Shown: piece by piece, positions 1 through 64,000 of the stretch | Position numbering within the stretch: the stretch's first letter is position 1 | Layout of the letters: each line of letters opens with the position of its first letter | Assembly (NCBI GenBank): GCA_014905635.1 | Contig: JABVCE010000011.1 | Coordinates: 806,001-870,000, forward strand | Direction: 5' to 3' | DNA from: Scenedesmus sp. PABB004 | Lineage: Eukaryota | Length of the DNA: 64,000 nucleotides | Made by a program: the position numbers and the translations under genes | The notes under the pieces: model-generated | Database searches by the model: none | What the model was told of the DNA's origin: nothing | The model's input: only the letters and a program-made list of their open reading frames with translations

Positions 1-382
1 CCGCCGACGTCGGTGGGACTGCGCGCGACGCCGATGCCGCCGAGCGCAGACAGCGCGCGCCGGGTGACTGCGGCGCGCAGGCCGCGCAGCCGCGCGGCGA
101 ACGCGATCACAGATCCCGAGCTCGGATCGGGAGCTCGCGAGCGCTCGCTGGCCCCCCAGAGTTAAGTTCCGCATCGGAGTTTGTGGGTGTGGGCGCAGCG
201 CGCCAAGACGCACCGCTTGGCCGCCGCCCCCGCAGTCTTGCCCGACTCACGCCCGAACGCCGAGGCCTAGAGCGCGCCCGGACCCGGTCAGCGCCGCGCG
301 TCGGCTCCCACGCCCGGGCGCGGACCGCTCCACGACCGCGGCCCGCGCAGAGAGGCACCGAGAGAGCGTGGCGCCGCGCGCT

Positions 383-1130
383 ATGCGGCCAGCCGTGCTC
401 AGCACGCTGCTGGTCGTGCTTGCTTGCCACGCGGCGGGCGCGACAGGTGGGGCGCGGGCGGATGCACACGCCAGCCTGGCGCCGGTGCCATCGCCGCGCG
501 CCGCCCGCTCGGCCGGGCGCGCGACCGGGCGCCTCTCGAGAGAACAAGGGGTCGTCGCTGCGTCGCCGCCGGCGTCGACTCACCCGCCGCGCCGCCGCTG
601 CCTGCCGCTGTGCCCTCGCAGGCGCCGCGGCGCGCCCTGCGCTCCCCCACCGCCGCGCGCTGCGCGTAGCGGGCGATCCTGCGGGCCACGGCATCACGCC
701 CCCCGGCGGCGAGCCTGCGGCTGCGGCCGGCTCCGCGCCGGGCAACGGGGGCGGCGCCGAGCCGTGCCAGCACCTCACGCGGCGCCGCGACGCCGGGCTG
801 CGCCGCGCCTTGGGCGGCGCGCGCAGCCCCGACCTGCACACCAAGGCTGTGCCCGACGTCCGCGCGCGCGGCGAGTCCGCGGGCCAGCCGGCGGGCGCGG
901 CGGCGGCCGCCGGCGCGGCGGCGCATCGCGTGGCCGCCGCCGCGCTCTCGGCGGATGCGCAGCAGCAGCGGGACGTGCGCACGCAGCACCTGGTCGCGAG
1001 CTTCATGGAGGCCGGGCGGGCCCAACTGAACGGCATGCTGCTGGAGGAGTTCAAGGCCGAGGGCGCCGCGACGCCGCCGGGGCATGGCCACGGCGCCGAG
1101 CCGCCCCGCGGTGACGCGGACGGGCATTGA
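383..1130 (+). CDS. Hypothetical secreted protein (2 exons)
   Basis: ATG at 383 gives a signal-peptide-like start, MRPAVLSTLLVVLACHAAGAT. A GT-AG intron at 447-621 joins in frame to the reading ending ...HLVASFMEAGRAQLNGMLLEEFKAEG...DADGH* at 1130. No family recognised. Confidence 0.5.
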
Positions 1131-2149
1131 GGCGGCGCGCGGCGCGGGGCCACCGCCTTGGGGGGTGCCACGCACGGCACGCGGGGGCGCCGGGCGGGCA
1201 TCCGTCGGCGGCTGAGCTGGGGGAGGGGGAGTGCCTGCTGACCCGGCGCCCCGGCTGGCAGAGCGCGCGCGCGTCGTCCGACGCGCGACGGACGGCCAGA
1301 TTTTGACCGGGGCGCTCGGCGACGCAGGGGGCGGCGAGGGGGCATTGCTTGGGCACGAACCTGCATGCTTGGCGAGTATGGGAGAGGCGCAACGCCTGCA
1401 GCACTGGCCGTACGATGCACATACTAAATTCCCGCCCGCTTGCAGACGGGTGGACGCACGCACCGGCGCGTGCCGCGCGGGGCCTCCTGCTGGCCCTGCT
1501 GCGCCGCGCGCGGGCACGCGGCGCACAGGCACCACACGCACCACACACATGCACTGGGCGAACCAGCGCGTGCGCCCTCCCGCGCAGTCAGCGCTGCTTA
1601 CTAACTAACAAAAGGGAGCGCAACGCTGACAGAGAACGCTGCAACGCGGACGGCGGCGCCGCGGCGGCGCGCGCAGTTGCGCACGAGAGGAGCGGAGGGG
1701 TGTTGTCGCAATCACAGTTTTGGCCGCGCCGCGTGCGCTCTCAAAACGGCCCCGCCGACGAAGCGCTGGCTCTTCTTTTCACACCCCTAGGCGGCGCGCG
1801 TGCGCTGGCTGCCCAAGCTGACCTGTCGAGGGGGGGAGGGGGCCCTCCGCTGAGCGCGCCTGCCGCCTGGCACGCGCCCGCCTGCGGCAGCGTCGAGGTA
1901 TGTACTGATGATCGACGCCATGTTGAGGCCGTGTGTCACGTGTGCGTGTTGTGTGTGTACTAGTGTTGTGCGACGGTGTATGTGCGCGGATGTGCGACCT
2001 GGCTGCGCTGGTAAACCGGTCCCGAGTTACCGCCACAAAACTGAACAGCGCCGCGGCGCCTCGAGAGTGTACAGGCAGGGGCGGCGCACCGCCCGCTCGG
2101 CCCCGCCAGCGCCAGCGCCGATCGCGCCGCACCGCGCCGCGGCTCGCGG

Positions 2150-3950
2150 TCAGCGCAGCGCGCCCGCGCGCAGCACGTCGACCATGGAGTAGACCTTTTG
2201 CTCCGCGCCCTCGCGCGCCGCCTTTGCGAGGAAGAGCACCGCGTCGACGGTGCCCTCGGCGTAGATGGAGCGCCCTGTGACGTTGTGCCGGAACACAAAC
2301 TCGACGCTGCCGTCGGGGCTGAGCAGCTGGTAGGTGTGGAACGCGTGGCCGTCGAGCGACTCCTCGGGCACGCGCATGACCTCGAGCTGGCTCATGCGGT
2401 CGCGCACCTTGCGGATGTCGCTCTGCGGCGCGGCGCGCGCGGCGGGGCGGCCCCGGCGCGGCGGCGGCGGCGCGCGTGGGCAGGGCGGGCGCGGCCGCGG
2501 CGCGAGGGTGGTGCATGCGGGGCGCCGGCGCGGCCACGCGGCGTGCGGCGTGCGGCGGCCGTGCCTCCTTGACGTCGAGCCCCATCGCGGCAAAGCTCTG
2601 CACGACGGCCTTGGCGGTGCCGCTCGTGTCGGCCTTGTTGCGCTGGTGGCTCTCCACGACGCTGAGGGTGTAGCCCGCAAAGACGCCCGGGAAGTTGGTG
2701 GCCATGAGCTCCATCATCGCCTGGAACGCGACGACCTGGGAGCAGCGCCGGCGCGACGAGCGGGGGCGCGAGCGGGGGCGTCGGCCGGCGGCGCGCCAGC
2801 GCGGGCGAGCAGGGGCGTCGCGCGGCGAGCGAGAAGGGGCGCTCGCGCGCGCGCGCGCGCGGCCGCGCCTGCTTGCCCATCTGCGGCGACACGACCGCGT
2901 ACACGCCCGCCGCCTCGGCCGCCGCCGCGACCTTGGTGGGGTCGCCGCCTGCGCGCGGGCGGGCCCGGACGGGGACGGGGCGGGCGCGGGTCGGCGACGC
3001 GGCGGCGGGCGGGCGCGCGGCCGCCGGCGCGCTGCCCGGCGGCCGGCGGCCAGCCGCGCGGCCGTGAGCGCCGCGCGCCCGCCTGCGCAGGTGCCCACCT
3101 GTCGTGCCCATGACAAACGGCACCCCGTTCTCCGCGTAAAACTGCGCGTTGTCTGCGGCGGCGAGCGCGCGGCGGCAGCGTCAGCGGCGGCGGCAGGCGC
3201 CGGCCGCTGCTGCCACGGGGCGCTGCCTGCCGCTGCTGCCGGACGCTGGCGGTCGCTGCCGCGAGGCGCGGCCAGCCGCTGCTACTGCTGCCGCCGCCGG
3301 GCGCTGCCGCCGCCTGCGCCGACCCGGCGCTGCGCCGCCTGCTGCGCCGCCGCCGCAGGCGCCCCGCCCGCCCGCCCCGCCCCGCGCGGCCCGCTGCGCC
3401 GGCGCCCCCCCCCCTCCCTCCCCAAACACCCACACACACACACCGTTGACGCAGTAGGGCGTGGTGTAGTCGACGATGATGAGGTTTGGGTGGTCCTTCC
3501 GTATGCTGGCCAGCGCCGCGGCGCGGCGGTCCTTGCCCACGACCTCGACCGGCACGCCCGCGACGCCGATGTTTGACACCGCCACGCCCGCGGAGTAGCC
3601 CGTGAGCGTGAAGGGCACGAGCGTCAGCCCCGCCGCGACGACCGCCTCCGCGGCGGCGTGGCCCATCTGCGGCGCGCGCGGCGGGCGCAGCGGGGTCGGC
3701 GGCGCATGCATGCGGGCCGCGCCGCGCGTCGCGCGGGCGCACGCACCCGGCCGGTGCAGCTGTTGACCATGACGTGCGGCGCGTCCGCGCCCAGCTCCAG
3801 CCGCGGCGCGGGCTGCAGCGTGCTCGCGGGCGCGGCGGCGCAGCGGCAGCGGCGCCGCGGTCCCGCCGCTGCTGCGCCGCGCGCCGCGCCGGCGCCGGGC
3901 GGCGCCGCGCCGCCGCGGCGGCCGCAGCCCGCCGGGCGCGCCGCCTGCAT
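2150..3950 (-). CDS. dapB: 4-hydroxy-tetrahydrodipicolinate reductase (plant/plastid-type DapB), 6 exons
   Basis: Spliced peptides VMVNSCTGR|MGHAAAEAV, IIVDYT, VPFVMGTTG, VVSPQMGKQ|VVAFQAMME, VVESHQRNKADTSGTAKAV, GHAFHTY and HNVTGRSIYAEGTVDAVLFL match plant DapB. The Ala/Arg-rich N-terminus resembles a transit peptide. Confidence 0.92.
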
Positions 3951-4444
3951 GGCGCCTGGGGGCTGCGGCCCGGCCGGGGCGTGTGCTGCGGCCGGGAGGG
4001 GGGCTCGCGCGAGGGGCGTGGGCGCGTGTGCGATGAGCACCCGGGCGCGTTGCGGCGCTGGCGATGCAGCGAGCTCGTGGGCGGCGTGGGGAGGCCAAAT
4101 GAGGGCGACGAGCGACGGGGGCCGATCAAACTGCAACAGAGCGGCAGAAGAACCGGCCGTGCGTCGAATCCGCTGTCCGGCTGCTGCTCGCGCCCACCCC
4201 CGGCGCACCCCGACCTCCCCACCCGCTCCACGCCAGCCCTCCCGCGCAGCGCCGGTGCTGCGGCCGCGCCCAACCCCCACCCCTCGCCGCGCGCAGCGTG
4301 GCGGGACGCCGGCGAGCTCCCCGGCGCGCTCTCAGGTCTCTGGGGCCGCCACAGCCGGCGTGGGCGGTCTCACGCGCGGGGTGAGCGGCAACAGCAGATG
4401 CCACCTCGCACCTAGCCCGCCCGTCGCCCCGAGGCCCCGGCGCC

Positions 4445-5777
4445 ATGGCTGGCGCCGCGACGGTCATCCACGCGGTTGGCAGCAAGGTCTGGGTCAAGGA
4501 TGAGGCGGAGAGCTGGGTCAAGGCGGAGGTGGCGAAGCTGGATGGCGAGGGAGGCACGCTCATCGTCTCCACCGAGGGCTCGGGCGAGCTGCGCAAGGTC
4601 AAGCCGGAGGATGCGCCCCTGCAGAACGTGGACACGCGCGGCGTGGAGGTGCGGGGCCCGGGGCGCGCCGGCGCGGGCGCGGCGCCGCGCGCGGCAGCAG
4701 CGGCGGCGGTTGCGCGCGCCGCGCCGCGCGCCGACGAGCCGACGCGCCGCGCCGCGCGCGCGCCGCGCAGGACATGACGCGCCTCTCGTACCTGCATGAG
4801 CCGGGCGTGCTGTGGAACATCAAGACGCGCTACGACTACGACGACATCTACACGTACACCGGCAGCATCCTCATCGCGGTCAACCCCTTTGCGCCGCTGC
4901 CGCACATCTACGGGCCCCACATGATGGACCAGTACCGCGGCGCCGACCTCGGGGACCTCTCGCCCCACGTCTACGCCATCGCCGACGCGGCGTACCGCCA
5001 GATGCGCAAGGAGCTCAAGGGACAGTCCATCCTGGTGCGCCGGCGGCGGCGGCGCGGCGGCGGTAGTGGCGGCGCGGCGGCGGTAGTGGCGGCGCGGCGG
5101 CAGCGGCGTGCGGCAGCAGCGGCGTGCGGCAGCAGCGGCGTGCGGCAGCGGCGGCGTGCGGCAGCGGCGGCGTGCGGCAGCAGCGGCGTGCGGCAGCGGC
5201 GCGGCGCGTGATGACGGACGCCCGCCCGCGCGCGCAGGTGAGCGGCGAGTCGGGCGCAGGCAAGACGGAGACGAGCAAGCTCATCATGAAGTACCTCGCA
5301 TACATGGGCGGCTACATGGACGCCGCGGGCGGCAGCAGCGGCGGCGCCGCGCCCGGCGGCGGCCGCCGCCGCGCGGCGCAGAGCGGGCGCAGCGTCGAGG
5401 AGCAGGTGCTGGAGAGCAACCCGCTGCTGGAGGCGTTTGGCAACGCCAAGACGGTGCGCAACAACAACAGCAGCCGGTTCGGCAAGTACGTGGAGATAAA
5501 CTTCAACGACGCCGGCGTCATCAGCGGCGCCGCGATCCGCACGTACCTGCTCGAGCGCAGCCGCGTCGTGAGCGTGAACAACCCGGAGCGCAGCTACCAC
5601 ATCTTCTACCAGGTGTGTGGGCCGGCGCACTGGCGGCGACGGCGGGGCTGGCGGGGCGGGCGGCGGGCGGAGCTGGCGGCGCTGGAGCTGGCGGCGGCAG
5701 CAGGGCTGGCGGCTGCAGCAGGGCTGGCGACGGCAGCAGGGCTGGCGACGGCAGCAGGGCTGGCGGCGGCAGCAGGG

Positions 5778-5844
<67 letters not shown>

Positions 5845-8800
5845 CAGCATCAGCAGGGGCTCATGGCAGCTCCCCCCCCTCACGCCCGCCGCGTCGCCGC
5901 GCCGCGTCGCCCGCAGCTCTGCGACGGCGCGAGCGCCGAGGAGCGCGCGCGCTGGTTCCTCAAGCCCGCGCCCGAGTTTGCCTACCTCAACCAGAGCACG
6001 TGCTTCGAGATCCCCGGCGACAGCAACGCTGAGGAGTACGAGGTGAGCTGTGCGGGCGGGACGGACAGCAGCTGTTGTTAGACACGACGCCCTGCCGCGC
6101 GCGGCGGCAGCTGGGCAGCGCTGGCGGGCGGCGGCCTCACCACATCCCTGTCTCCGCCGCTGCCGCCGCGGCGCAGCGCACGGTGAGCGCCATGTCAAAG
6201 GTCGGCATCCCGGCGGAGCAGCGCGAGGCCGTGTTTGCGACCGTCGCGGCGGTGCTGCACCTCGGCAACATCAGCTTCGTGGAGGGGCCCGAGCCCGACA
6301 GCAGCAAGGCCGCGCCCGGCAGCGCGCAGGAGCACCTCAGGGCCGCGGGTGCGGGCGCGGCGGCTGCCGCTGCGCGCTGCAGCGGCGGCAGCCTCGGGTC
6401 GCTCACACGCCGCTGCCGCTGCCGCCGCCGCCGCGCCGCCGCCGCTGCGGCGCGCAGCCAAGCTGCTGGGCGTCGACCCGGCGGGCCTGGAGCACGCGCT
6501 GACCACGCGCTCGCGCGTCATGCGCGAGGGCGTCATCGTGTCGCCGCTCAACGTCCGCGCCGCGGTCGAGAACCGGTGCGCGCCGCCGCCCGCGCCCGCA
6601 CGCGCTCCTCCCCGGCCCTTCCCCCGTCTTCCTGACCCGCGCCCACGCGCCGCGCCGCGCTTTGCGTGCAGCGACTCGCTCGCCAAGGTCGTGTACGCGA
6701 AGCTCTTTGACTGGCTCGTCGCCGCGGTCAACGCGGCGATCGGGGAGGACCCGTCCGCCGCGGCGAGCGTGGGCGTGCTGGACATCTACGGCTTTGAGAG
6801 CTTTGAGTACAACGACCTCGAGCAGTTCTGCATCAACCTCGCCAACGAGAAGCTGCAGCAGCACTTCAACCAGCACGGTGCGCCGCGGCGCCGCGGGGAG
6901 GGGAGGGGAGCCCGCGGGCGGCGGCGCGGGGAGCCCCCGGGGCCTGGGCGAGCCTGGGCGCGGCGGCGCGGCGCGCACGCGGGGCGGGCGCCGCGCGCGC
7001 GACGCGGCGCGGCGGCCGCCGCCCGCGCCGCGCAGTGTTCAAGCAGGAGCAGGCAGAGTATGAGCGCGAGCAGGTGCGCCGCACGCCGCACGCCGCCGCG
7101 CGCAGCACGCCGCGCGCCGCCCGCGCGCCGCTACGCGCGTCTCTCTGCTCGCCGACGCGCCGCCGCCCGCCCGCCTGCGCCCGCGCGCCGCGTGTCGCCG
7201 CGCGTCGCGGCCGCCAGATCGACTGGAGCTACATCCAGTTTGTGGACAACCAGGACGTGCTGGACCTCATCGAGGGCCGCCTCGGCGTGCTGGACCTGCT
7301 CGACGAGCAGTGCCGCTTCCCCACCGCGACGCACAAGGCGCGCGCGCGCACGCGCGAGCGTGCGCCCCTCCGCCGCGCGCCGCGCTGGCGGCTCGCTCGC
7401 GGCGCCCGCGCGCCCAGCCCGCTGCGCCCAGCCCGCCGCGCCCAGCCCGCCGCGCCCAGCCCACCGCGCCCGCGCGCGTGCGTGTGCGCGCCGCAGGACC
7501 TCGCGGAGAAGCTCTACGGCACGCCGAGCGTGCGCGACAGCGGGCGGTTCAGCAAGCCCAAGCTGAGCCAGACGGCCTTTACCATCGCGCACTACGCTGG
7601 CCCCGTGACCTACCAGACTGAGAACTTCCTGGACAAGAACAAGGACTTTGTGGTCGCCGAGCACCAGGCGCTGCTCGAGGCGAGCGCGACGCCCTTCGTG
7701 CGCGAGCTCTTCGCCGGCGGCGAGCCGGTGCGGCGGCGGCTGCGCGCGCGCGCGGCGCGGCGCGGGGTGCCGTGCGCGCGCGCCGGGGAGGAGCCCGCGC
7801 GGCGGCGGCGCGGCGCGCCCACCGCGCGCCCGCCTGCCGCGCCGGCCGCGCCCCGCGCGCGCAGCAGGCCGAGGGCGAGGGCGGCAAGGCGTCCGCGCCG
7901 CGCGCCGCGTTCAAGTTCAACAGCGTGGGCAGCCAGTTCAAGCGCCAGCTCGGCGAGCTCATGGCGCAGCTGCACACCATGGAGCCCCACTACGTGCGCT
8001 GCGTGAAGCCCAACGGCCTCAACCGGCCGGGCCTGTTCGAGAACTCCAACGTGCTGCACCAGCTGCGCTGCGGAGGTGCGCGCGCGCGGGGAAAGCGCGC
8101 GCGCACGCGCGTGCGCGCGCCGCCGCTCCGCACCGCGGCGCACGCGCCGGCGCCCACGCGCGCCGCGCGTCGCGTCGCCAGGCGTGCTCGAGGCGGTGCG
8201 CATCAGCTGCGCCGGCTTCCCCAGCAAGCGGCCTTTCCCTGACTTTGTGGACCACTTCTGGCCGCTCGCGCCGGAGCTGTACCACACGCCAGACCTCGAC
8301 GACAGGCGCGCGCTTGCGCCCGCCGCGCGCGCGCCGCAGGGCGCCGGCGTCGCGCGCCGGGCGCGGGGCGCGGCAGCTGGCTGCGCCGGCCGCCGGCGCG
8401 GCCCCGGGGCGCGCGCGCCGACGACGCGGCCGCCGCCGCGGCGCCGTCGCCCCGCCGCGCGCGCAGGGCGATCGCGGAGGGCGTGCTGCGCGCGAGCGGG
8501 CTGGAGGGGTACCAGCTGGGCACGTCCAAGGTCTTCCTGCGCGCGGGGCAGATGGCGCTGCTGGACAAGCAGCGAACAGAGAAGCTCTCCGCCGCGGCCA
8601 CGCTGCTGCAGCGCCACGCGCGCGGCTTCCTCGCGCGCCTGCACTACCGGCAGGCCCAGGCCGCGGTCCTGCGCATGCAGGCGTTTGCGCGCGGCGCGCT
8701 CGCGCGCAAGCTCGTGCGCGGGCTGCGCGAGCAGCGCGCGGCGGTGGTCATCCAGACCGCGTGGCGGCGGCACCAGATGCGCCAGCGCTACCAGGCGGTC

Positions 8801-11800
8801 GTCCACACCATCACGCACCTGCAGGCACGCGGCTCCGCGCGCGCCGCCGCTGCGCCGTTCTCGCGGCGCGGCCGCCGCCCCGGCCCGCGCGCGCGCCCAC
8901 GCGCCGCCGCCCGCCGCCGCCCCGCCGCCGCCGCCGCCGCGCCCGCAGGCGCTCTGGCGCGGCGTCGCGGCGCGCGCCGCGTACGCCGAGGCGCGGCGCG
9001 AGCGCGGCGCGCTGGTCATCCAGTCCAACTGGCGCGGCGCGGTCGCGCGCGGCGAGTTTGCGGCGCTGCGCGGCGCGGCGACGACGCTGCAGAACGCGTT
9101 CAGGGTCAAGGCCGCCGCGGCGGAGCTGCGGCACCTCAAGAGCGAGGCGCGCGAGGCCGGCAAGCTGCTGGAGGACAAGAAGGTCCTGGAGACCAAGGTG
9201 CGGCGGCGCTGCACCTTGGGGGCCAGCGGGCAGGCCAGGCGGCGGGCCCGCCGCCGGCGCAGCCCACGAGCAGCAGCCCTGCGTGCGTCGGGGCCGCGCC
9301 ACGTGCCCACGCCCGCCCGGCGCCTGCCGCCGCGCCGCGCCGCGCCGCGCCGCAGCTCAAGGAGGCGCAGGCCACGCTGGAGCTGGTGCAGGGGCAGCGC
9401 AACGAGCTGCGGCAGGAGGTCAAGGAGCTCAAGGCGGCGCTGGCAGAGGCGGCCGCCGTGCAGCAGGTGCGCGCCGGGCAGGGGAGGGCGCGCGGCGGCG
9501 GCCGTGCGCTGGGCCGGCGAGCGCCGAGCGCGTGCGCGTGACCCGCTCATCTGCTCGCGAGGGGCCGGGGGCGGAGGAGACGGCGCCGCACAGGAGCGGC
9601 ACTGCCCGCCGCCGCCGCCGCCTCTCCCGTGCGCGCAGGCCGCCGCCGCGGACCGCGAGGCGGCGCTCGAGGCGGCGCGCGACGAGGCGGCCGCGCAGCT
9701 GCGCGCCGCGCAGGAGGGCGCCGCCGCGGCGCAGGCGCTGCTCGCCGAGGCGCAGACGGCGGCCGCGGCCGAGGCCGCGCGCGTCGCGGGCGACCGGGGC
9801 GAGCTGGACAAGCAGCTCAAGGTCGCGCAGGTGCGACCGCGGCGCCGGCACCGCCGGCCACACCGCCGCCGCCCGCCCGCCGTGCGCTTCCGTCCGTCCC
9901 TCGCCCGCCCCACGCTGCACGCCGCCGCGCCGCGCGCGCCGCGCCGCGCCGCCGCCGCCTGCCAACCCTGTTGTCCTGCGCCCTGCGCCCTGCGTCGCGC
10001 GTGCCCCGCAGGACTACATCCAGCGCCTCATGGCTGAGAAGGCCGACCTGGACAAGCGCTTCCACGGCATGAAGGACGAGCTCATCACGCGCCTGCAGAA
10101 CGCGTGCGCGCAGCGCGACGAGGCGCGCGCCCAGGTGCGCCGCGCGCGGCGGCCGGGCGGCGGCGGCGCGGGCGGCGCCGCGCGGGGCTGAGTCTGTGTG
10201 TGGGGCAGCGGCGCTGCTGCTGGTGCTGGCGCTGCTGCTGCTGCTGCTGCTGCTGCTGCCGACCCCGCCGCCGTGGCCACACGCCCCCGCCCCCCCCCCT
10301 CTGCAGGTCATGGAGTTGGACAACCGGCTGCAGAAGGCCGCCGCCGACGCGGTGAAGCAGCAGGACGAGACGCGCAAGGCGGTCGCGGCGGCGGCCGCCG
10401 CCGCGGCGAGCGCGCCGCCCGCCGCCGCGCAGCCCGCGGCGCCGCCGGCCGCGGCGGGCGCGCCGCCCGCGGCCGTCGGCCCCGACGGCGCGCCGCTCGC
10501 CAACGGCGACGGCACGGTGCTGGGCAGCATGCGCAAGCAGGCGGGCGCAATGCTGCAGCAGGCGCCGGGCTACGCGCGCATGCTGGGCGAGTCGCTGGGC
10601 ATGGCGGGCCACCCCGACGGCGCAGGGCTGGGCGGCCCGGAGCACGTCCCCGGCGGCTACGACGGCCGGCCGCCGCACCTGCAGGAGACGGAGCTGGAGC
10701 GCAAGACGCGCGAGCTGCAGGCGCGTGACCCGGCCGCGCCGCCGCACAGCCCCGCCCCGCGCGGGCGCCCCGCGCGCGCGCCGCCGCCGCTGGCGCTGAC
10801 GCGCCGCCGCGCGGCCGCCTCCGCCGCTGCCCCTCAGGCCAAGCAGGCGCAGCTGATCCAGGAGAAGCGCAAGCAGGAGGAGGAGCGGCTGCTCGCGGCG
10901 CTGGCGGCGCCGATGGGCTTCCACAAGGGCAAGCCGCTCGCGGCGCTGGTCGTCTTCCGCGCGTGCCTGCAGTGGCGCGCGTTCCAGGCCGACCGCACGA
11001 GCGTGTTCGACAGGATCATCCAGGTCATTGGCAGCCAGATCGAGCGGCAGCAGGACGACAACGCCTGCCTCGCGTACTGGCTGACCAACACGGTCACGCT
11101 GCTGCACCTGCTGCAGCGCAACATTAAGCCCGCGAGCGGCAGCAGCGGCAGCGTCAAGCGCGTCGCTGCGGCGGCGGGGCGCAGCATCATGGGCGGGCTC
11201 TTCGGCCGGCAGCCCATGGGCGGTGCGCCCGCCCGCCCGCGCCGCGCGCCGCGCCGCCGCCGCCGGCTCGCGGCCCTCGCCCCGCCACGCGCGCGCGCCC
11301 ACCTGCTGCTCGCCCGCCCACGCACTCACCAACCCGCTCGCCCCCGCCCGGCCCGGGGCCGCGCGCGCGCACGACCGCGCGCAGGCGAGGCGTCCATCCA
11401 CGGCGGCGGCGTGGGCGGGTTCCGCCTGGTGGAGGCCAAGTACCCGGCGCTGCTGTTCAAGCAGCAGCTCGACGCGTTTGTGCAGAAGATCTTCCCCATG
11501 ATGCGCGACAACGTCAAGAAGGCCATCACGCCCATGCTCGTGCGCTGCGCGCTCGCCCGCGCGCGCCGCGCGCGTTGCCGCCGCGCGCCGCGCGCGTGCC
11601 GGCGCGCCGCCGCCGCGGCGGCCGTCGGTTGGTTCGGCGGCCGCGCGCTCACGCGCGCCGCGCCGCGCCGCGCCGCGTGCGGCCGTGCAGGGCCACTGCA
11701 TCCACACGCCGCGCGGCGGCCACGGCCGCGGCGGCGCGGCGCTCACGAGCCGGCGCAACAGCGGCGGCGCGGCGCTCGCGGGCGGCGCCGGCGGCGCGGG

Positions 11801-13082
11801 CGCGGCCGCCGACGCGCAGAGCAAGGCGTGGGGCGACATCCTGGCCGTGTTTGACGAGCTGCTCGCCAAGCTGCGCGACAACCACGTCCCCAAGCCGCTC
11901 GTGCAGGCGCTGTTCCGGCAGCTCTTCAGCTTTGTCAACGTGCAGCTCTTCAACCAGCTCCTCCTGCGCCGCGAGTGCTGCAGTTTCAGCAACGGCGAGT
12001 ACGTCAAGACCGGCCTCGCGCAGGTGCCGACCGACCGCGCGCGGGCAACGAGTGGGCGCCGCGCGGCGGCGCCGCACGGCGCGCGGGCGCGGGCGCGGCA
12101 CGGTGCTGCCGCGTGGGCGCCGCGTGCGCGCGCACCGCGCTGACCGGCCGGCGCGCGCCGCCGCGGCGGCCTGCCTGCTCCCGGGTGCCAGGTCGAGAGC
12201 TGGATCATGGAGCGCGGCAACGAGTGGGTGGGCGAGAGCTGGGACGAGCTCAAGTTCATCCGCCAGGTGTGCCGCGGCGCGGCACGGCGCGGCACGGCGT
12301 GGCACGGCGCGGCGCGGCGCGCTCCCGCCCCGCCCGCGCTCGGTCGCTGCGCGGCGGCCGCTGACACACGCACATGCGCGCCGTCACGCCGCGCGGCGCG
12401 GCGGCGGGTCGCCACAGGCGGTGACGTTCCTGGTGATCGGCAACAAGCCCAAGAAGAGCCTCGACGACATCACGCGCGACCTCTGCCCCGTGCTGTCCAT
12501 CCAGCAGCTGTACCGCATCTCCACGATGTACTGGGACGACAAGTACAACACAGAGACCGTGTCGAGCGAGGCGCGCGACGGGGCCGCCCGCTGCTGCGCG
12601 GCCGCGGCACGCGCCGGGGCCGCTGCGACCGCTGCGACGCGGCGCCGGCGGCGGCGAGGGGGCTGCGCCTGACTTGTCGCGCCGCGTGCCGCCGCCGCGG
12701 TCCGCGCAGGTGCTGGGTCGCATGAAGCAGGCGATGGTGGAGCACAGCAGCAGCGCGAGCCACAGCTTCCTGCTGGACGACGACTCCACGCTGCCCTTTG
12801 CGGCCAACGACATACTCGCGCAGATGGACGACAAGGTGCGCGGGCGAGGGGGAGCGTCGGGCGTTGGAGGCCCTGGGCGGCGCGCGAGCGCGCCGCGCGG
12901 GGTGCGGGCGCCGGCGCGCCCGCCCGCGCCCTCACGCGCGCCGCCGCGCTCGCCCGTCCGGCTGCGGCGCTGCGCCACAGGACCTGTACGTCGCGCTGCC
13001 CGTGCCGGACGCGCTCAAGGGCGGCGACGGCGGCGGCAGCTGGGCGTTCCTGGAGAAGGAGCTGCGGTTCAGCCAGATGTGA
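4445..13082 (+). CDS. Class XI myosin (SH3-like N-terminus, motor, IQ repeats, coiled coil, DIL cargo domain), about 25 exons
   Basis: Motor motifs [22 protein letters not shown] (P-loop), [27 protein letters not shown] and [12 protein letters not shown] motifs such as IQTAWRR and IQSNWRG. The DIL tail [53 protein letters not shown] and SFLLDDD is diagnostic of myosin XI. Confidence 0.96.
5781..5840 (+). repeat. (GCA)n microsatellite in a myosin intron, preceded by imperfect 18-bp repeats
   Basis: About 20 perfect GCA units lie inside the intron that starts at 5613, after several GGCAGCAGGGCTGGCG(A/G)C copies. Confidence 0.9.
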
Positions 13083-13310
13083 GCCGCCGCCGCTGCCCGC
13101 TGAGCGGCAGGCAGCCGCGGCGGGACGGGGCGCTGGTGCGGCGCGGCCGCGCTGGGCGGCCGCCGGCGGTCGCGGCCGGGGCGTGGGCGGCAGCCGCGGG
13201 CGGCCCAGCTGCGCGGCGACGCTGGGGCATCGGTGGCAGGGGCAGGGCTCTCAGGGCGGCGGCCGGCTGCGCGCGGCGCCCCGCTTCATTGATCTTGGGG
13301 GCGGGGCGGA

Positions 13311-13902
13311 TTAGGCAGCTGTGGCTCTGACAGAGGAGCGTGCGCGCGTGCAACAGACAAGCGCTGTGGCTGGTGCGCGCGCAGCGAGACTGTTTGTTTG
13401 CCTCTCCTGGCCGCGGGCAACCTCGCGGCGCGCACCCGCAACGACCCCCGGCGACGACCACAGCACGCTGCACGCCGCGCAGCACACGCTACATGGAGTT
13501 GGTCTGCCGCAGCGCCGCCGCGCCCGCCACGTCGGCGGGTGAGAGGAAGCCGGCCCCTCGTCGCCGGCCGCCGCGTCGTCGGCGAGCAGCAGCCGCACGC
13601 TCTCGTCCAGGTCGCCGGGGCTGGGCGCGTCGCTGACAGCCATGCCCGCCGAGCCCGCCCGGCCCAGCGCGGGGCTGGACGCGCGCAGCAGCGGCCCCGA
13701 GCCCTGCGCCTGCACCAGCTGCGGCGGCGGCGCCAGCTGCGGCGGCCCCTGCAGCTGCTGCTGCACCTGCTGCTGCACCTGCTGCCCCGGCTGCGCCTGC
13801 TGCCCCAGCGCAGCGCCGCCGAGGGCGACGGCGTTGGGCGGCGCGCCGCTGAGCCCATTCATCGCCGGGGCAAGCGCCGGCGCTGCCGAGTAGATGTGCA
13901 CG

Positions 13903-13965
<63 letters not shown>

Positions 13966-14978
13966 ACCGCCGCCGCCGCCGCCCACGTCGCGTGGTGCTG
14001 CTGCTGGCCGGCACCCGCCGCCAGCCACTGCTGCTGCGCCGCCGAGACCTGGGCGCGCAACGACGTGACCTGGCCGACGAGCGCCGACTGCATCGCGTGC
14101 TGCTGCCGCAGCTGCTGCTCCAGGCCCGCCAGCTGCGCCTTGCGCGCCTCCACCGCCTCGGCCAGCGTGCCGTGCCGCCGCCGCGCGCGCTCGACCTCCG
14201 CGGTCAGCTCCTTGACGCTGCCCGCCACCTCGGCGCTGCGCGCCTCCAGCTCGTGGATGTACTGCAGCCGCTTCATGCGCGACCGCTGCGCGCTCTGCCT
14301 GCGCGCCGGTGGCGGCGGCGGTGGCGGCGGCGTGGTCGGTGCCTGCCGCGCGCGCAGAGGCGGGGCAACGCCAGCAGGGGGGGGGGGGGGAGGGGCGCAC
14401 CGGTTGGCCAGGATGCGCTTGGCGCGGCGCGGGTCGAGCGTGGTGGTGTCGAGTGCGTTCGCGCGCGTCTGCGTGCCGCCCTCGGACCCCTCGTCGCCGC
14501 CGCCGCCGCCGCCGTTGCTGCTGCTCTTGCGGCGGCCGCGCGGCGTGCCGCCGGCGCGCGGCGTGCCGCCGTCGTCCGGCTCCAGCTTCACCGCCGCGCC
14601 CGCCGCCGCCGCTGCAGCGGCTGCGGGGTCGGGCGGGCTGTCGCCGCCGCCCGCGCCCCCGGCGGGAACCTGGACGCGCAGGTCGTCGCAGGACGCGCCG
14701 CGCGGCGCGAGCGCGGGCGCAGCCGCCGCCGCCGCCGGGTCGCTGCCGAGCCGCGCGCCGCCCATCGACGTGAGCGCGTAAAACTCGTCCGCGGTCGAGG
14801 CCTGGAACAGCGCGCCCGCCGCAAAGGCAAAGGTGTCACTTGGATGCTTCTTGTGGCTGATTCGCCGCCGCGGCTGCTGCGGCTCCGGCGCCGACGCGGC
14901 GGCCGCAGCAGCGGCGGCAGCAGCAGCGGCGGCGGCGGCGGCGCCGTCGCCCGGCTGGGGCTGCTGCTCCCAGTCCAT
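13311..14978 (-). CDS. bZIP transcription factor (plant group E/I-like) with polyQ tract
   Basis: LDPRRAKRILANR|QSAQRSRMKRLQYIHELE followed by a leucine zipper, after removing a 102-nt GT-AG intron (14299-14400). The exact C-terminus is uncertain. Confidence 0.88.
13903..13965 (-). repeat. Coding (CAG)n repeat encoding about 20 Gln in the bZIP protein
   Basis: Uninterrupted TGC run on the + strand. Confidence 0.9.
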
Positions 14979-15420
14979 GCCGGGCCGGCGCTGCCCCAGG
15001 CGGTGGCCCAGGCGGTGCGCCAGGCAACACGACGCAGGGCGGCGGCGGCGGCGAGGCTCGCACAGCAGCGGCGCACGGCGGTGGTGATTCAGGCCGCCGC
15101 AGCGACGCGCGAAGCGTGTGCCTGGACGCGTGTGTGTGCTAAGGCGGCCGGCGGCAGGCTCTAGGGGCGCGGAGGCGGCGCGGCGGCAGAGTTGGCACGA
15201 AAAGTGTTGCGTGCTTCAGCGCCGCCGCAGCGGCTGAGCACCGCATCCGGCCCGGCGCCTCCCCCCGCACACACCACGCCGCAGCCGTCGTCTCGGCGCG
15301 CGCTGAGCCCACCCCCTTGCCCCCCGCCGCGCTGTCGGCAGCAGCGGCGGCGCACGCCGCGCCCGCGCCCCGGCCCTCCGCCGACCGCCCGCTCGACCGC
15401 CCGGGAGGGCTCGCGGCGCC

Positions 15421-17496
15421 ATGGGGAAGAACGACTTCATGACGCCCAAGGCGGTGCGCGCCGCGCGAAGCAGCGGCGGGCGGCGCGTGGCAGCGGCGCC
15501 GCCGCGGCAGGCGCAGCCCCCGGCGCGGCGGCCGGCGGTCCGCCTCTCCCTCTGCGGACGCTGCGCGGCGCTCCAGCCGCGCCGCCGCCGCTGCGGCCGC
15601 CGCGGCCGCGCCGAGCGGCGGCCGAGCGCCGACCGCCCGCTCCGCCGCCGCCACCCCGCCGCCGCCGCGGCCGCGGCCGCGTCGCAGATCGCCAACCGCA
15701 TCAAGGCCAAGGGCCTCAACAAGCTGCGCTGGTACTGCCAGCTCTGCCAGAAGAGCTGCCGCGACGAGAACGGCTTCAAGTGCCACCAGATGAGCGAGGG
15801 GCACCGCCGCCAGATGGAGGTCTTCGGCGCCAACCCCGGCCGCGTCGTCGACGGCTTCAGCGAGGAGTTTGAGTCGAGCTTCATGGACCACCTCCGCCGC
15901 GCGTGAGCCGCCGCACCCCGCGCCGCGCCAGCCCCGCGCCGCGCGCGCCGCCGCACGCCGCGCGCGAGCCAGCCAGCCGCGGCCGCCGCGCGCCGCCCTC
16001 CCGCAACCCGCCGCCGCCGCGCCCGCCCTGCCCTCCCGCCGGCGCCGCGCGCGCGCAGGCACCCGTCGAGCCGCGTTGCGGCGCAGAACGTGTACAATGA
16101 GTTCATCGCCGACCGGCACCACGTGCACATGAACTCGACGCGCTGGCTCACGCTCACAGACTTTGTGAAGCACCTCGGCCGCACCGGGCAGTGCAAGGTG
16201 GAGGAGACGGAGAAGGGCTGGTTCATCACGCTCATAAAGGTGTGCCGCGCGTGCAGTGCATGACGCACACCACATGGGCCTGTTGAGGGGCTGCGTACGA
16301 GACGCAGCGCGTGCACGTGTGTGGGGGCGCGTGACCGGGCGCGTGCCGAGGCGGTGCCCGCCCGCGTGCGCCGCGCGCCGCGCCGCAGGTCGACCACGCC
16401 AAGGCGCTGTCGGACGCAGAGCGGCTCAAGCGCGAGCGCCAGGAGGAGGAGGAGGAGGAGCGCACGCAGCGACTGCTGCTGGCGCAGGCGCGTGCCCGGC
16501 TGCGCCGCGCCGGCGCCGCGCCGGCGCCGCGCTGCGCTGCGACGCGGCGCGACGCGACGACCGCCCGCCCCGCTGGGCGCATTCGCGCCCGCAGGTCGCG
16601 CGCGCGCGCAAGACCGCGCGCACGGATGACGGCGACGAGGAGCTGCCGCGCGAGCTGCAGCGCGGCGACGACGACGCGCCGATCAAGCTCAGCCTCGCCG
16701 CCGGCGGCGGCGCCGGCGCCGCAGCGGCGGTGGCGGACGGCAGGGGCGCCGCCGCGGCGGGGGGGCGGCGGCCGGCCGCGGCGCCGCCGCTGTTTGGCGA
16801 CGACGACGGTGCGCCGGCGCGGGCGCCGCGCGGCGCGGCCCATGGCGCGCGCCGGCCTGCGCGGTGCGGCGTGCAGCGCGCGTCCGCGCCTCCACCGCCG
16901 CGCCCGCCGCGCCCGCCGCGCCACCGCCGCCGCCGCGCAGAGCCGGGACCATCGGGCCAGCAGGTGGCGCAGCAGGTGGGCGGGCGCAAGCTGAGCAAAG
17001 TGGAAGAGATCATGCAGCGCGACCTGCAGGAAAAGCAGCGCCGCGCGGCAGCCGCGGCCGCGGCCGCCAGCACGAGCGGCCGCGGCGGCGACGGCGGCGG
17101 CGGCGGCGGCGGCGGCGCGCGGTCGCGGCTCGACCACTGGCTGTCGCCCGGGCTGGTGGTCAAGGTGGTGAGCAAGGCGCTGAAGGGCCAGGGCTATTAC
17201 AAGGCCAAGGGCGTGGTCGAGCGCCTGGTCGACACGTACGTCGGCGAGGTCGCGATGCTCGACAGCGGCGACGTGCTGCGCGTGGACCAGGCGGAGCTCG
17301 AGACGGTGCTGCCCGCGCCCGCGGCGCGGTGCGCGTCGTCAACGGGCCCCACGCCGGCGCGGCGGGCGTGCTGCGCGGCATCGACACCGCCCGCTTCCAG
17401 GCAGAGGTCGCGCTGCGCGGCGGGCCGCACGACGGCCTCGCCGTGTGGCTGGACTACGAGGACGTCTGCAAGGTCGCGAGCGGCGGCGGCGCGTGA
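15421..17496 (+). CDS. KIN17: DNA/RNA-binding protein KIN17 (apparent 1-nt frameshift near 17320)
   Basis: MGKNDFMTPKA|IANRIKAKGLNKLRWYCQLCQKSCRDENGFKCHQMSEGHRRQM, VYNEFIADRHHVHMNSTRWLTLTDFVKHLGR, and the C-terminal KOW region DQAELETVLP...YEDVCKV*. Confidence 0.93.
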
Positions 17497-17735
17497 CGCG
17501 TGGCGGCGCGATGTGGGCGTCGCGCGACGCGTGACGGGGCGGGCCGCCGCCGCCGCCCGCGCTGCAAACGCGCGGCGCTGGCGCTGCTGCTGCTGCCTCG
17601 GCGGCGTTGGAAACCGCGCACGCTCCTTCGCGCTGAAGCGGCGGCGGTGGGCCGGGTCGACGCGCGCAGTTGCATCCCGTCAGTGAAACCTGCCAGTGCT
17701 CCCCGCAGCCCGCCCTCCCACCCCCTGCAAGGTCA

Positions 17736-20304
<2,569 letters not shown>

Positions 20305-20403
20305 TCAGGCGCGGTGCGGCAGGGACGGCGCTCACGCATGCGGCGAGATCTCACCCCCATCTTGAGCCCTCACACCGTCACGACGCCGCCGCGACGAAAC
20401 GTT

Positions 20404-22182
20404 TTAAACGAGGAGACGCGCGAGGCGCTGCTGCTCCGCCTGGAGCGCGGCCACGGCCGCCGCGCGCACCGCGGCGGCGACGCCGCCGGCCGCCGCCACG
20501 CCGTGGGCGATCGCCTCGGCCGCGGCCGGGCTGCACCCGAGCTCCAGGATGTGCGCGTGCCGCAGCTGCACGGCGTCGCAGTTGAGGAGGCAGTGGTCCC
20601 GGAAGCTGCCCACGCGCTGCCAGACCGCGCCGCAGCACTCGACAAGCTGCTCGTACTGCATCAGCTCGGCCGCCAGCAGCCTGTGCTGCCCAGCCGCCTG
20701 CCGGGCCGCCGCCGCACGCGCCGGCCGCGCCAGCTCGTACCGGGGCGCCAGCGGCGCCTGCTGCGCCTGCAGCGCGGCTGTCGTCGCCGCGTGCACGTCG
20801 CCGTCGCCACCGCGGGCAGCCGCCAAGCCGCGCTGCAGCGCGTCCTTGGCGGCGGGGCTGTGCCCCCCCCCCCCGTTCAGCTCCTGAAACGCGCGCCGCT
20901 GCAGCGACGCGGCGCAGCCGCCGGCGCAGTGGCCGGCGTAGTCGCCCAGGCGCAGCCACACCTGGCCGCAGCACTCCACATGCAGCTCGAGCTGCTCCAG
21001 GTCGGCCGAGAGCTGCCTGACCTGATGTGCCGCCGCCTCGGCCGCCTGCCTGACCAGCAGGTCTCGTGAGAAGCGAGCGGCGAGTGGCGCCTGCTGCGCC
21101 TGCAGTGCGGCCACGGCCGCCGCGCGCTCTGCGGCGGCGTCGCCGCCGGCCGCCGCGCCGCTGGCCAGCGCGGCCGCGACCACGGGGCTGCGCCGCTGGT
21201 TCAGCTCCTGAAACGCGCGCCGCTGCAGCGACGCGGCGCAGCGGCCGGCGCAGTGGCCGGCGTAGTCGCCCAGGCACAGCCACACCTGGCCGCAGCACTC
21301 CACATACAGCTCGAGCTGCTCCAGGTCGGCCGAGAGCTGCCTGTCCTGCGCGGCCCGCTCAAAGCGAAGCGCCAGCGGCGCCTGCTGCGCCTGCAGCGCG
21401 GCCACGGCCGCCGCGCGCTCTGCGGCGGCGTCGCCGCCGGCCGCCGCGCCGCTGGCCAGCGCGGCCGCGACCACGGGGCTGCGCCGCTGGTTCAGCTCCT
21501 GAAACGCGCGCCGCTGCAGCGACGCGGCGCAGCCGCCGGCGCAGTGGCCGGCGTAGTCGCCCATGCGCAGCCACACCTGGCCGCAGCACTCCACATAAAC
21601 CTCCATCAGGCTTAGCTCGGACACCAGCTTCATGTGCTCATAGCGGGCGGCCAGCGGCGCCTGCTGCGCCTGCATCGCGGCCACGGCCGCCACGCCCACC
21701 GCGGCGGCGCCGCCGCCGGCCGCCGCCCCGTGGGCCAGCGCGGCCGCGACCGCCGTGCTGTGCCCGCTGTCGAGCAGGATCCTGCGCCGCTCCTGCGACT
21801 CGCTGCAGCGGCCGGTGCAATGGCTGCAGTAATTGTTGCCGACGCCAGAGCGCCGCCAAACGTGGCCGCAGCACTCGACAAACACCTCAAGCCGCGCAAG
21901 CATCCGCGCAGACGTGGCGCGCTGTATGTGAGGCTCCGGCTTGAAATCTCGCCAGCCCCGCGCCCAGCTCAGCATGCCCTCGGTGGCGCTGGCGCTGTAC
22001 TGCCCCACCGCCTGCCGCGCCAGCCTGAGCACGTCGGTGGTGCTGCTCACGGCCGCAGCAGCGCCACTGCCGCCTGCCGGCAGCTGCGGCGGGGCCGGAG
22101 GTGCCTGCTGGGGTGGCGCTCCTGGCTGCGCGAAGGCTGGGGCGCCCGCAGACGCGCCGAGGCCGGTGCGAGGCGGATCCAT
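20404..22182 (-). CDS. Intronless 592-aa hypothetical protein with five Cys/His repeats (putative zinc-binding)
   Basis: The single ORF has non-artefactual composition and five copies of VECCGxVW-x5-8-[YF]xxHCxxxC, each followed by an Ala-rich helical linker. The DNA of the middle copies is near-identical. Confidence 0.72.
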   Translation of the reverse strand: MDPPRTGLGASAGAPAFAQPGAPPQQAPPAPPQLPAGGSGAAAAVSSTTDVLRLARQAVGQYSASATEGMLSWARGWRDFKPEPHIQRATSARMLARLEVFVECCGHVWRRSGVGNNYCSHCTGRCSESQERRRILLDSGHSTAVAAALAHGAAAGGGAAAVGVAAVAAMQAQQAPLAARYEHMKLVSELSLMEVYVECCGQVWLRMGDYAGHCAGGCAASLQRRAFQELNQRRSPVVAAALASGAAAGGDAAAERAAAVAALQAQQAPLALRFERAAQDRQLSADLEQLELYVECCGQVWLCLGDYAGHCAGRCAASLQRRAFQELNQRRSPVVAAALASGAAAGGDAAAERAAAVAALQAQQAPLAARFSRDLLVRQAAEAAAHQVRQLSADLEQLELHVECCGQVWLRLGDYAGHCAGGCAASLQRRAFQELNGGGGHSPAAKDALQRGLAAARGGDGDVHAATTAALQAQQAPLAPRYELARPARAAAARQAAGQHRLLAAELMQYEQLVECCGAVWQRVGSFRDHCLLNCDAVQLRHAHILELGCSPAAAEAIAHGVAAAGGVAAAVRAAAVAALQAEQQRLARLLV

Positions 22183-22468
22183 TTGCAGCCGCGCACCTAG
22201 CGGGAAGCGCAGCCCGTGCGGCGAGGCGAGTGAAAGTCTCCACTCGCAGCCGCCCGGATCGGCAATCTGGCATGCTTACGCGACCTGGTGAAAGAGGAAT
22301 GGGGGCGTACATGACGGCGCCGCTGTTTTGGCATTCCGGCTGTGCCCTTCCTCGAGCGCTCCAAGAGCGCCGCGTCCGGGCAGTATAATATCCGTCCACG
22401 CGCGTGCCAGTAGGCTGCCGCAGGCAGCCTGTCGCCGCCGCCACCGCCCGCGGCGCGCCGTCGCAGCC

Positions 22469-23608
22469 ATGGCGCTGTCCTGGAGCGCCCTCGCCTACAC
22501 CAAGCCCGCCGAGCCCAAAGGTGGCATGGTTATTAAGATCTGCCCTCTCAACCACGACCAGGAGTGCGTGGCCAAGCTTGCCGTTGCCGACGGCGCCGGC
22601 GGCTTCGACGCCGCGTTCGCCAGCGGCACGCACGTCAAGGCCTACACCGGCGTGCCCACGATGTCGATGCAGTTGAAAGCCGCGACGTGAGCTGAGCGCC
22701 TGGCTGTCGACCGGCGGCAGCGCGGCGGCGGGCCGCGCCGATCACACCCGCCGAGGCGGCGGGGCGCGGGGCGCTCGGCACGCCCCGCGGGCGGTGGCGC
22801 GCCAACGCCGCTGCTGTCGGCGCTGCAGGGTGTACATCCAAAACATTCAGCCAACCATCAAGCGCCAGCTTGAGTGCGCAGGCTACCACGCAGACGAGCT
22901 CGAGCTGCTGTACACGCTCGTGCGCGCTCGCCTCACTACCCCGGTCATGGGCGAGGCGCTCGAGGCGCCCCCCCCCCCCCGGCAGCTTCACGGTGCGGCG
23001 GCGGGTTGGCCGTTGTACTGCGGCGGTTGAGGCCGCCGTGACGGCTGCCGGCCCGCCGCCGGGAACGCGCGGCGCGCGTGCAGGTCGACCAGCTGGTGGC
23101 CTCTGGCATCCAGCGCGAGCTCGCGGTGCACTTGCATGCCACCAGCTGGGCACACACCGACCAGTGCCCCAACCTGCTGACGCAGCTGCTAGAGGTGCAG
23201 GAAAAGCTGCAGGCGGCCACGCAGGCGCTTGTCACCCTCACCGTGATGTCGGTCAACGACCAGGACCCAGACTACCCCGGCTCGCCCATGTTCCTGGTTT
23301 GGGAGGAGAAGGGCGTGGGCGGCAAGCGCATGGTCAAGCACGCGTGCATCCCGCCCGGCGGCACCGTGGTGATGGAGGCCAAGGCGGCCTTCCTGATCAA
23401 GCACCAGATGTTTGCGCTGCCGGGCACCACCTCGCTGCGCCTACGCGGCTGCTGGGTGCCGGGCGGCTCGGGCGCGTCGGGCGACGTGCGGCAGCTCGTA
23501 GCTGAGCTGCAGCACACGATCGAGGACCTGCTGGTCGCCGAGGCGCAAGGGGACGACCTGGATGCCAACCTGCTGGCCGCGTTTGGCGAGATGCTGTCAG
23601 TGCACTAA
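22469..23608 (+). CDS. Hypothetical protein, possibly a 2OG-Fe(II)/AlkB-like double-stranded beta-helix dioxygenase (3 exons)
   Basis: Exon 1 starts MALSWSALAY and splices via GT 22687/AG 22828 in frame to VYIQNIQPTIK. The last exon from 23084 contains WAHTDQ (HxD) and PPGGTVVMEAKAAFLIKHQM...TSLRLR. The family call is motif-based only. Confidence 0.6.
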
Positions 23609-23856
23609 CCGCGGCGGTGCACGGGCGGCGCAGCGCGGGCGGGCGGCGCAGCGCGGGCGGAACTCGGCGCCGGTTATAACAGGTTTGGCTGTCGCTCGCT
23701 CGCGCGTGCAAGGCGCAGGCCACAGCGCCGTCAACGCCGCCGCACCCACAGCGCGGCGGCGCGCGCGCGCGCGGCCCGCCGCCGCCCGCCGGCCGCCGCT
23801 CTCCGCGCGCGCGGCGCCGCCCGCCCCGCCGCGCCGCGCCGGCGTGCGTGCGTGCG

Positions 23857-26125
23857 TCAGAGCTTCATGCGGTCGAGCAGCTCCCGGTCGAGGCTGTAGT
23901 CCTCGCGGCTGTAGTACTCGGCCAGCAGGCGGTACACGTACGCGGGCGTGTAGCCGCCCGTGTCCGTCACAAACAGGCTGATGAGGTGCGGCGGTACGTA
24001 GTCGTGCGCGGGGTTGTGCACCTCCAGCGCGGCGCCCTCCGCGCGCCAGCCGCCGCCGCCGCCGGCCCCGCCGCCGGCGCGCGTCGGCGACGACGCCGCG
24101 GGCGGCGGGGGCGAGCCCGCGCCGCCGTCGCCGCCGCGCACAAAGGCCTCAGCCAGGACGTCAAAGTCGACCACCTCGCCAGGGGACTGGAAGTCTGCGC
24201 GCGCGCGGGAGGCCGGGGGCGGGGCGGGGCGGCGCGGCGCGGCGCGGCGCGGCGGCTGAGCGCGCGCGGCGGGCGGGCGGCAGGGGCGCGCGCCGCGCGC
24301 GACCCAGCGCGCGCGCGCGCGCACCGTTGAAGGTGACGTCCGGATCGTGCGGGAAGAGGGGCGAGAGCTTGTGGAGGCCCACGAGCACGACAAAGGGCAC
24401 GCTGTGCCGCTTGGCCGCGAGCGCGACCATGTGCACGCCCGCGGGCGCGATCACACCGCCGTTGGCCAGCACCGCGTGCGCGCCCACCAGCACCTGCGCC
24501 GGCCAAGGGCGCGCGCGCGGGGCGGGCGGGGCTCGAGGCGCATGCGGCGCGGGGCGGAGTGCGCACGGACGCCGCCCGCCCGCCATGCGCCGGCGCCGCC
24601 GGCCCGCAGCGCCCGCCGCGCGCGCGTGCCTTGTTGGCGCGCGCCATCATCGCGAAGACCGCGCTGTCGGCGATGAGCGTCGTCTGAACCTTGGCGTCGG
24701 CGAGGCGCCGCGCCATCGCGTGCCCGCCGTAGCGCGGCGCCGCCTCGGCGACGACAACCTGCCCGGCGCGCGGCGGGCGGCTCGCTTGCGCTGCCACGCA
24801 CCCCCGCCCCGCGCGCCTTCCTGCGAGCCTCTCCCCGCGCGAGCGAGCCCTCCCCGCGCGCGCCTGGAACTCGCGCTTGCGGCTGGCCTCCTTAAGGAAG
24901 AGGTAGGTGGTGTCTGACATGCCGTACGTCAGGATGACCTGAGGCGCGGGCGCGCAGCGGCGCACGGGTGCGGGGGCGCGGTGGGCGGGCCGCCGCCGCC
25001 GGCGCCGCTGGCACGCGCGCCGGCGCGCGGGCGCAGTGGCGCGGCCGCGCGGGTGGCGCGGCCGCGGTCGCGCGGCGCGCGCGTTGGCGGCGCGCGGGCG
25101 CAGTGGCGCGGCCGCGGTCGCGCGGCGCGCGCGTTGGCGGCGCGCCTCGTTCGCGTGGATGTGCTCCACCGCCTGCGCCGCGATCTGGGCGTCGATGCCG
25201 TCGAGCTCCTCCAGCAGCTCGTTGAGCAGCTCGATCACGGTGGCCTTGCCGCCCCACTGCGGCGGCGCCTTGCTCTTGCGCCCGCCGCCGCCGCCGCCGC
25301 GGCGCGAGCCCTCGCCGTCGTCGCCGTCGAGGGCCTGGTGCTGCTGGTGCTGCTGCTGGTGGTGCTGCTGCGGCTGCTGCTGCTGCTGCAGCGCGGAGCC
25401 GCCGCCGCCGCCGCCGCCGCCGGCGTCGGGCAGCGCGGGCGCGTCCAGCAGGTTGGACAGCGAGACCGCGCGCCCAAACGCGCGCGGCGCGGGGCCGCCG
25501 CGGAACGCCTGCGAGAGCAGCCCGGGGCCCTCGCGCTGCCTGCCCGCCGCGTCGCCCGGCGCGGCGGCACCGTCGGTCTGCTGCTGCTGCTCCAGGCTCT
25601 CCTGCTGCTCCTCCTCCCGGATCATGTGCAGCACGCGGCGCACCATGTTGCCGATCGCCAGCTCTGCGGCGGCGGCCCCGGCGCAGGAGGGCGCGGCGGC
25701 CGCGCGGCAGCGCGTGAGAGCGCGCCGCCGGCGCACGCGGCAGGGCGCCCGTTGCTGCTGCGGGCGCGGCCCGCCGCGGCCCGCCGCGGCGGCCCCCGCG
25801 CGCACCGACGGGCTTGGCGGCCTGCAGCTTGGTGCCGATCGTGCGCACGTCGCCGATGAGGCTCGCCGCGTCGGGGTGGCGCTGCGTGGTGATGAGCAGG
25901 CGCATGACCTCCGCCGTCTTCTTGGCGCACGCGAAAGAGCCATGGAGCTGCCTGCTCACGCACGGCCGCGGCCGCGGCAGCGCGCGCGCGCGCGGGTGAG
26001 CAGCGGCGAGCGGGGGCGTGCGCCGCCGCGCGGCAGCGCTGCTGCCGCCGCCGCGCCGCGCTTGCGCTTGCGCACCGTCGGCGCAGCTGCGTGCAGTACT
26101 CCTCCACCAGGCTGGAGAGATTCAT
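23857..26125 (-). CDS. EIF2B2: Translation initiation factor eIF2B subunit beta, 7 exons
   Basis: ELAIGNMVRRVLHMIREE, QAVEHIHANE|VILTYG, VVVAEAAP, TTLIADSAVFAMMARANK|VLVGAHAVLANGG, LHKLSPLFP, NPAHDYVPPHLISLFVTDTGGYTPAYVYRLLAEYY. Confidence 0.94.
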
Positions 26126-26652
26126 GGCGCCCCGGCGCCGCCGCCGGCCGCGGCTGCTGCGCGCCGGCCGCCGCCGCTGCTCGCGCTGATTGCGGCGCCG
26201 CCCGAGCGCGACCTGACCGCGCCGCGCCGCGCGCCGCGCCCGATCGGCCTAGGCCCGCGGCCGGTGGGCGGGAGCGCGGTCGGCGAGGGCCCTGGGGCCG
26301 GCGGGCGCGTGGTGGGCGGGGCTCTTGCGGGCGTGGCGCGGGCCGTCGATCGCTGGGCGCGCCGCCAGAGCGGTAGCGGGCAGCTAGAGGCGGAGCGAGC
26401 GCGGGGCGCCGGCGCGCGCCATTGGGGCGGGCCGGAAACCTGGTGTTTTCGGGCCCGCACCACCGCGACTGCTGCTGCCCGCGCGCGCCGCGCCCCGGAG
26501 AGCTGCCCGCCGCACGGAGACCCACACCGCTCCGTGACCGCCGCTCAGGCCGTGCATACGCGCCAACCGGGCGGCCCAGCGGCTCCTGCTGCCTCGGCGG
26601 CCCATCGGCCGGCGCTCGAGCCATGGGGCCCTCCTGACGGCGCCGGGCCAGC

Positions 26653-27318
26653 ATGTCGTCGCTCACGCGCCCCGGGGCGGCGCCTGGGGGCGCCGGTTCC
26701 GGGTCCTTCCCGCCGCGCGCGCACCAAAGGTCGAAGCAGTCTTGCTGCGATGCCTTCATCTCGCGGCTACAGGACCGCGGGGACATCGACATCGGCGCGG
26801 CGGGCTTCATCGAGGGCATCTGCGCCCACTTTGAGCGCCTGCCCACGCGGTACGCCCTGGATGTCAACATCGACAGCTTGGACGTCCTCTCCCACAAGCG
26901 CCTGCTGGACGAGGCCCGCCTGGACCCCACCACCGTGTCTTTCGCGGTGCGCTCGGTGGAGGTGCTGCACACGCGGCCGCGAGAGTCGACGGACGGCCTG
27001 CCGTCGCCCGCTTTCCTGGAGGTGCGCCGCCGCCGCTGCTGCTGCTGCTCGCCGCCCGCCGCGCCGCGCCCGCGCGCCGCCGGCGCCGGCGACGCTGCCG
27101 GAAGCGGCTGGTCCGGGGCGCCGCCCCCTCACCCCCGACGCTCGCCGCGCAGGCGTCGCCGCGGCGCGGCGTGATGCAGGCGATGCGGCGGCAGCCGCTG
27201 CCCAAGCCGGCGTTCGGCTCGTCGCCCAACCTGCAGGTGCAGGCCCGCGCTGGGGCTGTCGCGCGCGGCGCGGCGGCAGCCGCGGCAGCAGCCGGCGCTG
27301 GCGCCCGCGGCAGCGGCG

Positions 27319-27356
<38 letters not shown>

Positions 27357-29830
27357 AGGCGCTGGCGCTGGAGTTTGGCGAGCGCGTCGACGCGTCGCAC
27401 GACGGCAGCCAGGCGCAGGACGCGAGCAACAACAGCCCCGACAGCACCTTCTATGAAATCACCATCGCCACGGTCGACCAGCCCAAGCTGCTCAGCCGCC
27501 TCTCAGACGCCATGGTGCGCGCGCTCGGCCGCGCCCTGCCTCCCTCTATCTCGCCCTCCCCGCCGCGGCGCGCCCCCCACGCGGCCCGCGCCCGCGCCGC
27601 CGCGCGCGCCGCCGCGCGCGCCGTCGCGTGCGCCCAGGGCGACCTGGGTCTCAACATCCGCGAGGCGCACGTGTTCAACACCACCGACGGCTTCGCGCTC
27701 GACGTGTTTGTTGTGGACGGCTGGAGCAGCGAGGTGCGCACCGCTGGCGGCAGCAGCGGCGCAGCAGCGGCGGCGGCGAGCCAGCCGGCCGCGGCGCCTG
27801 ACTTGACTGCGCCCGCCGCCGCCGGTGCCGCAGCTGGGCGAGAGCCTGGAAGAGCAGCTGGGGCAGCGCCTGCTGCGCATGCCGCCGCCGCCGCAGCTGC
27901 CGCCCCGCGTGCGGCAAGGCCAGCAGCAGGTGCTGGAGCAGCAGCAGCAGCCGGCGATGTTCCAGCTGCCGGCGGAGGCGCCGCCGGTGCTGGGCGAGCC
28001 CATGCCGGTGCGCGCGCCCGGGCGTCGCTGGCTGGGGCCACCGCGCTCGCCGCCGCGCGCGCGCCGCCGCCGCCGCCGCGCGCGCGCGCGCGCCGCCCAC
28101 GCCCGCCCCGCCTCACCCCGCCTCGCACCTCCCGCGCCGCCCAGCCGCCGGGCGCGGCGGGCTGGAACATCCGCTCGCCGAGCGGCGCGGCGGGCGGCAG
28201 CCCCGCGCCGGACGACTGGGAGATTGACATCAGCCAGCTTCACATCGACGCCAAGGTCGCGGCGGGGAGCTTCAGCAACCTCTACCGCGGCTACTACTGC
28301 GGCCAGGAGGTCGCGGTCAAGATACTCAAGGAGATGCAGGACGACGCGAGCCAGTACCAGGAGTTCCTGCAGGAGGTCTCCATCATGCGCAAGGCGCGCG
28401 CGCAGCGGAGGGGAGCGCGGGGCAGCGCGCGGGCGCGGGCGCACGGGCAGCAGCGCCAGAGGAGCGGGCGCGGGCGCGCGGGGTGTGCGTGTGCGCCGCG
28501 GGCCCACCGCGCGCGCGCGCCTGCGCAGGTGCGGCACAAGAACGTGGTGCAGTTCATCGGCGCGTGCACGCGCAAGCCCAACCTGTGCATCGTGTTTGAG
28601 TACATGAGCGGCGGCAGCGTGTACGACTACATCCGCCGCGAGGGCGCGCTCAAGCTCAGCCAGGCGCGCCGCGCGCGATGAGCAGCAGCTGCGCGCGGCG
28701 TGGCGCGGCCGCCGCCCGCGCGTGCGCCTGCTCACCGCGCCCGCGCGCGCGTGGCGCAGGTGCTGAAGGTGTGCGTCGAGGTGAGCCGCGGCATGGACTA
28801 CCTGCACCAGCGCAAGATCATCCACCGCGACCTCAAGGCCGCAAACCTGCTGCTGGACGAGAACGGCACGGTGCGGCAGCGCCGGCGTCGGCGCGGCACG
28901 GCGCAGCCGGAGGAGAGGGGGGGGGCAGGGCGCAGGGCGCAGGGCGCAGGGCGCAGCCCAGAGGGGCGGCCGCGCCTGCGCTGCGCACCGCGCTGCGCGC
29001 CGCCTGCTGACGCCGCGCGCCGCCGTGCCGACGCTGCACCGCCGTGCTGCGGTCACGCGCGCGCAGGTCAAGATCGCCGACTTTGGCGTCGCGCGCATGA
29101 TTGAGACCAACGGCCACATGACCGCCGAGACGGGGACCTACCGCTGGATGGCGCCCGAGGTCATCGAGCACAAGCCCTACGACGAGAAGGCAGACGTGTT
29201 CAGCTTCGGCGTCGTGCTCTGGTGCGGCGCCGGCGCGGCGGCGCGGCGCGCGTCGGCGCCGCCGCGGCTGTGCTGCTGCTGCTCACGCGCTGCTGCTGCC
29301 GCTGCTGCCGCCGCTGCCGCCGCTGCTGCCGCTGCCGCTGCCGTGTCGCGCAGGGAGCTGCTGACGTGCAAGATCCCATACAGCGACATGACGCCGCTGC
29401 AGGCGGCGGTGGGCGTGGTGCAGAAGGGCCTGCGCCCCGCCATCCCGCAGAGCTGCCCGCCGCAGCTCGCGAGCATGATGGCCGCGTGCTGGGACGCCTC
29501 GCCGCTGCACCGGTGCGCGCCCCCGCGCCCGCCGCGCGCCCGCCCGCGCGCCCGCCCGGCTGCTCCTCTCTGCCGCCCCTGAGCGCCGCCCCTCTCATCG
29601 CCGCCCCTCGCCGCCGCCGCCGCCGCCGCCGCCCCTGGGTTGTCAGGCCGAGCTTCAAGGAGCTCACGCCGCAGCTGCAGCTGCTGCTGGACATGGTCCG
29701 CGACGACGAGGCGCGCAAGGCCGCCGCCGCGGCCGCGGCCGCGGGCAGCAAAGGCGGGCTGCTCAGCAAGCTCAACATCAACCGCAGCAAGGAGGGCGCC
29801 GGCAGCAGCAGAGACGGCGCGCGGGGGTGA
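26653..29830 (+). CDS. ACT-domain Raf-like Ser/Thr/Tyr kinase (STY8/17/46 type), about 11 exons
   Basis: [17 protein letters not shown] domain [17 protein letters not shown]...[27 protein letters not shown]; kinase motifs [60 protein letters not shown]. Confidence 0.95.
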
Positions 29831-30768
29831 CGCCGCGCGTGCGGCGGCGGCGGACGCAGTCGGTCGCGCTTTGTGCAGGGCCCTCGGCCTCCCCGCCACC
29901 CCGGCATTGCATCACATGGCGCGCCCGCGGCGCGGCGCGCCCGGCGGCGTCGCAGCCCGACGCAGCGCGCCCACGCGGCGCCGGGGCGATTTTGGAGGCC
30001 TTCCGGGGGCCCGCGCCGCGCGCGCGCCGCGCCGGCGGCGGGGCGGGGCGGGGCGGCCGGCGGCGGCAGTGTTTTGGTGGCCAGCAGCCTCTGCCACCCC
30101 TAGCAGAGCTTGGCGCGTCAATTGCCTCACTCGAGCCTCTAGCCTGCCTTGTGTGTGTGCGTGCCCACGCCGCTGGGCGCACGGGGGCTCCAGCGCGGCC
30201 CAGCGCGCAGCAACAACTGCAGCGCGCTGCTGGCCCCCAATCAAGCTTCGCGGGCAACCCTCGACGGCGGAGCGCGCCGCACTCGCTGTGCCCGCGTGTG
30301 CTGTGCTGCATGGGAATTGCACGGCGGGCCGCCGCCGCCCCGGCGCCGGCGGCGCCTTCTGCGCGCACGGCTGCCGGGCCCGGCGCGCCCGCCTGCGCGC
30401 CCGCACGGGCACATCCCCGCGCGCGCGCGCGCCGCTCAGTCGGGGAGGGCGCAAGAAGTCTGAGGGCGGTGCGCACGCATTTTCTTCACGCCCGGGGCAT
30501 GGGAGCGGGCGGGGGAGGGGTTGTAGGTAGCAGGCGCAGCGGCGGCGGTGCGCGGTACCCCCTTATTGCGCAGCAGCACGTAGGCAGCTCGGCGTGGGCG
30601 AGAGGAGAGCGGACGGCGGCGGCGGGGGTAACCCTTTCGCAAGCCTCCCAACCGCGCCGCACAGTTGCCGCACAGTCGACAGATAGACAGGTGGACACAG
30701 ACTTCACACAAGGCTTCACACGGCTGTACACACGGCTTCACAAGGCTGTGCACACACGGTCGCGCGGC

Positions 30769-32835
30769 TCACGCCGGCAGCTCGAGGTCGGGCACCGCTT
30801 CGAGCGCCGCCGGCAGCCACCCCACGACGTGCAGCTTCCTCAGAGACACCAGCGCCGCGCGGCAGGTGTCGCGCGTGGTGCAGGGGCTGCCGCGCGTGCC
30901 GTCGCCGGCCGCGGCAGCGCGCCGCGCAAAGAGCGCAGCCAGCAGGCCGTCGGCGCCCTCGGCGGCCACAAACTCCGGCTGCGGCGCCGCGGCGGGCGGC
31001 GCCGGGGCTGGCGGCGCCGGCACCCGCGCCGGTGCGGCGGGCGCCAGGGCTGGCGGCGTGGCGGCGGCCGGCGCCGGGTCGGGGGCCGCGGCCGCCGGCT
31101 GCGGGGCGCCGACGTCGGGGTCGCCAGCGGCCGATGCGGCCGCGCTGGCGTTGGCCGCCAGGCCGGGCTCGACGCCCGGCTGCGGCTGCAGCGCGGGCGC
31201 CCCCAGCGCCAGCCACGCCGCGACAAACGTCGTCTCGCCGCCCGCGGGCGCCGCGGCGCTCGCGTTGCCCGCGCTCGCGTTGACCGGCGCCGGCGGCGCT
31301 TGCGACGCGCGGAACGTCAGCGCCGCGCCGAGCGCCGCGGCGCTGACGTTGGCGGTGCCCGCCACGCACGCGGCCTCGTCGCGCGCGCTGAGCGCGACGC
31401 AGCGCCGCTGCGCGTCGATCACGGCCGTCGAGAAGTTGGACTGGCCGAGGAAGACAGACTCGACGGGGAGGCGCGCCGCGGAGAGCACACAGGGCTTTGT
31501 CAGGTTGAGCGGGTTGGCCGCGACCTCGGTCTCCCACTCGGGCACCCAGCGGCAGGCCGCGTCGGACGCGCACGACGCGGCGGTGCCGTGGTCGCACGCG
31601 GCCGCGTAGGCACGGTACAGGTCGGCGCCGCCGCACGAACCCCACACCGCGGGGTCGCCGGCGGTCACCTGCCGCGCGCGGCGGCGCGGCGCGCCGGCGC
31701 GCTGGGCGCGGCGCGGCGCCGCGCGCGCGGCGCGCGGTGCAGCGACAGGGCGGGGCGCGACGGGCGCGCCCGCAGGCGCTTGAGCCGCGCGCGCACCTGG
31801 CGCTTGAACGCGCGCAGCGCGCGGGGCTTGTTGACGAGCGGCGCGTAGGCCGCGGGGTAGCAGGCGCCTTCCGCCCACGCGCAGCCGGGCTGCGCGCCGC
31901 ACGCGGCGTCGGACGTCGCGTAGCTGCAGGCCACGACCGCCGCGAGCGCGGAGCCGTTGCAGGCAATCCTGGCGCGGCTCCAGAGCAGGAGCTGTGCGGG
32001 CAGGCGCAGCGGCGGGGCGGCGTCAGCGGCCGCGCCAGGCCCTGGCGCCGCGGCGAAGGGCGTGCCTGCGGGGTGCGCACGCGCACGCGCGGCCCAGGCG
32101 TGGCGCCTCACGTGCACAAAGTCGGCGTCCTCGTACGCCATGCTGCACCGCGGCGGCACGGCGTCGTCGCGCCAGCCGCACCAGTTGGGCTGGTCGGCCG
32201 CGCACGCCGCAAAGGTCGTGTGGTTGAGGCAGGCGTAGCGCATCGCCGTGATCTCCAGCAGCAGCCTGCGCACACGCGGCGCGCGGTGAGCCCCCGCGCG
32301 GGCCGCGCGCCAGGCCGGCGGCAGCGCGTGGCGCACGGCGCGGCGCTCACTTCTCGCCGTCCAGGTCGGGCGGTGGCAGGGAGAAGAAGAAGGAGGGATT
32401 GAGGGAGCAAAAGGGCTGCGCCGCCGCAGAGGCAGCCGTCGCCGAGGCAGAGGCCGACGTTGACTCTGCCGCCGCCGCCGCGGACGCAGAGACCGACGCC
32501 GAGGCTGACGCCGAAGCCGAGGCGGCGCTCCCGGCGGCGTTGCTGGCGCTGGCGCTGGCGCTGGCACTGGCCGACGCGGCGGCACCGGCCGCCCCCGCCG
32601 CCTGGCCGGCGCCGGCCGCCGCCGCAGCCGTCGCCGCCGCCGCCGGCGCCGCCTCCACGTGCCCCGTGGTCCAGAGGCACACGTGCGCCTCCGTGGCGTT
32701 GGGCGCCGCCGCCGCCGCGGGGCCGGCCGCCTCGAGAGTCAGCAGTCGCCGCGGCGAGTGCGCCGCGCTGCTCGCCCCGGTGGCCGCCAGCAGCAGCAGA
32801 GCGGCTGCCCAGACAGCGAGAAGGCGACGCTGCAT
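30769..32835 (-). CDS. Hypothetical secreted Cys-rich glycoprotein (4 exons)
   Basis: Signal-peptide-like MQRRLLAVWAAALLLLAATGASSAA followed by RRLL, an (AS)n tract, repeated C-x5-6-C-x-W modules (CAADQPNWCGW, CGAQPGCAW, CASDAACRW) and several NxS/T sites. Introns are canonical GT-AG. Confidence 0.65.
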
Positions 32836-33538
32836 GTCGGCTGGAGCGCCACAGGCGTCAGGGGGGCGCGGAGCAGCAGATGGCGGCGCCGCCGCCGCCT
32901 CTGCCGCGGGGCGTTGGGCCACGACGCGGCTGTGCGTTAAACGGCGCAACAAACACCTCGCGAGCGCAACGGAGGGGCCGCTCCGCGCGCGGGCTGGCGA
33001 GGGGACCGTTACTCAGGTTTTTGACCGCGGTCAACCGCGCCACTGCGGACCGTTGCGGCTGGACCCGCCCGCGGAGTAAGATAGTAGTTACCCCTGGCCG
33101 GCACCTTGCGCAGGCTGCCGCCGCGGCGCCGGCGAGGAAGGAAGCCACGCGGTCGCCGGGCGTGCAGGGCGCGCGCGTGCTCGTCTGCGCCCAAACCTGG
33201 GCCGTTGAGTTGGAACCAATGCCATGCGAGGTAAAACAACCAGGTAAATCAACCAGGCACCTGGCTATATACGTCAGAGCGGACCGATGAGCTGGCCAGT
33301 GGTGACAGCGCCGGCGGTCCCGCGCGGGGCCGTGATCTCGAGCGCGTTCCGGCATTTGCGGCCCAACGTTGCTGGGACCAGCGGTGCACGTCAGCACATT
33401 GTTGGGCTGACTCCCGACCAGGGCATCCAGTAAAGAGCCGCGTTCATGCGGGAAAGAAAACAATGCAGGGGGCGCGCGGCGCGTCCGAAAGGTCACCGCA
33501 GCGCTGCGGTGCTAGCAGGGTGCGGGGTGCGGCGGCGA

Positions 33539-34827
33539 TCACCAGCCGCTGACCACGTAGCCGGCGGGCTGGTCGCAGCTGATGCCGTCGGGGAACTCCG
33601 ACCTGCGCGCGCCAGCGGCGTGAGGCGGGGGCGCGCGGGGGCGGCCCAGGGCGCGGCAGCGCTGGGGCGCGGCGCGCGGCCGGGCCGGGGCGCACCTGGA
33701 GTAGCCGAGCGTGTACTGCTGGCCGGCCGGGACGTGGTAGACGGGGCAGTAGCAGGTGAAGGGCTTGCCGTCCCAGGACCGGCGGACGTCGCAGCCTGGC
33801 GCCGGCGGCGGCGGCGGTGCGCGGCGTGGGCGGGCGGTGCGCGGCGCGCGGCGCGCGGCCGCGGCGCCCGGCGGCGGGCGGGCGAGCGGCGCGCGCGGGG
33901 TGCGGCGGCGCACCGCTGGTCATGCAGTTGGCCACGGTGGAGGAGTTGTCGGGGCGGCCGTAGCAGTTCTTGAAGGCCTGGTCAGGGAGGATGATCGCGT
34001 AGGTGGAGATGAGGGGCCACTTGCCGCCGTAGATCGTGCTGCGCAGCGCGCAGGGAGGGGGGAGGGGGGAGGGGGCGTCAGGCGGCGGCGCGCGCACGAG
34101 CGCTGGCCAGCGGGCAGGGGCTGGGCTCGGCCGCGCGCGGATGCGGCGCGCGGCGCGCGCCGGGCGGCGGGCGGCGCACTCCGAGTTGATGCCCTTGCAC
34201 ACGGGCGCCTGGTTGGTGACACAGGTGTTGTTGGTCGTGCCGCCGCCGTAGCAGACCTCCTGGGTCGCAGCCCAATGCTTCTGATCGAGGATGATGTTGG
34301 GCGCGACCTGGCTCTCGCCGAGGGGCGCGATGGGCGGGGGGCTGATGCAGCCGCACGTGGCCTGGAGCGGGATGTCGCCGCTGCCGCTGCCGGGGACCAT
34401 GGTGCAGTTGGCGATGGAGCAGAGCACGTACGGGCCCTGGCAGTAGACCCAGTCATAGCCTGGATCACGCGGGCGGGCGGGCGGGCGGGCGGGCGGGCGG
34501 GCGGGCGGGCGGGCGGCAATTAAGCGAGCCCGGGTGCCTTGGGGTGGCTGGGGGTTGGTTCTGGTGTGGATGCTGCTGCTTTGCTGCCTCTGCTCACGAC
34601 GCGCGGCCGCAGCGCGCGCGGCGGCACGGCTCACTCGGCTGCGGCGCCCCGAGCCGGGTGTAATCGCACGTGGTTGCCACGCCACCGTAACGGTTCTTGC
34701 CCTTGTGGCCGTGGCCGCGGTAGGGCTTGCAGCCCTTGCCGTGGCCGCCCCAGTGCTCGGGCTCGGCGGCGGCGGCGAGCGCGACCAGGCCCAGCAGGAC
34801 CGCGCCGACGAGCTGCTTGGCGGCCAT
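33539..34827 (-). CDS. Secreted Cys-rich protein, tandem paralogue A
   Basis: MAAKQLVGAVLLGLVALAAAA signal, His/Gly/Lys-rich segment, then YCQGPYVLCSIANC...CGC...VC...NCMT...CYCP...SGW*. Homologous along its length to 35725-37035. Confidence 0.8.
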
Positions 34828-35724
34828 ATTAGGCGACGGGGACGCACGCAGATGGGCGAGCTGCGGGGGGGGGGGTGCGCGGGCGTGGGCGTGCAAGCCG
34901 ATCTTCGCGGCGGGGTGCGCTGCGCCCGCGCAGCGCCTGGCCGCGGCAGCGCCTCGGAGCTGACCGGAATATATGAGACAATGCGCGTGCGCGCCGTGGC
35001 AAGGCACGGCACGGCGAGGGCGCGCGCGGCAGGCGCTGCGCCGCGGGTCACCTGGTCGGGGACCGCCCGGCGCGCAGGCTGAATCCGCGCAGACGCGGCT
35101 AAGTGGCAGGCTATGGTGTGGTGGGAGTGCGGGTGGGGTAGGACGTGCCGCGGGCGCGGGAAGGCGCGGGGGCATGCTTACCGCGACGATGACAAAGCGG
35201 CGGCTGGCGCTGCCGGCGGGCTAGGCGCTGGTCAGCTTGCCCCGACTAGCTCAGCCGGTCACGGCCATTGCGACCGCCAGGTCTCCCGGCGGCGTACGTG
35301 CGCGCGCCGCCGGTGTCACCCGCCGGCGCGCGTGCGTCACCTGCGCTGCGGGGAGCTGAAGCGGGCGCCGGTGGCTGCTTTCGAGCGGCACCGCCCTCGC
35401 TCGCGATCTAGAAAGCGGTTGATGTCCCGGTGACAGCGGGCGACGGTCGCCGCGCGGCGCACGCTGCACGAGCGCGCGTGTGCCGGTACGGTCCCGTGCC
35501 GCACTGCACGCCGGGCAAGAAGTTCACATGGCCACCGACACAGGCCCCCCGCGACGTTCAGTTGCATGTCCACGCCCCATCCCTGTCACCTGTGGCGCAC
35601 GCGGCCGCCTGCCGCCGCACACCGCGCTGCTCGCAAGACTGAGTGCCACAAGCTTAAGAGCAGTGCACCTGCCGCGCCCCCGTTGACGGCTTGACCCACT
35701 CGCACTGTTGATGAATGCCTAGCG

Positions 35725-37035
35725 CTACCGGCCGCTGATCACAAAGCCAGGCGGCTGCTTGCAGTCGATGCCGTTGGGGTAGAGCGACCTGCGGGGCGCG
35801 CCGCGCGGCAGGGTGGGCAGGCGCGCGCGCGCGCGCGCGCGCGCGGCCGGGCACGCAGGGGCGCGCCGCGCGGGGGGTCGGGGCTGGGGCCTGGTCGGGG
35901 CCGGCGCCGGGGCCGGGGCGCGGCGAGGCGCGGCGCGGCGCGGCGCACAGGGGATAGCCGATGATGTACGACTCGCCGGCCGGGATGTGATAGACGGGGC
36001 AGTAGCAGGTGTACGGCTTGTTGTCAAACGAGCGGCGAACGTCGCAGCCTGGCGCAGGGCGGCGCGCGACGGCGTCGGCGGCGGCGGCGGCGGCCGCGGC
36101 GGCCGCGGCGGCGCGGCGGGGCGCGGCGGGGCACGGCGGGGCGCGGCGGGGCACGGCGGGCCGCAGCGGGCCGCGGCGCCCGGCGGCGGTGGGCCCCCGC
36201 GTGTGGTGCAGCAGCGGGCGCACCAGCGGTCATGCAGTTTGCGAGCATGCTGCTGTTGTCGGCCGCGCCAATGCAGGTCTGGGTTCCCTGCGGGACCGGC
36301 GGCATCGCATGGCGGGCGCGGGGCGGGCGCGCGCTGAGTCACCGCGCAACACAGCCTCGCTGGGCGCGGGGCCCCGCCCAGGCCCGCGCCGCACCTCGCC
36401 GGTGGTGTTCGTGTACGTGGAAATGAGGGGCCACTTGCCGCCATAGAACGTGCTGTGTGCAGCGCGCGCGGGGCGGGCGGGCGGCCGCCGTCAGCGCGCG
36501 GCGCGGCGGGCGCGCGGCGCGCGCCGCGCGGCGCGGCGGCGCACCCGGAGTTCATTGCCCTGCACACGGGCGCCTGGTTGGTGACGCAGGTGTTGTTGGT
36601 CGTGCCGCCGCCGTAGCAGACCTCCTGGCTGGCCTCGTAGAGCGAGAGGGAGAGGATCTCGTCGGGGCTGACCTGGCTGGGGCCAAACGGCGCGGCGCCG
36701 CTCGCGCTGACGCAGCCGCACGCGGCCTGGAGCGGCATGTCGCCGCTGCCGCTGCCGGGGACCATGGTGCAGTTGGCCATGGCGCAGAGCACGGAGGGGC
36801 CGTCGCAGTCCATGAAGTCATAGTTCGGCGGCGGGAAGATCGCGCGCGTGTACTCGCAGTACGTCGCGGGCCCTCCGGCCCGCCTGCCCTTGCCCTTGTG
36901 GCCGTGGCCGCGGTAGGGCTTGCAGCCCTTGCCGTGGCCGCCCTTGTCGTGGCCGCCCCAGTGCTCGGGCTCGGCGGCGGCGGCGAGCGCGACCAGGCCC
37001 AGCAGGACCGCGCCGACGAGCTGCTTGGCGGCCAT
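35725..37035 (-). CDS. Secreted Cys-rich protein, tandem paralogue B
   Basis: Same signal peptide and Cys skeleton as paralogue A: DCDGPSVLCAMANC...QEVCYGGGTTNNTCVTNQAPVC...CYCPVYH...ISGR*. Confidence 0.8.
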   Translation of the reverse strand: MAAKQLVGAVLLGLVALAAAAEPEHWGGHDKGGHGKGCKPYRGHGHKGKGRRAGGPATYCEYTRAIFPPPNYDFMDCDGPSVLCAMANCTMVPGSGSGDMPLQAACGCVSASGAAPFGPSQVSPDEILSLSLYEASQEVCYGGGTTNNTCVTNQAPVCRAMNSGCAAAPRGARRAPAAPRADGGRPPAPRALHTARSMAASGPSFPRTRTPPARCGAGLGGAPRPARLCCAVTQRAPAPRPPCDAAGPAGNPDLHWRGRQQQHARKLHDRWCARCCTTRGGPPPPGAAARCGPPCPAAPRRAPPRPAAPPRPPRPPPPPPTPSRAALRQAATFAARLTTSRTPATAPSITSRPASRTSSAIPCAPRRAAPRRAPAPAPAPTRPQPRPPARRAPACPAARARARARLPTLPRGAPRRSLYPNGIDCKQPPGFVISGR

Positions 37036-37652
37036 ATTAGGCGAGGGCAACGCACGCAAATGGGCGAGCTGCGGGGTGGCGGGCGTGGCGCTGGGCGTGA
37101 GCCCCGGCGCGGCGCGGTGCGAGGGCGTGCATGCCGATCTTCGCGGCGGGGTGCGCTGCGCCCGCGCAGCCCCGGGGCCGCGGCAGCGCCTCCGAGCCTG
37201 CACGCCAAATCTGGCATGCGGATGGACGCTGTTGGCAAGCCTGCCGCGCGCTGGTGCGCGGGCCACCGCTCACCTGGCGCAGGCAGCAGCGGCGCGTGTG
37301 GCTGGGGGCTGTGGCAGCCGCGAGCGGCTTGAGCGATGGTCGCGCCGGTGTCGGGGGAGTTCCGGCAGTCGATGTCCGAGCCGGCGGACGGGCCAGCGAA
37401 GGCGGGGAGCCGCGGCGGCGAAGCGCTCTGAGCCGCTGCTGTGGCAAAGTGCCGGCTGACGGTCGCCGGACGGCGCACAGGGAGTCTTGAGCATTTACCC
37501 GGCGGAGGTGGGTCCCCAAAGAGAGAGAGGGAGGCAGGAGCATCAAAGCCAATGGACGATCGCCCGTCCGATCGCGGGCCGACGCGTGCTCCCCCGCGCG
37601 CGCGCGCCCCAGTGCGCGCCCCAGCCCAGCCCCGCGGCCGCCCCAGGGCCCC

Positions 37653-38978
37653 TCAGCCGCGCGGCTCGGGCGCCTCGGGAATGGTCTCCGGCACGGGCAG
37701 CGCGCCGATGCTGGCGTTGGTGTACGCCGTCTCCTCGCCGACCGGCACAAAGTAGTGCCGCGTCGCGCGCACCGACGCGCGCGCCGCGTCGCGCGTGGCG
37801 GCCGGGATCTCGCGCTCCAGCGCGGCCAGCACCGCGTCAAAGTGACCCACGAACGCCTCCCAGTGACTCTGCGCAGCGGGCCGGACCGGGCCGGCGCGGC
37901 GTGGGCGCGCGGCGGGGGCGGCGGCGTGCGCGGCGTGCGCGGCGTGCGCGGCGCGCGCGGCCGCGTCGCGCACCAGGTTGAGTCCCTTGTCCTGGATGAG
38001 CCGGATGTGGACCTTGCGGAGGTTGAGGTTGGGGTCCTCCTCAAAGACGAGCTCCTTGCCGCCAAACGCGAGGCCCATGAAGCGCACCTGGTGGCGCTTG
38101 AGCTTGGCCATGTCGATGCCCTCGAAGAACGGCCCCAGCCCCGGGTCGGCGAGCACGCGCTCGTAAAACATGTCCACGATCTTCTTCAGGCTGATGCTGT
38201 CACCGCCCACGAGCTTGTGGTGGTTGCCTGGCGCGGCGCGGGCGGGGCCGGCGCGGGGCGCGGCGCGCGCGGGTCGGCGCGGCGCGGCGCGGCGCGGGCG
38301 CGGGTCGGCGAGCGGCGCAGGCGCGCGCCGGCGCGCGGCGCACCCTCGGCCGCGTCGGTCGCGACGCTGAAGCCGACGTTGGAGAACTGGCCCGAGCTGC
38401 GCCGGCTGTAGGTGTCCGACCTGGCGCCGCGACGGCGGCGGGCGGCGGCGGCCGGGCGTCGGCGCGCAGCGTGGCAGCGGCCGGCCGGCCGGCCGGCGCG
38501 TGCTGCCGCGTGCGCGCAGCCCACGGGCCGCGCCGCGCGCCGCGCCTGCTGTCCGAGGGCCGCATCGCGCTGCGGTTGGGCTTCTCGGTCGAGTTGTAGG
38601 AGTGCGACGCCTGCGGCGGCGCCGAGGCGCGGGTGTCGGCCTGGGCACGGGGTCGCTGACGGGCTGCAGCGCGATCATCATCATGCTGCCCAGCGCCTCG
38701 TCCTGGCGCGCCGCCAGCGCGACCGCTGCGAGCAGCCCCGCCGGCGGGCCGCGCCCTGCTGCCCTCCTGCGCGGCAGGGCCCGCGCGCGCCGTGAGCGCC
38801 TGCGACGCCGCACCTGCTCGCCGCCGTCCACTGGCGCGGGGGTGCAGGGCTGTTGCTCCGAGGGCGCCGGCGCGTGCGCGGGCGTCGCGGGCACCGCTGC
38901 TGCTGCGTCGCCGCTGGCCGCCGCGGCGCCGGCGCCTTCCTGCGCGCCTCTCCGGCCTTTGCTGCTGCGGTTGCCCAT
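37653..38978 (-). CDS. Group I truncated (2/2) haemoglobin with N-terminal extension
   Basis: IVDMFYERVLADPGLGPFFEGIDMAKLKRHQVRFMGLAFGG...LRKVH (TyrB10, PheCD1, proximal HisF8)...HWEAFVGHF. Upstream exons begin MGNRSSK; the N-terminal exon structure is less certain. Confidence 0.88.
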   Translation of the reverse strand: MGNRSSKGRRGAQEGAGAAAASGDAAAAVPATPAHAPAPSEQQPCTPAPVDGGEQVRRRRRSRRARALPRRRAAGRGPPAGLLAAVALAARQDEALGSMMMIALQPVSDPVPRPTPAPRRRRRRRTPTTRPRSPTAARCGPRTAGAARGAARGLRARGSTRRPAGRPLPRCAPTPGRRRPPPSRRQVGHLQPAQLGPVLQRRLQRRDRRGRGCAARRRAPAPLADPRPRRAAPRRPARAAPRAGPARAAPGNHHKLVGGDSISLKKIVDMFYERVLADPGLGPFFEGIDMAKLKRHQVRFMGLAFGGKELVFEEDPNLNLRKVHIRLIQDKGLNLVRDAAARAAHAAHAAHAAAPAARPRRAGPVRPAAQSHWEAFVGHFDAVLAALEREIPAATRDAARASVRATRHYFVPVGEETAYTNASIGALPVPETIPEAPEPRG

Positions 38979-40046
38979 GCTGCACAGGCCCTCGCGCCTG
39001 CGCGTCAAGCAAGGGGGACGGGTGCAGCAGCCTGGAAAGCGGGGCCCCGCTGAGCGCAGGCCCCCGCCACACGCCCGCACCGCGCGCGTGTTGTGCCCAG
39101 GCGAGGTCCACCGCGGCCTCCGCGGCGCGGCAGGCGCCGGGGACGCCGGTGCTGCACGGGGGCACGCCTCCTCGCCCGGCTGCTGCCGCCCCGCCGCCCC
39201 GCTGCCGCCCGCCCGCGCCCTGCGGCGCGCGACACGGCACTTGTCGCCCCCGCACCGCGAACGCTGCGCCCGATCGGCGCACCTGCCTGGCCCCGCTGGC
39301 GAGCAAGCTCCCGAGCAGCACCCCCCGCCTGCGGCCGCCCGCACGCCCTGACGAGGAGGAGGAGCTCGAAGCCTCCTGGAGCGGCACTGGGCCACCGGCA
39401 CCGGGGCGCCGCGAGCAGCACGCGCTGGAGAGAGTGCTGCCGCGGGGGGGGCACGCGAAGCGAGCTCTGCTCGTGGTGGAGTGTGGTGAACGGGCGATGT
39501 GTGGGCACGCCGGGTGGCCTGGCGGTGGTGCGCCGGCGGTGCGGCGGCGGTCCGAAACCGCCGCTGGGCCCTGGCCGCGGGGCAGCGCCGACGCCGGCGC
39601 GCGCAACCAGGGCTACCGAGGATCGGCGGGCGCGTTACCCCCGGCGCCAATGGGCGCGCGCTGCGTTGCGGCGCGGCACGCGCGCGGGGGCCCAGCCCGG
39701 GGCGCCGCCGCCGCGCGCGCCGGCGGAAATCAAATGCGCCCAACCAGGCCGATGCGCGCGTATGCGTTGCAGCAGCAGTGCACCAGACCACATAACACAG
39801 AGAGAGAGAGAGCAGCCGCTCGCCGGCCGGGCGCGGCGGCAGGCGCGCGCCGCGCCCCGGCCCCGCCCCCGCTCCTCACGGCTCGCCGGCAGCGGCGGCA
39901 TAGCGTTGCGTTTCTGCGGCGGCACGCAGGGGGCAGCGCGGGCGCCGCCGTGAGCGGCGGCGGGCCGCTGGCCGCCCGGGCACGCAGCCGCGCGCGCGAC
40001 GCACATCGTCAGCCGCCGCCGCTCGCCACGCACAGCGCCTGGCTGG

Positions 40047-43000
40047 TCAGCCGGCCACGCTCGGCAGCTGCAGGCGCTGCCGCTGGCGCTGCCGCTCGGC
40101 CGCCGCGCCCGCACCTGCCACGGGCGCCAGCTCGAGCTCGTCGCCCGCGGCGACCTTGGCGCCCTGCCGGCTGCGCCGCGCGACGCCGGTGCCCGGGGCG
40201 TCGCCCGCGGCGTCGCTGCCGCGCTGCTGCTGCAGCGAGGCCAGGTTGTCGGCGTCGGCGCCGAAGAGCTGCCGCCCCGCGTTGACGTTGCGCTGCGTGG
40301 CGCGGCGCTGCACGCGCTCGCGCACCTCCCACTCCTGGTGCGCGCGGGCGGGGGGGGGCGAGGGGGGCGCGAGAGGGGGGGGGGGGCTGAGCGCGCGCGC
40401 GACGCGGCGCCGCCGGGCGCGGCGCGTGCGCGCGTGCGCGCGCATGCGCAGCGCGCGCCTGCAGCAGCGCGACCAGGTCTGGCGACAGCCAGCGCTTGAA
40501 CAGCAGCACCGCCAGGTCCGGCAGCAGCGCCATCGCGGGCGCGCACAGCAGCGCGCTCAGCCAAAACACGGGGCTGCGGGGGCGCGCGCGCGCGCGGCGG
40601 TGCAGGCTCGGGCGGCGCGCGCGCGGCGCTGCGAGCGGGCGTCGCGGCGCGCCGCGGCGCGGGCGCGCACTTTGAGAAGAGCCACTGCCCGACGCCGCTC
40701 ATGTCGCTGACGCCGCTGATGGGCGTGGCCGGCCAGAGGATGGAGATGACCCATATGAATGGGAAGAGCACGGCGAGGCTGAGCCAGTAGACGAGGTGCG
40801 TGATCCACGTCCACGCGTGCGTGCGCAGGCAGAGCTTGAACGCGACCGTCGCGGTCAGCGCGACAAACACGGCCGTGCCCGCGCACGCGAGGTCGGACGA
40901 CAGGCCGTGGCGGTCGGGCGTCGCGAGCGCGTACCAGGGCAGGAAGAAGACGGGCAGGCTGTGCCACGTGCCCGCGAGCATGTACACCGCAAACCGCCTG
41001 CGGCAGCACACACGCGCCCGTCGGCAGGGGCGCGCAGGAGGCAGGCGCAGGAGGCGGGCGCGGCGGGCGCGGCGGCGGCGCGCGCGCGCGCGCGCACGCA
41101 CCCGAAGAAGCCGCGCCGCGTCGCGGTGCGCGAGACGGCGTAGGTCTCGGGGTTGGCGAGCACGCTGGGCACGGCCATGTCCTGCTCCAGCACCGCGTAC
41201 GCGACGATGGGGCAGGCGGTGAAGATCATGTTGAACGTGGAGATCATCAGCGTCGTGAAGATCGGCACCGCGGAGAAGCCTGCGCCGCGCGGCGCGGCGG
41301 GGGCTCGTCCCGCGGGGGCCGATCGCACTGCCGCAGCGCGCGCGCACGCACAAACACAAAAGCAGGCCACCCGCCGCGCGCAGCGCGCGCAGCGCGCGCA
41401 GCGCGCGCAGCACGCGGGGTTTGTGGCCGCGCTTTTGCTGCACGCACCGGCCAGGAACTGGAGGTAGACGTAGACGAGGACGTAGGCCCAGTTCTTGTAA
41501 AAGGAGTAGAGCACGACCTCGCGGTTGCGCAGGTAGCTCCACCGCCCGTGCAGCAGCAGCAGGCGCGACAGGTACCTTGTGTGTGGGGTGTGTGTGTGTG
41601 TGTGTGGAGGGGGGGGGGGGGGGAAGTGCCGGCGTCGTGCGCACACGAGCGCGGGCCGGGCGCGGGCCGGGCACGGCGGCGCGGCGAGGGGCGGCCGCGC
41701 ACCTGAACTGCGCGAACGAAAAGTCCGACGACAGCACCGCGGCGCGGCCCTCGCGCCCGCTGATGCCCACGCCTGCGCGCGGCGCACGCGCGCGCACGGC
41801 GGGTCGGGCGCCGCGCCGCGCCGCGCTCGGGCCCGCCCGCGGCGGCGCGGACGCGGCGGCGCCGGCGCACGCGTGTGGGGGCTCACCGATGTGCGCGGCG
41901 CGGATCATGCCCACGTCGTTGGCGCCGTCGCCGATGCCCAGCGTGATGGCGCCGGCCTTGCGCTTGACCATGGTCGTGATCTGAGTCAGCCGGCAGCAGC
42001 GCCGCGGTGAGCGAACAGCCGGGCCCCCGCGCGCGGGGGCTGGACGCCGGGCGACGGCCCCGGGCTGCGCCGCGCAGGGCGGCGCCGCGCACGGCGGCGC
42101 ACACACGCGCGCACACACACCTCCGCCTTCTGCATCGGCGACACGCGGCAGCACACCACCGCGCGGCACTCGCGACACAGCGCCATGAGGCCGTCCTGCA
42201 GGTCGGGCTCGAGCGCGACGTGCAGCGCGCCACCCTCAATGACGATGCCGACTGCGGTGTGCCCCGGCGCGACGTGCAGGCCCTCGTTGGCGGCCCGCAC
42301 CTCCGCCAGCTTGGCCGCCAGCACCTGCGCGCGGCACGGCGCGGCGCGGTGAGCGAGTGCAGCGCCACGACGGGGCCGCCGACCACGCACCGCCCCCTGC
42401 GCGCCGCCGCCGCACCGCCTGGCGCGCCTCCACGCCCTTGGCGTCGCCAAAGTCGGCCTCCCGGAACTCCACGAGCGCCATGTCGTCGGTGAAGAGGCGG
42501 CAGCTGTAGGCGATGGAGATGGCGGTCTCCACCTTGTCCCCGGTCAGCACCCAGACCTTGATGCCCGCCGCGGCCAGCGCCTGCAGGCACTCCGGCACGC
42601 CGTCCTGCCCCGGCGCGCGTGCGGGGCACACGCGCGAGTGAGCGCGCGCGCGGCTGCGGCGCCGGCGGAGCCGCCGGTGCGCACGCGTGCGCGGCGCGGC
42701 CTCCACCCACCTGCAGCTTGTCCTCCACCGCGGTCGCGCCCACGAGGTGCAGGCCGTGCTCGATGCGCTCCTGCTCCGCCGCCATGCGCGCCTCGCGGTC
42801 GACCATGGCCACCTGGGCGGCGCGCGCGCGGGCAGGTGCGGCGCGGACGGCGGTGGGCCGGCGCGCGCGCCGGGGCCGGCGTGCCACGCCGCGCCGCGCC
42901 GCGCCGCGCGCACCTGCGCGGCGGAGTACGCCGCCTCCCAGGCCTCGTACTCGGCGCGGCTGAGCTCGCGCTGCCCGACCAGCAGCGTGCGGTAGCCGGC

Positions 43001-46000
43001 GCACGCCATCTCGTCCTGCGGCGAGCGTCGGCGCCGAGGCGTCGCCCGGCGGCAGCCTCGCGCCCGGCGGCGGCCCCGAGCCGCAGCGCGGCGGCGCGCG
43101 CGCCCTCCCCGCCACGGGCGGCGCACCAGGTGCTCCTTCACCGCCTCCACGCCGGGCTCGCCGGGCGCGAGGCGCGCGAGGATCATGGAGTCGGCGCCCT
43201 TGCACATCAGCAGCAGGCGGTCGTCGGGCGTGCGCACGATGATCGACATGCGCTTGCGGTCCGAGTTGAACTCCAGCGTCGCGAGCACGTCAAACGTGTG
43301 CACCGCGCCGTCGATGCACACCGTCACCGCCTCGGTCGTGCGCGCGGTGAGCACGTGCCGCAGGTACGCCGCGCCCTGCACCAGCGCCTCCTCGTCGGGC
43401 GACGACGCCTGGCTCGGCGGCGCGTCGCGGCGCGGCGGCGGTGCGCGGCGGCGGCGGAGCGCGTCGGCTGGCAGGCGGGCGGGCGCCGGGCGGGCGGGGC
43501 CGGGCGCTGCAGCACCCCGCCGCTCTGCCGCCGCCGCCGCGCTGCGCCGCGCGCCTGGTAGAGCAGCGAGCCGTCGTCGTTGACGGCCGGCACGACCGTG
43601 TTGCAGACGGCGAGATTGAGCAGGAAGTCGGCGACCCCGGGGTCCATCAGCCGCCCGCCGCCCGCCGCGCCCTTGCCCGCCTCGGCCTGCGCGTCGGCGG
43701 CCGCGCGGCGCGCGGTCAGCGAGCCGCGCGCACTCGCGCGGCGCGGCCCCGCCCCCCCCTGGCGCGGCGCGCGGCGCGCGGCGCGCGCCTTGGCGCCGGT
43801 GGCCATGCCCAGGGCCTTGTGCAGGTCCTTGTCAAACGCGATCGTGTGCGGCGTGGCGAGCTCCGCCTCGCCCGCGTCGGGCGGCGCGCCGAGCAGCTCG
43901 CGCCGCGTGTCGGCGCTGGACGTGAGGTTGCGGCCGTAGAGCCGGCCGCTCACGCTGGCCCAGACAAAGCCCATCACATTCTGCGTGAGCGTGCCGGTCT
44001 TGTCGCTCAGCACGTACTGCACCTGCGCGGCGGCAGGGACGGCGCAGGGCGTGCGCGCGTGGGCGCGTGAGCGCGTGAGCGCGCGCGTGCACGCGCGCGC
44101 GCAGGTGTGCGCGGCGCAGAGAGGCGCCGCCCGGCCGCCGCGGGCCTGCGCGGCGGCGGCAGGGCGCGCGCGCGCGCGCCTGGCCGAGCTCCTCGTTGAG
44201 CGTCGTCGTGCGCGCGACGAAGGGCGTGTCGGTCTCGGCGTGGTACATCGCGCGGTCGGGGTTGAGCAGCAGCGCGCACTGGAAGACCTTGACGACCTCG
44301 AGGCTCACGTAGAGGCTGATGGGGATCATGTTGCTCAGCAGGATGAGGAAGCGCAGGAACTGACAGGGGGGCGTTATCAAGGGTTGAGCCACGGCGCGGT
44401 GGTGGTGGTGCGGGGGCGCAGGACAGGGGCGGCAGGCGGCGGGCGGCCGGCGGGGGCGCGTGGGCGGCAGAGGCAGCGGCCGAGGCGTGGCGCAGCCCGG
44501 GCGCCGAGGCCGCGGCGCGGCGCTCCCGCGGGGCCGAGCGCGCCGGCGGCGGCGCACCGTGATGAAGAACGAGGCCACGCCCGGCGGCAGCTCGGGGTAG
44601 CGGTACGTGCTGCGCAGGTACCAGAGCCGGCGCGGCGCGTTGGTCGACGCCCACCACTGGTCCGCGCCGGCGAGCGCCGCGCTGAAGGCGATGAGCGTGG
44701 AGAACATCACAAACACCAGCACGTTCATGGAGCGCTCGAGCTGCGTCACCTGCGGCCGCGCGGCGCGCGGCGCAGGCGCGTCAGCACGCGCGCGCCGACG
44801 CTGCGCGCGGCTTGGCGGCGGGCGCGCGGACCCCGCCGCCCGCAGCGAGCCGCGCCGCGCCGCGCCGCGCCTTGCGCGGCGCCTTGGTCATGTTTTGCAC
44901 GATCTTGCTGTCGCGGCCGACGTTGAGCGCGACGCCGATGGCCCACTCCGTCTTGCGCAGCACGCTGCCGCGCAGGAGCAGGTTGTTTATGTCCAGCGGC
45001 TGCTTGCTGCCGCCGGTCTCGACGTAGCCGTCAAACGCATACAGCCTGCGGCGCGGCGGCGGCGCCGGCGGCGGCTGCGTGGGTGCGCGCCCGCGGCGCC
45101 CGGGGCTGCCCGTGACGCCGCCCCCGCCGCCGCCGTGGCGGCCGCCGCGGGGCGGACAGCGCTGCGGGTCCCACACCGCGGGTTGGGCGCCTCGTAGCCA
45201 AAGACGCAGTGCTCGGCGAGGCCGCGGAACTGCTCGACCGTGGTGGCCTTGGCGAAGCCGCCCCAGGCGTACTTGATCTTCAGGTTGGTCTCGCCGTCCA
45301 GGTTGGCCGTCTCCACGTAGCACAGGTCGTCGGGGTCGGGGCTGGACAGCAGGAGCAGGTCCGCCGGCACTTCCTCGTCGACGCGGACCTGCGCGGCGCG
45401 TGCACGCCTGAGCCGAAGAGCGCAGCCGCAGAGCCCCCCGCCTCGGCCGCCGCGCTCGCCCCGCGGTCCCGCGCGGCGGGAGGCAGCGCGCCTTGATGAG
45501 GTCCCCCGCGACCACGTCCTTCCACGCGACCTCCGCCTCGCCCGACGCCGCGCTGAGCAGGAGCACGGTGCGGTTGTTGACGCCGCTGTCGTTGCGGTGG
45601 CGGTGCACGTCGTCGTAGCCCTCCTTGATCGCGTTGACCGCGAGCACAAAGACCAGCGGCGCGACGGTCGTGAACCAGGAGGTGGGGCTGAGCCCGGGGA
45701 TGAGCTGCAGGATGGCCATGAGCAGGAAGTAGAGGTTGGCGACGCGCAGGAACTGCTCAAACAGGTTGACCGGCAGGAACGTGAGCAGCGTGTACTTGGC
45801 GGTCGAGACCTCGTTCGTCGCGACGTCGCCGACGAGGTGCACGCCAAAGGCCTTGGCTAGGTGGTGCAGTGGGCCGCGCGCGACCGCGGGCCGCGCGAGG
45901 TGCGCGCGCAGCGTGCGCGCCGGCGGCGCGTCGCCCGCCGCGAGCGGCGGCGGCGCTGGCGGCGCCGGCGACGCCGCGCCGCGCACGCTGCCGTTGGCCG

Positions 46001-46091
46001 CGGCGCCGCCGTCGCTAGAGGCTCCCTGCTTCTCGCTGCCGGCGCGCTGCGCCACGGCGCACGGCGCTCCAGCTCCTGCCGCGCCCGCCAT
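40047..46091 (-). CDS. P4-type ATPase (ALA-type phospholipid flippase), about 19 exons
   Basis: [125 protein letters not shown] possible extra 5' exon lies near 46240-46304. Confidence 0.95.
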
Positions 46092-46792
46092 GGCTCGCCG
46101 CTGCGCCTGCGTGCGGTGGTGCGGCGGCGGCGGCATCAGCGCCCGCACGCCGCCGGGCCGGGGGGGGGGCGGCCGGCCACAGGGGCGCGCCGCGGCCCGG
46201 CGCGGGCGCGGCGCGGCGCCGCCGCTGCTCTCGCCCGGTGCGCGGCAGCACAGGGGGTACGTGGCGGCGCTGGCGGTCGAGATTGCTGGATCCAGCTCAG
46301 CCATGAGCGTGTGGGCGCGGCCGCGAGTCCGGGCGCGCGCGATCTGGGGCGCCCGGCGCTGCTGACTGCCCGCGCATCGGGCGCGCCCCGCATCCTCCGC
46401 GCACCTGCGGCCGCGCGGCGCTGCCGGCCTCAGCTCAGCACCGAGCAGCTTCCAGCACGCACGGAAGCGCCGGGCGGGGCATCCTGCGGCGGGCTCGTCC
46501 CCTGGCGAGCAGCGCGGCGAGCGCTGCTTGCGGCGGAGCTGCCGGCCAGCGGCGGCGAGCGGGGAGGGACGGGGTAACGCGCAGGAGCGGCGCTGCTTTG
46601 CGCTCGCCTGAGCTGACGCGGCGGCGCCGCCGCGCGGGTTGGCGCGCGGCGGGGCTCGGGGCGTGGCGCAGACGCGGGTCGCGGCGCGGCCGGTGCCTGC
46701 CTGTTTCCGCATTCCCCTTGTTCGCCTTTGATGGTACACCGCCCCAGCGCCCGCCGGGCAACCGGAATTGGCCCCACGAGGTCCGCCGCGCG

Positions 46793-48010
46793 TCACGCGG
46801 CGCGCAGCGCCGCGAGCGCCCTGAACTCGCGCCTCATCGCGCGCACAAAGCCCGCAAAGTCGCGGCGGCTGCCCAGCAGCTCCGCCTCCAGCGCGGCGCG
46901 GCGGGGCACCTCCGGCTCGCAGCGCGTCACTGCGCGCGGACGGCGGGCGGGCGGGCGGCGTGGGAGGCGTGCGGGGCCCCGGCGCGCGGCGCGACGCGTG
47001 AGCTCGGCGCTCGGCGGCGCACCCTTGTACACGTCCTGGCCCTCGACCTGCACCGCAAAGCCGTAGCTGCGCCCCGGCTGCTGCGGGTCGATGTGGCTGA
47101 ACTGCAGGAACAGCTCGCCTGCGCGCGGCGCGCCCGGGGCGACGAGCGCGGTCGGTGTGGCGCGGCGGCGGGGCGGGCGCGGCGCATCCCGCCTCGCGCG
47201 CGCGCGGCCGGCGCGGCCGTGCTCTCACCGTCCTGGCTGAGCAGCTTCAGCCCCAGGCAGCGCTCGTACGCGTCGTGCAGCTGCTCCATCTTGCTCACGC
47301 GCTTCTCGTACTCGGCGCGCGTGTGCGCGACGTCTGCGCGGCAGCGGCGGCCGCAGCGCGTCGGGCGGCGCCGGCGGAGCCACGCCGCGGGGCGCTGGCG
47401 CTGCGCCGCGCCGCGCGCCCGCACCGTCGGTGAGGTCGCGCACGGCCTCCGCGTCGCCCTCCACCGCCGCCTGCACGGCCGCGAGCCGCCGCTGCAGCGC
47501 GTGCTGCTCCGCCACGAGCGCGTCGGCGCGCTCCTGCAGCGTCGCCTCGTGCTCGCTGTCCTGCGACATCTCTGCGGTGCGGCGGCGGCGGTGGCGGCGC
47601 GCGGAGCCCGGGTCGGCGGCGCGTGCGCCGCCACAAGCGCCGCCACACCGCCGTCGGCGCGGCGCGCGCCGCCACAAGCGCCGCCACATCGCCGACCCGC
47701 CACTCACGCTGCCGCACTTGCGCCGCCTGCTTCTCGGCGCGCTTGTAGCGCTCCGTCAGCGCCGCCATCTCGCCTGCGGGACCGTGCGGGGCCCGCCGTG
47801 AGCGCTGGTTGCGCCCGGGAGCGGGGGGCGGCGCGCGTGGGGCAGCGCCCGCGCAGCGGCCGGCGCACCCTTGCCCGCGCGCAGCTTGGCGACGTGCGAG
47901 GCCTTGCTGTGCTGCGCGCTGGACAGCAGGCCGGCGCTCCAGGCCTCAAACATGCTCCGCGTGCGGCTGAGCTCCGCGTCCAGCTCGTGCAGGTTGATGG
48001 TGGTTGCCAT
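46793..48010 (-). CDS. SPC25: Kinetochore protein SPC25 (Ndc80 complex)
   Basis: An N-terminal coiled coil is followed by YERCLGLKL...GELFLQFSHIDPQQPGRSYGFAV...YK|VTRCEPEV...DFAGFVRAMRREF, which fits the Spc25 RWD-like C-terminus. Confidence 0.85.
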
Positions 48011-48523
48011 GGCGCCTGCTGTGGCGCCCTGGGCTACCGCTGGCGCGCAGCGCGCGGGAACGGTGTCAGGGGGACGCCAGCGAGGCGAGGGAGCGACCAG
48101 GACGACCGGGCGGGCCGCGTGCGCGCCGGTGGGCGGCCTGGCGAGCGACAACACGCAGGCGGGCGCGGGCGGCGACAGCTGCGGCTGTTTCGGTGACAAC
48201 CAGGGGCGACGAATGCGGGCCAGGACCCGGCGCAGGCCGCGGCGCGCCGGCGCTCAAATTCTAACAACGACGCCGCCACGTCGTCGCGTCGCGTCGCGCG
48301 ACCATTGCCTGCTCGCCCGCGCCGCTCCGACCACTCGCCGAGCTCGGCGCTGCTCCAGCGTCGCCCCACCGCCCCCTGCCGCCGCCGCCGCCGCTGCCGC
48401 CGCCGCCGCCGACGGCGGCAGCCGCCGCTGCCGAGCCCGCGGCTCGGCGGGCACAGCCCGGCCGCCGCTGTGCGCGCGGCACCCTCTCTCGCCCACCCCC
48501 GACCTCGTGCCGCCCTGCCGGCG

Positions 48524-49435
48524 ATGGCCGCACCGAGCAGCACGCCGCGCTGGCAGCAGCGCAGCCGGCCGGGCTGCAGCCTGGCGGCGGGCGCCGCGCG
48601 CCCGCGCCGCGCCGTGGCGGCGGCGGCGCGTGGCGGCGGGAGCAGCATCGAGGTCAACCTGCAACGCCTCGCCAGCGACGCGGGCTGGCTGCCGCCGCGC
48701 GCGTGCGGGCCGGTCGAGATTCGGCAGCTCCCCGGCCGCGGGCGCGGCCTCGTCGCCACGGCCGACGTCGCGCCAGGGCAGCTGCTCTTCGTGTCAGAGC
48801 CGCTCGGCGCCGTGCGCCGCGGCGCGCTCGGCGAGCAGCTGCGGCCAACCGACCTGCTCGCGCACTGGCGCGAGCAGGCTGCGCCGCTGTCGGCGGCCGA
48901 CCGGGCGAAGCTGTCGCTGCTGCACCGCCCGGGCGGCCCGCCGCCGCCGGCGGCGACGCTGCGCGACCTTTCGGCGGCCAAGGCCGCCGCCAAGGCCAGG
49001 AAGGCCGGCGCGCGCGGCTTCGGCGCCGCGGCGGTGGCGGGCCCCACGGCGCCCGACGACGACGCGCTGGCCGCAGTCGTGGCGACCAACGCGTACGCCG
49101 ACGACCGCACCGACGGAGCGCTCACCGTGTGCCGCGGCGAGGCGCAGGCCAGCACGGTCGGCGTGTGGCCAGAGTATTCGCTGGTCAACCACGGCTGCGC
49201 ACCAAACACGGCGGCGCCGGTCCTGGTCGGCGACCGCCTGCTGCTGCGCGCGGCGGTGGCCGTGCCGGCAGGATCCGAACTGGTGACTAGCTACCTCGGC
49301 CCGGCGGGCGGGCTGCCGCGCGCCGCGCGCCAGGCACTGCTGCGGGCCGGCTACGGCTTTGACTGCAGCTGCACGCGCTGCAGGGTGCGGCGCCGGCGCG
49401 CGGGCGCGCCTGCCCACGCGTGCGCCAGCGCCCGA

Positions 49436-49530
<95 letters not shown>

Positions 49531-50345
49531 TGCCCGTGCCGCCGACGCCCGGAACGCGCGCGCCGCAGGCCGAGGCGGCCGCGCCGGCGGAGGTCGCCGC
49601 GACACTGGACGCGATGCACGAGTGGGTCGGGGGCCAGCCCGACCCCGCGGCGCTGCTGGAGCTCATGGCCGACGGCGGAGAGGCGGCGCGGCGCACGGTG
49701 GCCGAGACGGCCGCCGCGGCCGCCGAGCTGCTCGCGCGGCTCGACGCGCAGCTCGAGGAGTCGGTCGCCGAGCCGGTGCTGCGCTGCTGGCTGCGCGCGG
49801 GCGCGTTTGCCACCGCCGCGCTCGCGGCGCGCGCGGGCGAGTACGCGCGCGGCGAGCGCGACCCGGGCGCGGCCAGCCGGCTCGCGGAGCTCGTGCGCGT
49901 CTTTGCGCCGGCGAGCGAGGAGCACCTGCTGCTGCTGTCCGACGGCGCCGTGCGCGCGGCGGAGGCGGCCGCCGCGGGCGGCGCGCCGGCGGCGCCCGAG
50001 GACGGCACCGAGCTGCGCGTGCAGCAGCTCGTGCGGGTGCGGCGGGGGTACCGCGGCGCCGCGGCGCCGCGGCGCCGCGCCGCCGCGCAGGGGCGCACCG
50101 CGCCCCGCCTCCCCGCCCCCGCCCGCGCCGAGCGCGCGCGCCCGCGCCCGCGCGCGCAGGCGCTCGCGCTGCGGTATGGCGAGCCGCGGGAGCTGGAGCT
50201 GTTGACGCGGCTGGCCGGCGCGCTGACCGAGGCGTTCCCCCACCACTGGCTCGGGCTCGTCGACCTGACCGGCCACATGGGGCTCGCACAGCTGCAGGCG
50301 GCAGCGGGCGCGGCGACCGCGACGGGCGGCGGCGGCGACGCGTGA
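48524..50345 (+). CDS. SET-domain (SMYD-like) protein lysine methyltransferase, probably organelle-targeted
   Basis: GRGRGLVATADVAPGQLL, GVWPEYSLVNHGCAPN, ELVTSYL and post-SET YGFDCSCTRC. Arg/Ala/Ser-rich N-terminus. Confidence 0.88.
49436..49530 (+). repeat. (GCCCGC)n hexanucleotide microsatellite in a SET gene intron
   Basis: About 16 tandem copies between the GT donor (~49385) and the AG acceptor (~49568). Confidence 0.9.
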
Positions 50346-50584
50346 GCCGGACGGTGCGGGTCTCTGCCAAGCCCTGCCCGCCAAGCTCGACGCCGCGCCG
50401 CCGCCGCTGGGCCCGCTGTGCTTGCGCGGTCGCTCTCTTGAGGGAACCACGACGGCGGCCGCAGCAGGCCGCCCGCAGGCGCCGCGCGCCGCGACAGCAG
50501 CAGCGCCCGCCGCTGTTTCCGCCTCGCGGGCGCCCCGCCGCCGCCCGACCGCCGCCCGATCCCGGCTGCCATGGGCCGCGCGGC

Positions 50585-51409
50585 ATGAGCGCTGCCAGCC
50601 CGCGGCCGCCGCCGCCGCGCAAGTGCGCGGAGGTGTGCCTCGAGCTGCTCGCGGCGGAGGCGGTCGCGCTCTTCGGCGCCAAGCAGAGCGGCCCCGCCGC
50701 GCCCGCGGCGCTGCAGGCGGTGGGCTTCCGCGTGGGCCGGCAGCTGGCGGAGCGGTGCGGCGCCGCGAGCGGCGCGCAGGCCGCCGCCGCGCTGCTGTGC
50801 CGGCGCGCCGCGCAACGGCTGCGGCCCCCGCCCGCCCCGCCGGCGCGGCAGGTACAGCAGGGACAAGCCGCGCCTCGGCGACACGCTGGAGGTGATCAAG
50901 TTTGTGTGCAAGGATTTTTGGCTCGCGGTGTTCAAGAAGCAGGTCGACAACCTCAAGACCAACCACCGGGTGCGGCGGCCAGCGCCGGCGGCGGGCTGAG
51001 GCGGCCGGCCGCGGCGGCCGCGCCGCACGGCGCGGCCGCCCAACGCGCCCGCGCGGCGCGGGCCCGCCGCCGCCAGGGCATCTACGTGCTGCAGGACAAC
51101 AGCTTCCGCTGGCTGCTGCGCGTCGCGCCCGCGGCGGCGCTGCCCGACGGCGCGCGCGGCGAGTTCCTGGCGGCCGCGGCCCTGCCGTACCTGGAGCTGC
51201 CGTGCGGCATCATCCGCGGCGCGCTGACGCACCTGGGCATCAACTGCACGGTCGAGGCGGACGCGCGCGCGCTGCCCAGCTGTGAGCGAGCGAGAGCCGC
51301 GCGGGCGGACGGCCGCCGGTGCGCCGGGCCGGCGGCGCCGGCCGCCGAGCGCCGCCCCTGCCCCCCCCCCCCTGCCGCAGGCTCCTTCACAATCAAGATC
51401 ACGAGCTGA
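50585..51409 (+). CDS. TRAPPC6: TRAPP complex subunit 6 (Trs33/Bet3 family), 4 exons
   Basis: [60 protein letters not shown]...[13 protein letters not shown]. Confidence 0.94.
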
Positions 51410-52298
51410 GCCGGCGGTCGCTGCGGAGACGCGGCACGCTGGGACAGCCGCCAGCTGCGGCGGGGGGACCAGGCGCGTCGGGCCGGGCCCAGACGAGTGG
51501 CGCGTGGTCGACCGCACGGTCGACCGCCGGGCGTGCCAAGCTGCTGCCGCCGCCGCGCCGGCAGTAACGCACTCGCGCGCGCTGCAGCTGCCGACCCAGG
51601 GGCCCCAGGCCCGTCGCAGCGGAGCGGCGCGCAGTGCGGCAGTGCGCGCCGCGCACGGCCGTCCTGCAAAGCTCGGCCGCCGGCCGCCGCTGCGCGCGGC
51701 GCGGCCGGCGCACTCGCCCGCGCGCCGCCGCAGCCGCGTGGCTGTGAGACCGGCCGCTGCGCCGCCCAGGCGCAGGCCCGCCGCGTCGGCTGGCCCTCGC
51801 GTGCCGCGCGCGCGCCCCGCCGCCGGCTCCGCCACGGGCCGACCGCGCCCGCGCCCGCGCGGCCGCCCTGTACCACCTCCACGCCACTCCCGCACACCCC
51901 CGCACAGCGCGGGGCGGCCCGGCGCAGCCCGCCGCGCCGCGCCGGCAAGTACGGCGCCGCTGGGCCCTGAGCCCTGGCGCCGGCGAGCCGTTCAAACGCC
52001 GCCGCCGCCCCGGCCTCCGCCATACGCTTCCAGGGCGCCGCCTGTTCAGTAGCACCTCCACGCCGCAGCGCCCAGCCCCCGGGGCAGCCCCGCCGCCCGC
52101 GGCGCCCGACGCCGCTGCGCAGGTGCGCCGGCCGCCCCCCAGGCCGCGCCGCCGTGCTGCGCGCGTCGCCGCGCCCGCCACGGGCTCTCCACACTCCCGC
52201 TTCCGTACACACGCGCGCCCGCATCCCGCAGACGCCAGAGCACGCGTCCCGAGACCGCGCGCCGCGCCGGCCATCCCGCCGCCGCCACGCCCCCAGGC

Positions 52299-55200
52299 AT
52301 GGCGCCCGCCGACCGGCCGCGCGCCCACCGGGCGGCGCGTGGTCTGCTGGTCATCGCCGCGCTGAGCTGCCTGCTCGCCGGCGTGCGGGTGCGGCGCCGC
52401 GGGCCCCGCCGGCGCCGCGCACGCGGCGCTGTGCCGGGCGCGTCACGCCCCGACCGCGCTCACCACCGCCCCTGCGCACATCGCACACCCCAGGGTGACA
52501 CCTGTGCGTCACCCACTGACACCAGCCTGGCGTGCCCCACGGGCAAGGTCGCGGCCCCCGCCAACGCCGCCGCCGACATCGGGGGCACGACCGACCCCGC
52601 GGTGTACGACGGCCTCTGCTGCTCCTATGTGAGCGGTCGGCTGACTGCGCGTGCGCGCCCCTTCCAGTGCGGGGATGCTGTCGCTGCCGGCGCCTGCTGA
52701 CCCGCCGCCGCCGCCGCCGCGCCCTCGACTAACAGGCGACCGGCGCCACGTGCGGCAACGCCGACGGCGCCGGCACGGCGTTCAGCGCGTCCGACTGCGG
52801 CAGCGGCCTGGAGCCCAACGCCGCCCACGCCAGCACCGTCATCGACGCCATGACCACCGCCCAGGCCATCGCGGCGTGCTGCCAGGCCGTCACGCCTGTC
52901 ACGCCTGCGTCGGTGAGCGCCGCGGCGGAGCCCGCAGCCTGGCTCGCCACGCGTGCTGCGTGTGCTGGCGGCGCGTGCGTGGGCCGACAGAGCTGCTGCC
53001 GCCGCGGCTGTGCCTCTCCGCCCTGACCACCCCGCCGCCGCCACCGCCCCGCGCAGCCCTACCCGTCCGGCGCCACGTGCGGCAACGCCGACGGCGCCGG
53101 CACGGCGTTCAGCGCGTCCGACTGCGGCAGCGGCCTGGAGCCCAACGCCGCCCACGCCAGCACCGTCATCGACGCCATGACCACCGCCCAGGCCATCGCG
53201 GCGTGCTGCCAGGCCGTCACGCCTGTCACGCCTGCGTCGGTGAGCGCCGCGGCGGAGCCCGCAGCCTGGCTCGCCACGCGTGCTGCGTGTGCTGGCGGCG
53301 CGTGCGTGGGCCGACAGAGCTGCTGCCGCCGCGGCTGTGCCTCTCCGCCCTGACCACCCCGCCGCCGCCACCGCCCCGCGCAGCCCTACCCGTCCGGCGC
53401 CACGTGCGGCAACGCCGACGGCGCCGGCACGGCGTTCAGCGCGTCCGACTGCGGAAGCGGCCTGGAGCCCAACGCCGCCCACGCCAGCACCGTCATCGAC
53501 GCCATGACCACCGCCCAGGCCATCGCGGCGTGCTGCCAGGCCGTCACGCCTGTCACGCCTGCGTCGGTGAGCGCCGCGGCGGAGCCCGCAGCATGGCTCG
53601 CCACGCGTGCTGCGTGCGCTGGCGGCGCGTGCGTGGGCCGACAGAGCTGCTGCCGCCGCGGCTGTGTCTCTCCGCCCTGACCACCCCGCCGCCGCCACCG
53701 CCCCGCGCAGCCCTACCCGTCCGGCGCCACGTGCGGCAACGCCGACGGCGCCGGCACGGCGTTCAGCGCGTCCGACTGCGGCAGCGGCCTGGAGCCCAAC
53801 GCCGCCCACGCCAGCACCGTCATCGACGCCATGACCACCGCCCAGGCCATCGCGGCGTGCTGCCAGGCCGTCACGCCTGTCACGCCTGCGTCGGTGAGCG
53901 CCGCGGCGGAGCCCGCAGCATGGCTCGCCACGCGTGCTGCGTGCGCTGGCGGCGCGTGCGTGGGCCGACAGAGCTGCTGCCGCCGCGGCTGTGTCTCTCC
54001 GCCCTGACCACCCCGCCGCCGCCACCGCCCCGCGCAGCCCTACCCGTCCGGCGCCACGTGCGGCAACGCCGACGGCGCCGGCACGGCGTTCAGCGCGTCC
54101 GACTGCGGCAGCGGCCTGGAGCCCAACGCCGCCCACGCCAGCACCGTCATCGACGCCATGACCACCGCCCAGGCCATCGCGGCGTGCTGCCAGGCCGTCA
54201 CGCCTGTCACGCCTGCGTCGGTGAGCGCCGCGGCGGAGCCCGCAGCCTGGCTCGCCACGCGTGCTGCGTGTGCTGGCGGCGCGTGCGTGGGCCGACAGAG
54301 CTGCTGCCGCCGCGGCTGTGCCTCTCCGCCCTGACCACCCCGCCGCCGCCACCGCCCCGCGCAGCCCTACCCGTCCGGCGCCACGTGCGGCAACGCCGAC
54401 GGCGCCGGCACGGCGTTCAGCGCGTCCGACTGCGGAAGCGGCCTGGAGCCCAACGCCGCCCACGCCAGCACCGTCATCGACGCCATGACCACCGCCCAGG
54501 CCATCGCGGCGTGCTGCCAGGCCGTCACGCCTGTCACGCCTGCGTCGGTGAGCGCCGCGGCGGAGCCCGCAGCATGGCTCGCCACGCGTGCTGCGTGCGC
54601 TGGCGGCGCGTGCGTGGGCCGACAGAGCTGCTGCCGCCGCGGCTGTGTCTCTCCGCCCTGACCACCCCGCCGCCGCCACCGCCCCGCGCAGCCCTACCCG
54701 TCCGGCGCCACGTGCGGCAACGCCGACGGCGCCGGCACGGCGTTCAGCGCGTCCGACTGCGGCAGCGGCCTGGAGCCCAACGCCGCCCACGCCAGCACCG
54801 TCATCGACGCCATGACCACCGCCCAGGCCATCGCGGCGTGCTGCCAGACCGTCACGCCTGTCACGCCTGTGTCGGTGAGCGCCGCGGCGGAGCCCGCAGC
54901 CTGGCTCGCCACGCGTGCTGCGTGTGCTGGCGGCGCGTGCGTGGGCCGACAGAGCTGCTGCCGCCGCGGCTGTGTCTCTCCGCCCTGACCACCCCGCCGC
55001 CGCCACCGCCCCGCGCAGCCCTACCCGTCCGGCGCCACGTGCGGCAACGCCGACGGCGCCGGCACGGCGTTCAGCGCGTCCGACTGCGGAAGCGGCCTGG
55101 AGCCCAACGCCGCCCACGCCAGCACCGTCATCGACGCCATGACCACCGCCCAGGCCATCGCGGCGTGCTGCCAGACCGTCACGCCTGTCACGCCTGTGTC

Positions 55201-58200
55201 GGTGAGCGCCGCGGCGGAGCCCGCAGCCTGGCTCGCCACGCGTGCTGCGTGTGCTGGCGGCGCGTGCGTGGGCCGACAGAGCTGCTGCCGCCGCGGCTGT
55301 GCCTCTCCGCCCTGACCACCCCGCCGCCGCCACCGCCCCGCGCAGCCCTACCCGTCCGGCGCCACGTGCGGCAACGCCGACGGCGCCGGCACGGCGTTCA
55401 GCGCGTCCGACTGCGGCAGCGGCCTGGAGCCCAACGCCGCCCACGCCAGCACCGTCATCGACGCCATGACCACCGCCCAGGCCATCGCGGCGTGCTGCCA
55501 GGCCGTCACGCCTGTCACGCCTGTGTCGGTGAGCGCCGAGGCGGAGCCCGCAGCCTGGCTCGCCACGCGTGCTGCGTGTGCTGGCGGCGCGTGCGTGGGC
55601 CGACAGAGCTGCTGCCGCCGCGGCTGTGCCTCTCCGCCCTGACCACCCCGCCGCCGCCACCGTCCCGCGCAGCCCTACCCGTCCGGCGCCACGTGCGGCA
55701 ACGCCGACGGCGCCGGCACGGCGTTCAGCGCGTCCGACTGCGGAAGCGGCCTGGAGCCCAACGCCGCCCACGCCAGCACCGTCATCGACGCCATGACCAC
55801 CGCCCAGGCCATCGCGGCGTGCTGCCAGGCCGTCACGCCTGTCACGCCTGCGTCGGTGAGCGCCGCGGCGGAGCCCGCAGCATGGCTCGCCACGCGTGCT
55901 GCGTGCGCTGGCGGCGCGTGCGTGGGCCGACAGAGCTGCTGCCGCCGCGGCTGTGTCTCTCCGCCCTGACCACCCCGCCGCCGCCACCGCCCCGCGCAGC
56001 CCTACCCGTCCGGCGCCACGTGCGGCAACGCCGACGGCGCCGGCACGGCGTTCAGCGCGTCCGACTGCGGCAGCGGCCTGGAGCCCAACGCCGCCCACGC
56101 CAGCACCGTCATCGACGCCATGACCACCGCCCAGGCCATCGCGGCGTGCTGCCAGGCCGTTGCGCCCGCGTCGGTGAGGGCCGCAACGGCGCCCGCGGGC
56201 TGGCCTGCCGATCGTGCTGCTGCGTGCGCTGGCGGCGTGGGTTGGCTGGCAGAGCCGCCGCCGCCGCGGCTGTGCCTATCCGCTCTGACCATCCTGCCGC
56301 CGTCGCCCCCGCCCCCGCAGCCTCCCCAGCTCTCTGGCTGTGACACCGCCAACATGATCCAAAACGCTGATCAGACGGCCTGCGTGTGCCCCATGGGCTT
56401 TGCCTTCAACCCCGCCGTGCCCGACGGCGCGGCCGCCAACTGCACCGCGTGCCCGGCCGCCACCTTCAACGACCAGCTCGGCACCACCACCGCGACCACC
56501 TGCAGGCCCTGCGCCGCTCCGCTCGCTGCCAGCGCTGACCGCACGGCCTGCGTGTGCGGCGGTGGCTTTGTCGCCGACTCCGGCAGCGATGACTCGATGC
56601 GCACCCTGCTCAGTCTCGACGCGCCCAGCTGCGGTAAGCGGCCCGCGCCGGGGCTCGCTGCTTGGCCCTGCTGCCCGGTCCCGCGTGCGCGCGCGAGGCC
56701 ATCCCACCCCGCCGCCGCTGCTCGTGCTCGCCGCGCCCCCGCCGCGCGCGCAGTGTGCCCCGCCGGCTTCAAGTACACGCCCGCCGGCGACGCCCCCGCG
56801 ACGCCGCCGACCTGCGTCGCGTGCACGGGCAGCACCTTCAGCACCGCGCCTGGCTCCACCGACTGCGCCGCTTGCGCCGCGCCCAAGGTCGTGAGCAGCG
56901 ACAGGACGGCCTGCGTGTGCGGGCCCAGCTTTGTGGACCGCGACGGCACCTGCGGTGAGCGCGCTGGCGGCCCACCAGGCTGCCGGCGGCTCGGCCGCCA
57001 GCCGGCACCAGCGGCGGCGCAGCCTCGGCGCTGCTCGCTGACTCCCGTGCCGCCTGGGCGCGCGCGCGTGCCCGCAGAGTGCCCCGCCGGCTTCAAGTTT
57101 GACGCCGCCGCCAAGACCTGCTCCGTGTGCCCCGCCGGCACCTTCAACGCCGTCGTCGGCCGCGCCGTGGCCGTCGACGCCACGAGCACCAGCTGCAACG
57201 CCACCTGCGCCGCGGCGGGCATGGCGCCCAACGCCGCGCGCACGGGCTGCGCGTGCGCCAACAACTTTGTCGGGAGCGCCGCCGACCCCGCCGTCTGCGG
57301 TGCGTGCAGCGCGGCGCGGCGCGGGTCGCCGCTGCCGCCACCGCCGCTGCGGCCTCGCACGGCGACCGCCGCCCACCCGCCGCCCGACCACACCCGCCAC
57401 CGCCGCCGCGCAGAGTGCCCCGCCGGCTTCCTGCGCAACGCCACCGACGGCACCTGCAGGCGCTGCCCCGCGGGCCGCGTCAGCGCGGCGCCTGACTCTG
57501 CGACCTGCGAGGCCTGCCCCGTCGCGGGGGAGGTGCCCAACGCCGCCCGCACGGGCTGCGTGTGCCCCAAGGGCTTCGCCTTCACCCCCGCCGTGCCCGA
57601 CGGCGCAGCCGCCAACTGCAGCGCCTGCCCGGCGGCCACCTTCAACGACCAGCTCGGCACCACCACTGCGACCACCTGCAGCGCCTGCGCCGCGCCGCGC
57701 GTTGTCGCGCCCGGCGGCGTGGCGTGCGTGTGCGGCGGCGGCTTCGTGCCTGACCGCGTGGACGCCAGCCAGTGCGGTGAGGCGGGGCGGCCGGGCGCGG
57801 CCGCGGTCGCAGCGCGCGCAGCGTAGCGTGCCGCCCCCTGCCTCGCTGCTCTCCGCGCTGACGCGCGGTCGGCCCGTCCCCGCATCGCCTGCCCCGCAGT
57901 GTGCCCGCCCGGCTCCAAGCTGACGCCCGCGTCCGGCGAGACGCCTGCCAGCTGCCAGGCATGCCCGGCCGGCAGCTTCAACGAGCATCCCGACGCCCCC
58001 GCGTGCCTGCTCTGCCCCGCGCCGGTCAAGGCCGTGAGCGGCGACCGCACCGCCTGCCTGTGCGCCAACGGCTTTAAGCGGGACCCGAACGACCCGACCG
58101 CCTGCGGTGGGTTGCTGCTGCCGCCGCCGCGCCGCGCCCGCGGCAGTCGAGCAGGCCTGGCGGCCCCACGCTGCGTGTGCTGCGCCAGCCCGCGCCCACC

Positions 58201-60477
58201 GCCGCCGCCCCCTGGCCGCCCCCTGGCCGCCCCCGGCCGCCCCCGCGCAGCGTGCCCCGCCGGCTTTGCGCTCGACGCCGCGGCCCAGACGTGCCGGCAG
58301 TGCCCCGCCGGCACCTTCAACGCCGAGGTCGGCCGCCAGTACGACACCGCCTGCAGTGCCGACTGCCCGGTGCTGGGCCAGGTCCCCAACGGCGCGCGCA
58401 CCGGCTGCGTGTGCGGCGCCGTGGTGGGCGCCAACAGCTTTGTGCGGTCAGGCGACGCCTGCGGTGAGCACGCAGGCCGTGCGACGCCCCTGCCGCGGCG
58501 CCCGGCCGGGGCTGCGCGCCCCACGCCCTGCGCCCTGAGCCCCGCTCCGCACCGCGCCGACCGCCCTGCCGCCCCGAAGCGTGCCCGGCGGGCCACGAGT
58601 TTGACGCCGCCGCCGGGACGTGCACCGCGTGCGCCGCGGGCAGCTGGAATGCCGACGAGGGCACGGCCGCCAGCACCTTCTGCAAGGCCGGCTGCCCCGT
58701 CGACAACATGGTCCCCGCGGCCGACGGCACTGGCTGCGAGTGCCCCAAGGGCTGCGCCTTCACGCCCGCCAGCGGCGACACGCCCGCGACCTGCGAGCCC
58801 TGCCCCGAGGTGCGCGGCTGGCTGGGCGGCGTGGATGCAGCACGTGCTGCCGCTGGGCGGCGGGGCCGGCCGCCCGGGCTGCTGCTGCCGCGGCCCCGGC
58901 CGCCGCTGGCTGCGCGCCGACCCCGCCCGCCGCCTGGCCGCCCGCCGCCAGGGCGAGTTTGGCCCCACCGTGGGCGCTGGCCCTGCTCTCACCACCTGCA
59001 TGGCCTGCTCCCCGCCGCGCGTCCTCGCGGCCGACCAGACGTCTTGCGACTGCCCCGCGGGCCTTGACTGGGACGGGAGCGTGTGCGGTGCGTGGCCCGC
59101 GGACGCCTGGCCGCCCGCCCTGGACCGCACGGCGCTGCGCTGCCTGGCTCCTGCTGGCGCCCGCGCGCTGTGCCGAGGTCGCCCATGACGCCGCGACCGC
59201 CGCCGCCGCCGCCGCCGCCGCTCCGCAGTGTGCGGCGCGGGCTCGTACCTGCAGGCCGGCGTGTGCGCCAAGTGCCCCGCCGGCACGTACTCGGACGAGC
59301 TGGCCTCGCCCAGCTGCGCGGCCTGCCCCGACCGCCAGGTGCCCAGCGCCGACCAGACAAGCTGCCTGTGTGCCGCGGGCTTCTTCGACGACGGCACCGG
59401 CGGCTGCCAGCGCTGCCCGGCCGGCACCTTCAGCCGCAGCGCCGGCGCGCACCACTGCGACGCGTGCGAGGCGCCGGGCGTGCTGGCCGCCGACCAGTCC
59501 GCGTGCGCCTGCCCCGCGGGGCACGCGCTGGACGCCGACTCGGGCGACTGCGCCGCCTGCCCCGCGGGGACCTGGAGCGACGCGCCAGACGCCCTCGCCT
59601 GCCGCGCCTGCCCCGCGGGCAAGGTGCTCGCGGCCGACGCCTCCTCGTGCGACTGCCCCGCCGGCAGCTACGCCGACGCCGCTGGCGAGGGCGCCTGCGG
59701 TGAGACGGCGCTGCCGCCGCAGCGGGGGCGCTTCATGAGCGCGCTGCGCCGCCCCCCGACCCCCCCTGCGCGCCTGACCTGCCCGCTGCCCGCTTCCCCG
59801 CCCGCTCGGCCCGCAGTGCTGATCCCGCAGCAGGGCCAGGGCGAGTCCACGGCCACGGTGAGCTCCACGTTCCTGCTGACCTTCCAGGCGGACTTTGACA
59901 AGCTCGCGGCGGACGCGGCCAAGCTCAGCGCGTTCAAGGACGACCTGCGCGCCAGTGTGGCCCGCGGCGCGCGCGTGCCCGTGTCGCGCGTCACCGTCGC
60001 CAGGGTGCGGAGGGGCCGGGCGGCGACGGCGCGCGCATGGCCGCGCCGCCGCGCTGCACCAGCCGGCGCTGGCGGCGGGGGGAGGTCTTGCGCGCCCCGC
60101 GCCGTCGCCCACGCGCGCCCGCGCCCCCTGCCCCCGTCCCGCGCCTCGCGCAGGTGTACAAGGGCTCCGTGAAGGCCGACGTCGTCGTGACCGCGCCCGC
60201 GGACGAGGCGACGCAGGCGGGCCTCGTGTCGGCGCTCGTGGCCAGCCCCGACGCGCTCTTTGACTCGACCTTCAAGACCGCCTACGACGTCACCGGCCCC
60301 GTGGCCGGCACGCCCACCTCGACGGTCGTGTACGAGTCCGACCAGCAGGCCGTGCGCATCGGCGCGGGCGTGGGGACCGGCCTCGGCGCGTCGCTGGGCA
60401 TCGCGGGCTGCGTGACCGCGCTCGTCGTGGCGCGCCGCGCGCGCGCCGCCGCCGCGCGCGCACGGGACTACGTGTGA
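52299..60477 (+). CDS. Giant Cys-rich type I membrane/cell-surface protein (signal peptide, 11 tandem 4-Cys modules, GCC2/GCC3-like CPAG repeats, SEA-like domain, TM helix)
   Basis: MAPAD...GLLVIAALSCLLAG leader; repeat exons at 52736-56173; many CxxCPAGT[FY]/CPAGF modules at 56320-59700; then STFLLTFQADF...VSRVTVAR|VYKGSVKADVVV; TM IGAGVGTGLGASLGIAGCVTALVV followed by ARRAR...DYV*. Confidence 0.85.
52736..56173 (+). repeat. 327-bp tandem array: 11 exons (183-nt unit, first and last slightly shorter) separated by 10 near-identical 144-nt introns
   Basis: Exact 327-nt periodicity, with exon starts at 53057, 53384 ... 56000. Each unit has a TCG|GTGAGC donor, a CTGAC branch-like motif and a CGCAG|CCC acceptor. 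Confidence 0.97.
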
Positions 60478-60971
60478 GATGCAGCAGGGGGATTGCACGG
60501 CATGCAGCAGGATGCTCCCTTTTTTCCTCCGCTTGCGCTGGGATTCGACCATTCACGCAGGGCGGCGCGCCGCCAGTGCGCGCGCGCCGCCCACCGAGCT
60601 GCACTGCGTTCGGACGCACGCGCGCGCGCGCGCGCGCGCGCCCTCTGCTCGCGCGGCCGCGGCCTGTGCAGGCTGCTGCACCGCATTCTGTCGCGCAACC
60701 CAACTTCCTGTGCGAGTGTGGCTCGCGCGTTCGTCTGTGATCTGTGCGAGTCAACAGCGACTGACTGAACAGTCATGACTGAGACCCGGTGCACCGCGTC
60801 ACGTGACGCGGCGGACGGACGCCGCGGCTGCAACCCGTGGGCTCCTGCATGTGTGTGCCCCAGACCCCCTCCCACCGGCAGCTCTGCCGACGCAGCCTCT
60901 GAGCTCAGCGCCGCAGCGCTGCACCGTCCCGCCGCCACGCTAGCCCACCGCCGCGCAGCCGAGCACACCCC

Positions 60972-62779
60972 ATGCGGGGACGGCTGGCATGGGTTGGTCG
61001 TGCCGTGGCGCGCGCGGGCTGGAGCGGCAGCAGCGGCAGCAGCAGCAGCAGATGCTGCTCGAGCGCCAGCGCCGCCGCGGTGGAGCGCGACATCTACACC
61101 GCGCGGGCGGGCGAGTTGCCGCCTGAGTTTGTAGGGGACGTGCTGGCGGCGCTTGTTGGCCCCAAGGCGCGCCGCGGCGTGGTGGCGCGGCGCGCGACGC
61201 GCGCCGGAGCGCTGCTGCTGGCGGCGCGGCCCGCAGGTGCGCGGGCGGCGCGCCGGCGGGGGTCGGCGGTCACCCGGGGCGTGCGGCCCTAACCGGGGCG
61301 CCGCCCGGCGCGCCGCAGCGATCGTCGAGGGCGCGCCCGAGGAGCAGCCGAACGCGGCGGCGCTCGTCCCGGCGCTGCAGGCCGCGTCGGCCGCGCCGGG
61401 CGTCGCGGCGGCGCTGGGCGCCCTGTACGACGGCACCGCCGAGTCGGCGCAGCGCCCGCCCGACCTGCGCAACATGGCGGCGGCGGGGCAGCAGGGCGGC
61501 GGCGGCGGCTGCGGGCACGCGCACCACCAGGGCGGCGGCGACTGCGGCGGCGGCCACGGCCACGGCGAGCACCACGGCCACGGCGGCGGCGGCGGCGGCG
61601 GCGCGGGGCTGCCGGCCGAGCGCGCGGCGGCGCTGGTCAAGTTCAACGCCTTTGGCGACGACTACGAGGACCTGCCCGCCGCAGCGGCGCGCGGCGTGGC
61701 GCTGCCGCACAGCCACGTGGGCCTCTGGCCGCAGGTCCGCGCGCGGCCGGGGCGGGCGGCGCGCGCGCGGCGCGCGACGCGCCGCCCACGCGCCGCCCCC
61801 GCGCGCGCGCTCGCTGTCCACCCCAGTTCTCGCTGTTCAACCACGCCTGCCTGCCCAACGCGGTGCACTACGTCGTGGGGCACTGCATGGTCGTGCGGTC
61901 GGTCGACGACGTCCCCGCGGGCGAGGAGCTGCTGGTCAGCTACCTGGGGCGCGAGGAGTACTCGCCCGCGCCCGTGCGGCAGGCGCTGCTCGCGGAGCGG
62001 TTCGGCTTTGGCTGCGCGTGCAGCCGCTGCGCGCTCGAGGCCGACGCGCCGCGCGCGCTGACGGCGGCGATCCGGTCCGCGTACGACGCGGTCACCCAGG
62101 CGCGACGTGACGTGTGGGGCTGGGCCGGGCGGAGGGGAGGGCAGGACAGGGACGCGTGGGATGGGCGCAGCGCGCGGCGGCCGTGCTGCCAGCGCCGGCG
62201 GCGGCGGCGGCGCGGCCGATGCGTGCCGCGCGCGACGCCGCCCCCCCCTCTCGCGCCCGCCGCGCGCAGGAGCTCAAGCCGGCCTTCATGGAGGCGGTGG
62301 CGGCGCAGGACGTCGTCGGGCTCGCGGCGACGCAGACGGCGCTGGCCGCGCGCGAGGCCGCGCTGTCGGCCGCGCTCGCCGCGCACCTGCCGCGCCTGAG
62401 CGACGGCGCGGCCCTGGTGCTGCAGGCGGGCGCGTACGAGCTGCACGAGCTGCTGCTCTTCTGCGAGCAGCTCGCGCCGGCGCAGCACGGCGGCGGTGGC
62501 GGCGGGGAGCGGTCGCACGCGCTGCTCGGCCGGCTGGGGCGGTGCCTCGCGATCGTCGCGGCGGCGAGCAAGGGCGCGGAGCTCCACGTCTTCCTCGCCG
62601 CGCGCCTGGCGGCGCACGCGGCCGCGCTGCGCGGCCCCGACTCGCCCGCCGCGGCGGCCGCGGCGGGGCTGCTCGACGGCGCGCTGCGCGCGCGCTACGG
62701 CGGCGCGATGGACGACCCCGACCTCGCGCGCGCGCTGCTCGAGGCGAGTGAGGCGGCGGCGGAGGAGTTTCTGATGTGA
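60972..62779 (+). CDS. Second SET-domain (SMYD-like) protein with His/Gly-rich insertion
   Basis: RRGVVARRATRAGALLL, NAF, VGLWPQ|FSLFNHACLPNA, GEELLVSYLG and post-SET FGFGCACSRC. The start codon is tentative. Confidence 0.85.
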
Positions 62780-63159
62780 TGAGCGCGCCAGGGGGTCGGC
62801 CGGGGCGCCTGGCGGCGACTCGCTGCCGGGCGTCATCGGCGCGGCGGCTTTGCAGCAACCGTTCGTCACCCGCCGCCGCGGCTGCCCGCTCAAGCTCGCC
62901 GCCGCCGCCACGCCCGCTCAAACCAGCAGCCATCCACGCACTCGCGGCGGCGCGCCCCGCGCGGTCACTCCCACGAGCGGCAGCCGGGCAGCAGCGGCGC
63001 CCAGCGGGGTGAGGCGCCGGCAGCGGCTGCGGCGGCCCTCGCGCCCAAGCCCTGTCCGTCCCGGCCGGACCGTGAGCCTTCCGCGCTCCCCTCAGCCGCG
63101 CCCGCGCGCCCAGGCGCAGCCGGGAGCAGCGGCGCTCGCCGCGGCAGCAGCCAGCGGCG

Positions 63160-63920
63160 ATGGACGCGCCCGCGCGCGGCGCGCTGCTCACGTTTGATGA
63201 AGCGCTCACGGGCTACGTCGGCGAGCTCGGCAGGGTGCGTGGAGCCGCGCGCGCCGCGCCGGCCAGGGCGCCGCCGCGTTGTTTGAGCTCACCGCGCCGC
63301 CGCAGGGCCAGCAGCGCGTCATCGCGCTCGTCTCGCTGCTCTCCATCCCCAACGGCCTCATGTGAGCGGCCGCCGCGGTCACTGCCCAGCGTCCAGCGCC
63401 CAGCGCCCAGCGCGCCCAGCGCGCGCCCGCCGCGGCTCCGCCCCCGCGCGCGCAGCTTCCTGCTGTGGGTGTTCCTGACCATCGACCCGGTGTGCGCGCG
63501 CGCGTGGGCGTGCGCGGACGCGACCGACGCGGCGTGCGCGGCCGTGTGGGCGCGCCCGACGGCGGCGGGGCTCTGCGGCCTGCCGCGCGGCGCGTGGGCG
63601 TGGAGCGCCCCCAACGGCAGCCTCGTGTCGCGCTTCGACCTCGTCTGCGCCGGCGCGTTCAAGGTGCAGCTCGGCAACTCGCTGTTCTTCATCGGCTGCT
63701 TCTTGGGCTCCGCGCTCTGCGGCACGCTCAGCGACCGCCACGGGCGCAAGTGGCCGATGTTTGGCGCGACCGCGCTCGCGGCCGCCGCGACGCTCGCGGG
63801 CGCGGCGGCGCCGGCGTACGCGTTCGCCGCGGCCGCGCGCCTTGTCGCGGGCGTCGGCGCGGCGGGGCAGGTGCAGGGCATCCTGCTGCTCTGCCTCGAG
63901 GTCACCGGCCCCTCACGACG
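63160..63920 (+). CDS. MFS organic cation/carnitine transporter-like protein (OCT/SLC22), 5' part; continues beyond the window
   Basis: TFDEALTGYVGELGR|GQ, SLVSRFDLVC, SLFFIGCFLGSALCGTLSDRHGRK (MFS motif A). GT donor near 63921. Confidence 0.88.
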
Positions 63921-64000
63921 GTGAGTGAGTGAACCAGCGGCGGCAGCGCGCGCGCGCGCGCGCGCGCGGGCGCGCAGCGCGGCGCGCGGCGCAGCGCGCG

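Follow-up and report, generated by a model that had tools for sequence, protein, structure and literature searches.

GC-AG introns in a 64-kb window of the GC-rich Scenedesmus sp. PABB004 genome: a strict donor context and abundance estimated from protein homology

In animals and plants, U2-type GC-AG introns make up about 1% of introns and have a strengthened consensus both at the donor and at the first position of the following exon; these ordinary GC-AG introns are reportedly the subject of work by Burset in 2000 and by Thanaraj and Clark in 2001. The 64-kb stretch of Scenedesmus sp. PABB004 DNA analyzed here (the window) raises the question of whether such introns can reach a far larger share and, if so, what allows C to stand at the second donor position. 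An earlier note on this DNA had listed 22 GC donors and put them at a fifth to a quarter of introns.

EXPERIMENTAL PROCEDURES

Proteins were aligned to the DNA with a self-written splice-aware dynamic programme in which all 16 donor dinucleotides were open, an AG acceptor was obligatory and non-GT donors were charged a +0.5 penalty. The alignment sets consisted of seven orthologs and the deposited model P0126 for myosin XI, nine orthologs and the deposited model P0001 for the P4-ATPase, and ten representatives and the deposited model P0241 for eIF2B. In the strict tally, a junction call was kept if its flanks were well aligned in at least two orthologs; 155 weak calls (14 GT, 33 GC and 108 other), most of which lay in termini of low complexity or in variable loops, were rejected. 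Continuity of profile coordinates was assessed with TIGR02130 (DapB), TIGR00212 (HemC) and the Pfam kinase profile (protein kinase). Donor context statistics were obtained from a verified set of 54 introns with 18 GC and 36 GT donors. A slash within a sequence marks the exon-intron boundary.

The heptamer AGGCRCG occurs 76 times on the two strands of the window, below the 121 ± 10 copies of dinucleotide shuffles. By itself the heptamer is not evidence of a donor, and each site was therefore tested separately. In a decoy control, addition of GC to a GT-only alignment produced the largest gain (+123 and +203). This control was not clean: CG (+87 and +152), GG (+81 and +118) and CC (+65 and +119) gained too, because such dinucleotides can imitate a genuine junction at a distance of one or two bases.

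RESULTS

The exons in the window match deposited Scenedesmus sp. PABB004 proteins at 100% identity, and the window is nuclear DNA. Its GC content of 74-81% equals the genome mean of 78.5% (table in PMC12571836). Intron density is high, with 24 introns in the 8.6 kb of the myosin gene. The interiors of the 54 verified introns contain 6.1% A, 46.1% C, 41.0% G and 6.8% T (87% G+C), and C/(C+T) inside introns is likewise 87%.

All 22 coordinates listed by the earlier note coincide, as it had stated, with the first intron base of AG/GCGCG (19 sites) or AG/GCACG (2564, 8825 and 24629). The sites are collected in Table 1. The accompanying claim that the reading frame demands GC at these sites holds for 18 of the 22, which were verified by ortholog or profile evidence. 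As for the remainder, site 38545 relies on the deposited model, and sites 16488, 62100 and 43788 on composition and the gene model. No homology evidence was found at 16488 or at 62100. Thirteen of the listed GC donors are already used by deposited gene models.

Table 1. GC-AG introns and candidates in the window, with the evidence bearing on each
Gene (donor)	Position	Strand	Length (nt)	Phase	Evidence
DapB (gag/GCACGG)	2423..2564	-	142	0	TIGR02130 185/186 continuous; length not divisible by 3
DapB (cag/GCGCGG)	2736..2868	-	133	0	TIGR02130 128/129 continuous
Myosin XI	7338..7496	+	159	0	Flanks well aligned in 5/7 orthologs; used by P0126; intron-like composition
Myosin XI	8306..8466	+	161	2	Called by 6/7 orthologs (filter passed in 1) and P0126
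Myosin XI (cag/GCACGC)	8825..8948	+	124	0	Called by 7/7 orthologs (filter passed in 1) and P0126
Myosin XI	10721..10837	+	117	0	In frame; flanks well aligned in 5/7 orthologs; absent from P0126 (read through); intron-like composition
Myosin XI	12571..12709	+	139	0	Flanks well aligned in 6/7 orthologs; P0126
KIN17 linker, candidate	16488..16594	+	107		Trained gene model and frame change between coding segments
HemC	18481..18636	-	156	2	Same junction picked by E. coli HemC alignment; TIGR00212 200/201/202 continuous
eIF2B (aag/GCACGC)	24494..24629	-	136	0	Flanks well aligned in 9/10 representatives; P0241
eIF2B	24759..24863	-	105	0	Flanks well aligned in 6/10 representatives; P0241
eIF2B	24939..25145	-	207	0	Flanks well aligned in 10/10 representatives; P0241
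Protein kinase	28394..28528	+	135	0	No break in Pfam kinase profile coordinates from exon to exon
Protein kinase	28664..28759	+	96	0	Pfam PK_Tyr_Ser-Thr about 103/104 continuous; stop in read-through frame
Truncated-globin gene	38421..38545	-	125	2	Junction present in deposited model P0001; flanking sequence conserved in P0047 (model of a relative), position ambiguous by ±1 codon
P4-ATPase	40335..40458	-	124	0	Flanks well aligned in 2/9 orthologs, called by 4; P0001
P4-ATPase	43409..43554	-	146	0	Flanks well aligned in 7/9 orthologs; AG/GT at same position in L015; CC..AG placement 4 nt upstream yields identical product
P4-ATPase variable loop, probable	43687..43788	-	102 (or 108, to 43681)		In frame; intron-like composition; gene model; one weak ortholog call (P0047); read through by deposited P4-ATPase model
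P4-ATPase	44023..44179	-	157	0	Flanks well aligned in 9/9 orthologs; P0001; AG/GT at same position in L015
P4-ATPase	44750..44870	-	121	0	Flanks well aligned in 7/9 orthologs; P0001; AG/GT at same position in L015 and L017
P4-ATPase	45389..45491	-	103	0	Flanks well aligned in 8/9 orthologs; P0001
After SET domain, candidate	62100..62269	+	170		Trained gene model and coding periodicity

We infer that the GC-AG segments are removed, on the basis of reading frame, homology to proteins and unbroken profile coordinates. Eleven of the 18 verified GC introns would shift the frame if retained, their lengths not being multiples of 3, and a twelfth contains an in-frame stop. The GC junctions give gap-free ortholog alignments with profile positions that meet exactly, whereas the nearest frame-preserving GT alternative costs 3-25 codons of aligned sequence, lost or added. 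These observations make it extremely improbable that the GC donors are mis-calls, with nearby GT donors truly used or the in-frame segments being coding insertions, a reading that draws on the seven verified GC introns that are multiples of 3, on the scarcity of stop codons in 78% GC DNA and on the treatment of 10721-10837 and the region of 43788 as coding in the deposited models. The in-frame segments are themselves intron-like in composition: their codon log-odds lie between -0.55 and -1.06 bits, compared with +0.7 to +2.5 for the flanking sequence, and their A+T content is 8-15%, compared with 22-41%. In addition, the residues that they would encode are missing from orthologs in transcript-like assemblies of relatives (P0141, P0153 and P0171, on contigs of 5.7-6.4 kb, and P0160, from a transcriptome project).

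With all 16 dinucleotides open, the strict tally returned 40 junction calls, comprising 28 GT, 11 GC and 1 CG. The lone CG call is spurious, being a duplicate of the GT intron at 9198 shifted by 6 nt, and GC is the sole non-GT donor left. When the strict calls are combined with consistently called, less conserved junctions, GC-AG introns number 13 of 47 in the three fully resolved genes (28%, 95% CI 16-43%): 5 of 24 in myosin XI (7338, 8306, 8825, 10721 and 12571), 5 of the 17 ortholog-supported introns of the P4-ATPase (45491, 44870, 44179, 43554 and 40458) and 3 of 6 in eIF2B (25145, 24863 and 24629). In the 11 Pfam-named genes, the gene model counts 26 GC donors among 94 introns, or 22 without four doubtful calls. 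On these sequence comparisons, the proposed fifth to a quarter is upheld, and abundant GC donors, at about a quarter of introns in the window, are confirmed.

The sample is one 64-kb window of a 39.8-Mb genome, with verified counts drawn from six genes, and the window could for that reason be unrepresentative, with GC-AG introns far rarer genome-wide (under 10%). This is very unlikely, since 13 of 47 is incompatible with a rate of 2% (P = 6e-12 for at least 13), the GC content of the window matches that of the genome, and GC donors were verified in all six genes tested by homology or profile and are proposed by the gene model in 10 of 11 Pfam-named genes.

The sequence context of the donors differs between the two kinds of intron. 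Exonic AG at -2 and -1 precedes 18/18 GC donors but 17/36 GT donors (Fisher p = 5e-5), in agreement with the earlier note, which had described GC donors as strict and GT donors as tolerant in this respect. RCG at +3 to +5 is present in 18/18 GC and 27/36 GT donors (p = 0.02), such that the full AG/GCRCG context is found in every GC donor, and the following exon begins with G in 17/18 and 23/36 cases, respectively (p = 0.02). The local GT consensus is AG/GTGCG, with G at +3 in 36/36 and C at +4 in 28/36 GT donors, and departs from GTAAGT; the GC donor corresponds to this local consensus with T replaced by C.

In the three resolved genes, donors with full context comprise 13 GC and 10 GT, whereas the other donors comprise 0 GC and 24 GT (p = 8e-6). 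The frequency of C at +2 in full-context donors is thus 57% (13/23), against the 87% expected from C/(C+T) within introns if the position were neutral (p = 3e-4); T is therefore still partly favored. The idea that GC pressure has reached +2 wherever exon-side pairing compensates is accordingly borne out insofar as C at +2 is confined to full-context donors, but "wherever" overstates the case because 10 of the 23 remain GT. The motif is also insufficient: six sense-strand exonic copies of AGGCRCG in these genes (4554, 8991, 9147, 10123, 42791 and 42427) are unused as donors according to the orthologs, and one further sense-strand copy sits within an intron.

Introns in phases 0, 1 and 2 number 16, 0 and 2 among those with GC donors and 21, 9 and 6 among those with GT donors. 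In phase-1 introns, A at -2 is unavailable, since this position coincides with the third base of a codon and is nearly always G or C; A was observed there in one of nine phase-1 donors. Other properties are shared, with CAG at the 3' end in 18/18 GC and 35/36 GT introns and median lengths of 135.5 and 138.5 nt (p = 0.66). A CTRAY branch motif is present in just 5 of the 54 introns.

The 18 verified introns have the character of U2-type GC-AG introns: each has GC at +1 and +2 and a CAG 3' end, the donor otherwise equals the local consensus, and the flanking consensus is reinforced. Minor (U12-type) introns are marked by a /RTATCCTT donor and a TCCTTAAC-like branch site. This class was rejected, all 18 donors reading GCGCG or GCACG and none containing ATCC. 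Chlamydomonas is listed without U12 spliceosomal RNAs and U12 introns in Table 2 of PMC2846911.

DISCUSSION

The GC-AG introns are very probably ordinary U2-type spliceosomal introns in which GC takes the place of the GT donor under very strong GC pressure. The whole genome, and its introns above all (87% G+C), would have been pushed very strongly towards G and C. At +2, C could replace T without loss of splicing only if all other recognized donor positions were optimal, namely A at -2, G at -1, G at +1, R at +3, C at +4 and G at +5; in donors with this full context, the base pairs left with U1, and subsequently with U5 and U6, are presumed to suffice. GC-biased substitution would thus have converted more than half of the full-context donors, while donors without full context would remain GT, phase-1 introns being a special case. 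We infer the compensation by pairing and also the direction and cause of the change, which may be GC-biased mutation or gene conversion. The argument from pairing assumes a canonical U1 5' end, from which the U1 of this alga may differ; no Rfam match, to an snRNA or otherwise, was obtained in the 64 kb of the window.

It is distinctly unlikely that the spliceosome has instead changed (at the U1 5' end, the U6 ACAGAGA box, U5 loop I or U1C) such that recognition of GC, or of the entire GTGCG/GCGCG donor, equals that of GT and context compensation is secondary. Such a change could account for the departure of the local consensus GTGCG from GTAAGT, and the same idea was raised by Irimia and Roy with regard to Ostreococcus and its GTGCGTG donors (PMC2483917). 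Full acceptance, however, predicts C near 87% in any context, whereas C was seen in 0/24 weak-context and 57% of full-context donors, which is the signature of a tolerated mismatch. Chlamydomonas has GTG-type donors (GTGCG) similar to those described here. Nevertheless, its EST-confirmed introns include just 2.1% GC-AG (532 against 25,053 GT-AG; Table 2 of PMC2846911), and GTGCG-type donors are present in other green algae (PMC2483917). An unlikely, if conceivable, variant is that the splicing machinery co-evolved with the 78.5% GC genome and that GCGCG/GTGCG became the cognate donor through a change in the U1 5' end, the U6 ACAGAGA box or U1C. In that event, the T:C ratio of 10:13 at full-context donors, against 13%:87% at unconstrained positions, would be a direct gauge of weakened selection at +2 versus GC-biased substitution, and the genome would constitute a natural titration of 5' splice-site recognition.

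The preferred interpretation, GC pressure acting on ordinary U2-type introns, can be compared with lower-GC relatives, as the earlier note had suggested. Here, the expected GT counterparts were found: positions orthologous to 44870, 44179 and 43554 carry AG/GT at the same codon position in the metagenome loci L015 (50% GC) and L017 (56% GC), with orthology presumed from 60-81% identity. This pattern fits an in-place T to C change under GC pressure, in a direction suggested by the two loci. It is highly improbable that the GC introns were gained recently as a class of their own, such as introner-like mobile elements with their own GC donor, rather than being altered old GT introns. Introner-driven intron gain is known in some GC-rich algae, and intron 45491 lies 5 codons off an intron of L015 and L017; however, three of the five ATPase GC introns match GT introns of the relatives in both position and phase, and GC and GT introns are alike in length and acceptor. 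An all-versus-all BLASTN of the 54 introns gave 1059 low-complexity matches; the first 30 of the 1059 joined GT and GC introns alike, and no GC-specific intron family was apparent among them.

High GC-AG shares in GC-rich algae have already been published, and the Scenedesmus case is a real one that involves no new mechanism. It shows unusually cleanly which donor positions are needed for C at +2 to be tolerated and ties this rule to reading-frame phase. Gene finders that are restricted to GT, or that penalize GC, would mis-model about one intron in four in this genome. Because stop codons are rare, in-frame introns are read through silently; the deposited models do this at 10721-10837 and at 37973-37869, and probably do so at 43788.

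The introns described here belong to the same class as the GC-AG introns of animals and plants, the +2 mismatch being in all likelihood compensated at -2, -1 and +3 to +5 and G being enriched at the start of the next exon (17/18 against 23/36). By contrast, their frequency is 10-25 times higher, and the obligatory consensus is the local GTGCG rather than GTAAGT. The general GC-AG share is quoted as 0.3-2% (bioRxiv 10.1101/2024.10.30.620910). The earlier baseline of about 1% is fair in the light of the 2.1% in Chlamydomonas reinhardtii (PMC2846911), which resembles Scenedesmus sp. PABB004 as a member of the Chlorophyceae with a GC-rich genome but differs in this low share; yet 14-56% has been published for other GC-rich algae. 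Ostreococcus lucimarinus is likewise a GC-rich green alga with an atypical GTGCG consensus (Irimia and Roy 2008, PMC2483917). Its GTGCGTG introns have a strong ACTGAC branch box, unlike the introns of the window with their few CTRAY motifs, and the term "GC-AG" occurs nowhere in the text of that paper.

With the window, the association of GC-AG usage with genome GC content, already described for haptophytes and pelagophytes, now also covers a green alga that is dense in introns. Two pelagophytes, Aureococcus anophagefferens and Pelagomonas calceolata, have comparable GC-AG shares of 14-17%, which are ascribed to high genome GC, and a lower-GC relative, Aureoumbra lagunensis, has 0.32%; these stramenopiles are intron-poor (0.1-0.9 introns per gene), unlike Scenedesmus sp. 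PABB004 (bioRxiv 10.1101/2024.10.30.620910). Another parallel in donor usage is the haptophyte Emiliania huxleyi, also a GC-rich alga with GC in a large share of donors and the AG acceptor kept, in which GC donors form 56% of 241 curated junctions (Feldmesser et al. 2014, PMC4028052). Neither the strict AG/GCRCG context nor the phase bias of the window was encountered in the parts of that account consulted, the authors of which name genome GC content as the cause and note that ab initio models miss such junctions. The share in E. huxleyi is 56-60% at 65% GC, against about 25% at 78.5% in the present chlorophycean alga, and the share of GC donors therefore does not simply follow GC content.

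Identification of GC donors by protein alignment

All 22 coordinates proposed as GC donors in the earlier note fall on the first intron base of AG/GCGCG (19 sites) or AG/GCACG (3 sites), where / marks the exon/intron border. The G+C content is 74-81% throughout the window, which contains zero N, and AGGCRCG is present on its two strands in 76 copies, compared with 121 ± 10 in dinucleotide-preserving shuffles. Given that the motif is common in such DNA, its occurrence alone proves nothing.

Donors were called with a protein-to-genome dynamic programme employing BLOSUM62, affine gaps, introns in three phases and exact scoring of split codons. Here, an AG acceptor was obligatory, and all 16 donor dinucleotides were available at nearly equal cost. 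One exon from each of the three genes analyzed was 100% identical to a deposited protein, namely the P-type ATPase exon to P0001 ("ATP8B4 [Scenedesmus sp. PABB004]"), the myosin exon to P0126 ("XI-F [Scenedesmus sp. PABB004]") and the eIF2B exon to P0241. Alignment of seven orthologs, four of them from transcript-like assemblies as indicated by source labels and contig sizes, and of the deposited model placed 24 introns in myosin XI within 4649-12980. In the P4-ATPase gene, 17 ortholog-supported introns were obtained with nine orthologs plus the deposited model, and in eIF2B six were obtained with 10 cluster representatives plus its own deposited model.

GC donors assigned in the three genes resolved by alignment
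Gene	Donor positions	Strand	Basis
Myosin XI	7338, 8306, 8825, 10721, 12571	+	Protein-to-genome alignment
P4-ATPase	45491, 44870, 44179, 43554, 40458	-	Protein-to-genome alignment
eIF2B	25145, 24863, 24629	-	Protein-to-genome alignment

For a strict tally, calls were retained where at least five of eight columns were positive-scoring and gap-free on both sides in at least two orthologs, with deposited proteins excluded. The 40 calls retained comprised 28 GT, 11 GC and 1 CG; the CG call (9204-9361) was discarded as the GT intron 9198-9355 shifted by 6 nt. The 155 calls that failed the filter (14 GT, 33 GC and 108 other) came largely from variable loops and from termini of low complexity, and among them were eight consistent introns with less conserved flanks (GC at 8306 and 8825; GT at 7728, 9467, 11223, 42913, 42415 and 41101). 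The GC share was 28% both without these eight introns (11/39) and with them (13/47; 95% CI 16-43%), and if the true rate were 2%, 13 or more GC introns among 47 would arise with a probability of 6e-12. A decoy control, in which one dinucleotide was added to a GT-only alignment, ranked GC top (eIF2B, +123; ATPase, +203). However, scores also rose with CG, GG and CC (+65 to +152), since a true junction can be mimicked by a decoy that lies one or two bases away from it. This control is weak, since GC is not cleanly set apart from CG, GG and CC, and the tally over all 16 dinucleotides was used instead.

GC donors in other genes

Along the window, the codon-position GC signal (GC3 minus GC2) divides the DNA into numerous short coding segments on both strands, with intervening gaps of about 100-200 nt. 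Pfam searches of 93 coding segments, those of the three large genes excluded, named DapB, a bZIP-like gene, KIN17, HemC, a protein kinase, a truncated globin, Spc25, a TRAPP subunit, a SET-domain gene and an MFS transporter fragment. E. coli DapB proved too distant for placing the DapB introns (score 124, every junction weak), and the NCBIfam profile TIGR02130 (plant-type DapB) was used. The DapB exons bounded by GC introns match this profile at 103-128, 129-183 and 187-269. The middle exon, of 57 residues, extends to profile position 185, and the third, matched from residue 2, begins at position 186; thus, the profile positions meet at both junctions (128 with 129 and 185 with 186). The exon and intron sequence of DapB was also inspected directly. 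For HemC, alignment of the E. coli protein with all 16 donors open chose 18636, and TIGR00212 is matched at 79-200, followed by a split codon and then 203-242 from residue 2. In the kinase gene, Pfam coordinates are continuous to within one residue over 28394-28528 and 28664-28759. The globin donor 38545 is present in the deposited model, and both of its flanks are conserved in P0047, the gene model of a relative, with a one-codon ambiguity.

Positions 16488 (KIN17 linker) and 62100 (behind the SET domain) are candidate GC donors chosen by the gene model described below; each is needed to join coding segments in different frames. The putative intron beginning at 43788 falls within a variable loop of the ATPase and keeps the frame; the deposited model reads through it. 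Its sequence is intron-like (log-odds of -0.6 bits/codon and 8% A+T, with flanks at +1.0 to +1.4 and 24-29%). Thus, 43687-43788 (-) is probably an in-frame GC intron annotated as coding.

The verified set comprised 54 introns (36 GT and 18 GC), a set that over-represents GC because mainly claimed sites were verified in DapB, HemC and the kinase gene. For each of the 18 GC introns, every GT within 75 nt was listed that kept the reading frame when paired with an AG no more than 75 nt from the acceptor. In 16 of the 18, the closest such alternative moves the donor by 9-75 nt (3-25 codons), and a double shift is needed in the other two; the alignments at the GC junctions are ungapped. The length of 11 of the 18 is not divisible by three. 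Among those in frame, GC is flat over the three codon positions and coding log-odds are negative, and 28664-28759 carries a stop in the read-through frame.

Sequence context of GC and GT donors

An exonic AG precedes all 18 GC donors compared with 17 of the 36 GT donors (p = 5e-5), in agreement with the proposal that GC donors need this exon end and GT donors tolerate others. The GC donors have A at -2, G at -1, C at +4 and G at +5 in every case, with G (15) or A (3) at +3. For the GT donors, the corresponding counts are 18 for A at -2, 34 for G at -1, 36 for G at +3, 28 for C at +4 and 35 for G at +5. Two GT donors without G at -1 are 11540 (+), ctc/GTGCGCT, supported by 7/7 orthologs, and 40670 (-), aaa/GTGCGCG, supported by 8/9 orthologs, two of them with well-aligned flanks. 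RCG at +3 to +5 was found in 18/18 GC and 27/36 GT donors (p = 0.02), and G as the first base of the following exon in 17/18 and 23/36, respectively (p = 0.02). The two classes have similar median lengths (135.5 nt for GC versus 138.5 nt for GT, p = 0.66), and the acceptor is CAG in 18/18 GC and 35/36 GT introns. Phases 0, 1 and 2 are represented by 16, 0 and 2 GC introns versus 21, 9 and 6 GT introns (p = 0.02 for phase 1). In phase-1 introns, position -2 is a third codon position, and A occurs there in one of nine. The interiors of the 54 introns are GC-richer than exons (87% G+C, 6.1% A and 6.8% T). No branch-point box was recognisable in this set; CTRAY occurs in 5/54.

In the three resolved genes, where calling was blind to the motif, donors with the full context AG/G.RCG comprise 13 GC and 10 GT, and the others 0 GC and 24 GT (p = 8e-6). 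AG/GCRCG is necessary but not sufficient for a GC donor. These genes contain 21 sense copies of AGGCRCG, of which 13 are verified donors, one is probable (43788), one is intronic and six are exonic; there are eight antisense copies. Selection against cryptic donors was considered for the window-wide depletion of AGGCRCG and was rejected, the eight non-donor sense copies equalling the eight antisense copies. The depletion is probably compositional. AGGTGCG is enriched over the whole window on both strands (40 copies versus 20.8 ± 5.4 in dinucleotide shuffles).

Orthologous introns and the origin of GC donors

Metagenome contigs scanned with the first ATPase exon yielded 26 loci, six of which were aligned. 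In locus L015 (50% GC), the positions of 44179 and 43554 read acag/GTTTGT and ccag/GTGAGG with well-aligned flanks, and that of 44870 reads taag/GTATGC with weaker flanks; in L017 (56% GC), the last of these reads aaag/GTGAGC with well-aligned flanks. Comparison with lower-GC relatives, as the earlier note had suggested, therefore revealed GT behind the same exonic AG for three of the five ATPase GC introns, and the shared codon positions identify these three as old introns. At the codon of 45491 itself the relatives have no intron; theirs is found five codons further downstream. L016 (33% GC), L001 and L014 contributed no information over that from L015 and L017. A further locus, L002:9500-14774 (73% GC), carries the same ATPase with 77% identity in exon 1. 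It reads through most of the ATPase intron positions of the window and is thus intron-poor despite similar GC; its junctions are all weak and uninformative on GC donors.

The value of C/(C+T) in intron interiors is 0.87, and C occupies +2 in 13 of the 23 full-context donors (57%), which is below 87% (p = 3e-4). Position +2 is thus relaxed, not neutral. The canonical 5' end of U1 is the basis of the pairing argument. The most likely explanation is that C at +2 would form a tolerated C-A mismatch with U1, for which pairing at -2, -1, +1, +3 and +5 would compensate; GC-biased substitution may then fix C wherever the rest of the donor is complete. Alternatively, the snRNAs or U1C may themselves have changed. 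The strict context dependence, with weak-context donors lacking GC, argues against such a change as the main cause and would favor the compensated mismatch. Rfam returned zero matches in the window at gathering thresholds, and no snRNA was found there.

Window-wide estimate and deposited gene models

A simple gene model was built from codon log-odds, an acceptor matrix and one donor matrix each for GT and GC. Trained on the verified set, it recovers 52 of the 54 introns in that set, an agreement that is not independent. This single-strand model calls too many introns in intergenic and antisense DNA, and it was applied only inside 11 Pfam-named genes, where it predicted 94 introns, 26 of them GC. 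Four GC calls are doubtful: 42427, which orthologs contradict in favor of GT 42415; 38672 and 46819, with negative donor scores; and 27243, an otherwise unsupported AG/GCCCG. With these set aside, 22 of the 94 predicted introns (~23%) are GC-AG, within the earlier estimate of a fifth to a quarter. Position 42427 (-) is a perfect AG/GCGCGC lying in frame 12 nt upstream of the GT donor 42415 and favored by the gene model, and may be a tandem alternative donor.

Thirteen of the 22 GC donors are already spliced in deposited models (four in P0126, six in P0001 and three in P0241). The in-frame GC intron 10721-10837 (+) of myosin is kept as coding in P0126. Similarly, the in-frame GT intron 37869-37973 (-) of the globin gene is kept as coding in P0001 and spliced in P0047. 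P0001 (1839 aa; 37653-48010, minus strand) has Pfam matches to Spc25, P4-ATPase and truncated globin, maps over all three of these adjacent same-strand genes and looks like a fused gene model; P0047 likewise joins ATPase and globin. An upstream eIF2B exon and its GT intron (26075-25952), together within 25952-26120 on the minus strand, are supported by four of 10 representatives, two with well-aligned flanks; P0241 starts at 25905 and contains neither.

A tandem array with a period of 327 nt and no Pfam match occupies ~52600-56320. On the plus strand, the gene model resolves it into eleven exons of 183 nt, nearly identical to one another, with GT-AG introns of 144 nt between them (ends tcg/GTGAGCG ... 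CCGCGCAG/cc); a weaker alternative reading exists on the minus strand.

Discussion

Among U2-type introns, those with GC-AG ends form a standard minor class. The analysis confirms their abundance in this window, as first noted from the sequence, and supports the core of the proposed interpretation. The host is a green alga with densely spaced introns, and its nuclear genome, tabulated at 39.8 Mb with 7,092 genes and a GC content of 78.5% (assembly GCA_014905635.1; PMC12571836), ranks among the most GC-rich on record. That paper contains none of the terms "splice," "intron" and "GC-AG," and a literature search found no report of GC-AG usage in Scenedesmus or other Sphaeropleales.

In Chlamydomonas reinhardtii, of the same algal class, EST-based counts are 532 GC-AG versus 25,053, or 2.1% (PMC2846911, Table 2). 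Among 241 hand-curated junctions of Emiliania huxleyi, 56% are GC-AG, nine were confirmed by RT-PCR, and the cause given by the authors is the 65% GC genome (PMC4028052). Aureococcus and Pelagomonas have values of 14-17% compared with 0.32% in a lower-GC relative (bioRxiv 10.1101/2024.10.30.620910), and a GTGCG-type GT consensus has been published for Ostreococcus lucimarinus (PMC2483917). The abundance of GC-AG introns reported here is a new instance of a phenomenon already known and already explained, to which the window adds a clean rule, that GC donors occur only in AG/GCRCG and never in phase 1, and evidence that public annotation reads through in-frame introns.

Follow-up and report, generated by a model that had tools for sequence, protein, structure and literature searches.

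The window analyzed here, a 64,000-nt stretch of a contig from Scenedesmus sp. PABB004, an extremely GC-rich chlorophycean green alga, carries on its plus strand a gene that we modeled by hand as 24 exons spanning positions 52299 to 60477 (Table 1). All introns of this model are of the GT-AG type and measure 105 to 149 nt, and the joined exons form one open reading frame (ORF) with a single terminal stop. The boundary between exon 1 and intron 1 is its least certain part, since the 105-nt intron 1 could be read through in frame without meeting a stop. The predicted product of 1,696 aa comprises a signal peptide, 12 four-cysteine modules, about 20 ephrin-receptor-like repeats, a C-terminal membrane helix, and a basic tail.

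Table 1. Features of the hand-built gene model, in window positions; exons 3 to 13 rest on the in-register reading of the array within that model
Feature	Position	Strand	Remarks
Exon 1, start codon and predicted signal peptide MAPADRPRAHRAARGLLVIAALSCLLAGVR	52299..52388	+	Donor CGG/GTGCGG; hydrophobic peak
Exon 2, divergent four-Cys module (C..C..CC), phase 0-0	52494..52628	+	12.3 bits (weak) against foreign-module profile
Exon 3, module copy 1	52736..52912	+	177 nt; first unit of array
Repeated intron, first copy	52913..53056	+	144 nt; GTGAGC donor, CTGAC, C-rich tract, CGCAG acceptor
CTGAC, branch-point-like motif in first repeated intron	53023..53027	+	A 31 nt upstream of acceptor
Repeated intron, nine further copies	53240 + 327i to 53383 + 327i (i = 0..8)	+	
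Exon 4, module copy 2	53057..53239	+	183 nt
Exon 5, module copy 3	53384..53566	+	
Exon 6, module copy 4	53711..53893	+	
Exon 7, module copy 5	54038..54220	+	
Exon 8, module copy 6	54365..54547	+	
Exon 9, module copy 7	54692..54874	+	A>T and A>V variants
Exon 10, module copy 8	55019..55201	+	
Exon 11, module copy 9	55346..55528	+	
Exon 12, module copy 10	55673..55855	+	
Exon 13, module copy 11	56000..56173	+	174 nt; linker 9 nt shorter
Eleventh intron copy, diverged	56174..56320	+	147 nt; in frame, stop-free
Exon 14, first ephrin-receptor-like Cys-rich repeats	56321..56633	+	Phase 0 in, 1 out
Exon 15, Cys-rich repeat	56754..56954	+	Phase 1-1
Exon 16, Cys-rich repeat	57078..57299	+	Phase 1-1
Exon 17, Cys-rich repeats	57414..57776	+	Phase 1-1; part 75% identical in protein to exon 14
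Exon 18, Cys-rich repeat	57900..58106	+	Phase 1-1
Exon 19, Cys-rich repeat	58251..58463	+	Phase 1-1
Exon 20, Cys-rich repeat	58580..58809	+	Phase 1 in, 0 out; AAG acceptor
Exon 21, Cys-rich repeat	58952..59087	+	Phase 0 in, 1 out
Exon 22, four Ephrin_rec_like repeats (PF07699)	59229..59699	+	64.6 bits against cut-off of 23.1
Exon 23, first half of juxtamembrane domain	59817..60004	+	No family match
Exon 24, rest of juxtamembrane domain, predicted membrane helix IGAGVGTGLGASLGIAGCVTALVV, 15-aa basic tail, TGA stop	60154..60477	+	

Within this gene lies the strongest tandem repeat of the whole window by a wide margin, which Tandem Repeats Finder placed at 52740-56322 with a period of 327 bp, 11.0 copies, 97% matches, 0% indels, and a score of 6713. 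Each unit consists of a 183-nt exon of phase 0-0 followed by a GT-AG intron of 144 nt that contains a single in-frame TGA. An earlier, sequence-only reading had described 327-bp exon-plus-intron cassettes with 11 exons, and both the copy number and our in-register reading bear this out. Its unit of 61 aa and 183 nt holds, with phase 0/0, for the nine exons that start at 53057 + 327i (i = 0..8), but not for the first and last exons of the array, which are shorter; the 61-aa peptide that it quoted is encoded exactly by six of these nine exons and is off by 1 to 2 residues in the other three. All 11 module exons have phase 0 at both ends and a length that is a multiple of 3 nt, and all retain an open frame and every splice signal. 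The ten 144-nt spacers each begin with GTGAGC, end with CGCAG, and contain a single in-frame stop, which in the first copy is the TGA at 53024-53026, within the CTGAC motif. The in-frame TGA ascribed to the intron is thus found in all ten 144-nt copies but not in the 147-nt eleventh, which is 80.7% identical to the unit intron by global alignment (78.7% by blastn) and has CTGAC 33 nt upstream of its acceptor. The TGA does mean, as proposed, that the frame is open only if spliced; the frame is nevertheless visible to an ORF list, since the stop-to-stop list contains eleven ORFs of 97 to 108 aa, each corresponding to one exon with flanking parts of introns.

Composition and homology both follow the proposed exon limits. 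In the repeat exon, GC content is 0.61/0.71/0.97 by codon position (1/2/3), compared with 0.65/0.67/0.95 in the non-repeat exons of the gene and a flat 0.77/0.85/0.79 in the repeat intron. A profile derived from 48 modules in 8 proteins from other organisms, with no window sequence included, aligned with residues 2 to 52 of the 61 aa encoded by the exon, at 46.9 bits, and with no part of the intron; three control exons reached 0.4 bits or less against it (no match), and the peptide obtained by reading through the intron had no counterpart among the homologues. A third-position test was applied to the 28 exonic differences listed for a diverged environmental relative (runs X2/X3), with 20 further differences outside the test; 15 of the 28 fall at third codon positions of the modeled frame (binomial p = 0.022). 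The CTGAC motif counts as weak support because, among the 12 introns with acceptors outside the repeat, it occurs 33 to 40 nt upstream of the acceptor in five (introns 2, 13, 15, 17, and 22) and is absent from seven. Taken together, the canonical splice signals, the codon-position composition, the homology limits, and the third-position bias lead us to infer that the cassettes are spliced as modeled, in agreement with the exon-plus-intron reading put forward earlier.

We then compared the units with one another. In a comparison of 10 units, variation was confined to 3 of 173 columns in the exon and 5 of 144 in the intron (Fisher p = 0.48), so that the introns are indeed as well conserved as the exons, as had been claimed. 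The ten repeated introns are at least 97.9% identical; between any two of the nine full units, exons differ by 0.79% on average and introns by 1.47%. Variants in the exons comprise two conservative linker replacements and one synonymous change. Unit 11 stands apart from the unit consensus, with an exon that is still 94.5% identical and the diverged intron described above. Based on substitutions only, the units fall into six types in the order A A B C A B D E F B. The 654-bp block at 53057-53710 is identical to that at 54038-54691, exactly three units away, and the longest exact self-match is 853 bp at a lag of 981; the array has a higher-order structure, with a duplicated three-unit, 981-bp block. 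All four combinations of variants are present at 7 of the 28 pairs of variable sites. The mosaic variants and the three-unit block point to unequal recombination, with homogenization of the cassettes apparently still under way, and they support the earlier proposal of amplification by unequal crossover. The copies of the 327-bp cassette would have arisen recently, as cassettes recombined unequally with one another through homology, at times three units together. An introner-like element was also considered for the 144-nt intron but found no support within the window: blastn against the window returned 11 full-length matches, all within the array, and elsewhere only short GC-rich alignments of at most 102 nt.

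Units that are about 99% identical, with 8 of 327 columns differing, are hard for any assembler, and the copy number comes from one assembly; the true locus might hence hold fewer or more cassettes, or their number or variant order might have been mis-resolved. Environmental DNA bears on this in both directions. Two freshwater metagenome runs from one study contain 357-nt contigs (327 + 30) with an exon-intron-exon arrangement and 1 to 2 differences, in which the tandem repeat is collapsed into a single loop without a copy count. These independent samples nonetheless show the tandem arrangement, and their differences fall at unit columns 284 and 318, which also vary within the window array. 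Six unit types in a structured order and differing by substitutions only are also not expected from noise, and we regard an assembly artifact as improbable. We assign a similarly low probability to an array that is not expressed as modeled, either as an exon-derived minisatellite skipped as a block or as part of a decaying gene. Skipping of the whole array would keep the frame, since every boundary between exons 2 and 14 is in phase 0 and exon 2 joins exon 14 in frame, and the similar variability of exons and introns provides no signal of selection within the array. However, the frame and the splice signals are intact in 11 of 11 module exons, the GC3 of the repeat exons (0.97) is at the level of the gene's other exons, and the exon variants are conservative or synonymous. 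Moreover, the exon of unit 11 is better conserved than its intron, and the module family is maintained in many copies in related algae.

Intronless coding in another frame is scarcely credible by comparison. A 1,232-aa frame at 52645-56343 (+) and a 1,216-aa frame at 52625-56275 (-) are both open across the entire array, but their GC contents by position (0.88/0.68/0.76 and 0.88/0.76/0.68) are without the exon GC3 peak of about 0.95, and both translate into strings rich in Arg, Ala, and Gly. At 78% GC, long open frames are to be expected, and they are numerous on both strands of the window; these two are products of GC content.

The sequence-only reading did not recognize the four-cysteine module as a named domain, and searches agree in that no Pfam family matched it at E <= 1 and its predicted structure, although confident (pLDDT 85.4), had no match in the PDB by Foldseek or VIA-align. 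The module is not an orphan, however. A phmmer search of 1.84 billion representatives gave two matches (E = 7.8e-8 and 2.9e-6), and the same module occurs in 3 to 11 copies in Tetradesmus obliquus P0011 and P0013 and in Scenedesmus sp. PABB004 P0007 to P0010. Judged by sequence, it is a member of an unnamed family in scenedesmacean algae. The pattern Y-P..A-T-C ... C ... I ... A...C-C is present in all 13 full modules aligned, with exon 2 lacking the Y-P start; Y2 is invariant in the module alignment, and conservation of C8, G13, A46, C50, and C51 is 90% or more. The module regions of five homologues had no Pfam match (E <= 0.01), the only matches being of the RCC1 type or to Ephrin_rec_like and lying outside the modules. 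In P0011 (Ephrin_rec_like at 29 bits versus the Pfam cut-off of 23.1) and P0013, modules are combined with an ephrin-like part as in the array gene, but this part is N-terminal of the modules. The names given to these two T. obliquus proteins are hypothetical protein or ephrin type A/B receptor-like domain-containing protein, and UniRef names P0013 for this domain. The PABB004 proteins, unlike the array gene, join modules with RCC1 propellers; they are named UVR8 or UBE3A after these RCC1 repeats. In these homologues the modules are mutually diverged and mostly abut without the Thr/Pro linker, again unlike the array gene.

As for the rest of the protein, exon 17 exceeds the Pfam gathering score for Ephrin_rec_like (23.1) at 23.6 bits, whereas exons 14 and 16 fall below it. 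The signal peptide and membrane helix were called by a Kyte-Doolittle 19-residue scan and by eye; hydrophobic peaks are found only at residues 11-35 and 1658-1683, one near each end of the protein. A type I membrane topology is therefore predicted, with an N-terminal signal peptide, a single C-terminal helix, and a basic cytosolic flank, and these terminal segments, together with the Ephrin_rec_like repeats, favor the surface protein suggested previously. No long Ser-Pro or Pro-rich rods of the pherophorin/HRGP type were seen in the translation, read by eye, but only short TPVTPAS(P) linkers between modules. Searches of protein collections returned no annotated protein that matches the module array or the C-terminal exon, leaving the hand-built model without an annotated counterpart. 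Overall, we consider it probable that the locus is a real intron-rich gene with the array, that it encodes a type I membrane glycoprotein, and that its cassettes were multiplied by unequal recombination. From its N terminus, the protein would start with the signal peptide and continue with one divergent and eleven near-identical modules, each about 52 aa long and with a Thr/Pro-rich linker of some 9 aa behind it. Next would come a rod made up of about 20 ephrin-receptor-like/TNFR-type cysteine repeats, then the juxtamembrane domain, the helix, and a 15-aa basic cytosolic tail that lacks any signaling domain.

Because each cassette has its full set of splice signals and adds only whole codons, its gain or loss keeps the frame and would change only the number of modules held at the membrane-distal end. 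The exon phases thus permit a length-tunable ectodomain. The array may serve to display, in multivalent form, a small disulfide-bonded module for binding or adhesion on the cell surface or in the wall. A bolder and rather doubtful extension is that it represents a fast-evolving, copy-number-variable display of an undescribed disulfide fold confined to scenedesmacean algae, with strains or clonal lineages differing in module number. If so, a surface adhesin or recognition protein would have its reach or valency adjusted through unequal exchange or the skipping of cassettes, in contexts such as colony formation or contact with grazers, parasites, or viruses.

Homogenized exon-plus-intron arrays are already known from the accounts cited here. 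Human LPA KIV-2 has a 5.6-kb unit with two exons, present in 1 to >40 copies that give >40 isoforms and set protein length (PMC6314250). Like it, the algal array is a head-to-tail intragenic exon-plus-intron repeat encoding one small disulfide-bonded extracellular module, although its 327-bp unit holds a single exon with an intron of 144 nt, it is known from a single assembly, and organism and domain are unrelated. In the spider silk genes (Argiope MaSp2 and flagelliform spidroins), near-identical small introns alternate with exons of similar size and are homogenized like the coding units (mean of 97.6% within a gene); unequal crossing-over was proposed as the homogenizing mechanism, and the authors point out that alternative splicing would alter length only (PMC9779670). 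The algal introns are likewise as homogenized as the exons, but silk units are low-complexity Gly/Ala/Pro sequences of a secreted fiber, whereas in the unicellular alga each exon encodes a folded four-Cys module and the protein is membrane-anchored. Exon-containing tandem units also form a three-unit higher-order repeat in NBPF Olduvai (PMC9584774), comparable to the duplicated 981-bp block, although that protein is intracellular and human, its units are about 1.6 kb, and its higher-order structure is far more extensive. With a complete exon-plus-intron unit, frame-preserving units, and co-homogenized introns, as in arrays of the LPA KIV-2 and MaSp2/Flag type, the algal array is a further case of this kind.

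The array was delimited by Tandem Repeats Finder at 52740-56322, with a period of 327, 11.0 copies, 97% matches, and no indels (score 6713, compared with 1031 for the next-best tandem repeat in the window). Cut in register, it gives eleven coding pieces (module exons) separated by introns, or spacers. The coordinates and the description offered by the sequence-only reading were accurate. Six of the nine full 183-nt exons encode exactly the 61-aa peptide quoted in that reading, and the remaining three carry one or two residue changes (A>T, A>V). All ten 144-nt spacers start with GTGAGC and end with CGCAG, and, as had been described for an intron with an in-frame TGA, each contains one stop in the exon frame, which in the first copy is the TGA at 53024-53026. 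Among the ten units, 8 of the 317 shared columns are variable, of which 3 belong to the 173 exon columns and 5 to the 144 intron columns (p = 0.48, Fisher test); the statement that the introns are as well conserved as the exons is therefore correct.

The G+C content of the window is 72-81% throughout, which leaves few stop codons and allows extended open frames all along both strands. Two of these cross the entire array as rivals to a spliced reading; neither has a GC3 peak (0.76 and 0.68). The repeat exon has GC1/2/3 values of 0.61/0.71/0.97, close to those of the other exons of the gene (0.65/0.67/0.95), while the spacer is flat when read by codon position (0.77/0.85/0.79). A profile built from 48 modules of eight homologous proteins from other organisms, with no sequence from the window included, matched residues 2-52 of the exon product with 46.9 bits and reached at most 0.4 bits on three control exons, and the peptide obtained by reading through the spacer has no counterpart in the module homologues. 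These homology limits thus define an exon made of one module and a 9-residue linker, AVTPVTPAS. Contigs from two freshwater metagenome runs (X2 and X3) are 92-97% identical to the gene, and 15 of the 28 exonic differences listed, which are the best-supported ones only, fall on the third codon position (p = 0.022), the count for module exon 13 being 4 of 7. In unit 11, conservation is higher for the exon (94.5%) than for the intron (80.7% by global alignment, 78.7% by blastn); this last spacer, open in frame, is an older copy of the repeated intron. A dispersed element, as which the repeated intron might otherwise be regarded, was rejected since all of its full-length copies in the window are confined to the array. 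Codon-position GC, homology limits, third-position bias, and unit 11 are all in agreement, and the predicted exon-plus-intron cassette is well supported, if indirectly, at the sequence level. A CTGAC, which includes the in-frame TGA, lies 31 nt upstream of the spacer acceptor, with a C-rich tract behind it. Five of the remaining 12 introns have this branch-point-like motif as well, 33-40 nt before their acceptor; it is weakly enriched in introns (2.8 per kb versus 1.7 per kb in exons) and lends the exon-intron partition weak support.

A gene model was built by hand from GT-AG sites keeping one frame. It comprises 24 exons from the ATG at 52299 to the TGA at 60475-60477 (coding sequence of 5,091 nt), with introns of 105-149 nt, and its predicted product has 1,696 aa with one terminal stop. 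The product starts with a hydrophobic, signal-peptide-like segment, followed by a divergent four-cysteine module in exon 2 and by the eleven modules of the array (residues 76-741, 39% of the predicted protein). Nine exons of cysteine repeats of the CPxG type (21 CPxG motifs), about 130 residues without any family match, one hydrophobic helix, and a 15-residue tail complete it. Only two hydrophobic peaks are present, at residues 11-35 and 1658-1683. Exon 22 matches the Pfam family Ephrin_rec_like (PF07699) in four stretches with 64.6 bits (cut-off, 23.1), overlapped by TNFR-type matches, and exon 17 lies narrowly above the same cut-off. The hydrophobic peaks, confined to the two ends, and the exon 22 match argue for a predicted surface protein, a proposal that is well supported. 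Residues 7-54 of exon 14 (56339-56482) share 75% protein identity with a stretch of exon 17 (57515-57658), a likeness that is an older internal duplication in the ephrin-like region. TGTAA, the green-algal poly(A) signal, was not found near the 3′ end of the gene, and the window has 3 in total compared to 4.4 expected.

As the sequence-only reading had noted, the module exons are symmetric, all of them being phase 0-0; the end of exon 2 and the start of exon 14 are also in phase 0. Six of the nine cysteine-repeat exons (exons 15-19 and 22; 56754-59699) are phase 1-1 with ends of the form ...C-G|GT, and the gene therefore contains two classes of symmetric exons. The length-tunable ectodomain proposed in that reading would be allowed by the phases of the module exons.

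With regard to how the array arose, six unit types can be told apart among the first ten units, which run A A B C A B D E F B along the array, with the diverged unit 11 behind them. The sequence of units 2-3 (53057-53710) recurs without change as units 5-6 (54038-54691), and the longest exact self-match in the array covers 853 bp at a lag of 981 bp, which indicates a three-unit duplication. Moreover, all four combinations occur in 7 of the 28 variable-site pairs, so that exchange between units or recurrent mutation is needed. Unequal homologous recombination along with conversion inside the array would produce this pattern. The amplification by unequal crossover put forward earlier fits both the three-unit duplication and the recombination mosaic and is thus supported as the probable mechanism, as judged from the unit pattern.

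The module has no match in Pfam, in line with the sequence-only reading, which did not recognise it as a named domain. A phmmer search of 1.84 billion representatives gave two matches, i.e., a 263-aa JGI hypothetical protein with 3 modules (P0006) and a 1,228-aa Scenedesmus sp. PABB004 protein with 8 modules (P0007) that owes its UVR8 name to RCC1 repeats. When a region of P0007 was used as the query, three paralogues from PABB004 were found in addition, as were three proteins of Tetradesmus obliquus (1,263-1,446 aa); of the latter, P0011 has an Ephrin_rec_like match above the Pfam cut-off and P0013 takes its UniRef name from that domain. According to the local profile, each of the eight proteins contains 3-11 modules, for a total of 48. 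The module consensus is CCaYPaGATCgDvDG-(about 9)-C-G-(about 12)-I-aG-(about 5)-A-CC. Pfam covered the module regions in 0/5 homologues scanned. Word-indexed searches of protein collections gave no match for the module or the C-terminal exon, both weak negatives, and the best PDB sequence match to the module (E = 0.76) was rejected. The module belongs to an unnamed four-cysteine family common to Scenedesmus and Tetradesmus surface-type proteins. The terms "ephrin", "UVR8", and "cysteine-rich" are absent from the available portion of a Scenedesmus obliquus wall-proteomics paper (PMC11839794), and no open-access paper listed for ephrin receptor-like or cysteine-rich cell-wall proteins of green algae was on this module.

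AlphaFold2, run on the module with a 12-row alignment, gave five models with pLDDT values of 58.7 to 85.4. The best one (pLDDT 85.4, pTM 0.62) is ordered over residues 1-53 with a floppy linker and has a predicted short helix, strand, short helix, 8-residue helix, and strand. The order of elements was identical in all three modules of the P0006 model, whose quality is poor overall (pLDDT 50) and 63-85 for the last two modules. Foldseek found no PDB match at E ≤ 10, VIA-align wide, run over 48,161 chains, gave nothing at Z ≥ 2, BFVD gave one match (E = 8.7), and the best ESM Atlas scores (0.76 and 0.86) fell in unnamed clusters and are leads only. For a predicted domain of 53 residues, such an absence of structural neighbors is no proof of a new fold.

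Among the sequencing runs listed for 52200-60600 there was none of RNA, and the only ones were five freshwater-metagenome DNA runs with small shares. Over 50000-62000, freshwater metagenome contigs from two studies (runs X1 to X4) were seen to contain the gene. X1 and X4, two runs of one study, each contain one 357-nt contig (327 + 30), the expected output of a k=31 graph for a closed repeat loop. These contigs cover exon-intron-exon with 1 or 2 differences each, located at columns 284 and 318 of the unit, two positions that are variable in the array of the window too; their depth exceeds that of the flanks, although contig depth is no measure of copy number. They support the tandem arrangement and real variation at both columns and are silent on the count of eleven. 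Overall, X1 and X4 contigs are nearly identical to the gene (0-2 differences over 151-357 nt), while those of X2 and X3 come from a relative with 92-97% identity, so that both the alga and a near relative live in the waters sampled. Scanning metagenome contigs with the module returned 597 pattern matches and one apparent tblastn relative, which was rejected as a chance off-frame match over a TonB-receptor-like ORF. This bacterial contig (L001; 3,032 bp, 60% GC) carries one TonB-dependent-receptor-like and one response-regulator-like ORF. A scan of viral contigs with P0006 gave no match.

Other features of the window are listed with the array in the table. The protein repeats on the reverse strand (TRF, 21071-21751, 291 bp x 2.4, 88%) are continuous coding sequence without introns, in contrast to the cassette array. 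The upstream SET-domain frame also matches a TRAPP component (2.7e-13) and, because both matches occur together, probably merges two genes. The gene with the transporter-type exon heads towards the window end. No Rfam match was found in the whole window.

Coordinates of the array components and of neighboring features
Feature	Position	Strand	Details
Module exon, copy 1	52736-52912	+	177 nt, cut in register
Module exons, nine full copies	start 53057+327×i	+	183 nt each
Module exon, copy 11	56000-56173	+	174 nt
Spacer 11, diverged repeat-intron copy	56174-56320	+	147 nt
623-aa open frame with protein repeats	20404-22275	-	at least five copies, ~97 aa, YVECCGQVWLRLGDYAGHCAGGCAASLQRRAFQELN...
SET-domain coding sequence, upstream of surface-protein gene	48197-51409	+	Pfam SET E = 3.2e-5
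SET-domain coding sequence, downstream of surface-protein gene	61293-62399	+	Pfam SET E = 2.9e-7
Major-facilitator/sugar-transporter-type exon	63076-63924	+	MFS_1 4.1e-9, Sugar_tr 4.3e-8
(GCGCCC) x 19.8 microsatellite	49422-49540		(Ala-Arg)n in open frame of upstream gene region

No annotated protein for the array gene was found in the protein collections searched. The PABB004 genome (39.8 Mb, 77 contigs) has 78.5% GC and only 7,092 annotated genes, while its Sphaeropleales relatives are mostly near 56% GC (PMC12571836), and this sparse annotation would explain the absence of a predicted protein. The locus illustrates how gene finders fail at 78% GC, where no frame is closed by stops and nothing but codon-position GC reveals the true exons. 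Its most useful by-products are a corrected gene model in a hard-to-annotate genome and an unnamed module family, a candidate addition to domain databases that is small and tractable for structure determination. Should isolates turn out to differ in copy number, the locus could serve as a convenient marker of strains and would be a candidate source of surface variation in these algae, which are of ecological and industrial use.

Homogenised exon-plus-intron arrays are established elsewhere. In the LPA KIV-2 repeat, the unit measures 5.6 kb and includes two exons; it is present in 1 to >40 copies and gives >40 isoforms (PMC6314250), and NBPF Olduvai triplets are higher-order exon repeats (PMC9584774). 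In the silk genes of the Argiope MaSp2 and flagelliform types, near-identical small introns separate similar exons, for which the authors invoked unequal crossing-over, adding that alternative splicing would change length alone (PMC9779670). For green algae, searches of the open-access literature found no paper that deals with arrays of this kind. The array described here is a very clean case of a unicellular green alga in which a protein module has multiplied as a self-contained exon-plus-intron cassette, and it also contains a three-unit duplication of higher order and a mosaic left by recombination. It shares its logic with the LPA, silk, and NBPF arrays but differs from them in its very compact form, its green algal host, and its unnamed folded module.
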